NCBI GenBank assembly: GCA_030167865.1
Contig: JALAGF010001426.1
Location: 1-58,963 of the forward strand
Reading direction: 5' to 3'
Origin: Craspedostauros australis
Taxonomy: Eukaryota
Length of the DNA: 58,963 nt
Shown here: positions 1 to 58,963 of the stretch, piece after piece
Position numbering within the stretch: position 1 is the stretch's first letter
Layout of the letters: each line of letters opens with the position of its first letter
Made by a program: the position numbers and the translations under genes
Notes under the pieces: model-generated
The model's database searches: none
What the model was told of the DNA's origin: nothing
What the model saw: only the letters and a program-made list of their open reading frames with translations

Positions 1-1797
1 CTGCGTTTCAGTGCAGGGAGCCTTTGGGATATCCAATGCGCCCAGATTTTTCTGTCCTTCATGGAGTGGATAGATGGGGGGTATCCGGAGCCAGTGTGGT
101 GCGCAGATTGTGAAAATGTCAGGGATGATAATGATGATCATGGGTGATGAAGGTAGGGCACCATGGTGCCATCGAGAATTTTTGGAATCCACCACCTGAC
201 AGACAGCAAGCCAAAAGGACATTAAAAATAAAGTTCATACAAATTCAACTTCGATATTCAGAATAAGCGATAGCCAAGCTTCCGAATGCACTGTATATTT
301 TTAATTTTAACCTATATGGTGTCGAGATATAACATCATAAGCAGTAATTTGGATGGTGTTGGATGTGCTCTATTTTAGTCTACTTTATCACGACTCATCA
401 CGAGTAAAACTCCACAACTAGTGTTATCGTGAACAGTTTACGGTTTGGTGCAGCTCGTATCCCAAAGGGCGATGCTGGCGATCAAACTTCGCCCAAGATC
501 TGTGGCCTTCATTCCACACATATTTGTATTCCCGCATCCATGAATGCTCTCCATTGCGTTCATCGACACCATCAGTAGCACCTGCATTGGTTAGTCTATC
601 GTGCTGCCTTGCAGAATCATTGTCCCACTGGTGGCACCGAAGTTAGCTCGAGGGGAGCCAGCATCTTCTACGCTGCCAACGTGCGGAGAGGCCATCGCGC
701 ATAGTATATGACCACGGACATCTTGCGCATGTGCGTGATGCAAGCTGCAGGGAATGCATGCACTGGATGAAGACATGCCATTTTGAATGGCGCCAGTGTC
801 ACTTTGCGTAATTGTGGCGCGTGCTCCTCCTTCGTCCATCTCATTTCCTCCACTCCACTCCGCACCAATACGCATCATGCATATCAAGCTCATCGACACG
901 GTGCGTCGTTGCATTCGTTTCTCATCCGCTGGTCATCGTTAGCTATTCTGCAGCTACTCCCCCATCCCACGAGACTTCGCCGTAGGTGCCGTTTCCGTAT
1001 GTGCACCGACGCCACGCGATGCCTGTGTTCGTGCTCTCAGTACATTTCGCTGCTGTGTCATCCTCGGATAGAGTCCCGTCGCAGCCTCATCCCAAGTATC
1101 GCTTCATACCCCACTGAAAACCATCGTGTTTGAGACTCTGCTGCTCCCTTTGATGCAGCCAGCTAGTAACGCCGCACGATATTACATATTGATAGCCTAC
1201 CCTTGGTGCAAATATTGGTACAGCGGTTTCGACCGCATCCCACACATCGGCGCAGGAGCATCACAGAGCATATTCAGTTACCATTCCGTCCCCAGAGGTG
1301 TGTGGTTGGAGCGATACCCCAAAATGACGTCCACACCGTACGCCTGGTGCCATTGTGATGGAGACGGATCACGGTGGCAAGCGGGAACGGAGGAGGACGG
1401 GGAATAGAAGGTAGAGAAAGTTTGAAGCGATGGAGGAGGGGAGCCGCACCCGGAAAGAGTAGCGTGAACGTCGAAGATGGCGCCAACGCGGCTGATGCAT
1501 TGGATTGTCGCGATGAGTGTGACCAAGAGAAGGTGCGCGATGTCCAGAAAAGGATCCCATCAGTCACGATCAATCGTGACTGATGCATCTTCATTGTATC
1601 CTGAATGCTCGTGACTGATTGTACGCAATAACTTGAGCACCTGTGCACGGCCACCTGCGAAGTTAGGGAAACAAGGGCATGCATCCGTACTCTCCAGGAA
1701 GGGGGTCGTAGAGTCGTGCGCATGGTATTAGTAGAATATGATTTAGAGCAGCAGGGCTTGATTTTCTTGCAGAGGACTGCCATGCCCTCAGCTGCGT

Positions 1798-3807
1798 TTA
1801 AGAAAAGGACAGCTTCGTTCCGATAGCCCCCATGACGACGCCCAAAGCAGCGATGACCTTGCAGACCAAGCTCTCCTTGGTCGGCTTTTCTTGCTGCTTC
1901 AAGAACATGATGGCGGGGTAGACAAAGACCAAGGCAGTACCGAACGTGGCACCGCCGACGGACGCCACCAGGCCCAGATCGGTCAACTGGCTGGAAACCA
2001 CGGTGATGGCGGCCAGGAGACCCAGCGTGATTTTGTTGAGCAACCCGTTGGATCGCTTATCCTGCGGGACTCGGAACAGGTCCAGCACTCCATCGCGGGT
2101 GCCGACGAAAATGAGCGGGTAGGAGCAGGTGATGGAGACGGCCACCGCCACGCGGCTGAGGCTCATGAGCAGATCCTGCGTGGAGTAGTTGTTGAGGATG
2201 AGACCGTTGGATGCGGTGCCGAATGTGAGGAATCCCAGCGCTGTGATGATGCCGTACAGGCTGATGGAGGTGCCGAAGCTCCATGCGATGACCTGGTGGA
2301 AGCGGGACATGGTGTTGTCCTTGAGTTCGTTGAGGAATTTGGGGGCGTTGAAATGTGCGATGTAGGCGTTGGACAGCATGCACATGAGGATGAGGGACTT
2401 GGGCGAAAGGGCCGCCTTGGCGCCTGCTGTGCCGAACGTTGGTGTTGCCATGGCCGTGGAAACGAACTTGCCTCCAGGGACGGCGTACGCGCCGCCGAAG
2501 TAGCGGATGGCCATGGCGAGCGTCGTGTAGAGCATGCCGCAAATACCAACGAGCGAGAACGGCGCCAGCGAGGCCAGATTCTTCAACAGGCAGAGGGGGA
2601 GCAGCACGACGCCGGTGACACCGAGAAGGGACTGCGTGCGCGTGGCCGCGATGCCCAGGCTGGCAAGAAGGTTGACGAAGGTGTCCGCGAGGATCATGCT
2701 GTAGGAGATGTTTCCGGCAACGCAATCGATGAAGCAGGAGAATGCGATCAAGGCCGAAGATGACTTTCCGACAGTGGCATCCCACGCCTCGCTGTAGGAC
2801 TGCGTGTTCGTGTTCTGACAGACACGCCCGATGAGACCGAAGGTGTACGCAGAGATAGTGCCCATGATGGCGATCAGGATCATTGCGGGAATGATCGCCG
2901 ATGGTGCGTTGCCGAATGTAGCCAAACCTGTTATCGTTGGCGTCGTCATCGTTATCGTTGGCGTCGTTATCGTCATTTCATTCGTCGTGTCATTGCCGCA
3001 GTATCCCGTCGATATCAGTGTCAGCGTCAGTATCCGTTACATCATCGATGGCATTGCATGATACAATACAACAGCAGAGTTGTCAGTATTGGCACCGTGC
3101 CATTCATTATCGGTATGAAAGGGAGCATCATTGGTGTCGTGATCACCGCCATCACCATGATGAAGCAATGAATGGAACCATGCGACCAACCCAGACACGA
3201 GATGAGAAATCGGTCATCAAGGGATAGATGAATGAATGATTGAATGGAAAAGATGAAGAGTGTGGTGAGTTGATGGCAAGTAAAGACATTCGCACCATCG
3301 TGTGGTACCTACATACTCGTCCACATGTTGGCATAAGAACGTTCACACTTGTACAGTTGGACATACGTTCAAATATGCAGATGAACTTCTTCATTGTCCA
3401 GCGCTTGAGCGGAATACCGCGCAGATTCCATGCAGATTCAATGTCGATGCTGATTGAGAATGAGACGCGGACGAACCGCAACCAAAGCAGCAGAGCGACG
3501 CAAGTTGGAACGGAGCCTACGTACCTGCTGGAAGACTCAAGACACCCGCGCCCACGATGCTCTTGACCAAGTTGAAGACTTCGTTGGGGATCGTGGCCGT
3601 GCCACCTCCAGCATCACCGCCCCGAGGCATCTCTTCCGCAGCCGCAGACGCCGCATTGTTCAGAACGACAGATGCCGTTGCTGGCTTTCCGTGCTGGAAG
3701 ACCGTTGATGGCTTCGTTGCCACCGATGACGCGACCGGGGCGAGGAATGCAGCGGCCGAATCGCTGGCGATCAGGCAAATGAGAGCGAATGCCAACGTGA
3801 ATCTCAT
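1798..3807 (-). CDS. AAAP/Aa_trans (SLC38-like) amino-acid transporter, paralog 1, predicted plastid-targeted; 2 exons
   Basis: Exon 1 is 3807-3525 and exon 2 is 2927-1798. The GT..AG intron 3524-2928 (597 nt, phase 1) joins GVLSLPA-G-LATFGNAP in frame. Family motifs: FNLVKSIVGAGVLSLP, LLPLCLLKNLASLAPFS, AYIAHFNAPKF, SYPL, plus many TM segments. Leader MRFTLAFALICLIASDSAAA-FLAP. Confidence 0.92.
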
Positions 3808-3817
3808 GGTGCAGCGT

Positions 3818-3852
3818 TGGAGTGATTGGAGTGATTGGAGTGCTGGAGTATG
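3818..3852. repeat. Short 8-9 bp tandem repeat (TGGAGTGAT-like, about 4 copies) just upstream of the paralog 1 start codon
   Basis: Sequence reads tggagtgat tggagtgat tggagtgc tggagtat. Confidence 0.8.
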
Positions 3853-4647
3853 GGAGCGAGGAACGGGCCGATAGTATGGACTCTGATGCGATCAGGTGGC
3901 TTGGTGAGAGGAGACTTGTTCGGAAGCTTGTGACGATTGGTCTTTGTGTTCTCTCTCCAGAGAGAGGACTCTCTTTGTCGTTCTCCGTCAATCACCACAT
4001 GCGATGCCGAGAATGACAACACATCAAGAAGGGACGAACCACCTGAGGTGCGTCACGTGCGGCTTGGCCATCACCCACACGGTTGGATTGGAGCGATCCA
4101 ACCGCCCAACCTGCGCCAATCATTGGGTGCGAAGTGATGTGCCGATGTTGCTCGCGAAGAACAAAAGATTTGGCACCAAATTCTGGCCTGTCAATTGGAG
4201 CCTAAATGAGTACTTGAATCATGACAATAAGAACGTTGCTGCTTGATTCCACAGTTTGACATCTACCGTCCAATCACGATCTGTGATCATCGCTGTTGTG
4301 TTCCGTCACGTTACGCGGACAAGGGCAAACGAACGATGATGGCCACAAATGAAGGGCGCTCACCAAGTTTGTGTGGAGCAGCGCGATCGTATCCACACCA
4401 TCGTAGTTGTCACGAAAGATACCTCAACATGGCACAAAAAGCGCACAACAAAGACATCACCGCACACATCGATTGATCACATCCATCAAAAGACGGCAGA
4501 CGATCATTCCAATTATACTTTGCGTGGCAAGACAAAGGATACAGCAGAGAGCAAAGACCGATACACTTCTATTCAACTTCTATCCAAGTTCTATCCGACT
4601 TCGACCCAATCCCATCACACGAGTTGTCAGCTATCACACAATTGATC

Positions 4648-6891
4648 ATGAAGATTAAGCAACATGCCTTGACGTTGGCGCTGGTGTTGGCGACCGCGGA
4701 CGCTTTCGCCCCATCAGCCCGCACGGCCATGCCATTGAATGCGGCTGCCATCCGCACGCAATCCCCGTTCGTGGCTCTGCCCTCGCAACAACAGAACCAG
4801 CATGTGATGCCCACCAAATTGCGCATGTCCGATGCTGCCGTGGCGGTTGAAGCCCAGACCGAAGACGACTCCGAGGGCGCCACCGTGCCGCAGCTCATCT
4901 TCAACTTGATCAAGTGCATCGTGGGCGCCGGTGTCCTGAGTCTGCCGGCCGGAATCGCCGCGTTCGCGTCGGCGCCATCCGCGGTCGTCCCTGCCGTGGC
5001 GCTCATCACCGCCATCGGGGTGCTGTCCGGCTACGGCTTCGCCTTGATCGGCCGCTGCTGCGCATACACCGACTCCACGTCCTACCGCGAGGCATGGAGC
5101 AAGACCATTTCCGAACAGACGTCCTGGATCCCGGCCGTCGCCGTCACGTTCAAGACGTGCTGCGCCATCCTGGCCTACAGCATGATCCTCGGCGACACCT
5201 TCAAGTCCCTCCTGGCCACGGCCGGATTCGTGGGCCTCAGCAAGGCGACCGTCACGTGGACCCTCACCGGGACGGTCCTGCTGCCGCTCTGCCTCCTCAA
5301 GAACCTGGCGGCCCTCGCGCCGTTCTCCCTCGTGGGATCCCTCGGCATGATCTACACCGCCGTCGCCATGACGTTGCGCTACCTCAGCGGATCCTACATC
5401 GTTTCCTCCTCCAAGAAGGTCGCCTCTGGCAAATTCGCGGCGGACGTCGCACCGGCGTTGCAGCAATCCTTCGGCAACGTTGGCGCGAAGGGCATCTTGA
5501 CGCCAGCCGCAGCTATTCTGGTTGGTATGCTGTCCACTGCGTACATGTCGCATTTCAACGCACCGAAGGTACGCAAACAAACAAGCGACCATGCATGTTC
5601 ATGAATGAATAATCTGTGAATGATGGTATGAAACGCGTGTCAATCAATCAATGGTTGGATAAATGGATGGATGCAAGGTCAGATGAATGGGTCCATGGAT
5701 TTTGAAACATCAGTCCCACAATTGGTGGAAGTGGTAATATTTTCGACTGGCAGCTCTATTGCTATCATCGCATCATTCTGAAGTGGCCAAAGCCACATGC
5801 GAGTATTTGTGATGTGGGCGGCTGCGCGTCATACAATACAATATTCGTACTATGTCATGGCGTGATGGGATGGGATGCGATGCGATGCAAGGCCTCGTAC
5901 TTTATCCGTGCTCGGAGTTCCATGTTCTCACCACTTCCAATTTATTGACCACAACACCATTTACTCTATGCACCATTGCCTCCTGGCTTGAAATGTGCTC
6001 TATACCATCGGGATCACGATCATACTGACACGCAATGCTGTGTCATGTTTCCATGCTATCTGCATGAACTTACTCCACTTCAATCCCCTTGTCACGTGCG
6101 ATATGCCATACTGGTGACACTCCTGCTCTGATACTGTTTCGGGAATGGTAACACAATGCATGTTATTATCCATGCAAACCAATCAACAACCGTCGAATCT
6201 TGACGCTGAATTCCAATAAACAACGGCCTTACTATTGAAAATGATGGCGACGGCAACAATGGCCATGTCAATAACAACAACTGCAACGACGATGACGACG
6301 ACGACGACCTTGTGGATCATGCAGTTCTACAATGAGCTCAAGGAAAAAACGTTGCCAAACTACTACAAGGTCGTCGCCACATCTTTCGCCGCTTCCATCG
6401 GCATCTTCGCATGGGTGGCGGCCATCGGCTTCCTCACCTTTGGTGCGTCAGCCAACGGCCTCATTTTGAACAACTACTCCACCAAGGACTCGCTCATGGG
6501 ATTCTCGCGCATCGCGGTGGCCATCTCGTTGGTCTTCTCCTACCCGCTCTCTTTCGTGGGTGCGCGGGATGGCATCATCGATCTGGCCAAGCTCAAGGCC
6601 ACGCCCAAAACAGAGAACGCAATCACCCTCGGCGTGCTTGGGTTGGTGACGGTCGGATCACTGCTCATCCCCGACGTCAGCTTCGTGCTGGCCCTTGCCG
6701 GCGCCACGTTGGGTAATGCCCTCATCTACGTCTTCCCAGCACTCATGTTCCGCGGCGCCATTAAGCAGAAGGGCGCTGATGCTACCAGCAGGCAGAAGAA
6801 GGAGGTGAAATTCGCCTTGCTGTCTGCAGTCGCCGGCATTGCCATGGGCATTCTGGGAGCCACAAAGGCCATCCAAGGACTGGGCAATTGA
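4648..6891 (+). CDS. AAAP/Aa_trans amino-acid transporter, paralog 2, predicted plastid-targeted; 2 exons
   Basis: Exon 1 is 4648-5568 and exon 2 is 6325-6891. The GT..AG intron 5569-6324 (756 nt, phase 0) joins HFNAPK-FYNELK. Same motifs as paralog 1 (FNLIKCIVGAGVLSLPAG, LLPLCLLKNLAALAPFS). Leader MKIKQHALTLALVLATADA-FAPS followed by a transit peptide ending TKLRM. Confidence 0.92.
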
Positions 6892-7401
6892 ATGCTATCG
6901 CGCGGCCTTGGGTGATTTGGACGGAATTGGTAGAAGCCTCGTGGATGTCCCACTGTTCTGAGATCACGGATATCCCCAACGAAGCGTACCAGAGCGCACT
7001 AACAATGCATAAGCGCATTCCGCAACCAGAGAGCGAACGACAATTACTCTGCTCTGCTCTACTCGACGATAGGATTGTCACCGGTTGTGAGAAGCGATGA
7101 AGGGGACGATGAGCGGAGACATCTTCTCTGCCGTCCGCTATCTGCGAGACAGCGTCGCAGTGTTATCAAAGGTGCATGGCTCGTACGAGTAGTATACACC
7201 ACGATGATATGTATGCTCTACCCTTACATGCTACTTCTTGTCTGCGTACTATTGTAACCGCAATGAAGGTGAGCGGTTCCAGAAGCGAGAGGATCAGTGG
7301 TGGGTCATTGACTTGGCTCGGTCTGCTCCAACTTCGGCCGGAAGTGAACACCCGATTTGCGGTGGTAATGATCAAAGATCATTTGTGCTGGGACCTCTGC
7401 T

Positions 7402-7438
7402 GTCTCTCTCTCTCTTTGCAGAGAGAGAGAGAGAGAGT
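7402..7438. repeat. (CT)n..(AG)n inverted microsatellite, hairpin-capable
   Basis: Sequence reads tctctctctctctttgcagagagagagagagagag. Confidence 0.85.
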
Positions 7439-8461
7439 AGCTCGAACGAGTAGAAAGTATGTATGGTATGAGTAGTGCGCAGATTGTAGCATTTCCACTC
7501 TGGGCCTTCGCTGCTCGCGTGTACTCAGACTTGAGAGAGACAGCAGACGTCCCAGCACTCTCCGCCCTGGTTCAGAGGTATCGGGACTTACGCACAGTAC
7601 GAGCAGTCGGTCCCAAGGCAGGTTCGTCCTCTTTGCAGTATCTGCAGCGTGCTTGTAGCGCACTTGTAGCGCACTCAACAGGGGTTGCCTTGCAGGGCAA
7701 CCTTGCCGCCCACAACATGGCCAGATGTGCTCACACAAATCGCGATGAAGACATCGCATTCATCGACCGGCATTCACTGGTCATGTGTTCAGTGCTGGTG
7801 TGTGCGTGATACAGTGCCGCGGTACTCAGCGCGCCCAAACGTCGCCGAGTCATGGCATAACTCGTATGGCTCGAGCAGACCCTGGTAATGGAGCGTCCAC
7901 AGCCAAGGAAAAACCGGCACCATCGCGGTAACCGTAGCCTGCGCTTCAGCCAAGAGAACGATTCTTCCCAAAGAACAGATGGCTCCTGTGTGCGAGATTG
8001 GATCTCATGACCCGAAATGTGTTTGGCTGGTGTCAGCATGTTCGGAAGCTTGTAGTCGCACAAAGACTTCAACAGAACCTCTGAAAAGCAAGGAAAGGAA
8101 CATCACAAGGCACCCAGAGGAAGGTCTCCGTGTTGTGTTGTAGTGGATTTTGGCGGACATGTTAGTGGGGCGTGGGCATGTGTAAGATGTGACAGGAGAA
8201 CGAAGCTGAGTGGGGTTTGAGAAACAATGTGTCCACGCGCCACTCTTGGATGAGAACGATCTCCCTTGCTGTGTTGATTCTTAGCGCGAAGCCAAGGGGT
8301 TCTCTCTCTCTCTCTCTCTCTCTGGACCTGTCCACCTTCCCCGCGAGATGGAGATGGAAACGGTTGCTCATCACCATGGTCGTCTTCACATTCAGCAGCT
8401 GCGCGTACGACTAATCAAAGGACGGCACAGATCACGACCATCATTTCCATCCCCGTGGCGA

Positions 8462-8478
8462 GGGGGGGGGGGGGGGGG
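8462..8478 (+). repeat. G17 homopolymer
   Basis: 17 consecutive G residues. Confidence 0.9.
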
Positions 8479-9692
8479 AGGTGAGAGACAAACGCCCCAC
8501 TATATTCCTGAGAGCATAGGTCGTAGAGTTCGCACTCACGCAGCACCATACTCTGCTATTTCATCTTGATGACAAGCGTGTACTCCAGGAGGTAGAATAC
8601 CTGGGCCGCCATGTTCACGCCAACAGCATTCCTCTGTATCATTGAGAGATGAGCAAATAGGCATGAACCGCCTTCCTGTTCGTGATGGACAAACCATCCA
8701 TAATCTCCCTCGGTGATGGCGCACACGCGGCAGCAACATGCTCGCACGACTACATGGCCGTACTGCCATACTGCCGCACAGCACTGGGGAGGAGAAGTCG
8801 GAGGGAGTGACCCTCTTCCCCCTGTGCTGAGATCCATCTCTGACCTCTCTTGCGGGCTAAGCTCCTTCCGAACGAATGCATAGTGCATGATGCCAAGTGC
8901 TCGTTGGCCTTTGTTCTGGTTCAATGTTGGCGCAAACTTGTGCACTTTTCGTCAGATGGATTCGAAGTTGTTGATTCTTCCTTGCCAAACAGTGGCAATA
9001 TATTCATTAAAATGTCCATCACCAAAATCGACGAGTACTCACCGCTCTTGGAGACGTGTGGACATTTGACTTTCCATGCGCCGCGACAAAGGTGAGGGTA
9101 GCTTGTCTGTTCGTAGATGGAGCCGCGCGATCGCAATACGAATCGAGTTCGACCTATTCGTAGATATGGATGGGATGCTGTGGCTGGGTACAGGCCAGTG
9201 TGCGCACAGAGTTGCCACGAACACGAGTAGATTGTGGGCAGACGACGTGCAGTGCGTGGAGCTGTTGGGGAGTGACAGGGAGGAATCGAATGCCCGCGAT
9301 AAGAGTCAAAATCAACACCAAGACCAAAAGGATTTGCTCAGTGGTTCGCAATTGGGCCATGATGGTAGTTGACAGAAAAATCGTTGGACATTTCAAAACG
9401 CACGGGCAACAATGGATAAATTCTGCCGCGGCGTGCGAGACGACGGAGTTAGCCTCGATCAATTCCCTCCCATCAGAGTCTCTGCGACAGGAGCAAACCC
9501 TTTGGTGGTGGTCTTGTAAACAAGTTGTCGCAGGCAAGGACTCTACGAGTAGTCGTACAAGTATGTGCTGAGATAAGTATGCATTGGAAAGTATGACGCC
9601 AAGCGTTGCCTTGCAACGGGCTTCGCCGCTTCGACATGGCGCGAAGAGGAGAAGCCTGTTTCTGTGGAATGACCAATCTGACGATCGAGATA

Positions 9693-9758
9693 CGATTAGA
9701 ATACGACAAGGCGCTGAACGGACACACAGGATGCGCGCTCAATTGGAACGCCAATGGC
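9693..9758 (+). pseudogene. Possible decayed WD40 (DCAF/WDTC1-like first repeat) fragment
   Basis: Translates RLEYDKALNGHTGCALNWNANG, resembling the RL..L.GH.GCVN.L.WN..G start of DCAF-type WD40 proteins with two residues missing. There is no continuation. Confidence 0.3.
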
Positions 9759-12700
9759 ATAACTGCTCCGGTGGGCAGGGAGCACACTTGCAGACACTTG
9801 AGTGTCACTCTGTTCGCAGAGAGATGCGGCAGCACACCTTCCAAGTCTTGTCTGAACAAGAATGCAGGCAACCCCCGGGAGATTCGAGATCGGATTGCCA
9901 TCAACGATACGAATGTTCGTGATAAACTTCAGACAAAGGGAGAGAGAGAGAGAGAGATGGGGCGAACGCAGACTACGAATATATATTGAATGTTCTCTGC
10001 GGTCCAAGACTAGACTCAAGCGTTCCAATGCATTCTTCTGACCATGCTCACCGCCAAAGCGAGCTTCACTGAAATAGTCTGGAGATGTGCGCAGACATGA
10101 TCCTCGAATGAATACCGGCACGGTGACCCTTGAAGTGGGAGACAGATCATGACCGGTCTGGTGGCAGTGGGAATGAGGATAGTGAAACTCAAGGCAGCAC
10201 CGCTGATCCCAAGGGCGACGGCGATGGCATACTGCCGTTTGCATCTCAGCCTATCAACAGTTCTGTCCGGTCAATTCATCATCCCAGATCGCTTCCGGTG
10301 CCGGTTTTCGTGAACACGGGCCATGAGTGGTACTTCTCGCTTAGGCAAGCACGATCTGAAGCCAAGAAGCCGAATCAGCGAAGCATAATACTATATAGTC
10401 GATCGTACATGCTGCGAGAAATACACGCACAGAGCTCTGTCCTTCTCCACATCGCCTCCTTGGACCATGGTCATCTTTGCGCAACCTTCCATCTGCGAGT
10501 CGAACACTCTGCGCAGCTGTCCGGAGAGGTTCGCTGTTCATTTGTTTCGTCGTTGCGTGCTCTGTGTGCAGTTGCCACTCCGTCAAGATCTTTACTTTGG
10601 TTGGAGTAGCTCGTACTCTGCTCTGCTCTGCACGCTGCTCTGCAATCTACTCTGCAATCTACTCTGTGCGGCAACGCCGCCTGCGCAGTTGAGAGTCCGC
10701 GCGGGAGCTGCGAAGCTCTGGTGGACGCGCGCAATTTTGTGACAAGGTCAGCTCAGAATCGCATGAGACGCGCAGCAACCATGGAGAACACTCAACAAAT
10801 GTTCGGGTTGTTCTCCCTTTCTCCAAGTTATTTATGCGACGCTTCGAATTGGGGTTCGACACGTCTGCTGTGATGTACAACTGCTACGAATAGACGGTAC
10901 TAATTTTGGAACGGCGTTATAAAATTCTTCCACAATCTGGCAGCAATAGTCTCAAAAAGACATGAAATGGGTCCCGGTTTCTCGCCAGGCACTTCGGCGG
11001 ACTTTTTGGACTGTGTTGACACATCACGGGGCTGTTGTATTTGCGCCTTTGGTTCACTTCACCGCTCTTTGCTTGGCTCCCGCATGTGACCTTCTGTTGT
11101 TCCTTTTCTCGAGATGAGCGAAGGCTGGTGGTTGGAGTCTATGGTTGAAGTTGCAACTTTTCTCTGTCGGAAGCGTTTGGCGCCTCCGCGATGGGGTTGC
11201 AACTGCATTGTACGAGCCATTTGCGTCCGGAATGGCTGATGGTTGTCATGGGGTACCGCGAACATTTCTTACATCACATGCAGGGGTCCGGATACACACG
11301 TGCATGATACCACCTATGGTATAATACATGCTGACTGCGCTATGTCATCACTGCGAGCATTACCACGACTTTCGAAATCGCCACCAAGCCCTGCAACGAA
11401 CGACGCGTATCAATTTGATGGGATTGACCGTTGCCATCGCGTTGGGCTGCACCGACGGAGATCATCTCACAAAGTTCTTTTCATCAACGCAAGTAACGCG
11501 CAGGAGTGTGGACAACAGGCGTGGCTGACCACCTCGCTGCCTGGTGATCGGAAACCAGGACCAAGACAGAGAGTGGTGACATGCTCGGGCCATGGGGGAC
11601 AACCGGTTCTCTATCCATATCAACGAAAATGCGCGCCGAACCAGAAGGTGCCTCTTGGTCTGCTCGTATTTGTGCCCAACCTGTCTGTAGAGTAAAAATG
11701 GAAGTCAAAGTCGCAGTCGAAGTCGAAGTCAAAGGCCAAGAGGAGACAAGACAGACGAATGATACCGGCAAGGATCAATAGTCTAGTTTGTGCAGACATA
11801 CACTTATAGTCGTAGGGGAGGACACAACCGACATGTTTGGATCGTATCATCTGGAACCACCACAGCTGGATGAACGAGCGGCAATTATGCGTGCCATGTC
11901 AACAGTCAGTAGTGATCGAGCCGCATCGGATGACGAGAACCCTGTATGGACGACGTGGCACAATTGCGATCTATACCTTGCACACGCACGAATCAGCATG
12001 TGGAGTCGTCGCGGAGCACCCGTACACGCAGTACTTGTACTCGTAGAATGCCAATAGAACAAAGCAGAGGAGGGCGAGTCCAGCACCAATGAATCGGTGG
12101 CTGATGCCTACGTGTATGCATGTGTACGTAATGCAGGAGTAGTCTTGAAAGATGGCGGAGTACGCGCAAAGCAAACCATGATTACCAGGCTGGGCACGCC
12201 AAACTTGATCGAGGAAGCATCAACGATCACAGAAGAGAGAACAAAACACACCCGTCCGAGAATAAATGATGCGCCAAGTGCGAGTGTCAAGAGAGGCAAG
12301 ATGCCACCGAAGACAAAATAGGAACAGGAATGACGGTTCTATCCTCCCTCGCTTTTGTTGCGCTAATGTCTTGAGTAGAGTATTGCCAAGGCAACAGCAT
12401 CAAAGTTTGTGCTGACACTCGTTGATGCAGCATCGTTCAACGACGACGGTATTCGTGCTTATGTCTGCGAGAGCAGAGGAGCTAATTGCACTGTACGAGT
12501 ACGAGTTGGCGTCCGAACCAACTTACACACCCGTAGAGTAGCTCGTACTGCGCCAAGACCTGGTTTGAGGAGCGGATTGGATTTGGGCGCCACCTCTCAG
12601 GACTTGAGGACATGTTGGTACGCGCTTGGAAATGTGAATCTGTATGGCACGCTCGGACCGGTTGGGCGGCGCCACACGCCACAACACAGCACAACGCAAC

Positions 12701-13746
12701 GCAATGCAACACAATGCATCGTGATGAAATGCGATGTCGCCGAACCTACCGCGATGTACGCGCGTTCCACGATACCGCCCAATCCCAGGTTCTCGTTTTT
12801 GTCTGTGTCATTGAAGAAGAACAACATACGTGGATTTTGTCCAGGGATTTGCGCATTGGGTCCACGTCTCTTCGCTAAACATTCCCTCCCATGAGCACGA
12901 CTACGAGCTGTGTGTATTGCCCACATCATACTTCCATACTCTGCACATCACGCATACCATAATCACACCCTGCGATCGCGACCCCCTGTTTGGGGGATTG
13001 GACAATCCGTGCAGGCCGACGAAGCCATCACAGCCTGTTGCGAGCCACAAAAACCTCACGCTCCCGACGCGGATGTCGACACAGAAAACAGGACACACAT
13101 CTTTGTTGCGCCCCCACGGCATCCCTCGACTCTTCTCACCGTGGCTTGTCTGCCGCACGACGAGTACACCCGTGCCATCTGGTCTCATTCCAACAAACAC
13201 AAATCTGCTGGAGTCCGACGCAGCCTTTTCGATCCAGGCAACTGCGGACGAAGGTGGAAGACCTCCAGGCGCAGTTCAAGCTTGCGCCATCAAAAGCACT
13301 TGCAGGCCATCGAAGCAGGCCGCCATCCCATCCATCCGCTCGTGTGGGCACAATTCTGCACACAAAACATCTGTCTTGCTGCAGTAGCCATCCGTGACGA
13401 CCCCCACTCAAACCGCGGCCGCGGCAAGCACGAGAGTTGGGACAGGCGCGGCAACAGCACCAGCACAACACGAGAGAGCACAGGCCTCACGCCCAAGTTG
13501 AAAGCGCCGCACAACCAAGTTACGCATTGTATGAGAGTGCTCTATCCGCTGGTACACTCAAAAAATCATTCGAAACATCTCAACCAAAACGACGAACGCT
13601 GAGCGCGCAAACCAAAGCGTGTACGTCCAAATAGAGGAGAGTACTCTGCTCTGCGTTAGAGGAAATCAACCACCATCGCACCAATCACCAACGGCGTAAC
13701 AATCGAACGAGAAGTCGCGGCAATAAGAGCAGCTATCCCGGCCACG

Positions 13747-16584
13747 ATGCTCCCAACAATGCCATCGGCAGGCGACAACGCGACCAGTGTCAGGCAAGCA
13801 CAAATTCAAACGATGCGCTCCATCGTCACCGTGATGGAGGAGGAGGAGACCTTGGCATTCCGGCATGCATGTGAACAAAACCCTGACCTTGACGACGACC
13901 CGTCGGTCTGGACCAAGTTCCTACAAGTAGAGGCATTTCAACCAGGTCTGGCAGCGCACAGGATGACGCACTACTTCAAGACTGCCTATTTCATGTTTCA
14001 CATCAACACAGGAGAGGCCGGAACTTCACCCGGCTGGCCCATCATAGTGTCAGACCTGTCGGAGAGGCAACAGGAAATCCTCTGCAGTGGTCAGATCCAG
14101 TTGCTCCCTGAGCCCGACGCTGCCGGCCGAAGGGTGGTCTTTCTTCGTGATACCATCCAACAGCAACACTTGCGGCAGCAGCAGCATCGAGAGATTGCCA
14201 ACGATATGGTGAGTTCCAACGCGTCGATCGAGATAACAGCTGCGCAGCCAAAGAGCGGTGTTGCGCTTTGTCCTTGTATCTGGAGCGTCATATTATTTTA
14301 CATGGCACGCTCCCAGCATCCCGTTGGCATGGTCGGGAACGACAGAGGCTGAGAGAGAAACACATCAGGTCACTCGAAGGATCCCTCGTATCTTACATGC
14401 AAAGACGCGAGTATTTGTGCTTGCGCATTGCTTTGTGTGGTTATGATACTGCTCAGCATCTCTACATCTCGGCATGGTGGTCAGTTTACAATCGCTGTCG
14501 GCACATTTCTCACATCGATCGCAACAAATGACCTGCCTACCCTCAATGATATCTCACGCACACACGATCGTACGCACGCCTACGCCGACACACCAGCTGC
14601 TGGCCATGGTGTACTTCATGGACAATTTGAGTCGATCGTCCGAGGTTCAACAAGTGGGAATCGTTCTTGTTCGACACTACACAGGTGTCCCTTTCAGCTC
14701 CGTCAACTTCGATCTGATACGACGATTTGAGACGTTCATGAGATTTGCTGCACCCGTGAGGCTTCATCACGAGCACGTGCTGTACACCGACCGCGCCTTT
14801 GAAACATCGTGCATCCCACATCTACAAGCCATCCATTCGGAACGGTTCAGATCATCCTCTCTGAGTTGCCACTACGATCGAATGCTAGACGGAAGTCCCC
14901 TGCTTCGGCATGGGATCAACCCATCGAACTTTCCTCTGCTACCTAATCGCCAAATCAGACTGGACTCTCATGTGCAATGGGTGCAACAGAGCGTCACGGT
15001 TGATGCAGTACTTCGATCGCAACGCCAAGAACGATTGCAGAGTGGTCACCATCGTCGCCTACCATACGAACATCAGCGCCAGCACTCAATGCCAATGCAA
15101 CCACCGCACCGCCGACTGCATCACCAACAAGACGGCCACGTCGATGGAACAAACGTGATCAAGAACACGACCCCGATGGCATCTCATTTGCCAGGACCAT
15201 CTCCACGGGTAGCGTCTGGGGTATCTGGTAGAGCTGATGTTCGGATTGAACCAAGCAGCACCCATCGAATGTTTCCTCCCCTCCATGGCCAGATCACCGA
15301 GGACCAAGACAATGCGATTCAGACATCGTCTCCTTCATCGATAGGAGCATCCAGCGCACGGCGTTCTCGCAAGCTTCAGCTGCCTCAACATTCTCTATCA
15401 TCGCCGCCAGAGTCCCTCCCCGTCGTGTTGTATCAGAAGGAAGATGAACTCACATTATCGAGGTACCAGTGCCTGCTGCGGCAGCAGATTCAAGTCTTCG
15501 AGGCCACTGACGAAGATGTCCAGTTCAACGCATCGCGAATGCATCGGACAATCCGGGTGGGACAGATCGGTTTGAGGTGCTTTCATTGCGTTGAACAATC
15601 TCCGAACAAGCCTCCAGGGGCTGTCTACTATCCAGGTGAGAGATGCGTGGCTCGATGAAAGATCCCTGCTTGCAATGTATATTCCTACGTGTGTGCCGAT
15701 CATACCCAATCATTGCGCCTGGAGGAGCGCTCTCGGGACTATGATGGTGACATTCAAGCGGGTTCGTCATGTTTTGTTTTCCCAATCACCATCTGCGATC
15801 GGGATTTGGGCATAATCACAGATCTGACCATTTGGCGAAGCGGGCAAGGGCAAGGGCAAAGGTCAGATTGTGGTGCATCTCACCTTTCATCCTGTGGAGA
15901 CCGTTGGGAGAAGCATGGTGGGAGCGCGCTCTGTCTAACCGTGGCCTCATCCTCACCGCATCGTGGCAACATCTTCTGCCCTGCTCGATGAACTATGCAC
16001 GGTCCTTGCTTGCACCTGCTCTACGCCAACCATGCAATTGCGACTGATCTGAATGGCTTTCCACAATGGATGCACTGATTCCTTCATCTTCATCTAACCC
16101 CACTTGCAACAACCAAATATGCATTTGCATGTTCATTCCGTTCCATCCCATTGCTTCACTTCAATGTACCATCGTTGAATGCCCAACGTGGGATGCTGGT
16201 ACCATACAACACTGCGCTGACTGGTCTCACGATGCTGTTCGCCAATTGCTTCAATTCACAGGGTGCCTGGACATGTTCTATCAGGCTGCACAGAACCTCG
16301 CCAAGAATCACATCTGCAAGAGCTGCAAGCAAATCCCGAAAGAGAAAAAGGAACGCCTGAAGACCCTTAGACAAGACAAGAAGAGGGCAACTTCTGGCAA
16401 GGCCTATTGGAGAGCCATGGCGATAAGGATGAGCATTTTCGAGAAGGAGGAAGCTTTGTGGTTTGGCTCACATCGTGGTACTGGTGTGGTGGGGAAAGAT
16501 TCCAGCAACACGGCCTCACCTCCAGGGAACGAAGGAGCAGGAGCGACAGCAACAGTTGCAGCTGCAGCAATGGACGAAGGATGA
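13747..16584 (+). CDS. CRAL-TRIO/Sec14-like domain fused to a C-terminal diatom-type Cys/His (putative Zn-binding) domain; 3 exons
   Basis: Exons are 13747-14208, 14597-15635 and 16262-16584, with introns GTGAGT..CAG (388 nt) and GTGAGA..CAG (626 nt). Joins read IANDM-LLAMVYF and AVYYP-G-CLDMFYQAAQNL. The N-terminal half has KFLQVEAFQPGLAAHRMTHYF, QLLPEPDAAGRRVV, EVQQVGIV and PVRLHHEH. The C-terminal half has LSRYQCLLRQQIQVFEA..GQIGLRCFHC..GAVYYP..YQAAQNLAKNHI..C..IP..GKAYW. Confidence 0.85.
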
Positions 16585-19500
16585 TGGATGAGAGATGGAG
16601 CCTGAAGCCCTGCCAGTATTTGTCTGTACATAAAAAACTGGATTCTCCGACGGGCACTCCGCGCGCACGTGCCATTACTAATACGATATACTTCAGCTCA
16701 CACTGCTCGTATCGCGGATGGGATGGACGATTGTTTCTGAACATGGTGCTCGTGCCGTGTGTGTACTATACATTATGTGCGCTTGGCAAGTATCATGTGT
16801 CTTCCTTGCAACAGTTCTCACTGGGAGGAATATGCGCACAAGTACTGACATGTACCTCGTGCGGAGAAGGTAGAATAGAAAGCGCCAAGCCAACACACGT
16901 TCCAACTGTGCATAGAACAGGGGAACAATGCGTGCGAGCAACTACCTCAAGATGGAGTAAGTGCTCCACATAAGCTAGTGCACCGAAATGTGAGAAACGG
17001 TGAAGCCTCGCAACTTGAGGAACAACAAGTGTACATTTATGGTTTCGGACGATGCCAGCGCATTGAAGAACCGCTGAGGTGCACCAAAACCAAAGCGGAC
17101 ATTTTGGTCCAATTTGTTGGACCATTGTTCTGGCAATCCCATTCTCCTTTCTGACCAGCAACGGAGAAGGCGTGGTTTTGGTTGTTGCAGCCTGAGCCAC
17201 TGGCTGGCACAAGTATAAAGGGCACATTCGCCAGGACGTGCAACGCAAGACCATCGAACTATCTCAAGGTCTCCTTGAGCAACGCATTCTTCTTTCGTTT
17301 CTCACAAGATGGGGATGCTCCCCTGTCGAAGAGGTCTGTTGGATGAATGCTGTTCCTTTCGTTTCTTTGATCCATGTGTTGGCGACACGCGCTTGTTTGC
17401 CTCTGGAGGCTCCACCAATGCGATGCCCAGAGTACATACTATTATGAGCCGTGGCACCAGTAGCTCGTATTCAAATAGACAGTCGCGGATGCGGACCGAA
17501 CCATCCAAAGATGTAGGATTCGGTGCGCGTTGTGGCCGGTGAGAAAAAGAACACAATGAGCAGAAACCACACGTCAAAACAAAGCAGTACCGATGCGCGT
17601 GTGGAGAGGATGTACTTTACAGGCACCGACACGTACCAAAGTCTTCCTCGTCTGCTTTGGTTGGCACGAGGTGAGAAACGAGAGGTGAGAGGTGGCAATG
17701 CACCGCGGGCGGAAGCCTCGAGAAAGCTCACACAGGTTGCGCGAGCAAAGCAAGGAGGTTGCAGGTAGGGTACAACCTCGTCACACATGCATCGATGTTG
17801 CCGTACGCAACGGCATTTCAATACTCTCCAGACAAGCTCGTATACATGCGAGTACACCCAAAGGTAGTCGTTGGTGAGGAACTCTTTGGGCTCTTTTTGC
17901 GGTGCAGAATGCTTTGCTCCTTGCTTCTTGCGAAGACCTTGTCCAGATGTTGGTTGAATGCTGATCTTTTGGCCATCTCTGATTCGGCAACAGGATGCGG
18001 TTCATGCACGAAAGAAGATCACGGAACCCTTCTGTCCACATGCTACATGCTAGTGGGTCGATTGCTGCACAGAGCGAAAGGCAACAGCAACAGCAACAGC
18101 CACCTCCTACTCTCGACACCAACATGTCCATCATGTCTTGCGGTACCCCGTGCGCAGTTTGCGTTCGCTCGTTGTTCAGAGGTTCCGTTGATACCATCTT
18201 CGTCAACCTCCAGTCAATACACACAATACCATACGAGCTGTTCGTACGATACCACAAGTGCATGTATGGGTATGGTTGTTCGCGACATTGTGTGCGGGGC
18301 GGGATTTGATTGATACATGGCGGAGTCTCAGTAGGTATGGTGAGTTGGTCAGTCACATCTCCTGACGATCTCTGGAGTACCTGTACGGATGGTTGTACTT
18401 GGGGGACACTCTCATGACTACCGATGATGCAATTCCGTCCAACCAACAGGGACATACCACGGGCCACGCCAGCTACCGCTTGTTGGATTTGGCAGACAAT
18501 CCTCTTTGGGTGATAGCCGAAGCGTCTCTACTCGTATCTCTGCCGTCGGCATACCTGCCATACATCAATATGATCAACACGCCGTCATCTTGGAACATGC
18601 TCGTCAAGCGTGAACAGGAGACATGGCATGTGTGTGCGTTGCGCTGTGTATCCATAGCTGGGAGTGCGTAGCTGCCTGCTGGGAAATGCAAGCACCTCGA
18701 CAAGCAGGGTTGTTATTCAATATTTGGCTTCAACTTGCCCCTCATCTCCGAGAATGACCGCCTCTTGGCCAGTAAATCTCTGTTTGCATACCTCTCTGGA
18801 GGTGTAGCTCGGCCGGGCACGTGGATGTCAGACAGGCGGGTCCATCGACTGATCGACTGATGGTTCATCTTTACCAACGGCATGCTTTCGCTGTGTGTGT
18901 ATTTCTGTTCAGCGCTATTATATCTATTCTACTTCTTAGTTGCGCGGTGCAACGATCGCGGCATTCATCATGATGTCGCCGATTCACTTCGATTTGGAGC
19001 ACGATTTAAGCATCGCAAGCAAGATCAAAGCCTCTCCTTCCCAATCGTCCAATGGCCTGCAACTGACGACACCATGGCGACGACGACTGAATTTCCCAAT
19101 GCAATCAGGTGGAGGCGAAGGCAGAAGTGAAGAAGTGGCTTCGGAGGGGTAAGTCTGCAACCCGTCCTTATCACAGAAAGCGGCGAGGTGTCGGAGTGGC
19201 TCCTGGCGCAAGCTCGGCTCTCTAATCGTAACTCGCCATCTCTCACATTTTGCCAGTACTACTAAGGCGCCTGAAGAACAGCAGCCATGAAAGTTCGCGA
19301 ACGTAGTACGACTAGGTTGAGTGCGAAATCGCATTGCACAGACATATTATATTATACTCGTATTCCACTTGCACCTCTGTTCTCCAAGACCATCGCGACG
19401 CACCTGGAGGAACGAGCGAGACTCTCTGGAGAGCGTATTTTGTATCTCCTCGTATTTCCGTACTTGCGCAATGTTCGTGTTCATCCAGTGTAACGGGATG

Positions 19501-20212
19501 GAGATGTCGAAGCACCACAAGGGTGTCCAACAATAGAATACAATATAATATAATAGATCGTACTCTACCGCCGGCACGTACCAAAACCTCGCCGTGGATA
19601 TTTCCGTGGATTCCTAGGCCTCTCGAACGACCTGCAAGTGCTTCGTAGTCTATGGTCCATTTCATCTTGTGCACTCTGATCGTGCTTCTGTCGCGCAGCA
19701 TCAACCTGCCCGGACAGCGCCATTTCCGGGTCTTCCCAAGGAGACAGGCGACCTGGCGCTTTCTCTCTGTGAGGCAGGTTGGCGCTATTGGCATATGACC
19801 CATGCGACTACTTGAATCGGTTTGACCACATTGACTTGAATGGGTGGACAAAATTAGTCTCTTTGTTCGAACGAAATGAATCTTCGATGAATGTCCGCTT
19901 GTTTTTTCGCCCATCACCAGCCACAGAAAAATGGCATTCCTCTGCACTGACGTTCCGTCAAAGAACCAACATGCAAGCGCATGAACCACCAACAACCACC
20001 AACAACAACACTGCTCGGAACTTCAGCACGAAAGAGAAGAATCCGGTCGAGGACTAAATACTCTGCTCGATCGGCACCAGCTCCACCAATACCTAGCCGT
20101 ACACAGTTGTGAGTTGTTGGCGATCAATCGAGAACAAATCTTGCCCAAGTAGTTTCATCTTCCCCTCTGTGCCCCCCATTGTCCTCTCCGCGCCATCTCG
20201 CATCGCATCAAC

Positions 20213-20758
20213 ATGAAGTCCATTTCCGCATTCGTTCTCACCATCGCCATCTCGTTCGCTTCCCTTCTGACCACAGAAGCCTGGGTTTCACCATCCGTTC
20301 AGCAAGCATCATCAGCGACCATGCTCAGCAGCCGATTTGCGCGAAGTAGCCGAACCCTGTACAACGCCGCATCCCGCCTTTCCATGTCACGCAAGGCCGG
20401 TGTCTCCGAACCCGAAGAGCTGCGTGCCTTCGTGCAGGAAGCCGGAGACAAGCTGCTCGTCGTGGACGTGCGCAACCCAGATGCCAGCGTCGAACCGGGC
20501 GATCAGAAGAGCCTGGCCGTCGCCGCCCTGCCAGGCGATGGCGTTCGCCCGCAGGCGCAGCATCTGATCTGGCAACGCGAGACCGACAGCATGCCGCTGC
20601 CGGATGTCGCCAAGGACACGCCCATCATCACCCACTGCGGTGGCGGCGGTCGCGGCCAGAAGGCCAAGGACTACCTGACGAGCAACGGATTCACGAAGGT
20701 GCTGAACGGAGGCGGTCCAAAGGAGACCGACTGCTGGGATGAGTTTGGATCCAAATAG
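20213..20758 (+). CDS. Single-domain rhodanese-like sulfurtransferase, predicted plastid-targeted
   Basis: LVVDVR motif, active-site loop THCGGGGRG, and C-terminal GFTKVLNGGG. Leader ..LTTEA-WVSP plus a Ser/Arg-rich transit peptide. Strong codon bias. Confidence 0.88.
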   Translation: MKSISAFVLTIAISFASLLTTEAWVSPSVQQASSATMLSSRFARSSRTLYNAASRLSMSRKAGVSEPEELRAFVQEAGDKLLVVDVRNPDASVEPGDQKSLAVAALPGDGVRPQAQHLIWQRETDSMPLPDVAKDTPIITHCGGGGRGQKAKDYLTSNGFTKVLNGGGPKETDCWDEFGSK

Positions 20759-21932
20759 AGGATTCGAAGAGACTCGAGCATGACACTCTCCAGTTGGGAA
20801 TGCCACATTCGTTGGTCGGCAGCATCATCTTGACCGAGATCAGATTTCAGGACACGCTACAGGCGCCCGTCATCTTAGCTTCACATTAGCGCCTTTCTTC
20901 TGGGCCAACAAGCCGCCGACGAAGTACGAATCTACCCACATATTATACAATATTCGAGTAGAGCGATAGTATTCCGTATACCAAATCTTCCTCAAACTCG
21001 AATGCTACACCCGTCGTCCTGTTGCATGTTGTCTCGGTCGCAACTTCGACAAAGAACTGAAGGTACTGGAATGGTGGACCATCTGGGTCGCCTCCAGCAT
21101 GACACGAATGTGATGCAACCTCCAGATTCGCAAGCAATCAGCCTTCTTGATCGTCTCTCTCTCTCTCACTAGTATTGCTGTGTGTATGCTGACGCAGTGA
21201 TGGACACAGCTTCCGTTTCATGCACTTGCACCACTGTCATTGCACTCTCGCGTACAAAATCAAAAAGAACTGCCACGAAAGATTCTCTCATCGATGATCA
21301 TACCTCGGCTCCCCCAGACTCTCCCGCCACCCTCGCCAACGATTCAACACGTTCGAGAATCTCTCTCTCTCTCTCTCCAGAGAGAGATCAACACAATACG
21401 AGTATGCATGCAAGGATGAAAAGAAGCAATCAATGAGAGAGGAAGAGTTACTGGCTCAGCCTGCAGTTCCGGATGTGCCTCTTGGCGCCAAAACAGGCAA
21501 TGCGTGATTTGTTGACTATCGATTCCCGTTTGACGCAAACTTCGATGGTCGCATGATGTGATCGCATGATTCGAATGGAAGCCAAACCACGAACGAAGCG
21601 AATACCAGGATGTCTTCGGACGATGACCGTTTCGATCCGTTGGATTGTTGTTCACGTTGACAGGCCATCATGCTCGTCTGGAAATGACGCGACCACGTGC
21701 TGTTGTCAGCCTCTTGGTGCTGTCACCAGCGCCTTCCCATCGTCCACATCCATTGCAGCACCACCAAGTTCAAGAACCATTGTGGTTGCCACCAAACTCC
21801 ATCCGGATACAACACCGTACAACACAGTACAACACACCACACCACAGCACAGCGCGGCATCCGAGGAGCTTTTGATACGACTGCTGCCAATCGACCAACA
21901 ATCGAACAAGAAACAGCAACGAAACGGACCCG

Positions 21933-23107
21933 ATGCCACCTCAACGCAACGCGCGCCTTCTGCTGGCCACCCTGGCCTGCATCTTTGCGTTCGTCGTCAA
22001 TGACCGCATCCCATCGTGCGCAGCGCAGGAATGCAGCGCCAAAGATCCCTCCGTGTGCGACACGCACGAACGATGCCCCGTGTGGAAGTCGGAGGGAGAA
22101 TGCCTGCGCAACCGCAAGTACATGAAGGAGTACTGCCCGGTGTCGTGCGCCGACGAACTCAAGGCCTCGTCCAGCACCGTTGAGGACTCCGACTGCCAAG
22201 ACAAGCACCCCAGCTGTCAGGAATGGGCGCAGCAAGGCGAATGCGACTCCAACGGGGATATGCACATCTTCTGCAGAAAGAGTTGCAACGTCTGCGAAAG
22301 CTCGTGTCGCGACAACCACCCAAGCTGTTCTGGTTGGCGTGCGAGTGGCGAGTGCGAGGCCAATCCGCGGGTAAGCGTCATGCGCATTGATCGTATATGT
22401 GATGGCCCTGGTGTACGAGTGTGTACCATGATATGCTCTTCTGCGCTGTCATCATCGCTGAATGTTTGATCCAGATGTTTGAATTGATCACATCGCAACG
22501 TCATTCTCTTCCCCCCTGTGCTCGATGCAATAATATGTAACAAAATATGTACTCTATCCTGTACCCTACACACCAACATCTCACGTCGTTTTCAATACCT
22601 GATCTGGATTGTGTGGGGAAATGGCGCGCTCATGCAACCATCATGATTCCATGCCCCGTGCATCACCTAACTCTTGTCACCCACTCAATCCATGCACTCA
22701 ATCTATGCACTCATTCATTCGTTCATTCATTCATCCGTTCGTTGATGGTACCAATACAGTGGATGAACGAGAATTGCGCCAAGAGTTGCGGCAAATGCGT
22801 CGTTGAGGAGAAGAAGACGGATGAGACAGCCGCAGAGACCTACGCCGAGACGGAGAAATTCGGCATGTTGCAGATTGCCGACGGTTCCACCATCGAAGAG
22901 GTGGCGAAGCAGATTCGGAAATCCATCACGTACATGAAGACGGTCGACATGGATGACACAACGCGTGCGCGATGCAAGAACGAGCACGCCCTCTGCTCGT
23001 TCTGGGCCACCGTCGGAGAATGCGACAGCAACGAGAGATGGATGCAAAAGAACTGCGGTCCGGCTTGCAGAAGTTGCCACATGGTGACGGACTGGGACGC
23101 GCTGTAG
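21933..23107 (+). CDS. Secreted protein with four ShKT (ShK toxin-like) domains; 2 exons
   Basis: Exon 1 is 21933-22370 and exon 2 is 22760-23107. The intron GTAAGC..CAG (22371-22759, 389 nt) joins GECEANPR-WMNENCAKSCGKC. Four C..W...GEC..N..M...C..SC..C units follow an N-terminal hydrophobic signal. Confidence 0.88.
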
Positions 23108-23501
23108 CGCGAGAACGATGCGGCAGTGCAATCAGTGAGCGAGGCATCGCAACACGTGAGGGTTGAAGTCTGGAAGTTCGTACTCGCACGATGGCAGCGT
23201 TGCAGAATATCGATCTGCCGTGGCTACAGCCAACATTTGCGAGGAGTCCGAAGCTCGACTTCACGCTACTCCAGAATACATACAAGTAGAATAGTTTGCA
23301 CATGTTCAGATTGATGGATTGGGGTGTGATTCAGCATCTGCGTCATTGTGAGGCGTGCATAAAGTAGAGCATGTACACATACCCGTCGAGCGCAGCCTTC
23401 AACTGTGCTGTCCAAATAGTGTGATATGTCTAACTTAGGTAGAGTACATGGTGGTAGCATACTTCGAGTCGCATGTTGAATAGCTGCACGGTGTGTCGCG
23501 C

Positions 23502-25221
23502 TTATGCCTTCAAGCTCTTGATGGCCATGTTGGCTCCGATGACGCCCATAACAATTCCGAGGACGCACGATCCCATGGCGACGTTGACACCCATCTGCTC
23601 TTCCTTCCTGCCCTGCAGCTGCACGACGGCGCGGTACATGAGGGCCGGGTAGACGTAGGTCAAGGCGTTTCCGAGCGTGGCGCCTCCGAAGGCCAGGACG
23701 AAGCTGACATCCTTGAGGATGACGGCCAATCCGGTGAGGACGGCCAGCAGACCGACGGTCATGATGTTGAGCTTGGTGGTGGTGCGTTCGGCCTTTGGAA
23801 GCTGCATGAGGTCGAGGAATCCATCGCGGCAGCCGGTGAATGCGAGCGGGTAGGAGAAGACCAGGCTGACGGCCACGGCGATGCGGGAACCGGCCATCCA
23901 GGCATCGGATGTGGCGTAGTTGTTTAGGACGAGTCCGTCGCATGCCTTTCCGAAGGTGAGGAATCCGACCATGGTGATGAAGCCCATGAGGAAGATGGAG
24001 ACACCGAAACTCCAAGACACGACGCTGTGGAAACGTGGGAGGGTGTTGTCCTTCAGCTCCAGGTAGAACTTGGGCGCGTTGAAGTGGGCCTGCGAATTAG
24101 ATCAATTTGTCGTCGATTGATTGATCGATTGATCGATTCATTGCGCGAATAATGTTTGCGTTTGGATTCCAAGTTGTGTTGGGTCGCATAATATTTGGCA
24201 TGATCAGACAAAGCAAGTATAACGAGTGGTGAGGTCAGGTGGGGTGAAATGAAATGAGATGGATCAAGACAGCACAAAAACCACACGAAGAAGATGACAG
24301 AGTGCTCTCCTCTGTGCTCTCTCTAGAGAGAGAGAAGCTTCGACGCCGACGTACCATGAATGCGGTCGAAAGCATGCAGACGAGAATGAGGGCCGATGGG
24401 GAGAGAACCGACGCCATTCCCTTCTTGCCGAACTTGGGTCGCAAATTGGCAGAGACTTGCGAGAGCAACCCCGATGCGCCAAAGTCGCCGCCCAATCCCT
24501 GACCGTAGGAACCGTCCAACCATCGCACGGTCATGGCGACGGCAGTGTACGCCATTCCGAGGACTCCGAGGAGGGAGAAGGGAGCGAGGGACTTGAGGTT
24601 CTTCATGAGGCAGAGCGGAAGCAGGAGGGCGCCCGTGATGGCGAGCAGGGTGGGCGTGCGCGAGGACTGGAAGAGGGCCGAGAACGTGTCGGCCAGCACC
24701 ATGGAGAAGGCGAGGCAGGCCAGGAAGGTCTTGCAGGTGGTGGAGATGGCCGGGATCCAGGACGACTTCTCTCCCACGGTCTTGGACCAGGCCTCGCGGT
24801 AGCTGCTGGCGCCGGTGTAGGCGCAGACCTTTCCGATGAGGGCAAAGCCGTATCCGCTGAGGATACCGATGACGGTGATGAGGGCAATGGCCGGGATGAT
24901 GGCATCCGGAGCATCACCGAAGGCGGCGACGCCTGCTGGCAAGGACAGAACGCCGACACCGACGATGCCCTTGACGAGGTTGAAGACGTGGCTCGGGATG
25001 GATGCGCCATCGGGATTGAGCTCCGCTGGCTTCACCGCAGCTGGCTTGACTGTCTCGGCGCGCTTGAAACCGCTGAAACCGACAGGCACCTTGACGGCAA
25101 GTCCGCGGCTTGGGCCGGTCACTGTGGTTGGCTTCGCAGCAGGGGCGGCGCTGCACGAGATGGCCAGCACGGCCATCAACAGCACCGACACGATCATGCG
25201 TCGCTGATGGAACTTCGACAT
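23502..25221 (-). CDS. AAAP/Aa_trans amino-acid transporter, paralog 3, signal peptide without aromatic +1 residue; 2 exons
   Basis: Exon 1 is 25221-24355 and exon 2 is 24089-23502. The intron GTACGT..CAG (24354-24090, 265 nt, phase 0) joins STAFM-AHFNAPKFYLELKDN. Motifs FNLVKGIVGVGVLSLPAG, LLPLCLMKNLKSLAPFS and FSYPL. Leader ..VLLMAVLAISCSA-APAAKP. Confidence 0.92.
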
Positions 25222-26076
25222 GGTCAACGCTTCGTCTAACTCTTTCGGTATTGCTACAAGGGATGTGATGCAATGTGTCGCGATGTGATTGATGTGGGGG
25301 TACTAAGAGCACAAGTTCACAAGTGTTTCGCTTCACTTGGCGCAGTGCAAATACACCAAAGGCTGATGTGTCCAATGGCTTGTTGGTTCCCTCTGCGGCG
25401 GTGTCAGTCCGAGATCGGTGTTGCCTTCGCACAAAGATCCCAGCAAAAACCCAAGTTGATTTTCGCGGATACGCAAACTAAGTCGAAGCAGTCAAAAGAG
25501 TGGTTTTCCTCCTCCTGTCCGACAAGACAACTGCCACCTTCACGGACAAACACTGTTGTTTGAGACATTTGGGTCTGACCATCCACCAGATTGATAAAAT
25601 AATGCTTGTCGCAATACGTTAGATGGCGTTAATTGTCCAGTGAATAGTGTCAGAACAGGTCTGCGCACTTTTCTCCATTTCGCATTTTTCATGCAGTTCT
25701 GCTTGTTTCGGATCAGATTTATTCGCAATTCGAACGCCGGGATTGGTGAATCTTTGGCCTTCAACCATGATTGGTGGAGAGATGAGAAAAGTATCTTTTG
25801 TCGTCTTGTTGTTGCCTTTGGCTGTGCAGTTTGACGTGGTTCACCACGATGACCGATGGTTGTAGCTCTTCCGACGCTGTTCCGACTACAGTCCACTTCG
25901 ATCTCCAACAGCCAAGGGAACGTCTGCAGGACAACCGCAACAACGGCAGCAACAACAACAGAAACAGCAGAAGTAGTCGTACGATCGAGCAATCACCACA
26001 TCGCAAGAAAGCATCGGAATCACCATCACCCCCACATCTTTCCCGCAATCGCAGTACTTCTGCAGTCCGGTGCACA

Positions 26077-26886
26077 ATGCGAAAAGCAACCTCCATCTCC
26101 AGCCTCCTCCTGTGCGTGCTTCTGGCGAACCTCTATTCGCCATGCGTCGCTCGCACATTCCTGCCTCATGGCCGAGCCAAGGCTCCCATCACGCTCTCCG
26201 GCGGTGCTGCCACCGTTGGTCCCAAGCAGCAGGCGGTCGTCGTGAACCAGAAGACAGGCGATGCGGCCGCGACTGACGAGAGCACGAAGAAGGTCCTGGG
26301 CATTCCAAGCACCAGCCGGTTGGAACGCTTGCTGAACCGAATCTACGACAACGCCGACACCAACTCGGATGGCAACATCAACTTCACGGAAACGTACGAG
26401 CTCGTGCTGCAGATGTACGTCAGCCTCAACCGCAAGGCGCCCATCCCACCACCGTCGCGCAAGAAGGTCATGCAGCTCTTCCTCAAGTACGACGTCGATA
26501 CGAGCAACGAGATCTCGAAGGACGAATTCCAGGGCCTCGCCAAGGAGCTGGCGCGCCGCGCCTTGTCGCGTCTCATCGCCCACAAGCTCGTCACGTTGAT
26601 CGGCGCGCCGTTGCTGGCGGAATTCGTCATTCGCCGATTGGCCGGCAAGGCGTGGCCGAAGCGTCTCGTTTCCTTTCTCATTCCCAAGCGATTCCACGAG
26701 CGCATCTTGCCGATGGTGACGTCGCCGGCATTCGGCAGAACCCTGCTGCTCATCCTCCTGATCTCCTTCCTGGGCAACATCGTCATGTCCACGGTCAATT
26801 GGGTTTTGGACATGAGCCTGCCGCAGGTCGACGAGTTCGATGAGCCCACGCAGCGTCGTATCAAAAAGATCGAGCGGCGGCGTTAA
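26077..26886 (+). CDS. EF-hand pair protein with signal peptide and C-terminal hydrophobic helices
   Basis: EF loops DTNSDGNINFTE and DVDTSNEISKDE. Signal MRKATSISSLLLCVLLANLYSPCVA. Hydrophobic segments LVTLIGAPLLAEFVI and TLLLILLISFLGNIV. The ATG at 26077 was chosen over upstream non-coding-like sequence. Confidence 0.8.
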   Translation: MRKATSISSLLLCVLLANLYSPCVARTFLPHGRAKAPITLSGGAATVGPKQQAVVVNQKTGDAAATDESTKKVLGIPSTSRLERLLNRIYDNADTNSDGNINFTETYELVLQMYVSLNRKAPIPPPSRKKVMQLFLKYDVDTSNEISKDEFQGLAKELARRALSRLIAHKLVTLIGAPLLAEFVIRRLAGKAWPKRLVSFLIPKRFHERILPMVTSPAFGRTLLLILLISFLGNIVMSTVNWVLDMSLPQVDEFDEPTQRRIKKIERRR

Positions 26887-27698
26887 GAGAGCTGCCGTGC
26901 CGTTGTCGCATTGGCTGACCAATCCTTTACGAGTGGAATTGTGCAGGGTGCTCGTAGGTACGCTATCGTCGCTAAATTGCGCAAGTACGAAGGAGTCCAC
27001 AAGCAACCAACACACAGCGTGCATCAGGGATCATAGCTACATTGTGCGCGATACTACGAGTGCCTCGAGAATCACACTCATACCTGAACACACCTGGCTT
27101 CCCTGCAACATGTTGAAGCACATCAGCAGAATATATTCTAAAAGGTGCTTGCAAGACAAGATGGACTTTGACGATGTCCAGCGTGATCTCCAACCTCTCT
27201 ACACTCTCTCTACAGATCCCTCTCGTAGCCTGTATCACCTGTTCGACATGATTGGATTAGGCCTTACATAGGCCTGATGACAGTTTGACCAAAATGACCA
27301 AACCCATCGGAATTGTTCCGTCCGCAGTCACCAACCAACAACCAACCACTTTGGCCGAAAATGCCACATCAAAGACGCAAACAGCTGTCTTCCATCATCG
27401 TCAGACATCATCATCATCATCATCACCATTGCCGTCGGCACCACCACCGACACAATCAAACACAGAGACGACCATAAACGCAGCGTCGAAGTACAATACA
27501 ATACATCCGACATTTGCACATCCGCACACTGGAGATCCGAAGAGAGCACAAACCATTGGATTGGTGTTGTTGGGCGGAAGAAGGCGACGGGCGAAGCGTT
27601 GTGACAACCATTGGCACTCTGCGAGCAGCCAGGAATCGCACCAACCAGAGCCGACCGAGAACACTTGAATTGGTCGGACCAGCGAATCCAAAAGCGCA

Positions 27699-29828
27699 AT
27701 GATGCCATCGGCACGACGAAGCAACGTGGCTCAGCATGCACGGAATGGCATCGTTGTGAAGTCTGTGACCGCCACGGTGGTGCTGTCGCTGCTGCTGGTT
27801 GCACCTGCTCACGGATTCTGTCTCATGGAGGACCGCGCATCATGCTTCAGAATAAGTGCGCGTGGGCAGGCTTCCACCACAACAATGTCGCTCCTATCGT
27901 CCACATCAACATCAACTCATCATTTACAGAACACGCGACGACTGATTCAGCATCGTTCGCGACTGAATTCGTTTCGCTTCGATCCTGAATCTATCGCAGA
28001 TGAAGATTCCTACCTCGAGGATGACGATGACGACGACGACGATGACGAAGATTGGAATCAGCAGCAATTTGCCAGGAATGATAACTTCGACAATGGCTTC
28101 AACAACAACAACAACAACAACAACAACTTTAATGGTGGCAACGCCGGATACGACTTCACTGAAGAGGACATGGTCAAACGCAAGGAAGCCTCCAAAGCCA
28201 AACAGGCGATCGCCAAGGATTTCACAACTGCATTGTGCATCATCCCACCCAACTCCAAGTGGGACACCTTGCAACGCGCGAGGCACACGGCGGGGGATCC
28301 GTCGTATCATGAATGGCCACCTGCCATCCGTCTCTTCCATCCCTTCAACGGATCGCCCTTCGATGTGGCGGAGATCATCGAGGCGTTGGACTTGGAGACC
28401 TTCGAGATCACCCTCGATAAGTGGACCATTGTTCCGCACCTCGAGGCCATCGAGGCGCAGTGGCAAGCCTCGATGTCCGACGATTCGGCCATGATGACAG
28501 GATCCGAGTTCGAGGCGGTGGCGGACGCAGAGCAGGAGGAAATATTCGAGCTCATTGCCAGGGAAGAGCGAATTGGACGCGAAAAGCGATTGCTGCGGCT
28601 GCGGAAGGAGGCATTGCGGAATCAGATGAGGGAAGCGGGTGCCGAAGCGAAGGTTGCAGAGGCTGATGACAGTGGGCAAGAAAACGAGCAGGTCAACGAC
28701 GAAGGCCACGTTGAAAGACCGAAGCAGACCCTGGAAAATTTGAATAACAAAAAGCCCAAGGCGCGGAAAGATGCAAGCTCGGCATCAGCAAAAGCTAAGA
28801 ATAAGTCGCCGCGGGCGGTCCTGAAATCTCAGCGCGAGCAGTACGAGGAATTCAACGGCCCATGCCTCATCTGTCTGGAACCAGACCATGACAGCCTCAT
28901 GATTCTGCAAGAGGTGAGAGAGGCGTTGCAAGAATGCATGGATCATGATCCGTACTTCTCCGTCGCCAGTTTGTACTCCTGGAATACCACGGATTCGAAT
29001 CCCTCGAAAGCAGCATCTGCATCCAATCTATTCGGGATGAACACGTTCGACAGAGAGAGTGGCGGCACGAGGGCGTCTGGAGAGAGCTTCCGTCCCATCA
29101 TGCCGATTGGATCCTTCAACTCCGTCTCGGCGGCGATGGATATTGCCAAAAAGATGAAGGAGGACTGGGAGCCTCTGACTTTCTCCATCAGAGATCTGCA
29201 TATCATCTCCTGCCGCGACGAAGCAGGCATGGACGAAATCGATGCTGATCAGGCAGTGGCTGAAGCTGCAGCGAGTTCTGCCTCGTACTCCTCCAACGTC
29301 GAGGCAACCATGTCGCTCACCAATTTGGACTCGAAGCCGTGGGGGTGCAACGCGAAGATCTTTCTCATGGGCGAAGAGGTACAGCAGGACGAAGACTTTA
29401 ATCAAAAAATGGTGGACAAGCTTGTGGACGAAGGTATTTCCGGCGGTTGTGACTACACGAATGATTACATCGTCCTGGAGGACGAGGAGGAGGTGGACAC
29501 GTCCGAACTCGAGGCCTACCTCAACACCGACGAAGACTGGGATGACGGGATGTCCTTCGTGCTGGGTCGCATTCATTTTTACACCGGAGACAAGCGATCG
29601 TACATTGGCATGCCGGCCTCCTCTACGGTCGATAGCAAGGACCGCATGGCGGGGGATAAGGGTGGGCCTATCAGCGGCGCCGCGCGTCGGCGAAGCACCC
29701 TCCATCGCGATGGTAGCCGCTGGAAGGATGGTGAATTTGGTCGCAAAACTGGCGACTTCAGTCCGTGGTCCCGACGAAAGGAAAATCAAGTCAAAAAGAA
29801 GGCGTCCAAAAGACTCAATGATGGTTAG
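27699..29828 (+). CDS. Acidic low-complexity protein with a degenerate 2H-phosphoesterase (2'-5' RNA ligase-like) fold; possible plastid leader
   Basis: 709-aa ORF. TTALCIIPP..WDTLQRAR..D...EWPPAIRLFHPF resembles the S/TAL.IIPP..W..IQ..R..D..RW.PH..L..PF pattern. The second lobe is ICLEPD..L..LQ..RE.L..FRPIMPIGSF. Leader VVLSLLLVAPAHG-FCL. Poly-D and poly-N tracts. Confidence 0.7.
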   Translation: MMPSARRSNVAQHARNGIVVKSVTATVVLSLLLVAPAHGFCLMEDRASCFRISARGQASTTTMSLLSSTSTSTHHLQNTRRLIQHRSRLNSFRFDPESIADEDSYLEDDDDDDDDDEDWNQQQFARNDNFDNGFNNNNNNNNNFNGGNAGYDFTEEDMVKRKEASKAKQAIAKDFTTALCIIPPNSKWDTLQRARHTAGDPSYHEWPPAIRLFHPFNGSPFDVAEIIEALDLETFEITLDKWTIVPHLEAIEAQWQASMSDDSAMMTGSEFEAVADAEQEEIFELIAREERIGREKRLLRLRKEALRNQMREAGAEAKVAEADDSGQENEQVNDEGHVERPKQTLENLNNKKPKARKDASSASAKAKNKSPRAVLKSQREQYEEFNGPCLICLEPDHDSLMILQEVREALQECMDHDPYFSVASLYSWNTTDSNPSKAASASNLFGMNTFDRESGGTRASGESFRPIMPIGSFNSVSAAMDIAKKMKEDWEPLTFSIRDLHIISCRDEAGMDEIDADQAVAEAAASSASYSSNVEATMSLTNLDSKPWGCNAKIFLMGEEVQQDEDFNQKMVDKLVDEGISGGCDYTNDYIVLEDEEEVDTSELEAYLNTDEDWDDGMSFVLGRIHFYTGDKRSYIGMPASSTVDSKDRMAGDKGGPISGAARRRSTLHRDGSRWKDGEFGRKTGDFSPWSRRKENQVKKKASKRLNDG

Positions 29829-30299
29829 CTGTCGCAGATCATACATCGAATGGTGCAAGGACTGGGGTCGATTATGCTGTTCATGACATTCCGTTATGAA
29901 TGGCACTATCAGCACCTCTTCTTGGGCATCGCAGGGGAGGAACATCCCTTTTGCAGTTACTCGCACGGTAGAAATTTAGCTTTGAGTATTATTCCAGTTG
30001 CCGTACCGTCCACGGGTCGTAACGGTACATACGAATCTGGAGTGTTTTCATGATAGACAAGTTGTTTTCGCAAGTCCCTGCCCACGTCCACTCCGTCATG
30101 TTCTTGAGCATCACAATCATCGATGTTTTGAAAAGCGCAATCGCAGGCTGCGCTTCATGGGCACGTTCAGTCGACAAAGCATGATGGATGCAACACATAC
30201 AACTTCCTTTGACTTTTTCGGTCCTTCTATGTACTACGTTATGTCTTATATGCATTGTGTGTATGCCCGAGTATGTCCGGATGATGCTTTCCTGCAGAT

Positions 30300-31752
30300 T
30301 CAATGAGCTCCACGCAGCTTCAAAGATCGAGTCTGCGGAGAGGACCAGTTCAAGTACTCCTCGACGTCAACCACGTTGGCTCCACCGTAGTAGTCCAAGA
30401 TGGTGACCTTCTCGAGGTCGATGGTGAAGTACTGACCACCAGTATGGGATCCACCCTTGGCCAACCATGGCGCGAACGGATGTCGAGCACCAAAGTCACC
30501 CTCGATCTTCGCGAGCACCGCGACATCCGTGACTGGCACGGCCGTTCCATACAAAACGACACGGGCGCAGAGCGGGTGCTCCGGATCGAGGCCGTCGCAG
30601 ATGGTCTGATCCTTGGCGTTGAGGCGATCGGCAAGTGCCGCCTCGGACATGGTGATGGCGATCTCCGGGTTGGCCTCGACGTCGACGTTGGTCGGATCTG
30701 GCGTGGGGAGGTAGAAGTGTGGCAAACCGGTGCAATCGGCCAAGGAGCTTCCGTCCACGATGGATCGGATGTTGCCCCACTTGGATCCCCCGAGGCGGAC
30801 GGAAGTGGTGGAGACTGTATCGTCGTGTTTCGTGATGTGCGTATTGTAGTCAGCAGGCGATTCGTATTGGTCACGGCGCGAAAGTGAGGGGGAAGAATGG
30901 AGAAAGCGGCAATGGTAAGTCTAGAGAGGAAGGTAGATGGAGCCGAATCGCCAGCCATCAAATGTACACAGTGATCCAACTGGTGGCACATATTGCAAGC
31001 AGCACGGGTAACTCACTGGTTGCCCACAAGGACTTCGCCACAACCCAACGCGAACGCTCCACCTTCTTCTTGCTGTCGGGCACCTCCACCTTCTTCGGGC
31101 TTGCAGCATCCGCATCGCTCTCGATGTGCGCTCCCGAAAAATCGCTCTCCTCAATCCACTCGAAAGGATGATGCTTGGGCTTGGCGCTTCGGAAGTCTTC
31201 GGGATCGATGACGCTGCCGCCGCCGAAGCTCGCGATCATCCAAATGTCGGAGGGTTGCAGTTCGTAGACGACAAATTGATGATCATCCGGCCATTGGGCC
31301 ATGCTGGGATGCTTGTCGACGAGCGCGTCCCATCCTTTTGAGCAGGCTTCATCGTAGGTGCTCTTATCGACGGGACACGCCTTCGTGGTGCCCGTCAGAG
31401 TGATCTTGGCGCACCGCGGATCTTCGGGATCCAGGATCCCGAGCTTCCCGCAGGCGGCCTTGGCAAAGTTCTTCGTCGGCGGCAAGGCGGCCTCGCTGAT
31501 GGTGAGAGCGAACTCCATGTCGTTGCTGTCTTCGCCCATGAGATAGAGATAGACGCGGCCCTCATCCGTGACGCCGTAGGACAGAACCGACGTATCCAAA
31601 GCGTCTCCTGCTGCGGCGGCCGTGGCCGTGCCCCAGACGCCCTCGCCGACCAACCAGCGGGCCTCTTCGGCGTCCTTTTTCTTGGACGTCACGGCGCCGG
31701 CGTGGATCGTCGCGGCCAAGGCCATGATGATGGATGCAGCAAAGATCTTCAT
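30300..31752 (-). CDS. Secreted protein with two tandem CREG (FMN-binding split-barrel-like) domains; 2 exons
   Basis: Exon 1 is 31752-31017 and exon 2 is 30814-30300. The intron GTGAGT..CAG (31016-30815, 202 nt, phase 1) joins LWAT-I-STTSVRLGG. Domain 1: ARWLV..WG..LTISEA..DPEDPRCAKITLTG..KHPSMAQWPDDHQF..FGG. Domain 2: SRWVV..WATIST..WGNIRS..DG..TGLPHFY..DPT..ITMSEA..DPEHPLCARVVLYG..RHP..LDYYGG..EEY. Confidence 0.88.
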
Positions 31753-32756
31753 TGTCGTCGTTCTTGTGATCGCTGTGTTCGGCTGTGTTCGGTTGTGTTC
31801 GGTTCTTCTTGGCTTGTGCAGTTATGAGAGCGGAGTGCTTCGATAGAGACGGATCGATTGATGCAGTCACAGTTGCAGTGTCGGTTGCAGTGTCAGTTAC
31901 AGTGGCACGAGGCTCCCGCAAGATAGTGAAGAGAGAGAAAGAGTGAAGGATGAAGCGTGGCAGTTCTTGATGTCGACATGAGCCGAGCGCTTGGATCGCA
32001 ATTGTGCTACCATCTTCTTTTCCCGGTTCTGCGAAATTGTGAAGAGGGCAGTGCGACGAGTGCTGAGATTAGCTCTTTCGGCAGATTCTAATTCGCTCCC
32101 AAAATCAATCTAAATGGCAATTATCGACTGATTGTTGTGTTTTGTCTGAATTGGATTTGCGTTAAAATGGATGCACGGTAATTGACAAGGGTTGGGATCG
32201 TGTTTGTGTGTCACACAAGCGCGTGTCTGAAGCGTGCCTTGAATCCGAAGAACACTCAAGATGCACTCGTGGTTGGGCAACCAAAAACATGACTTGTCGT
32301 GTGCGATGGGGATCCCTTCGCGAAGGCATGCTGGAGGCACATCACGGAGTCGAAGATTGACGAAGCGAGAAACAGCCTGTGCAGACATCAGGTGGCGCGC
32401 AATCCAACAAACACGACGCGACGCGATACAGCACAACACGGTGCAATGGCCTTTCATCACGTCCTTTCCGCTTCTCATCGCCAAGTCTCCACCCGTCGGA
32501 CAGATCCACCATCTCGCTTCACTTCACTTCACTTCATGGAATCACTCATAATCACAAACCCAAAGTGAATTGAGGGGATCATACTTGCTCTCTGCGATAG
32601 AATACAGCCCATAGTAGCATAGCATCGCAAGATCTGCCACCGAGAGAGCCTCCAGCCATCAAGCTTCGCCCTCTCCAAAGATCCAACAAGGACATCTGCA
32701 GCAGCAACGAGAAACACCAAGAAACGAGAAAGCAAAACGAGAACAAGCGGGGAACC

Positions 32757-34040
32757 ATGAGACTCAACATTCTCGCAACGTGCGCCAGCTTGTGGGCCTG
32801 CGCCGGACAGGCCAACGCCAAGGGCCCCATCGAGACCGCCAAAGAACTGTGCTCGGACCCCAACACGGGCGCCTTCGTGGCGCTGGTCGCCGACGACTCG
32901 AGCTTCGACGATGTGGCGGGCATCATACCGGATTCGGAGCACCGCCGTCTGATGGCCGAGAGCGGCGGCAGCAATCGCCGCCTAGCCGAAACCAAGACGC
33001 AGCGATGGATGCTGCAGGAGGAGAAGAGGAACGACCCCGACGCCATCCGCGGATCCCTCACGGGCAAGTACCTGCAGCTGGTGCCGGACCTGGGCGTCTC
33101 GTATCCCGCACGAGGCAAGCACGTCACCAACGTGCACAAGGATCTGCAGGAGGGCCGCGCGCCCTTCGTCAACTTCCGGCTCTACGTCGAGAAGGACGGC
33201 GAGGGATGGCACACGCTCTTCGTGCGATGGACGGGCGGCGACATCACCGGCGGTGGCGACTCCTTCTACGTATCCCTCTTCGAGTACAGCAAGAGGCGCT
33301 ACCCCGACAGCCAAAAGATCGTGCCGGCCCAGCGCACGCTCAAGCCCAAGGTCGTCCCCATCTCGTCGGGCATCACGGACTACGCCGGATGCTGCTACAA
33401 CCCCAATACCCACGCCTGCCCCTGCTACGATCAATGGCGAAGTGAAACAGACTGTCACAACTTTATCGACCGCAACCGCGCCGCCGAGATGCGCGTGCAG
33501 TGCCCCGTTGGCCACGGCGTCACGGAGTTCGTCCACGACCCGCAATGGTACCTCTACGCCGGTCAGGACGTCGGCAACTCCAAGGACTTCAACAGCGAGC
33601 CGTGGGATGTCACGTGCGAGGCGGAAGGTGACAACACGGTCGACTCCGGCAAGAACTTTGCCTCGTGGTACCTCATGCCGGGCAGGTACGATCTGCGCAT
33701 CTACGGCCGCGAGGATGGCACCGCGTTGGATGCCATCTACGTCGCCGGGCCCAAGGCGGAGACGCCCATCATCGGCCTGACCTACAACGAAGGCGATTCC
33801 ACCTTGTGCAAGAAGTACGAAAAGTACGAGAAACCGAAGCGACGCAAGAGGAGGTTCATGATCTCCATGGGCTTCCTCTCTGCCTTCGGGGTCCTCGGGT
33901 TCGCCCTCTACATCAAGTTCACGGAACGAGGCCAGGACCTCACCCACCAAGCTTCGATGGTCGTTGGGTCTTTCGCGACGAACGACGTCCCCCTCAGGGC
34001 AAGATCCCAATACGCGCCCATGCACAACGATGGCATCTGA
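32757..34040 (+). CDS. Type I membrane protein with signal peptide, RRL motifs, Cys-rich beta-sandwich-like ectodomain, one TM and a short tail
   Basis: 427-aa ORF with strong GC3 bias. Signal MRLNILATCASLWACAGQANA. GWHTLFVRW..GDSFYVSL..PGRYDLRIYGREDGTALDAI resembles carbohydrate-binding accessory beta-sandwich modules. TM FMISMGFLSAFGVLGFALYI; tail contains YAPM. Confidence 0.8.
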   Translation: MRLNILATCASLWACAGQANAKGPIETAKELCSDPNTGAFVALVADDSSFDDVAGIIPDSEHRRLMAESGGSNRRLAETKTQRWMLQEEKRNDPDAIRGSLTGKYLQLVPDLGVSYPARGKHVTNVHKDLQEGRAPFVNFRLYVEKDGEGWHTLFVRWTGGDITGGGDSFYVSLFEYSKRRYPDSQKIVPAQRTLKPKVVPISSGITDYAGCCYNPNTHACPCYDQWRSETDCHNFIDRNRAAEMRVQCPVGHGVTEFVHDPQWYLYAGQDVGNSKDFNSEPWDVTCEAEGDNTVDSGKNFASWYLMPGRYDLRIYGREDGTALDAIYVAGPKAETPIIGLTYNEGDSTLCKKYEKYEKPKRRKRRFMISMGFLSAFGVLGFALYIKFTERGQDLTHQASMVVGSFATNDVPLRARSQYAPMHNDGI

Positions 34041-34206
34041 TCCAATCTTAGTTCGTCGCAGACGATGTAGCGATACCACGTAATACTAACAAGAGTACTC
34101 TATGCACATACCAGAGCACAACAACAACGAAGATATCCCACGTCATAACATGCACGTTGCTCATGAAAAAATGTGATTGACAAAATGTATCACCGAACCA
34201 GCGTTT

Positions 34207-37200
34207 TCAGATCGAGTACTGATCGTCCGACACGGAGTTGGCCAACCGAAGGACGCCCTCCTCATCCTCCACGACGGCCTGATCCGGTTGCGAGAATTCC
34301 GACATGCCCGCGTCGCCGATCGATGTCTGCACGACATTCAGGAAGGTCCACAGACGGTTGGGATTCAGGGCGGGTCGGAAGCTGTAGACGACCTCGCGAT
34401 TCACCACCACGTTCATTGTGTTGGGGAATGGCTTCAGCAGCGTGGACGTCACGTTCTCGACGACCTGGAACTGCACGAGGGCCAAGTCGAACAGCATCAC
34501 CTTGGAGCTGCCCACGAGCGGGATGAAGGACGTCGAGAACAGGATCTGGTTGGGGGTGATGTAGCACGTGCCGGATGTAGACGTCCCCAGGCTGATTCGG
34601 AAATGCAGCAATGGAACTTGCGCCAACAGCATGGTCGGGTGGCCTGGCTTGCCGATGTTGTTGGCCTGCTGGGCCTTGATAACGAAGCTGTCGGATGCCT
34701 TCAGCGCCACCTTGGAATGGACGTGGGAATCGCGGATTCCACGGATCACCGCCTGTTGATGGCTTTGCATCTTCGACAACCTATCCATGACCTGCGCATT
34801 CTTCCTGCCCAACCGCGCGCCTTGCTCTTCGTCATCTTGCTTCACGAATGCATTGTACACCATCTCGACAGCATCCGGCGCCTGCACCTGCTGTGGCTGG
34901 TCACCGTCTGCGGCCGTGGCTGCTGGAGCAGACCCATCGATCCCCATCCCCGACATGCCCGTGAACACACTGGCCATGGGACCGGACACGGCGGTCATCT
35001 GCTGCACCTGATTCAGAGCCTCCATGACCTTGGTGCCCCACGGTGGACACGCGACTTGCGGTGGCGCGTAGTCGAGCGGGTACTCCTCCAGCGCCTTGGC
35101 TCGTGGCGGCGACAAGGGTGGCGCGCCGTAATGCGAGACCATCGGGTCCAGCAGAGTCAGCAAGGTGGCGCACGAGTACTCTGCCGATTTGGCGTAATCC
35201 TCGAGCTCCTTGGCCGACTTTAGGAGCTGCGAAATCATGGCCTCACGCGACAGCCGCCGCAGCTGCGAGCAGTAGTGCACATCGAGCGTTGGCAAGGACG
35301 GGAATTGTCCAAACGGAAGCGTCATCAACGTGTTGTACGTGCAGTCGCGAGTCTCGAGCGCCTCCCAGAACGTGGCGACGAGAGGCCACGAAACATCAAA
35401 CATCGACCAATCTTTGCTGGACAATGCCGGCAACGTCAAGCGTCGAATCGTCGGAGGCGTGGCCTTCTTGTTCTCCTCGCGCACGCTGGGGCAGGGTCTG
35501 TAGTTGGTTTCCAAGTGCGTCGCTACGGCACCCTGCAGATCTTCCTTGCGATCGTACTGTGCGTCATTTGCCAACACGCCATTCAGCCACAACGGTTCAT
35601 CACCAGCAGATTCCGCCGAACTTATCGACCTGGAGGATTTGCCCTTCTTGCCAGATTTGGCATTGGCCGCGGCCATGAGGCGTTGGATCAAGCTGCACGC
35701 CTGCTTCACCTGGGCATTCGCCTCCGGGTTAGCTTTGGATAGAGATGTTGCAAATGAGATTGGATGTGCTGATGGCATGGCTGGTTCGCCTTGCGCTTTG
35801 TCTTGCTTGTATTTGGCCAGCATCGCCCCGGCTTCCTGCATTGCTTCCGGGTCATCTTGGATGTGGTAGAAGCGCATCACCAACCTGCGTTCGAGCTCGT
35901 CGCTCTTGAGCGTGCAGAGCTGCACGTCCACCACGTACGCGATGATGGATTTGTTGGATTCGCTCATGCTGGTGACAGTCTCGGACTTGGCATCAGGGTG
36001 CGGGTACACCAATGCAGCTCGGAAGTGACCGCCTTGCCGCTTCAGGACATGGGATGCGATCGATGGCGAACCATCAGCATGCGCCGTGAAGCCGCTGTGC
36101 ACCGCCTCCATAACGGCACCGCAGAGAACGTCGGGCCGTATTCGCAGCGACATGGTGCGTATTGGCAGCGGTTCTTCCTGCGGTGCTAGTGCAGGATCGC
36201 CAGGTCGGACATTGTCACCCAGCTCCCCTCTTGCCTCCGACTGATTTTTCGACCCGCGATTTGGAGTTAATTTCTTGCCCGTCTTTTGCAGCCGACCGAC
36301 CACCGCCTTGCCCGCCTTGGCCTGTATTGTTTGCAATTCTGGTTCGGATGGCTGCGACGGCGTTTGCGCTTGGTGTGGCAACGGACTCCCGACCGCAGCC
36401 CGCATGGCAGCAACATTCGCAGCCTTGGTCGGCGTTGCCGCAGACACACCCGCCTGCCCTTTACTAGACAACGATGATGTGTTGTGTACGTTGACATCGT
36501 GATGCAGCAAGCCTGTGTACAGCCGTTTTAGCTTTCGGAATGGCACAGGCAGACAGTATTCCTTGAGCAACTCGGTGCTGTACGCGAAGTCCTCATCTGC
36601 ATCATCCTTGCTGTCGCCGTTGGTACGTGCAGTTACAGGACCCTGCTTCATCGTCGTTGGATCAAGATCCAAAAACTTGGTCAAATCGCAGTAGTACCAA
36701 CCTCCGATCTTTTCGGATGACAGTTGCAGATGATCCGCATGGTCCTGCAGGGTATACGCCAGTGGCATTTTCTTCTTGTGCCTTTGTTTGGATCGTCCAT
36801 ATGTCGGACTCGACGAGGCAGTCGTCGATGACGTCGCCGTTCCTGCTGCTATCGAAGTTTGATCCTCCGCAACGGCTCCGGCGCTCGAAGTCAACGACGC
36901 CGCTCCGATATCTGCAGACATCCACTGTTCCGGTGGTTCTTCCGCTTCACGCCGTGTCTCATCCACCATGTCTGCATCGTCTCGCAAGTGCTGTTCCGGC
37001 TCCATGGCGGCGCGTTTGGAGGGAGTGATCTGTTCTTCCGGATCCAGATTGGAACCAGGCGATCGCGTGAGCGAGGCAATGAGCGAAGTCGAGAAATCAT
37101 CGGCGAACTCCATCTGTTCCCGCAGTATCATCTCGCTTGCCAACAGATGATCCATCTCCTCGTCGAGATCGTCGTCGCGCATTCCGTCGTCGCTGGGGAT

Positions 37201-37620
37201 CTTGCGATCGCCGTTCAAGTCGTGCATGTCCCCCAGCAGATTTTCGAGTTCGTCCAGCTGAGGTGCCAAGGCGGCCGCCATCTTCTGCACGTCTTCCTCC
37301 GGGATGTCGCTGTAGCTCTCGCTGGGTTTGAAGATTGATGATCTGACCGATGACGGCGTCGTGACGGTCTCAACGATCGGCGTACTGACGGGGTTGCGTC
37401 CGTTTCCCACGAACGCTGCACCTCGAGGAGTGGCTGTTGATGATGCCGCTGCAGAGAACGCAGTGGTCGCTATGCTCGTTGAAGGTGATAATGAAAGGGA
37501 CAGCGATTCGTCGCTTGATGCTTTGTGCTCCTGCCGCCCTCCGTATTCGTACGAGCGCATGCCCGCTGCTGATGGAGTTGATGGCGCAGATGATCCCACC
37601 GAGTTCCTTTGATTGGACAT
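34207..37620 (-). CDS. Large protein with disordered N-terminus and probable C-terminal GRAM/PH-like domain
   Basis: Single ORF of over 1100 aa from the ATG at 37620 (MSNQRN). The C-terminal GTCYITPNQILFSTSFIPLVGSSKVMLFDL segment fits the GRAM G.lYit...l.F pattern. Confidence in the gene is higher than confidence in the domain call. Confidence 0.75.
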   Translation of the reverse strand: MSNQRNSVGSSAPSTPSAAGMRSYEYGGRQEHKASSDESLSLSLSPSTSIATTAFSAAASSTATPRGAAFVGNGRNPVSTPIVETVTTPSSVRSSIFKPSESYSDIPEEDVQKMAAALAPQLDELENLLGDMHDLNGDRKIPSDDGMRDDDLDEEMDHLLASEMILREQMEFADDFSTSLIASLTRSPGSNLDPEEQITPSKRAAMEPEQHLRDDADMVDETRREAEEPPEQWMSADIGAASLTSSAGAVAEDQTSIAAGTATSSTTASSSPTYGRSKQRHKKKMPLAYTLQDHADHLQLSSEKIGGWYYCDLTKFLDLDPTTMKQGPVTARTNGDSKDDADEDFAYSTELLKEYCLPVPFRKLKRLYTGLLHHDVNVHNTSSLSSKGQAGVSAATPTKAANVAAMRAAVGSPLPHQAQTPSQPSEPELQTIQAKAGKAVVGRLQKTGKKLTPNRGSKNQSEARGELGDNVRPGDPALAPQEEPLPIRTMSLRIRPDVLCGAVMEAVHSGFTAHADGSPSIASHVLKRQGGHFRAALVYPHPDAKSETVTSMSESNKSIIAYVVDVQLCTLKSDELERRLVMRFYHIQDDPEAMQEAGAMLAKYKQDKAQGEPAMPSAHPISFATSLSKANPEANAQVKQACSLIQRLMAAANAKSGKKGKSSRSISSAESAGDEPLWLNGVLANDAQYDRKEDLQGAVATHLETNYRPCPSVREENKKATPPTIRRLTLPALSSKDWSMFDVSWPLVATFWEALETRDCTYNTLMTLPFGQFPSLPTLDVHYCSQLRRLSREAMISQLLKSAKELEDYAKSAEYSCATLLTLLDPMVSHYGAPPLSPPRAKALEEYPLDYAPPQVACPPWGTKVMEALNQVQQMTAVSGPMASVFTGMSGMGIDGSAPAATAADGDQPQQVQAPDAVEMVYNAFVKQDDEEQGARLGRKNAQVMDRLSKMQSHQQAVIRGIRDSHVHSKVALKASDSFVIKAQQANNIGKPGHPTMLLAQVPLLHFRISLGTSTSGTCYITPNQILFSTSFIPLVGSSKVMLFDLALVQFQVVENVTSTLLKPFPNTMNVVVNREVVYSFRPALNPNRLWTFLNVVQTSIGDAGMSEFSQPDQAVVEDEEGVLRLANSVSDDQYSI

Positions 37621-38225
37621 GGTTGAATGTATGGCTGGGTGGAGTGCTGGGATGGTGAGTGTCCGTATGGTATTGATGGGCCTGCGAAGTTGTGTTATCG
37701 GTGTGCTCTTCCTTTTGTGGTTGGTGCCTTTGGCTTCGTTGATGTTCCGTCCAACACGTGTCGATTCAGGAGAGGACAGGCGAAGATCACAGCAGCGGCG
37801 GGATTCAATGGAAAACGACCTCTCGCGGTGGATTTCGAATGCCTTCCAGAATTGTTGGAGCGGCGATCTGCCCGAACTGCGCTTCGTTGTCACTGCCCCA
37901 CAGCTTCTTTCACTGCCATTCCTTGTGGATTGCACTCGATGTGTCAACGTTGTGCTTTCGCCGATGAGAGAAGACACGTATTACGTTTCCTTTGTTGTGG
38001 ATGCTGGTTGCAGTTCAAGCCCCAAGGGTGTTGCTGACCTCTCTTGTGTTGTTCGTTTTGTTTCGTTTCATTTCATTTCATCTGGTTTGGTTTGGTTTGG
38101 CCACAGAGCGAAGCGCAGAATTCTTCGTGCGAAAGCTCCTTGTTTGGTGATGTGTCCGTGACACCCACGAGAACTCTCTCATGAATCAAGATTCTGGTTG
38201 GGGTTCGTCGTTGATGATTCCACAC

Positions 38226-38260
38226 ATCAGTCGACTGATTCGATTACCACATCATGACGT
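38226..38260. promoter_or_regulatory. 14-bp perfect palindrome ATCAGTCGACTGAT plus a TGACGT core in the divergent GRAM-like/SET intergenic region
   Basis: Palindrome at 38226-38239 and TGACGT at 38255-38260. Function is inferred from position only. Confidence 0.3.
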
Positions 38261-38586
38261 GATCGTGATTCAATGCATCAGTCAGTCGTGTATACACGCA
38301 ATCGGTGGTGGTTGTCTCAATGATCTGTTGGTGTCAACCACCACAAACGCGAAGTACGTTGATGCCGAGGTTGATGGCACATCATCACTTTCATGAGCGA
38401 CATCACAGAGACCAAAGGCGCAGTGGTTTGATACCCACGTGCATACTCACACGCACACGCATTCAAAGACACCCCCACCAACACGCCGATAGCAACAGCA
38501 GCAACTGCAACCACAGCGACTGCTGCCAATCTCTTGTATCTGTACACTCGATAGAATTCGTTATCGCCGCCGCGAACAAATCAGCC

Positions 38587-39771
38587 ATGCCTAGATCCAG
38601 CGTTGCATCCGCTGCGTCGATCCTGCTGGTGCTGCTCCACCCGGACTTCGCGACGGCATGGTTGCAACCATTATCAGCGACGTTGCGACGAACGCCGCGT
38701 TTCATCGTGCGGAGTCTGCACGCCAAGTCGTCCGCGCTGGATGAGAACGGCGTCCCCATCCTGGGTGGCGTGGACAACTTCGAACAGTGGTTTGCATCCG
38801 CTCCAGGTGCGTCCTGCACGGACTCCATCCAGCACGAGGACTTTGATGGTCTGCGAGGACTGGAGTTCTCCGGCAGCACGATCGAGATTGACAAGTCCCT
38901 GCTCGCGGTGCCACGATCGGTCGTGCTGCAGAGCGACTTCACCAACGCCGATTGGGATGCCGATCTCGCGACGCAGCTGTGGAAGGAGTACAAGGAGGGC
39001 AAGTCCAGCACCGTATCCGGATACTGCGACCTGCTCACGCGACAGCAACCCGACAGCGCGGTGACCGAAGTGCCGCCCAGCACGGCGCCCGACGCATTGC
39101 GGCAATGGAAGGACGACGAGAAGGAGATACTGAAATCCAGCCCCGCTGGTCAACGGCTGCTCGACCTGGAGACGCAGCAGGCCGGAATGTGGAAGGCCAA
39201 GTACGACAAGCTCGATTCGCTCACCAAATCCACCATGACACGTGACCAATTCGAATGGGCCATGGAGGTGGTCCATTCGCGGGCCTTCTGCGGAGAATTC
39301 GGAATCGGGTCGTCCCCTATTCCGCCGATCGTTTCTGCAGTCATGCCGCTGCTCGTGGCGATCGCTGGATGCGTCTACTTCTTTAAATTCTTGGGTGACG
39401 ATCTGGCCGTCTATCTGGGACTGGGAGCCTTGGCCGCCATTCCAGCCATCGTCAACTTGGTCGCCAGCAGTCCGCCTGCCGCAGTATTGCTGCCGATGAT
39501 CGACTCGGCGAATCACAAGGAGGATGCCGGCTCCTCTATCGATTACAATCCACTCGCGGACTCCTTCACACTGACGGCGGACAAGACATGCCTCGTGGAC
39601 GAATCAGTCGGCAAGAAGCAGCTCTACATTTCGTACGGCAAAAAGAAGGACACCGAACTGATTCTCAACTACGGCTTCCTCGAGAACATTCCCACTGCCG
39701 GTCTGTCGGGTTCGAATTCCAACGCCTACCGCAAGGTGCTTGCAGAGACATTCCTCGCTCGCAATTCCTGA
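38587..39771 (+). CDS. Rubisco-LSMT-like SET-domain methyltransferase, predicted plastid-targeted
   Basis: Motifs GLRGL, LLAVPRSVVL, FEWAMEVVHSRAF, LLPMIDSANH and QLYISYGKKKDTELILNYGF. Leader ..LLHPDFATA-WLQP. Confidence 0.88.
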   Translation: MPRSSVASAASILLVLLHPDFATAWLQPLSATLRRTPRFIVRSLHAKSSALDENGVPILGGVDNFEQWFASAPGASCTDSIQHEDFDGLRGLEFSGSTIEIDKSLLAVPRSVVLQSDFTNADWDADLATQLWKEYKEGKSSTVSGYCDLLTRQQPDSAVTEVPPSTAPDALRQWKDDEKEILKSSPAGQRLLDLETQQAGMWKAKYDKLDSLTKSTMTRDQFEWAMEVVHSRAFCGEFGIGSSPIPPIVSAVMPLLVAIAGCVYFFKFLGDDLAVYLGLGALAAIPAIVNLVASSPPAAVLLPMIDSANHKEDAGSSIDYNPLADSFTLTADKTCLVDESVGKKQLYISYGKKKDTELILNYGFLENIPTAGLSGSNSNAYRKVLAETFLARNS

Positions 39772-40019
39772 TCTACGAAATAGAACGGGGCCGTTTGATC
39801 CACACAACCCTCGCTGTCCCGCTAGAGATCGAGGGACTAGTGCATGCACTCGCAGTGGCACGGTTCGATTTAGACACTCATGCTTCGCGGATAAGTGATC
39901 GTTTATTAATTTCAATACGTTAGAGTATGGATCTTTGTGCATTGGTGCAATTGTATGTATGGTACCTATAATACGTGTGAGTAAGCTTGTATGTGCACTA
40001 GCGTGACTATTTTGCATGG

Positions 40020-41039
40020 TCAAATGCCAAACTCCTTCCCCATGTCGAAGAACTCATGGGCGATCTCTTCGCTGAACATGGGGTCAAGAGCGTATCGGAG
40101 CAGCGACCAATCCGTGCTGGATCGAACGGTGCGATCACAAATCGGATGTGATCGGAACCCAAATCCTCCATCCATGTGTCCGTCCAGCGTCATGGAGCTT
40201 CCGGTGATGAATGGAATCCACGCTGTTTGGAGCATGCACTTCTTGAGCTCGGCGATGGTTGTTGGCCTGTTGAGGATGGTTCGAACGTCCCAGGCCTGCT
40301 TGATTGTTTGGTAGATTCGGCTTGGGACGCTCTTTCGTCTCTGCAGCAGACTTCGCCTTGACATGCCTTGTTGGTAGTGCTGCTCCTGCTGCTCCAGCGC
40401 CATGTTCTCATCGTTGCTGGTCGATGTGATGATGATGAGGTTGGAGAGCCACTCTGGCGGATCCTGATCGTCGAGGCCCTCGAGCATCTTGTTGACGACG
40501 TGCTCCACCGTCTGTGGAATTGTGATGGATCCATCCAACCACGCAGCCTGTGCGGCGCGGGTTTCCCTGACCATCTTGTCTGCCGACCACCCTCTGAGTG
40601 TGGCGACCATGGCCAAGCACCCGGCAGAGTAGCAGACGTAGGATTTCTTGAAGAGCTCATCCCTTGGGATGGACTGGAGCTGGCCGCAAAGGTGGAAGAA
40701 TCCTGAGAAACCGCCTCCTGGGACGAAGAGGGAGTTTGGAATCACCACCCGCTGCCCTGGGGCGATGCTACCCACGACATTCGGTGCCGATAGGGAGCGT
40801 GTGAATAGCTTGGTGGGCCTTCTGGAGTTGACTCGATGCTTCTTCTCGTCCTTATCTCCCTCGCTCTCCTTGGAGCCGAGCTTGACGGAAATTGCCAGCA
40901 TGAGTGATAAGATCCTGAGCTTGTTCTTGCTCGCTGACTTCTTCAGCCGCGTAGCGGCGAGCAGCGTCATCTTGAGAGCACTGGCAGGCTTGATTGTCCC
41001 GGTGGAGGGAAGGGTAACGATCCGTTGGAAGTCCATCAT
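40020..41039 (-). CDS. Patatin-like phospholipase/acyl hydrolase
   Basis: Gly loop PGGGFSGFF, nucleophile elbow variant CYSAGCL, and TAWIPFITG..MDGG catalytic Asp motif. First ATG at 41039. Confidence 0.8.
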   Translation of the reverse strand: MMDFQRIVTLPSTGTIKPASALKMTLLAATRLKKSASKNKLRILSLMLAISVKLGSKESEGDKDEKKHRVNSRRPTKLFTRSLSAPNVVGSIAPGQRVVIPNSLFVPGGGFSGFFHLCGQLQSIPRDELFKKSYVCYSAGCLAMVATLRGWSADKMVRETRAAQAAWLDGSITIPQTVEHVVNKMLEGLDDQDPPEWLSNLIIITSTSNDENMALEQQEQHYQQGMSRRSLLQRRKSVPSRIYQTIKQAWDVRTILNRPTTIAELKKCMLQTAWIPFITGSSMTLDGHMDGGFGFRSHPICDRTVRSSTDWSLLRYALDPMFSEEIAHEFFDMGKEFGI

Positions 41040-44000
41040 TGTGTACAAGTGGTTGGTATTATGCGCAGTTTGGTGATTAGTGATTGGTGGCTCCAAATGG
41101 TGCTATTGCTATTGTTTGCGCTGTTGGTTGTTGTTTCCGGTTCAGCCGCGCATGAAATTGTGAGCTCGGAGCGAGTACGCCAGGCGTCAGTGAGAGTGAG
41201 GAACGAGCGCATCGGACGCACTTCGCCTTCACCTCTCTGGCCGCGGCCTTTCCGTGCGAACGAATCCATCACCGTGATTTTTTCCAGTATCACAGCGTCA
41301 GCGCCGATCGCGAAGTGTCACGCAATCCCATACAGATACTTAGAGGTAGAATCGCAGACATGAACTGCCTGATTCGCTCGATCAGAGTACGACCATTGGT
41401 CTCAATTGCGCAGCATTTGTCCGTCTACAGCGTTCACACAGACACTTCCTCCGACTTTTGGGCTCCGGTCGGAGGCCACACGGCAAGTATCACTTCAAGT
41501 CTCGTGATCAGAACATGGCAGCATTTATTGGAATGGGGGTATCGCGATCCTCTTTCTCCACCTCGTGCGAATAGAGTACTGCAGACTATTTCGCGCGACC
41601 CAGTCCAGTTGCCTGGACGAACAGGGTGGTGCCGTCTTCGCTCTGGGCGCCATCAACGAGGACTCCCCAAAAGGTCAGGGCCCACAAGGGATCGTTCCTA
41701 TCATTCACGGTTCGCCGCCACAGTCGGCTGGTAGTGGGAAATTGGAAATCGGTGTTGGCATTTGTTGTATTATTCGTACCACTATGCGTTGCAATACCTG
41801 CCGGGCAAGACAGACACCAAAGACAACAGGCCGCGAGGCATTCGCTTTTGCCTCTCGCGAAGCAAGCTGTCGCTAGCCGCCGCATTTGACATATTGTTAT
41901 ACTTCATACATTAAGCAAAAAGAACGTCACCGTGTCCCGGGAGTGATCCTGGGATGAAATTGCAAGGTTAGTAGATGGCGCGATCCGAACAGGTCGGTGT
42001 GATACTCATGTTCAATCACGGTAATACACGTACGGCGCCCTCACACAATAAATCTTGACCTTGGAAGTTATTGCAGGTAGGGACTCGCTGTTCGTCTGAT
42101 CGTACTGTTGGAAGAAGGCACGTGAACCAAGGGGGCACCACTCCAGGTATGTGTCCTCGCCACCCACAAAACTGTCGAAGCAAGATCTTTTGGGCGTGGG
42201 AGATGATTGTGTTTCGCCCAATCTCCGGGCGCACAGCGCTAACATGACCAGCAGCCCTCCAGGGAGAGCGAAATGGACTGCTCAGAATGCTGCGATTGCA
42301 GTGAAACGCAGAAAAGCCTCGTCCACATGGGCGAGGGGAAAGGTGACGATCTGAGTCCATGGGGTTCCATGGAGATCAGCGGTAAAGGGAACCTCTTCCT
42401 GCTCCCGTCGGGAAGGCAACAGGAGCCGGTTGGTACCCATAGCACGACGAAGGATCGATAGGAACCCATTGCCCGGGAGGCTTCACAATCGCCCACCCAG
42501 GGAATGGCAAGACCACCAATCCGAACGAAAACTATCGACCTATCTCGAGCTGTCCGTGTCGTTTCGGCACCAGCGCGTATCTTTGTCTTGGAGCTGTCTC
42601 TCTTGGATTTATTGCCAGCAATCGCTCGATGGAATACACTTTGATGGATGGGGTAAAGTGAGCTTGTTGCTTCGTCAGTTTCGCGTCCCAGCAATCCCTT
42701 TCTCCCTCTCACCACGCGCCTTTGTCAATGTGCCCATCAAACCACCAGCAACGAGCTCGGCTTCCTTGTTGGGCCGTGCCCGTTGTTGGACCAACCTCCT
42801 TGCAAGCCTCTCGCTCGTGCTCACACTGCGACTCCATTGATGACAAGAAAGGCGTCACGGACGCCTCTTTTTGCCCACAGAATTGGCGAGCGACAACACG
42901 CGTCTACGCATGGCATAATCGGTAGATATCCTCAGTCCCGGCCAGAAGCTTGCAGCACCTTAACTCATAGAGAGACAAACTGTGGGTTCCATGTTGCACA
43001 TCGAGCGGTCGACACAGACTGTTTTCTCGTATTGAGCAGATCCTCAGCGTTGTGCTTCACCTGTCCGACTATTTGTAGATAGGCGGCTTCTCTGTAGCAA
43101 TCATCGGAGTTCTCGATCTTCCTGTCTCGTCAATCTCGAAGTTTGCTGGCGCACCATTTGTAGCACGTGCAGATGAAACAGAAAAGATCCATGCACTCCT
43201 CTTGAGCGCCCGCGGTAGGCAAGAGTCCATGGGGGAAGCTTCGCGAAGTTCTGCACCTCAATACCAATAAAGCGGATGGATCCGGTTCCACCCAGAAACA
43301 TTCCAAGTCTTTGGCTCCCAGTTCCCTCTCAAGGGAGATGCGAGACACCATTCCCGGAGGCCGAAGTTCCACTCATTGGGCGCACTCTAGATTCATGCAC
43401 CCACGCCTGGGGTGAATGGATGCATCAAGCCCACGAACCTATCAGACCGCCTCTTGTCTCAGGTAGCGAGAGAATGTCGGGCATGTCTGTATGAATGGAT
43501 CTTGAACCTGGACAAGCGCCCTTTCGTCTGACGAACATGATCACGCTGCTTCGTTCGAGACTCGGCCTCATCCGTCGACAGTTGATGGCTGGCAAGATCC
43601 GACCAATCGATCTGCGAACCCTCGGAAGCGGGAAATGCAGCTTGTGTGATGCGCCACCAGCTCCCGAACGAGAACGGTGTTGGCCCTTCGCATTCCATGA
43701 TGGTCAGATCACGTCAGGTGCGAAACTTGTGGCTGGTGTGGGTCCGCAAGCAGTTTGCAGAGTATCAGAATAGAAGAGAGGAGAAAAAGTTCTCTCCCGT
43801 CTTGTTCGTCAGGTGACAGAGAAACACCGCTTTTTCAATGAACAAAGACACTGCATACAATTTGTTCACTCGCGCCGACAAGGTACTCATATAGGCCCAC
43901 AACAAATCGACCAGACCAGGATCACAAGTCCCGCGTGACGTGTATTGTTGAAAGAAGCCGAGATTTGGATCCTGTTTTCGTGACGCACACAGGACCAACA

Positions 44001-44228
44001 CAACACACCAGTTCTCCTTCCTCAACGTCTGACGAAGAATGACAAGAAGAACACAAACGATGACAACGATGACAACAACGATGATGATTGTGGCAACAAG
44101 GACGCCAGATGAATGAGTACAGCCACAATCTTGTGTTTGTACCACAGTCCAAAACCAGAACAATCTGCGAAGGCACATACAGAAAGCAAGCATTGCACAC
44201 AGCGCCCCATCGCAATACAAGACGAATC

Positions 44229-44960
44229 ATGAAGACCAACTGCCTCCTGCGATCCGCCGTTCTCCTTTGCGCCGCTTCGAGCGTCGCTGGACTGAGCGCC
44301 CCCGTCCCGACCATCACGGATCCGAACCACCCACTGACGGGTATGGGGATTGATACTGAGGCCGCCTTCGCGCAAAGCACCTTCCCCGTCAAGCCAGACA
44401 ATCTCATCAAGAGAGCACAGGAGGTCGTCGGAGTGAAGACCGGACTCGGAACGAGGGATGGTGGCGAATGCTTGGCTGACGACTTCGTCTTCTGTGCCGC
44501 TGTCGTCGGACCCCTCAGCAAGAAGGAGTACCTCGGTGCATTGGGATCCTTCCGACTCGAGGACAGCTTCGACATTTCGTCCAACATGTTTGGCTTCACG
44601 GTGTCGCCCGTCCAACCCAACCGCGTCTACTTCTTCTCGCACCAGGTTGCCAAGATGACAGCACCATTCTTTGGCGCCAAGCCGGAAACCGTCAAGGAAG
44701 ATCTCGTGCTGCCACCGCAATGCTTGCACTTGGATTTCAATGAGGACCTCGAAGTCACTGAAATGGGATTCTACACCGTCGATCGTCAGTACGGAAACAC
44801 CGGAGGCTTGGGTGGAGCATTCGGATTCTTCTACGGTGCAGGCAAGCCACTCCCATTCCCAGAGGGAAATCCATACAAGAGATCCTTCCGATTCAAGGTC
44901 TTCAACTTCGTGGGACAGCTTGCCCAGAAATTCCAGAAGAAAGATGACGGATCCAAGTAG
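44229..44960 (+). CDS. Conserved algal NTF2/SnoaL-like protein, probably plastid-targeted
   Basis: LADDFVFCAAVVGPLSKKEYL, PNRVYF, PPQ, and YTVDRQYGNTGGLGGAFG..GKPLPFPEG, a pattern recognised from algal proteins of unknown function. Leader ..AASSVAG-LSAP. Confidence 0.78.
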   Translation: MKTNCLLRSAVLLCAASSVAGLSAPVPTITDPNHPLTGMGIDTEAAFAQSTFPVKPDNLIKRAQEVVGVKTGLGTRDGGECLADDFVFCAAVVGPLSKKEYLGALGSFRLEDSFDISSNMFGFTVSPVQPNRVYFFSHQVAKMTAPFFGAKPETVKEDLVLPPQCLHLDFNEDLEVTEMGFYTVDRQYGNTGGLGGAFGFFYGAGKPLPFPEGNPYKRSFRFKVFNFVGQLAQKFQKKDDGSK

Positions 44961-45452
44961 AGATCGTGCCTGAGCCCAAGTAATGGGTTTGCTCGAACAT
45001 AAACATGAACACGAACTTAGCTGGGCGGAGCAGAGTGGCAAAAGGCGCGGACATCGCCTCCTCGCATCTGCAGCGGAGTGAGAGGATGGGAATGTCTTGG
45101 TGCATTCGCAGCTCAAAGTCGAATACATTGGTATGTAGCAGCTTGTACGGAAACACATATGCAGCGCGATGGTACAGCACGAAGGAACGACATGTACATA
45201 TGTAATTCAACGAGCATCCAGGAGATGAATCTATTCACAAAGAAACAAGTCTCTTACTCTGTCATTATCGTGCAAGTGTGAGTGGAATACTGTTTTACAA
45301 AGACCCCAATAACAAAGTATGATACATGAATCAGCTGTACTTCGCCTTCCGCACACAGCTACTCAACACAAGCACGCCAACGATGACCAACTTCAACGCA
45401 ATATCTGAATCTGACAAAAGCTGTGCAGATGGTCTGAAACATGGCCTCCATA

Positions 45453-48400
45453 TTACAGCGGAGGTGCGCCCTCCATGTAGGACTTGTTGGCCAACTCGTC
45501 CTCCAAATCATCCAGGCGCTCCTCCAGGTCTGTGGTGCCGTTGCTCTCGATTTCCTCCACCTCCGTTTCTGTCGAAGAATCGAATGGCATGGTTGACATC
45601 GGAGTTGGGAAAGACGGCGCACCGAACAGGTTGTCGTAGGATGTGACATCGTCTTGATGCTGCACCGGAAGGTCTTGCGGATCGATGGTCTCAGAGTCAT
45701 CCAGTGATGACAGCTTTGCCTCGTTGACGTAGTTGTACGTTGGTCGAGAGGATTGCAACGGTGGGCTGATGTGCGCCACCGGTTTGATCGCTGGCATATC
45801 TCCATCATCATCTTCTTCTTCCTCCTCCACCTCCTCCTCATACTCATATTCATACTCGTTGTCTCCGTACTGCGGTGGTGGCGGCGGAAGCGGTTGGTCC
45901 TGTAGCTCGTCGTCTGACTCCACGCTCTCCGGAAAGCTCTGGATTCCGCCTTGATCGCGGCTCAGCGTGGCGGCGTTTGGACTTCTGTTGTTCTCGTTTC
46001 CGTTGCTTCTGCCATTGTCGTCGTCGTTCCTGGTACTGCCGTTCCGACTATTGACTCCACGTCTTCGATTGTTCCTTCGTTGCTCGGTCATCCTACTGGC
46101 TGGTGATAGCTGTGGTGCTGGTCTTGGTGGCGGATCTGGCGAAACCTGCTGTTGTGGCTGCGCCGCCGGATCTGGTGATGGCTGTGGTAAAGGTTGCGGT
46201 GACGGCTGTTTTGTGAGTCTACGCACTCTGAGATGGTCTGGAAGCAGCTCGGTGCTGTCATAGCTGGCGAAGCTCTGAGGTTTGGGTTCGAGGAGGGAGT
46301 CGGTGCTTCGGAAACTTAGACCAGCAAAGGTTCCATCATCGCCCAATGTGCTAACGGTGTCATAACTCCTGTAGCTGGTTGGTTGTCGATGGCCATCGTC
46401 GTCCTCGTAGTCTTGATCGTCGTACTCCGCTGCGTTGCTGCCATCGCGCGTATCCGCGTCCTTGTCGCTCTCGTTGTCGACCGAATCGTCGTCGGTCTCC
46501 ACCTCGTACTTCACCCACCCGGCGGCACTGTTGCTATCGCCGAACTCGGGAATTCGTTCGCCGCCGGTGGGCAGCAAATCGATGCTTCGGTTGGAGGTTG
46601 GGACCGTCCTTACCGACTCGTACTGGATTTGCTCCTTGAGACGCAGTCGTCTCTGCGACGGGATACGATCGAGCACCATCGACGGTGCTGGATCTATCGG
46701 CGTTCCCGGTTCATCCGGTGGATCGTTGGAGTCGGGCCGGAACGCTTTCGCGCTTGGATCGCGTTTCGGGGAGGGTTCATCAACTCCTCTGCGTTGACCT
46801 GGGCTATCCGGGCTGACGATGTTTTGTCTGCTTTTGGTGTTCTTCGTCTTCTTTGGTTCGGCTCGGTAGTCACCATCTCTCGTATCCAAGCTGCGGTTTG
46901 AGTACGGAACGGTGCCTTGCCATTCAATGTCCTGATCCACCTGAAGCTTGTGCTCGCTCGGATCCGGCCGGATGGCATTTTCCTGATCGAGCTCGTCGTT
47001 GTAGGATTGAGATTCGGAGGAATCGTCGCGGTAACTCTGCGGCTTGAGGATGGATCTTGGCGACGGTACTTTTTGTTGCAGCGCCTGCTGCCGTCGCCGT
47101 TCTTGCAGTTGCTCGTAGTAGGAACTTGGTTTGGCCGCCTGCGACGTGTCGTCGTCGTCTGGTGCTTGGCGACGCGGCACACGGGCCACGTGCGACAAGC
47201 CTTCTTCGGTGTCATCCGTCGCCACGCTGTCATAGTCGTTGCTGTCCATGCGCTGGTAAGTTTCTGGATTCTTCATCCTTGGTGTCTCGGCAGAAGATCG
47301 GGCACGTGGTAGCGCTTGTGATTGCATCTGCGGATCTTCGTGGATAATATCCATGCGGCCCACCTTTGCCTGTTGCATCGGCTGTGCATTGGAAGGATAT
47401 CCCTTGTAGAAGTTCGGATGCTGCGGCTGTTGCGGTTGCCTTGATTGTTGTTGTTGTTGCGGCTGTTGCTGCGGCTGCTGCTGCTGCCGTGGTTGTTGTT
47501 GCATGCGCCTCGCATCAACAGGACTTGTCTGCACAGCATTGGGTGGTGTCCGAGGTGAGGTGTCTGCTCGGGTGGCCTGATCGAAGTAGATATCGTGGTC
47601 CGCTGGACTGCTACTGCGTTGAGGAACAGGAGTATACTGCCTTGCCAGCTGCTGCTGCTGTTGTTGTTGTGGTTGTTGTGGCTGACTCCTAAATTGTCGT
47701 GGATCGTGGTACTGAGGAGATGGTGTTTGATCAGGTCGCTGTTGTTGCATATGATTGATATCATCATCATCATGGTCATCAACATCAGGGTCATTATCAC
47801 CATCATCTGAGTACGGCACAGAATCGCCAGCGCTCTGTTGCTCCGCAAGGTCGGGATACATCCACTGCGACGGTCGCCTCGCCAGCCTATGCTGACGCCT
47901 GTGCCGGCGCATCAACTTCATGTCCTCCTTCGTCGGAAGTGCGTAGAAGCGCGGCGACGGGTTGGTGTGGACCGTCCTCATCTTGAGATCGAGATAGGCC
48001 GGCACCAAGTACAGACCCATGCTCATGGCCACCAACGACGGCAGCTGCGTTTTCAATTGATCGCGCTCGGACACGCCGACCTGCGTGACGTACTGCACGC
48101 AGACGTGAAAGACCCAGGTGACGCCGAGAAAGAACTGAAACTCGTGGCTGGTCTTCTTGATGGGCGCGTAGGCCAGGAAGCGCGCGAGGGCGTAGTATCC
48201 CAGCAGCATCTGACAACCGCCCATGAAGATGGAGAGCTCGGGGTACCGCACGATCATCATGGCCACGCCCACGCTGGGTTCGTAGGGCGAGGTGTTTTCG
48301 AGCTGGTTGATGGAATACGCGCCGAGCAGGAGCTGCGGCATGCCGGCCAGGATGAGGAGGAAGGCGTAGCCCAGGAGGATCCTGCGGTAGTACCGCGAAG

Positions 48401-49214
48401 TGTGGTTGTAGAGCGTCGGGAACGGCTTCGTGCAGGTCGACAGCAGAACGAGCGCCGACACCATCAATCCGCCAAAGAGCGCGATGCCATAAACGAGCAC
48501 CCCGAAGATCCCCATGCTCGCGAAGAAGCGCACATCCTGCTTCGTGGGATTGTAGTCGTTGGGGATGAAGGGATTGACGACGAACTCGAGCACGTCGAAC
48601 GTGGTCGTCTGCTGGCTCGTCGTGCGGATGACGTCGCGCGTCCCAATCTCGTAGGGACTCGTGGCTTCCTTGCCCAGCGCGACGAGATCCGTGATGAGCG
48701 GCACCCATCCCAGCTGCGCCAAGGCCACGAGCAGCATCGTGCAGGACGCGTTGGCGGCATCGAGCAGCATGGCGCAGGCCCCCAGCACGACGGCCCACAG
48801 TCCCATGGCGAGCTGGCACACGGCGCCGATCCATTCGGACCACTGCATCGATGTGGACGGCGTGACGCGTTGGTCCAGGCCGTCCGTGATGGCCGTCAAG
48901 GGTTCCACGGCAATGCACAGCCCCAGCACGAAGACGACGCCACCGATCTGTCGGCGGAAGGCGTCGATGCGCGCGTTGCCCAGCGCTTTGGAGACCTCGG
49001 GCGGCGGCGGCGGTTGCCATGGTCGTGCTGATTTGCGTCGTCGCATTGTTGGGGCGTTGCTGTGGCCATGGCCGTTACTGTGGCTATGGCTATGACTGTG
49101 GTTGCTGTGGCGGGGCCTTTGTGTTGCGCTTGATCTAGACTGCTGCGCGCGCTCTTGGCCTGTTGCGGAGGCCGGCGCTGAGGGTGACATGTCAGCAACT
49201 GCCACTGCCGCCAT
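45453..49214 (-). CDS. Multi-pass membrane protein (about 7-9 TM) with a roughly 850-aa Q/P/D-rich disordered C-terminal tail
   Basis: 1253-aa ORF. Hydrophobic block at about residues 90-410, followed by poly-Q and acidic low-complexity sequence. Family not recognised. Confidence 0.8.
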   Translation of the reverse strand: MAAVAVADMSPSAPASATGQERAQQSRSSATQRPRHSNHSHSHSHSNGHGHSNAPTMRRRKSARPWQPPPPPEVSKALGNARIDAFRRQIGGVVFVLGLCIAVEPLTAITDGLDQRVTPSTSMQWSEWIGAVCQLAMGLWAVVLGACAMLLDAANASCTMLLVALAQLGWVPLITDLVALGKEATSPYEIGTRDVIRTTSQQTTTFDVLEFVVNPFIPNDYNPTKQDVRFFASMGIFGVLVYGIALFGGLMVSALVLLSTCTKPFPTLYNHTSRYYRRILLGYAFLLILAGMPQLLLGAYSINQLENTSPYEPSVGVAMMIVRYPELSIFMGGCQMLLGYYALARFLAYAPIKKTSHEFQFFLGVTWVFHVCVQYVTQVGVSERDQLKTQLPSLVAMSMGLYLVPAYLDLKMRTVHTNPSPRFYALPTKEDMKLMRRHRRQHRLARRPSQWMYPDLAEQQSAGDSVPYSDDGDNDPDVDDHDDDDINHMQQQRPDQTPSPQYHDPRQFRSQPQQPQQQQQQQLARQYTPVPQRSSSPADHDIYFDQATRADTSPRTPPNAVQTSPVDARRMQQQPRQQQQPQQQPQQQQQSRQPQQPQHPNFYKGYPSNAQPMQQAKVGRMDIIHEDPQMQSQALPRARSSAETPRMKNPETYQRMDSNDYDSVATDDTEEGLSHVARVPRRQAPDDDDTSQAAKPSSYYEQLQERRRQQALQQKVPSPRSILKPQSYRDDSSESQSYNDELDQENAIRPDPSEHKLQVDQDIEWQGTVPYSNRSLDTRDGDYRAEPKKTKNTKSRQNIVSPDSPGQRRGVDEPSPKRDPSAKAFRPDSNDPPDEPGTPIDPAPSMVLDRIPSQRRLRLKEQIQYESVRTVPTSNRSIDLLPTGGERIPEFGDSNSAAGWVKYEVETDDDSVDNESDKDADTRDGSNAAEYDDQDYEDDDGHRQPTSYRSYDTVSTLGDDGTFAGLSFRSTDSLLEPKPQSFASYDSTELLPDHLRVRRLTKQPSPQPLPQPSPDPAAQPQQQVSPDPPPRPAPQLSPASRMTEQRRNNRRRGVNSRNGSTRNDDDNGRSNGNENNRSPNAATLSRDQGGIQSFPESVESDDELQDQPLPPPPPQYGDNEYEYEYEEEVEEEEEDDDGDMPAIKPVAHISPPLQSSRPTYNYVNEAKLSSLDDSETIDPQDLPVQHQDDVTSYDNLFGAPSFPTPMSTMPFDSSTETEVEEIESNGTTDLEERLDDLEDELANKSYMEGAPPL

Positions 49215-49813
49215 GGATGGCTGAGCGAATGGCTGAGGGGAGCGTGGTTTGCGGTGCGCTTGATGGTGATGAACTGGATCTGTGCTCTCCCAATGTCAGC
49301 GAAGCAATGGATGTGAAGGTTCGATGAATCCAATTGCTCTCTTGGTGGAGGTATCAGAGTAAAGGTCGGTGTGAAGTCAATGTCCTTCTCCTCTCTCCAG
49401 TCGTTCTCGCACAAGCTATCTCAATGTCCTCTCAGCACTAGTATTTCTATAGCAGATCGCAGTTGGCACCTCTTTCTTCCTTGCACATGCACGCACACCA
49501 TTCCACTTGCGATGCTTGTCTCATCTGCCATTCGATGCTCTGCATCCACGAAGATGGAACTCTTGGCTCTTTCTTGCTCTGATGCGCATGTGTGCATGTG
49601 TGCATGTGTGAAGGATCCGATGACAGTGGCGACAACAACGACAACACATTCGCCACTTTCGATCTCAGGTCTCTTGTGAACGGAGATCAAGAAAGGACTG
49701 CCGAAAATTCGAGATGAACGGAAAAAGGGTTGTTTTCCTCCTCCAACCCAAAATGACTTTTTTGTGAGTTCGCCAATGTCCCACATCACCAATGTCGCAA
49801 GATATGTCGTCGA

Positions 49814-50006
49814 TGACGTCTCAGCATGACTGTACAAGGCTTAAGTGACAATCGACCACATCGATCAAATTCTTCACATTCCACTCCACTGGACACATGA
49901 CGTCATGAATTGAAGAAAGAAGTCAAAGGACTCGAGTCGAAACCGACACATCATCAATTTTCAGCCCAACAAACAAGAAATCCATCTGTCACGAAATGTC
50001 ACGAAA
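49814..50006. promoter_or_regulatory. bZIP-type elements in the divergent promoter upstream of ClpP
   Basis: TGACGT at 49814-49819; perfect palindrome CATGACGTCATG (CRE core TGACGTCA) at 49896-49907; direct repeat TGTCACGAAA x2 at 49987-50006. Confidence 0.45.
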
Positions 50007-50099
50007 GAGGAAGATCTCAGCGTCGCTGCGCCTTGTCACGCGCACAACATCCACAAACGCACAGCAACACAGCCTCACAGCCACAAATCAACAGCCACC

Positions 50100-51567
50100 A
50101 TGAAGCTCTCTGTTTTCGTCACCATCGCGGCCCTCGCCGCCCCAGCCAGCGCCTTCAGCCCATCCGCATCCCTGTCGCGCTCCACCGCCGTGCACAGCAG
50201 CATCCGATCGCAATGGACCATGATGCCGGATGAGCCAGCACCGGAGGTGAGTGCGCGAAACAACAAACAGTGTTTTGTTCGTCCGTCACACGTGTGCTCC
50301 ATGTGGAGGCCTCCAAATTGACGAAACTGCCCACATCCACATCGACGATGGTGATGTGGATTGCCGTTGTGCTGATTTTGACGCAGGCGATGTGATGATA
50401 TTGCCAGCTATTTGACCTATCATCGGTGACAATGGCCATGGTGGTGGTGGTAATACGACCAGCGATGGACCTCGCACCAACTCCATCTGCATACACCGCC
50501 ATCAGCGTGACAACCAGATCAGATGATCAACTCGGGTGTACTCTATGAGTACAGCAATCCCCTTCGTCCTGTCTCACTCTGTTTCACATTGATTGCGTAA
50601 ACAACACACCAATCGATGCATTCACGAATGCAAACTGTTGATGATGGGCAATTGACGATCAACGACAACCACCCTCGTACCAACCATTGATTCATGTCCA
50701 ACATCCACGTCCGGCGACTCGCTGAATGAATGGATCCATCAATCGACAACGCACCCGCAATGGTCCGTGATGTTGGCTTTATCATCACCGCGGGACGTAT
50801 CGCGACACCTTCGTACCAAATTGGCACCGCAACCCAACCCATTCGCAATTGCAACCATAACAACGACAACGTTCAAATGCCAAAATACAACACCATTTTA
50901 CCATACCACGCCGCAGATCGACCCACGCCGAAAGGACCCAGATGAGCGCCCAAACGTCCCACCGGTCCGCATGCCAGTCGTTGACACCGAGAAGGGACAG
51001 ATGGATGTCGTCAGCCGTTTGTTGAAGGACAGAATCCTCCTTTTGGGACAGGGCGTCGATGACGAGGTCGCCAACGTCTTGGTCGCCCAGCTCCTCTACC
51101 TCGCCAACGAGGACCCGGACAAGGACATCACCCTCTACATCAACTCCCCAGGTGGTTCCGTCTCCGCCGGTATGGCCATCTACGACACCATGCAGTACAT
51201 CCCGTGCGACGTCTCCACCGTCTGCTTCGGTATGGCCGCCAGCATGGGAGCCTTCTTGCTGGGCGCCGGCACCCAGGGCAAGAGAAGAGCCCTTCCCAAC
51301 TCCCGCATCATGATCCACCAGCCTTTGGGAGGTGCCCAGGGACAGGCCGCCGACATCGAGATCCAGGCCAAGGAGATCCTCTTCATCCGCGAGGTTTTGA
51401 ACACGTACATTGCCGATTACTGCGACCAGCCAAAGGACAAGATCGAGCAGGACTGCGACCGCGATTTCTTCATGACCCCGGAGGAGGCCGTCGAGTACGG
51501 TATCATCGACGAGGTCGTCAAGACCAAGACAAGTCACATTCCAAAGCCACCAATGCCAGCTTTGTAA
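50100..51567 (+). CDS. clpP: ATP-dependent Clp protease proteolytic subunit, nucleus-encoded and plastid-targeted; 2 exons
   Basis: Exon 1 is 50100-50246 (leader ..APASA-FSPS) and exon 2 is 50917-51567. Intron GTGAGT..CAG at 50247-50916 (670 nt). Motifs [26 protein letters not shown] (Ser), MIHQP (His), DRDFFM (Asp) and YGIID. Confidence 0.96.
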
Positions 51568-52078
51568 GTACTCCATGCAGTCATGTCATATCATTCGCAC
51601 GGATGCGAGCAGAACAAAGCCCAGCCACATCATGACAGGGAACTACGTTACATACACGAATAGCAGGATCCCTTGAATCACATTGTAATCATGCTGTCGA
51701 ATAGCTGATCAGTTGCACCAGTATGGTACAAATGCGCGTACTCTACTCTAGTAACTCCACGCAACTATAAGATCATCGAGGCATGCGCTGTGAGTGGTTT
51801 GGATCTTTGTGGCCTGAGCATCGTGTGTGTGATTTGTGTTGATTTGGTGGTGGTTGAAGTTTGGGATGTTGATGCCGATCACAGTCAGTGACGTTCTTCG
51901 GCAGCCTTTCTTCAACCTTCCGATCGAGTTTTTTGCGCCGACAAATCCTTCCGCGATGGGGGACGCTTCAAATTGAACTCCTGTTGGATTATCATAGGAT
52001 AGCAGAGGAAGACTCGAGTTATCGCAGATCAGCCTGAGTCACCAAACGAGGCTTACTGCGACAATATAACAAAGGAAG

Positions 52079-53167
52079 ATGGTTGGATTCACACAGTTAC
52101 TGGCGCTCCAAGCGACGTTCGCCATTGCAACAGCATTCGCCTTCCATTCCGCAAGCCGCAACGCACATTGGCAGCAAGAAGCAGGAACATCGCATCATGT
52201 CGGCACTGCGACGACGACCTTGTTTGCATCCGGACCAAGATCCAGCGAGCGCAGAACAAGCCGACGCTCGCCACCGCGCGAACGAAGGACACGGCCGGCC
52301 GAAGTATTTGATGGACGGCGCATGACATCGCAACAAGATTCCAACGAAGCATCGCCCATGTTGTTCGATCTATCCTCACAGCAAGACTTGCGTTGCCGCA
52401 CACACGACGCATTGCAATTCTCTGCACGCAGCGAGGCGTTGCCATACACGTTCGTCTCGTTGGATGACGTGTTCGTGCCAGGCACATCGCATATCTTCAA
52501 CACCAACGCGACGTTCCGCGATGCGTTGCGCATGTCGATTCGGCAGGATATCTTCGATTCGACGCCGTACTATGCGACGCTGAGCGACAAGGCCAAATCG
52601 GTTCTGCTGATGCCGGACTCTTCGTTGGAAGGATCGTGGAATCCGAAAGCGACGTTCGGTGACGGCGAGGCGCCTTCCACATTGCGCATGAAGAAGACAA
52701 CGACCGTTCTGCACGACGCTGTGACGGCGCACTCCGCGACGACCGACATGGAGCAGCCACTCCCCACCGGCGACGACTTCATGGCCGCCATCGGCGCGCT
52801 GTGCGGCACCGAACCATCGACGCATTGGATCGATATTGTCGGCATCCTCGATCGCAAGATTTCGCATTCATGGCACCAAGACGCCAGCATGAGCAAAGGC
52901 ACGAGCACCGTCCTGCTGGGATTCCCATGTGACGATGCCTACGAGGGTTGCGGCGTGTTTTCGCATATCGTGCCGCTGCAGCAGGCATGTCGCGTCTCGC
53001 ATCCCGCGACGATGGAGCCCGTGCTGTTTGAAGGGACGGTCGATGAGAAACATATCGTGCGGCCGTCGTATGCGCCGGGTAAGGAGCTCATCGTGTATCG
53101 CGACATCGATGTGCTGCATAGTTCGCCGGATGTCGCGTATCGCACGAGTATCATGCGGTTTATGTGA
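52079..53167 (+). CDS. Probable 2OG-Fe(II) oxygenase-like protein with signal/plastid leader
   Basis: HSWHQD (HxD), TVLLGFP, a distal VLHSSPD His and a following Arg near the C-terminus. Leader MVGFTQLLALQATFAIATA-FAF. Confidence 0.68.
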   Translation: MVGFTQLLALQATFAIATAFAFHSASRNAHWQQEAGTSHHVGTATTTLFASGPRSSERRTSRRSPPRERRTRPAEVFDGRRMTSQQDSNEASPMLFDLSSQQDLRCRTHDALQFSARSEALPYTFVSLDDVFVPGTSHIFNTNATFRDALRMSIRQDIFDSTPYYATLSDKAKSVLLMPDSSLEGSWNPKATFGDGEAPSTLRMKKTTTVLHDAVTAHSATTDMEQPLPTGDDFMAAIGALCGTEPSTHWIDIVGILDRKISHSWHQDASMSKGTSTVLLGFPCDDAYEGCGVFSHIVPLQQACRVSHPATMEPVLFEGTVDEKHIVRPSYAPGKELIVYRDIDVLHSSPDVAYRTSIMRFM

Positions 53168-53312
53168 CTTGAGTGATTGCGTGAGTGAGGTGGGGTAATA
53201 TGAAACATAATAGGAGTAGATCGCCACACGTTCGATTAATAAACTATGTTTGTTTTACGTCACCAGAGTACTGGTACGACCATGCAAAAACAAAACTCAA
53301 TCCACAAGCGCC

Positions 53313-54320
53313 TCAAAATCGTTCCACCGTTGCGAATTGCGTCGTATTGAGGAGATGAACGAAGTATTGCCGCTGAATATGATCCGGAATGCGCGTACTG
53401 CCGTACGTGTTGCTGTTGTGGATAAATACGGGATAGATATCGTCCGCCGACGTCTCATGCACCAACCGCATATCCCTCCAGTTGGGATAGAGAACGAACT
53501 GCTTCGACATGGCGCGCAATGTGCATTCCCGTGAAGAGAACTTCTTGACCTTGCGCAACAACGACTGATCGCGCGTCGTATGCGGCGACGTATCGAAGAA
53601 ATGCCGCCATGCCTGCAAACAGGGTCGGGCATGGCGACGATGCATTAAGATGATGCCGGAATTGAGAATGTTCTTGGAACACGTGGGACAATCGCGGAAG
53701 AGGAAGAGGCCGGGATCTTGCAGGCGGGGGCGTGTCTGTTGCAGAAAGACGGTGAGCGGCGAGCGCACGACGATATCGACGTCCATGTAGAGGATCGTTT
53801 GGAGGCGGGGCAAGATGTGCGTGCGCAGCAAGGTGGCCTCGGCGTAGTCCACGACGAGCGTCTTGAAGCGCTTGTAAATCATGGTGACGGATTTGAATGG
53901 AATCTGGGAGGCGTTGGCCGTCGTCGGATGCAGATGCGAGGCGTTGGCGTGCACGACGTGGATGAAGCGTTGCCTCGCAAAGACGCTGTCGTAGTGCTGC
54001 CCGCGATCCGTGATGATGACGATGTGGCCATCGTGCCAGGCTCCTTGATGAGTGAGCGAGTAGACGCATCGCTGCGTCATGCGCGTGTGCGAGACGTTGC
54101 CCATGGCCAGCAGCACGACGGCCGTCTCGGACTTGATGGCGGCGTCGTCGCTGTTGATCGTCTGCTGGTGCGTGATGATCGCATCTTGCGCTTGCGGCAT
54201 CACGTTCTGGACTGCATGCTGATGCAGAACGGCCATGCCCGCAATGCAGAGCCCAACGGCAGCGGCCAGCAGCATCCGGATGAAGCCATGGCGCGATGAT
54301 GCCGCGCGAGTCATCGCCAT
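53313..54320 (-). CDS. Type II membrane GT-A glycosyltransferase (nucleotide-diphospho-sugar transferase)
   Basis: Short N-tail and TM (MLLAAAVGLCIAGMAVL), IVIITD, KRFKT, ILYMDVDIV (DxD), LNSGIILM and RDQSLL. Confidence 0.82.
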   Translation of the reverse strand: MAMTRAASSRHGFIRMLLAAAVGLCIAGMAVLHQHAVQNVMPQAQDAIITHQQTINSDDAAIKSETAVVLLAMGNVSHTRMTQRCVYSLTHQGAWHDGHIVIITDRGQHYDSVFARQRFIHVVHANASHLHPTTANASQIPFKSVTMIYKRFKTLVVDYAEATLLRTHILPRLQTILYMDVDIVVRSPLTVFLQQTRPRLQDPGLFLFRDCPTCSKNILNSGIILMHRRHARPCLQAWRHFFDTSPHTTRDQSLLRKVKKFSSRECTLRAMSKQFVLYPNWRDMRLVHETSADDIYPVFIHNSNTYGSTRIPDHIQRQYFVHLLNTTQFATVERF

Positions 54321-55306
54321 GCTGGCAAACAGCTCCTCTCGACTTCAGATGATCGCCATCGCCGCAGCCATCGCTGTTGGTTTCGTGCAGATCGGACGGC
54401 GCAGCCACTCTAAAGAGTATTGGCTATTGGCTATTGGGTTTAATGGTATGGTGGTATGGTAGTATTATAGTATGGCAGCGTGAGAATGAATCCTCTCGAG
54501 ATTCGTGTGATGAGAAGAATCACAGGATGGCGATGATACCGCTGCCGCTCCGGATGTTGGAAAGAATTGGCAATAGTGCAGTTCGGGACGCTCCCGGAGG
54601 CGGACGTTGTGGCGCTGCCACAAGATCTTTGGTTTCGTTCTTGGCCGATCCCAGGAACAACATCGCCGTCGTGGAGGTTGTTTCTGCTGAAAGAGAAGCG
54701 CGATGAAACAGCCATGTCGTCATTTCAATGATTTCATCCCTGATGGCGCGTTCGACAAAGCGCATAGGGTTCGCAAACATAAGTAACACGACCAACAACC
54801 GAACGATACGTTGAGTCGATGCTCCACGTTCAACATGCCAACGACACAAAATGTACGTGTTCAACAGAAGAAGTCGGAAGCAGTGCAACATGACGTGGGT
54901 GATCGGGCACGAAACCAAACAAGAACAAGAATGAAGAAACGCTGTGCCCTGCATACCATCAGCAGTCGTCACACCCAGCAATCACATCATCGCCCCGTTG
55001 TTTGCATCATCTTTGGAACAAGAGAGCACCAAGAAGAGCTTCTCCGCTTGCCTTCCTCAACTTTATCGAGTAGGCCGTACTAGACTCACACATCTATTCG
55101 CTCACATGCGTGACAAACAGAGAAACAGTGGACCAAGCACAACATCGGAGCCTGCTGAGGCAGCAGCGCTCGTCTCACAAAGATAAGGAACAGTAGGAAC
55201 AGAAGCAATCGAAGCAAGAAAGTGTAAGACCATCATCCGGAGCAACACAGACATCCACAGCCACACTCCGCCAACACCAATAGAATAGGTCGCACCCAGC
55301 CACACA

Positions 55307-56983
55307 ATGAAGCGAACATCGACATGGACAACGTCGCGGTACGGCGAAGAAATCGCCGGCGACCAGCTGAAGCTGCTGGATGAGACCGACGTCGCCATTG
55401 CCGAATGGGCGCTGGCAGCCGACGTGGATATTGGCCTCCCAGGACCGCCATCGCTGTGCGGCTCAGACTCGGAGGGGCAGTCGGACGACCTCGCGCAGGA
55501 TGAGGAACAGCGCAGCAACAAGATCCCGGCCTACTGCCAGGCCTACGATCCGCAGCAATCCGTCTCGTGGAATCTCTTGCACGGCAACACGCATCCCATG
55601 ATGCAGCGCACCGAAACGGCCAAGGCCCGGACGCCAACCAGCGACGCGGTCCAACCCCTGCGCCCGTGGGATCACTGCGCCGTGCCGGACCGCCACACCA
55701 ACCTCGACGTGCCCACCCGATACCACAACAACAACCTGCCGGAACAGCCCGTCGCCGAGGAACTCCTCAAGCTGGATTCCAGGCAGCGCGAGAAGGTCTA
55801 CGAGGAGATCCACGGCGTCGCGCCGACGACGGTCGAGACGGACGTCTTCGTCGAGAAGTCCATCCTCAAGCTGCAGAGCCAGCTGCGCAAGATGAAGAGC
55901 GCGATGCGAAGGGACTACGACCGCGCCGCCTTTCTCAATCCGACCTACGTCAAGAGCACCAGCTTCCAGCTCATGTTCCTGCGGGCCGAATGCTTCGATG
56001 CGCCCAAGGCGGCCAAGCGCATCGTGCTGCACTTCGCGGAGAAGCGGAAGCTCTTCGGTCCGGGCCTGCTGTCAAAGCACATCACCTTCCAGGATCTCGA
56101 TGAGGAGGCCCAGAAGTCCGTCATGCTCACGGAAGGACCCTTCATGTTCCACAACTGCAGGGACAATTCCGGCCGATCGTTCTTCGTGCAACGGTACGTG
56201 CATGAGGTCGGCAAGAACCACGAAACGCGCCGCCATCCCAAGGCGCTTTGGTACATGGTCATGTCGTGTCTCAAGCACAACGTCGACACGCAGCGGCGCG
56301 GCGTCAACCTCATCCTCTGCACGTTGGGCACCAACCCCACGGACTTCCTCTTCATGTTCGACGTCCAAAAGCGCAACTCCTCCATCTTCAAGTCCACGCC
56401 GTTCCGCATCACGGCATGCCACTTCTGCGTCGAACATCCCTGCATCAACTCCCTCGCGCGCCTCGTCATCTCCTTCTTCCCCAAGGACTTGCGCGCGCAC
56501 ACCAAGATCCACCGCGGCTCAACGATGGAATGCACCTACTCCATGCAAGGCTACGGCATCGGGCGTGGAGCCTTGCCAATGGATAAATGGGGCCGCATTG
56601 ACGCAGATTTCGTCGACTCATGGATCTGCGCCATGCGCGAGTTGGAACGCATCGAGGATCAGAATCAGTTGGCCAATTTACCGCACGGCGCCATTCTCAG
56701 TCCGCACGTGAACGACATCCTCATGGGACGCGGATTGCCGTACCAAACCTACACGGGCAACATGCAGATGGTGCGGCTCGTCGATGCCAAGAAGAAGCAG
56801 TACATGCGCGGCAATCGCAAGCAGCGGCAGCAAGTCACCAAATCCGTCATTGGGGAACTCATGCATACGTACAAGGCGCGGTTTTTGGAACGGCGAGACG
56901 GGTGCTGGATGCAGGAGCATGACGCCAAGCGCATTCATGAGAAGGTGGCCATGATCTTTCGCAATGCTGTGCGGGATCTGTGA
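55307..56983 (+). CDS. CRAL-TRIO/Sec14-like domain plus C-terminal DUF6824-type domain
   Basis: N-terminal part: REKVYEEIHG, FQLMFLRAECFDAPKAAKRIVLHF..KRKLFG, DNSGR, TQRRG, PFRITACHFC, YGI..LP. C-terminal part: NDILMGRG..GN..LV..Y..RFL..W..EKVAMIFRN. Confidence 0.87.
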   Translation: MKRTSTWTTSRYGEEIAGDQLKLLDETDVAIAEWALAADVDIGLPGPPSLCGSDSEGQSDDLAQDEEQRSNKIPAYCQAYDPQQSVSWNLLHGNTHPMMQRTETAKARTPTSDAVQPLRPWDHCAVPDRHTNLDVPTRYHNNNLPEQPVAEELLKLDSRQREKVYEEIHGVAPTTVETDVFVEKSILKLQSQLRKMKSAMRRDYDRAAFLNPTYVKSTSFQLMFLRAECFDAPKAAKRIVLHFAEKRKLFGPGLLSKHITFQDLDEEAQKSVMLTEGPFMFHNCRDNSGRSFFVQRYVHEVGKNHETRRHPKALWYMVMSCLKHNVDTQRRGVNLILCTLGTNPTDFLFMFDVQKRNSSIFKSTPFRITACHFCVEHPCINSLARLVISFFPKDLRAHTKIHRGSTMECTYSMQGYGIGRGALPMDKWGRIDADFVDSWICAMRELERIEDQNQLANLPHGAILSPHVNDILMGRGLPYQTYTGNMQMVRLVDAKKKQYMRGNRKQRQQVTKSVIGELMHTYKARFLERRDGCWMQEHDAKRIHEKVAMIFRNAVRDL

Positions 56984-57699
56984 GGTGGGAGGAAATTGGG
57001 CCGCGATGGTCGCACGTAGTGATCGAGGGAACGGACGGTGCCAACGATTTAGAAGAGCCGCGACGTAGGAGCAGCACTTCCTTTCAGAGGACAATTTTAG
57101 CTTAGAAACTTGCATGTCTTTGTATCACTACAATACTCGGCATCATGTAGCCAGAGGCACGTAAAGTATGGTACATGGTATGGTGGGTATGGGAGAGCAC
57201 GATAGTCAGTGGAATCCAGACGTGGAGACTGCACATTTAAGTTTTGATATGCTAATTTACCGAATATTTCGAACATGTCAGTCATTGTTTTCCACAGACA
57301 GACAATACGGACAAGATAAACAGACATGCGATAGAACGCAGTCGTTGTTTGCAAACATCCACGAAACAACAGCCAAGCGTGTCCATATTCGCCGTTTAGG
57401 GTGTGATGGCTATGTGGCACCAAGAACCCCAAGAGCAAACGCCCACACCGGAAAGAAAACCAGCGATTGGTTGGCTCGTCTTCGTGACTGTTTTGGCGTC
57501 AGCGGTACGGCTGGTTGTGACATTTTGAATAGTAGCCTGCGGGAGTCACCAAGTGAGGTCTTTGATGCTTTGGATCGCACAAATCCTCTGCATTTCGAGC
57601 ATCGCACAGATGGCACAGAGGCGTCTGTGAGTTTTGATATTTCAGATGGAAACCTTTCGCTTCCTCGTCTCCATCTGGAGCATCGACATTGCAGCCATC

Positions 57700-58360
57700 A
57701 GATGATGCTCCCATACCTGGAGTGTGCAATTGCTCCGTTGACCCTGTCCTGCGCTTCACAAGTGCGGGGAGAGTACGGCAGAGTCGTTCAATTTCTTCAC
57801 TTGTGGCTCCATCGAACTTTCATTTTAGCGTGCCATACGCTGTGTTGGGAATCGCATCAGCACGTGCATGAGGTCACGGACGGTTCTTCGGCATTTGGGT
57901 TGAAGCTGCTCCTTGATTGTTGTGCCCTTCGTGTTATTATGGACATAGGTATGCGTGAATGAGAGTTCGCCATCGTTCCACATCATGGTACTTATGCCTG
58001 CACCCGATGTCAGTTTGCAGTTATCTCAAGTGAATGGCTTTTTACGTCGCGAACATGGGACCAAAAAAAGCAGAATTGTGTGGAGAGGTTCAGTTGACAA
58101 ACATCTCTGTCTCGCCATGTTGTTACTGTTTGGTGTTGCGATTTTCTGAAGTCGATAGCGCTTTGGTGTTGTTATAGTAGCCTTCCACTCGTCCGCATTG
58201 GCGACAACCACAAGGAGGTCACTCCATCCATGTCGTATGTTGGTTGCTGCCGTTGTTTGCAAAATAGTTATGGAGTAGATCGTGTCTGTGCTCTCCAACG
58301 ATGCATTTGGACGGTCAACAGGTAATGGCAAATTGTGGACACACGAAACGAGGTTAAAGG
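57700..58360 (-). mobile_element. Possible highly decayed DNA-transposon relic
   Basis: Broken minus-strand frames give FVCPQ, IRHGWSD..VV..D, KRYR, DNC and RDLMHVLMRF. These recall the CP..GW..RVV.D..RY.C and D..H...R motifs of eukaryotic transposase-related ORFs. Multiple stops and frameshifts; no terminal repeats found. Confidence 0.28.
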
Positions 58361-58836
58361 CACACCCCACCAGAAGGCAGGAGGAACTTTGCTCCGACGG
58401 GAAGCGACCATCACGTCGGAGATGAGCAGAATCGACTCAGCTCGCTGAGGTGAAACGTCCAGGCCGCGCTATCCGCTCACAGGACCGACCATCATTGCGG
58501 CTCCAAAACGCCACACAACGGAGCGAAAGCCTCGCACACCAACCACCAAGACGCACAAAGTGGTAGCACAGGCGGCAAAGACGCCGCGGTTTCCATCCGC
58601 CAGGGAGCCAAGAACGCACCAGCGTCGTTTGCCGATCCAGTTCCTCCGTTTCCGCAACTCCAACCAACCCACACCATCATACGTACGAGCAGAAGCTGCT
58701 CCGCGCGTGCTCGTATCCCACCACAATTCTCAACATCGAGACCAAAACAGGACCATCAGGAGAGACGGGCAAACCATAGCAGCAGCATTTGTATGGACCT
58801 AAGAGTGCGCAGGTATTACATTACGAATTCTAGAAC

Positions 58837-58878
58837 AATACCATACTGTTGTATTGCATAATACCATACTATTGTACT
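58837..58878. repeat. About 23-bp imperfect tandem duplication
   Basis: aataccatactgttgtattgcat followed by aataccatactattgtact. Confidence 0.75.
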
Positions 58879-58963
58879 CCAGCACGAGCGCAGGCGCCAT
58901 CAACATGACCACAATTGCTGAGCACAAGCACAAGGACGCGACCTCCATTCCTGAATTCGAGAG

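Follow-up and report, generated by a model that had tools for sequence, protein, structure and literature searches.

A conserved cluster of AAAP carriers in pennate diatoms: possibly two lanes, rather than a three-step relay, at the four-membrane plastid

The locus considered here raises the question of whether three linked amino-acid carrier paralogs, each with a different N-terminal leader, hand the same amino acids in series across the membranes of the diatom plastid or act side by side. The window, that is the whole stretch of DNA analysed, is a contig of 58,963 nucleotides from Craspedostauros australis (JALAGF010001426.1). The reading that we favor, with a probability of roughly 0.45, is that its three AAAP carriers serve the four-membrane plastid as two lanes and not as a three-step relay.

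Gene structures, orthogroups and linkage

Three homologous AAAP genes lie within 24 kb, as the sequence-only reading of this DNA had it: g1, g2 and g3 are intact ORFs after splicing, each with one GT-AG intron at a position of its own, and their pairwise identities are 46.2, 49.8 and 50.7%. On the minus strand, g1 (470 aa) is encoded by exon 1 at 3807-3525, with a predicted signal peptide (aa 1-20), Phe at +1, a transit peptide and TM1, and exon 2 at 2927-1798, with the AAAP core (TM2-TM11; PF01490, E 3e-34) and the stop at 1798-1800; the 597 bp phase 1 intron between them (2928..3524) follows from frame and homology. Oriented head-to-head to it, with 840 bp between the start codons (3808..4647, a putative shared promoter region), is g2 (495 aa, plus strand), comprising exon 1 at 4648-5568 (signal peptide aa 1-19, ADA-FAP, transit peptide to TKLRM at aa 60, TM1-TM6), a 756 bp phase 0 GT-AG intron (5569..6324) and exon 2 at 6325-6891 (TM7-TM11 and stop). 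Finally, g3 (484 aa, minus strand) has exon 1 at 25221-24355, coding for a signal peptide (aa 1 to 24-26), Ala or Pro at +1, a basic, transit-like region up to aa ~70 and TM1-TM6, a 265 bp phase 0 GT-AG intron (24090..24354) and exon 2 at 24089-23502 (end of TM6 to TM11, stop). Contigs of one sequencing run, guessed to be RNA, cover 6404-7233 and 22759-23791 within 5301-25300, a stretch with g1 outside it, and no joint among them crosses the g2 or g3 intron. Positions 1-27000 hold eight short tandem-repeat arrays, none within the three coding regions.

PF01490 is the sole Pfam match of all five exon pieces scanned (57.8-118.7 bits against a cut-off of 25.6), and each protein displays 10-11 hydropathy peaks, with the leader counted in g1 and g3. 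The genome has at least 11 AAAP loci (14 matches out of 17 candidates in the genome search), and uniform placement would put three of 11 inside 24 kb with P ~7e-5; local duplication is the trivial explanation for such clustering.

Each gene belongs to an orthogroup of its own (OG1, OG2 and OG3 respectively), with an SH-aLRT of 99 for each in a quick IQ-TREE of 71 rows, supported by SH-aLRT only, in which the branching order of OG2, OG3 and the centric Lys-type sequences is not fixed. Other pennate diatoms have the cluster as well: the genes are linked in Seminavis (Sro719_g192320/340/370) and in Pseudo-nitzschia (three models named for scaffold 248), and the match lists have 11, 7 and 6 equal-sized contigs in common versus a control mean of ~0.1. 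The check named with the sequence-only reading, three orthogroups that keep their synteny, thus came out in its favor.

These patterns bear on an alternative that we regard as rather unlikely, namely that g1 and g2 work in parallel in the inner envelope while g3 is an ordinary secretory protein (of the ER, vacuole or plasma membrane), the cluster being a relic of tandem duplication with no relay. The order and orientation of the genes vary, and at one locus (L015) OG1 and OG3 stand in tandem without OG2 between them, as a relic might; however, Seminavis and Pseudo-nitzschia keep the linkage. Among the best 120 of 935 matches we recognised no OG3 protein from Phaeodactylum or from a centric diatom, which weighs against the two-lane reading. 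The centric relatives inspected that share a TM3 Lys with g2 and g3 have Phe-type leaders, which suggests a plastid protein as the ancestor of g3 and speaks against a secretory g3. Two of the 10 deeper relatives looked up among the best 150 of 3635 matches are named to an ochrophyte lineage (a pelagophyte and Phaeothamnion), and a metagenome scan reduced 231 pattern matches to one confirmed locus. A leaderless paralog (on C2929), considered as a cER member, was not adopted as its closest relatives carry Phe-type leaders and its branch is long.

N-terminal leaders and targeting classes

All three proteins have an N-terminal leader with the motifs described in the sequence-only reading: SAAA-FLAP ... 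MPRGG in g1, ADA-FAP ... TKLRM in g2, and in g3 a hydrophobic leader ending ISCSA/APAAK without an aromatic residue near the cleavage region. Cleavage sites were read by eye and with a home-made -1/-3 heuristic that is blind to the +1 residue, using neither SignalP nor ASAFind. By this heuristic, g1 and g2 combine, as ASAFAP-type precursors do, a signal peptide with F/W/Y/L at +1 and a transit peptide poor in acidic residues, whereas g3, with Ala or Pro, lacks the +1 feature. The distinction is kept within the orthogroups: an F/W/Y/L site at most two residues from the called cleavage occurs in 44/54 OG1, 67/77 OG2 and 14/101 OG3 leaders, or 16/20, 22/24 and 4/29 when counted on 80%-identity clusters. 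The +1 residue in OG1 is mostly Leu and seldom Phe (25 vs 7 of 54), with g1 itself having Phe. Leader class is therefore conserved as had been anticipated, though the idea of three leaders marking three targeting classes has to give way to two, g1 and g2 both being of the ASAFAP class.

The g1 PRGG motif (aa 61-64; 3616..3627, minus strand) does not define a separate localisation class either. RGG is present in 46/54 OG1 sequences and 1/77 of OG2, and by 80%-identity clusters in 15/20 of OG1 and 16/29 of OG3, and the leader of PtTPT4b (ASA-F...PRGG) belongs to a protein shown in the inner envelope (PMC5635587, PMC6981301). Since it is common to OG1, OG3 and an inner-envelope carrier, RGG is no marker of a third membrane, and we discarded it as a third targeting class. 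Among the papers listed in a literature search for this motif in diatom plastids, one used the phrase 'RGG motif', and it concerned Toxoplasma.

What g3 does instead is harder to read from its leader. Its signal peptide, non-aromatic +1 and transit-like stretch are traits that do not tell PPC proteins apart from the remaining secretory ones. An early D/E is a PPC-type trait (ASAFind 2 paper), and D/E falls within the first 15 residues in 67/101 OG3 leaders versus 7/54 in OG1 and 2/77 in OG2, with a charged residue at +1 to +3 in 64/101 OG3 leaders; the g3 of the window has neither an acidic residue in its first 15 positions nor RGG. In Phaeodactylum, ASAFind 2 predicts 81 PPC and 734 other secretory proteins, with a recall of 0.25, so that a non-aromatic +1 does not identify PPC; that most non-ASAFAP signal-peptide proteins are not PPC favors a secretory g3. 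So does the extra hydrophobic segment in 53/111 OG3 leaders, which would allow an ordinary ER-type topology. Against this, the K+R bias places the N-terminal side 'inside' for all three proteins (13:3, 14:7 and 15:8), which agrees poorly with simple ER insertion following a cleaved signal peptide; in g3 and the 58/111 OG3 proteins that lack the extra segment, such cleavage would invert the positive-inside topology. Overall, g3 may be non-plastid.

Conversely, all three might be parallel inner-envelope carriers of differing specificity, with g3 imported despite its non-canonical +1. ASAFind fails to pick up some plastid proteins (recall 0.72-0.89), the g3 leader is basic and acid-free in its first 15 positions, 14/101 OG3 leaders do have an F/W/Y/L site, and each orthogroup has its own pocket signature (see below). 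Nevertheless, the early D/E and charged +1 to +3 residues of OG3 are atypical of stromal leaders, and we consider this quite improbable. Signal-peptide-like N-termini were also seen by eye in 3/8 other AAAP loci of the genome, and such leaders are hence not unique to the cluster.

The predicted substrate pocket and the nitrogen response

Profile searches connect the cluster to solved structures of human PAT1/SLC36A1 (PDB 9V3T; E 3e-10) and zebrafish SLC38A9 (6C08; E 6e-4); a single-sequence search against solved structures returned no match. The proteins would be of the LeuT fold. As in PAT1, TM1 is broken by a Lys-x-x-x-Gly-x-Gly stretch (G86 and G88 kept in 285/285), and the PAT1-type TM3 Tyr is kept in OG1 (62/65) and OG2 (100/100). 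The main difference is a charged TM3 position, Asp in 65/65 OG1 sequences (Asp162 of g1; 2725..2727, minus strand) and Lys in 92/100 of OG2 and 118/120 of OG3 (5152..5154, plus strand, in g2; 24730..24732, minus strand, in g3). It aligns with PAT1 T150, one turn below F154 and under the F154/Y158 pair, a placement that comes solely from a profile alignment to PAT1 that is weak over TM1-TM5 (12.5 bits). In OG3, unlike OG2, Phe replaces the carboxylate-binding Tyr (97/120) and Val stands at PAT1 T63 (120/120); as substrate binding is poor in PAT1 Y158F, g3 may be weakly active or accept a different substrate, and these OG3-specific changes likewise suit a secretory g3. The residues shared by OG2 and OG3 may mirror descent only.

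Neither set of coupling residues in TM1 and TM6 is complete, and we set aside both sodium and proton coupling as readings of these motifs. Unlike in PAT1, where E270 in TM6 is the proposed proton site, the residues most often seen at g1 positions 274-290 include no D/E, and Ile stands in place of the TM1 N60. The SLC38 TM1 Asn, which we take to be part of the sodium site of that family, is Lys in 285/285; the term 'sodium-coupled' in database names of relatives is automatic annotation. The departures from PAT1 at N60 and at the TM6 acid, the low identity to characterised carriers (profile E 3e-10, no single-sequence match) and the promiscuity of PAT1, the nearest solved relative, would suit a cargo outside the protein amino acids, for example an organic acid, 5-aminolevulinate or a compatible solute, at any membrane. 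We hold this to be very unlikely, given the TM1 GxG break, the TM3 Tyr of OG1 and OG2 and co-expression with amino-acid synthesis genes.

That co-expression comes from Phaeodactylum. J49985 is the g1 orthologue (OG1, 75% identity over exon 2) and J50071 is of the Lys type and OG2-like, placed by eye from a printed supplement row; their IDs are 86 apart. Together with J45969, they are predicted plastid amino-acid transporters in Table S2 of PMC9546453, where J49985 and J50071 appear in silico as ASAFind-chloroplast 'amino acid transporter' with the experimental-localisation column empty. These entries and the ASAFAP leaders of OG1 and OG2 uphold the suggested plastid association. In the accessible parts of PMC9546453, the main text names neither gene, and we met no description of a pocket difference, a cluster or a partner outside the ASAFAP class. 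J50071 belongs to a set of 61 highly nitrate-sensitive genes, while J49985 is not nitrate-specific and lies in a different co-expression module. J50071 correlates with plastid GS (0.75/0.80), GOGAT (0.76) and aspartate aminotransferase (0.74), and also with branched-chain (0.51-0.84) and lysine enzymes (0.53-0.77), which leaves room for other substrates. We found no expression data for OG3, nor, in the literature, localisation or transport data for any cluster member or amino-acid transport assays of any orthologue.

These differences bear on the in-series route originally proposed. One could still set the three leaders on three plastid membranes carrying the same amino acids (e.g. g2 in the inner envelope, g1 in the outer envelope/PPM and g3 in the cER), in keeping with the conserved linkage and leader differences (Leu +1 with RGG in OG1, Phe +1 without RGG in OG2). 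However, a +1 Leu counts as plastid-class just as Phe does, g1 itself has Phe, the similar leader of PtTPT4b leads to the inner envelope, the TM3 charge in g1 is opposite to that in g2 and g3, and J49985 and J50071 differ in module, with J50071 alone nitrate-specific; we judge such a series improbable. The shared ASAFAP class, the Asp/Lys switch and the differing modules instead suggest parallel carriers, with the serial idea unsupported for g1 and surviving at most for g2 and g3.

In the two-lane reading, ASAFAP leaders would take the g1 and g2 precursors through the cER, periplastid and outer envelope membranes to the inner envelope, in which the proteins would be inserted with a stromal N-terminus. 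With its TM3 Lys, g2 would most likely move an acidic product of nitrate assimilation, aspartate or glutamate, whereas g1, with TM3 Asp and a pocket-floor Gly, would most likely move other amino acids made in the plastid (branched-chain, Lys or ornithine). The third protein, g3, would be a Lys-type paralog whose aromatic +1 was lost and which ends up in a more outward membrane, most likely the periplastid one, with the cER membrane as second choice, and there hands on what g2 exports; we take the outer envelope to be porous.

Known plastid carriers and the exit of nitrogen

The closest parallel that we can offer is the TPT1/TPT2/TPT4a/TPT4b set, also paralogs with differing leaders, in which GFP fusions localised two ASAFAP carriers to the inner envelope and one non-ASAFAP carrier (+1 Asp) to the periplastid membrane (PMC5635587, PMC6981301), TPT4b further resembling g1 in a leader ending in PRGG. 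The TPTs differ in fold and substrate, and their membranes were shown by GFP whereas those of the cluster are predicted; we identified no counterpart of the cER carrier TPT1 in the cluster. Tested against a TPT-like relay, the cluster has two leader classes only, with the TM3 Lys common to g2 and g3 and not to g1. A word search of the accessible TPT papers met no statement on gene linkage. The cluster proteins also differ from PAT1 and SLC38A9 in their cleavable leaders; to our knowledge, animal and yeast AAAP members have none.

In plants, the glutamate/malate exchanger DiT2.1 and PRAT are, like the cluster, proposed to export assimilated nitrogen from the plastid, although they belong to unrelated families; a 2018 review describes amino-acid transport across chloroplast envelopes as very little known, with DiT2.1 the only characterised Arabidopsis carrier (PMC5948301). 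In diatoms, DiT1/DiT2 cooperation has been doubted, the DIT1 homologue being without a targeting signal (PMC12645085). Flux models require aspartate and ornithine to exit the plastid on nitrate, and their 19 'amino acid transporter' rows belong to other genes (PMC6779911). It is a tentative and doubtful further step to see the pennate cluster as this missing route, with g2 as a nitrate-induced Asp/Glu carrier of the inner envelope, g3 its retargeted copy in the periplastid or cER membrane and g1 serving ornithine, lysine or branched-chain amino acids, so that AAAP proteins would stand in for the plant DiT system and the TM3 charge switch would set specificity.

The surprise in these results is limited, since the TPTs already display such a layout and predicted plastid transporters already on record include two of the members. 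Nonetheless, the cluster supplies candidates by name, each with a membrane predicted for it, and points to one residue for mutation, making the exit of plastid nitrogen directly testable in Phaeodactylum or Seminavis. Its genes are thus candidates for moving newly fixed nitrogen out of the diatom chloroplast.

A conserved cluster of carrier genes

The trio of homologous Aa_trans genes picked out by the sequence-only reading holds up on splicing: g1 (3807-1798, minus strand), g2 (4648-6891, plus strand) and g3 (25221-23502, minus strand) encode intact products of 470, 495 and 484 aa that share 46-51% identity, with PF01490 (Aa_trans) as the sole Pfam match in 5/5 scanned exon pieces. The leader sequences described there were recovered on the spliced proteins. 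A single GT-AG intron interrupts each gene, its position differing among the three. Head-to-head genes g1 and g2 are separated by 840 bp, and g3 lies 17 kb further along. The Craspedostauros genome encodes at least 11 AAAP loci (14 matches from 17 candidates), and among the eight outside the cluster a signal-peptide-like N-terminus was seen by eye in three and none in five.

Protein searches with the three genes, from which the best 120 of 1030, 935 and 970 matches were taken, yielded lists with no shared entries. A FastTree analysis of the TM1-TM6 core covered 313 of 373 rows, the remainder lacking that stretch. In an IQ-TREE quick tree of 71 rows chosen by hand, the proteins of the window take a pennate-diatom position, and the orthogroups of g1, g2 and g3 (OG1, OG2 and OG3) each received an SH-aLRT of 99, and a broader clade of OG1 with its centric relatives one of 100; this tree gave no resolved branching order among OG2, OG3 and the centric Lys-type proteins. 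A well-supported further clade near these groups (P0369, P0376, P0380, P0415) has mostly non-aromatic leaders, some with RGG, and could represent another outer-membrane paralogue.

The cluster is real and conserved. The Seminavis robusta orthologues (Sro719_g192320, g192340, g192370) have the same order as in the window, OG3-OG2-OG1, while in Pseudo-nitzschia multiseries all three orthologue model names contain 248, which we read as a scaffold number. Restricting the lists to matches whose contigs reach 4 kb or more (46, 42 and 48 sizes), we sought equal-sized contigs between them, as indirect evidence of linkage in which some contigs are possibly near-duplicates: the list pairs had 11, 7 and 6 in common, where the controls averaged 0.11-0.13 and never exceeded 2, and the partner proteins have the expected best match. 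At one locus (L015) OG1 and OG3 stand in tandem without OG2 between them; hence, linkage is kept but gene order is not fixed.

Among the neighbouring genes, a rhodanese-domain gene (20213-20758, plus strand) has a plastid-type leader, TEA-W. A run X1 contig, which we guess to be RNA, skips 20109-20276 (GT..AG), and the start of the signal peptide is lost with it; the in-frame ATG that follows, at 20321, opens an Arg/Ser-rich stretch like a mitochondrial presequence, and dual targeting to plastid and mitochondrion via alternative splicing is possible. A two-exon gene convergent with g3 (21933-23107, plus strand) encodes several ShK-like cysteine domains behind a signal-peptide-like start, and an X1 contig (22759-23791) spans its second exon through to the coding end of g3. 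Pfam scans further detected two tandem CREG beta-barrel genes (30300-31821, minus strand) and, on the plus strand, an EF-hand/DUF7874 protein with a signal-peptide-like start (26077-26886), a 2'-5' RNA-ligase-like protein (27669-29828) and a ClpP protease exon (50656-51567). Two probable multi-exon regulatory-type genes, also on the plus strand, lie at 13660-16584 (pieces without a Pfam match) and 55289-56983 (a DUF6824 match).

Leader classes and topology

Signal peptides were called with a -1/-3 plus hydrophobicity heuristic blind to +1, rather than with SignalP or ASAFind. Among orthologues with leaders of at least 45 aa, one was called in 54/61 OG1, 77/84 OG2 and 101/112 OG3 proteins. An F/W/Y/L site, the mark of the plastid class, fell within two residues of the called site in 44/54, 67/77 and 14/101 of these, respectively, and exactly at it in 34/54, 37/77 and 7/101; with one vote per 80% identity cluster, the figures are 16/20, 22/24 and 4/29. 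Leu is preferred at +1 in OG1 and Phe in OG2, both plastid-class residues. Early acidic residues occur in 7/54 OG1, 2/77 OG2 and 67/101 OG3 leaders. The ASAFind 2 paper takes F/Y/W/L at +1, along with a start free of acidic residues, as plastid traits and their absence as periplastid-compartment (PPC) traits. Long leaders of ~120-180 aa are found in about half of OG3 (e.g., P0127, P0151, P0363), and a PKKSW-like motif, not found in the window's g3, is conserved in 42/111.

Where three targeting classes had been proposed, the leader heuristic thus indicates two. RGG is present in the leaders of 15/20 OG1 and 16/29 OG3 clusters, and also in that of the triose-phosphate translocator PtTPT4b, placed in the inner envelope by split-GFP (PMC5635587, PMC6981301); we accordingly rejected RGG as the mark of a third membrane. 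The presence of only two classes renders three membranes in series improbable. That all three carriers share the inner envelope is similarly improbable.

K+R counts, with approximate helix limits, place the N-terminal side of g1, g2 and g3 inside (13:3, 14:7 and 15:8). In the ER, a cleaved signal peptide with TM1 directly behind it would invert this topology, an inferred argument for import of g3 past the ER. An extra hydrophobic segment before TM1, absent in g3 itself and rich in Gly, Ala and Val in OG3, is found in 53/111 OG3, 1/61 OG1 and 4/84 OG2 proteins; it would restore ordinary topology in the outermost plastid membrane (cER) or secretory membranes, and counts against import beyond the ER. 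The ASAFind 2 paper reports a recall of 0.25 for PPC prediction, with 734 other secretory against 81 predicted PPC proteins. A non-plastid g3, with the cluster as a relic, is the most serious rival, though an unlikely one in our estimate.

Substrate pocket and expression

Among solved structures, PAT1 and SLC38A9 come closest to the three carriers. With the TM3 register anchored on PAT1 Y158 and LADxF, in an alignment block scoring just 12.5 bits, the position of PAT1 T150, which lies a turn beneath F154 of the pocket, holds Asp in 65/65 OG1 proteins and Lys in 92/100 OG2 and 118/120 OG3 proteins; that of F154 is Gly in OG1 versus Ala in OG2 and OG3. Of the group-specific core columns, 10/16 split OG1 from OG2 plus OG3, a sharing that common descent could explain too. 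Both Asp-type and Lys-type carriers are present in centric diatoms. Specific to OG3 are Phe in place of the carboxylate-binding Tyr (97/120) and Val at PAT1 T63 (120/120). The OG1-OG3 alignment has no TM6 acid equivalent to PAT1 E270, and in TM1 the diatom carriers have Lys at the SLC38A9 Asn position.

Elsewhere in the genome, a fourth close paralogue (L002:1033-2625, minus strand; G000:C2929) is Asp-type, intronless and 54% identical to g1 exon 2. Its Thr/Met/Gln-rich N-terminus is without a signal peptide and its closest relatives have Phe-type leaders, so that plastid targeting has possibly been lost. Three remoter AAAP genes (L009:1066-2673, L016 and L017; G000:C5890, C6047 and C5545) have signal-peptide-like starts; in the first two, TM1 has Asn instead of Lys and the leader carries LRGG/LRAG, and the C5545 protein resembles Phaeodactylum J45969 by eye.

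J49985 is the Phaeodactylum orthologue of g1, while J50071 has the TM3 Lys and OG2-type residues, judged by eye. J12902 (K00366), labelled sulfite reductase in the published table, we take to be nitrite reductase. In the available part of PMC9546453, J49985 and J50071 are listed, in silico only, as predicted plastid amino-acid transporters, and belong to different co-expression modules (blue and magenta): J50071 correlates with plastid GS, GOGAT, aspartate aminotransferase, pyruvate carboxylase, J12902 and branched-chain and lysine enzymes, and J49985 with branched-chain, Calvin-cycle and pigment genes. PMC6779911 places J50071 among 61 highly nitrate-sensitive genes and reports J49985 as not nitrate-specific (-0.43, -0.17, -0.33); this study predicts that on nitrate the plastid exports aspartate and ornithine, and that Gln and Glu are transported directly to a small extent only. 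For OG3 we found no expression data. Substrates other than protein amino acids seem very unlikely; the missing TM6 acid would speak for them and the correlations with amino-acid synthesis genes against.

A proposed two-tier arrangement

We favour, at a probability of about 0.45, a layout in which g1 and g2 would work in parallel in the inner envelope, each on substrates of its own, and g3 would extend the g2 lane at the periplastid membrane or the cER membrane; the evidence that g1 and g2 lie in the plastid is far stronger than that for the part played by g3. The relay idea of the sequence-only reading survives only in a two-tier form, in which the part of g3 is a proposal. The layout resembles that of TPT4a/4b with TPT2, whose membranes were assigned by GFP, whereas those of the carriers are predicted here. 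A literature search, with most subscription journals outside it, found no paper localising or assaying these carriers or describing the cluster. The proposed layout would be a variant of the known TPT one, and it names specific candidates for a step still to be explained in diatom nitrogen metabolism.
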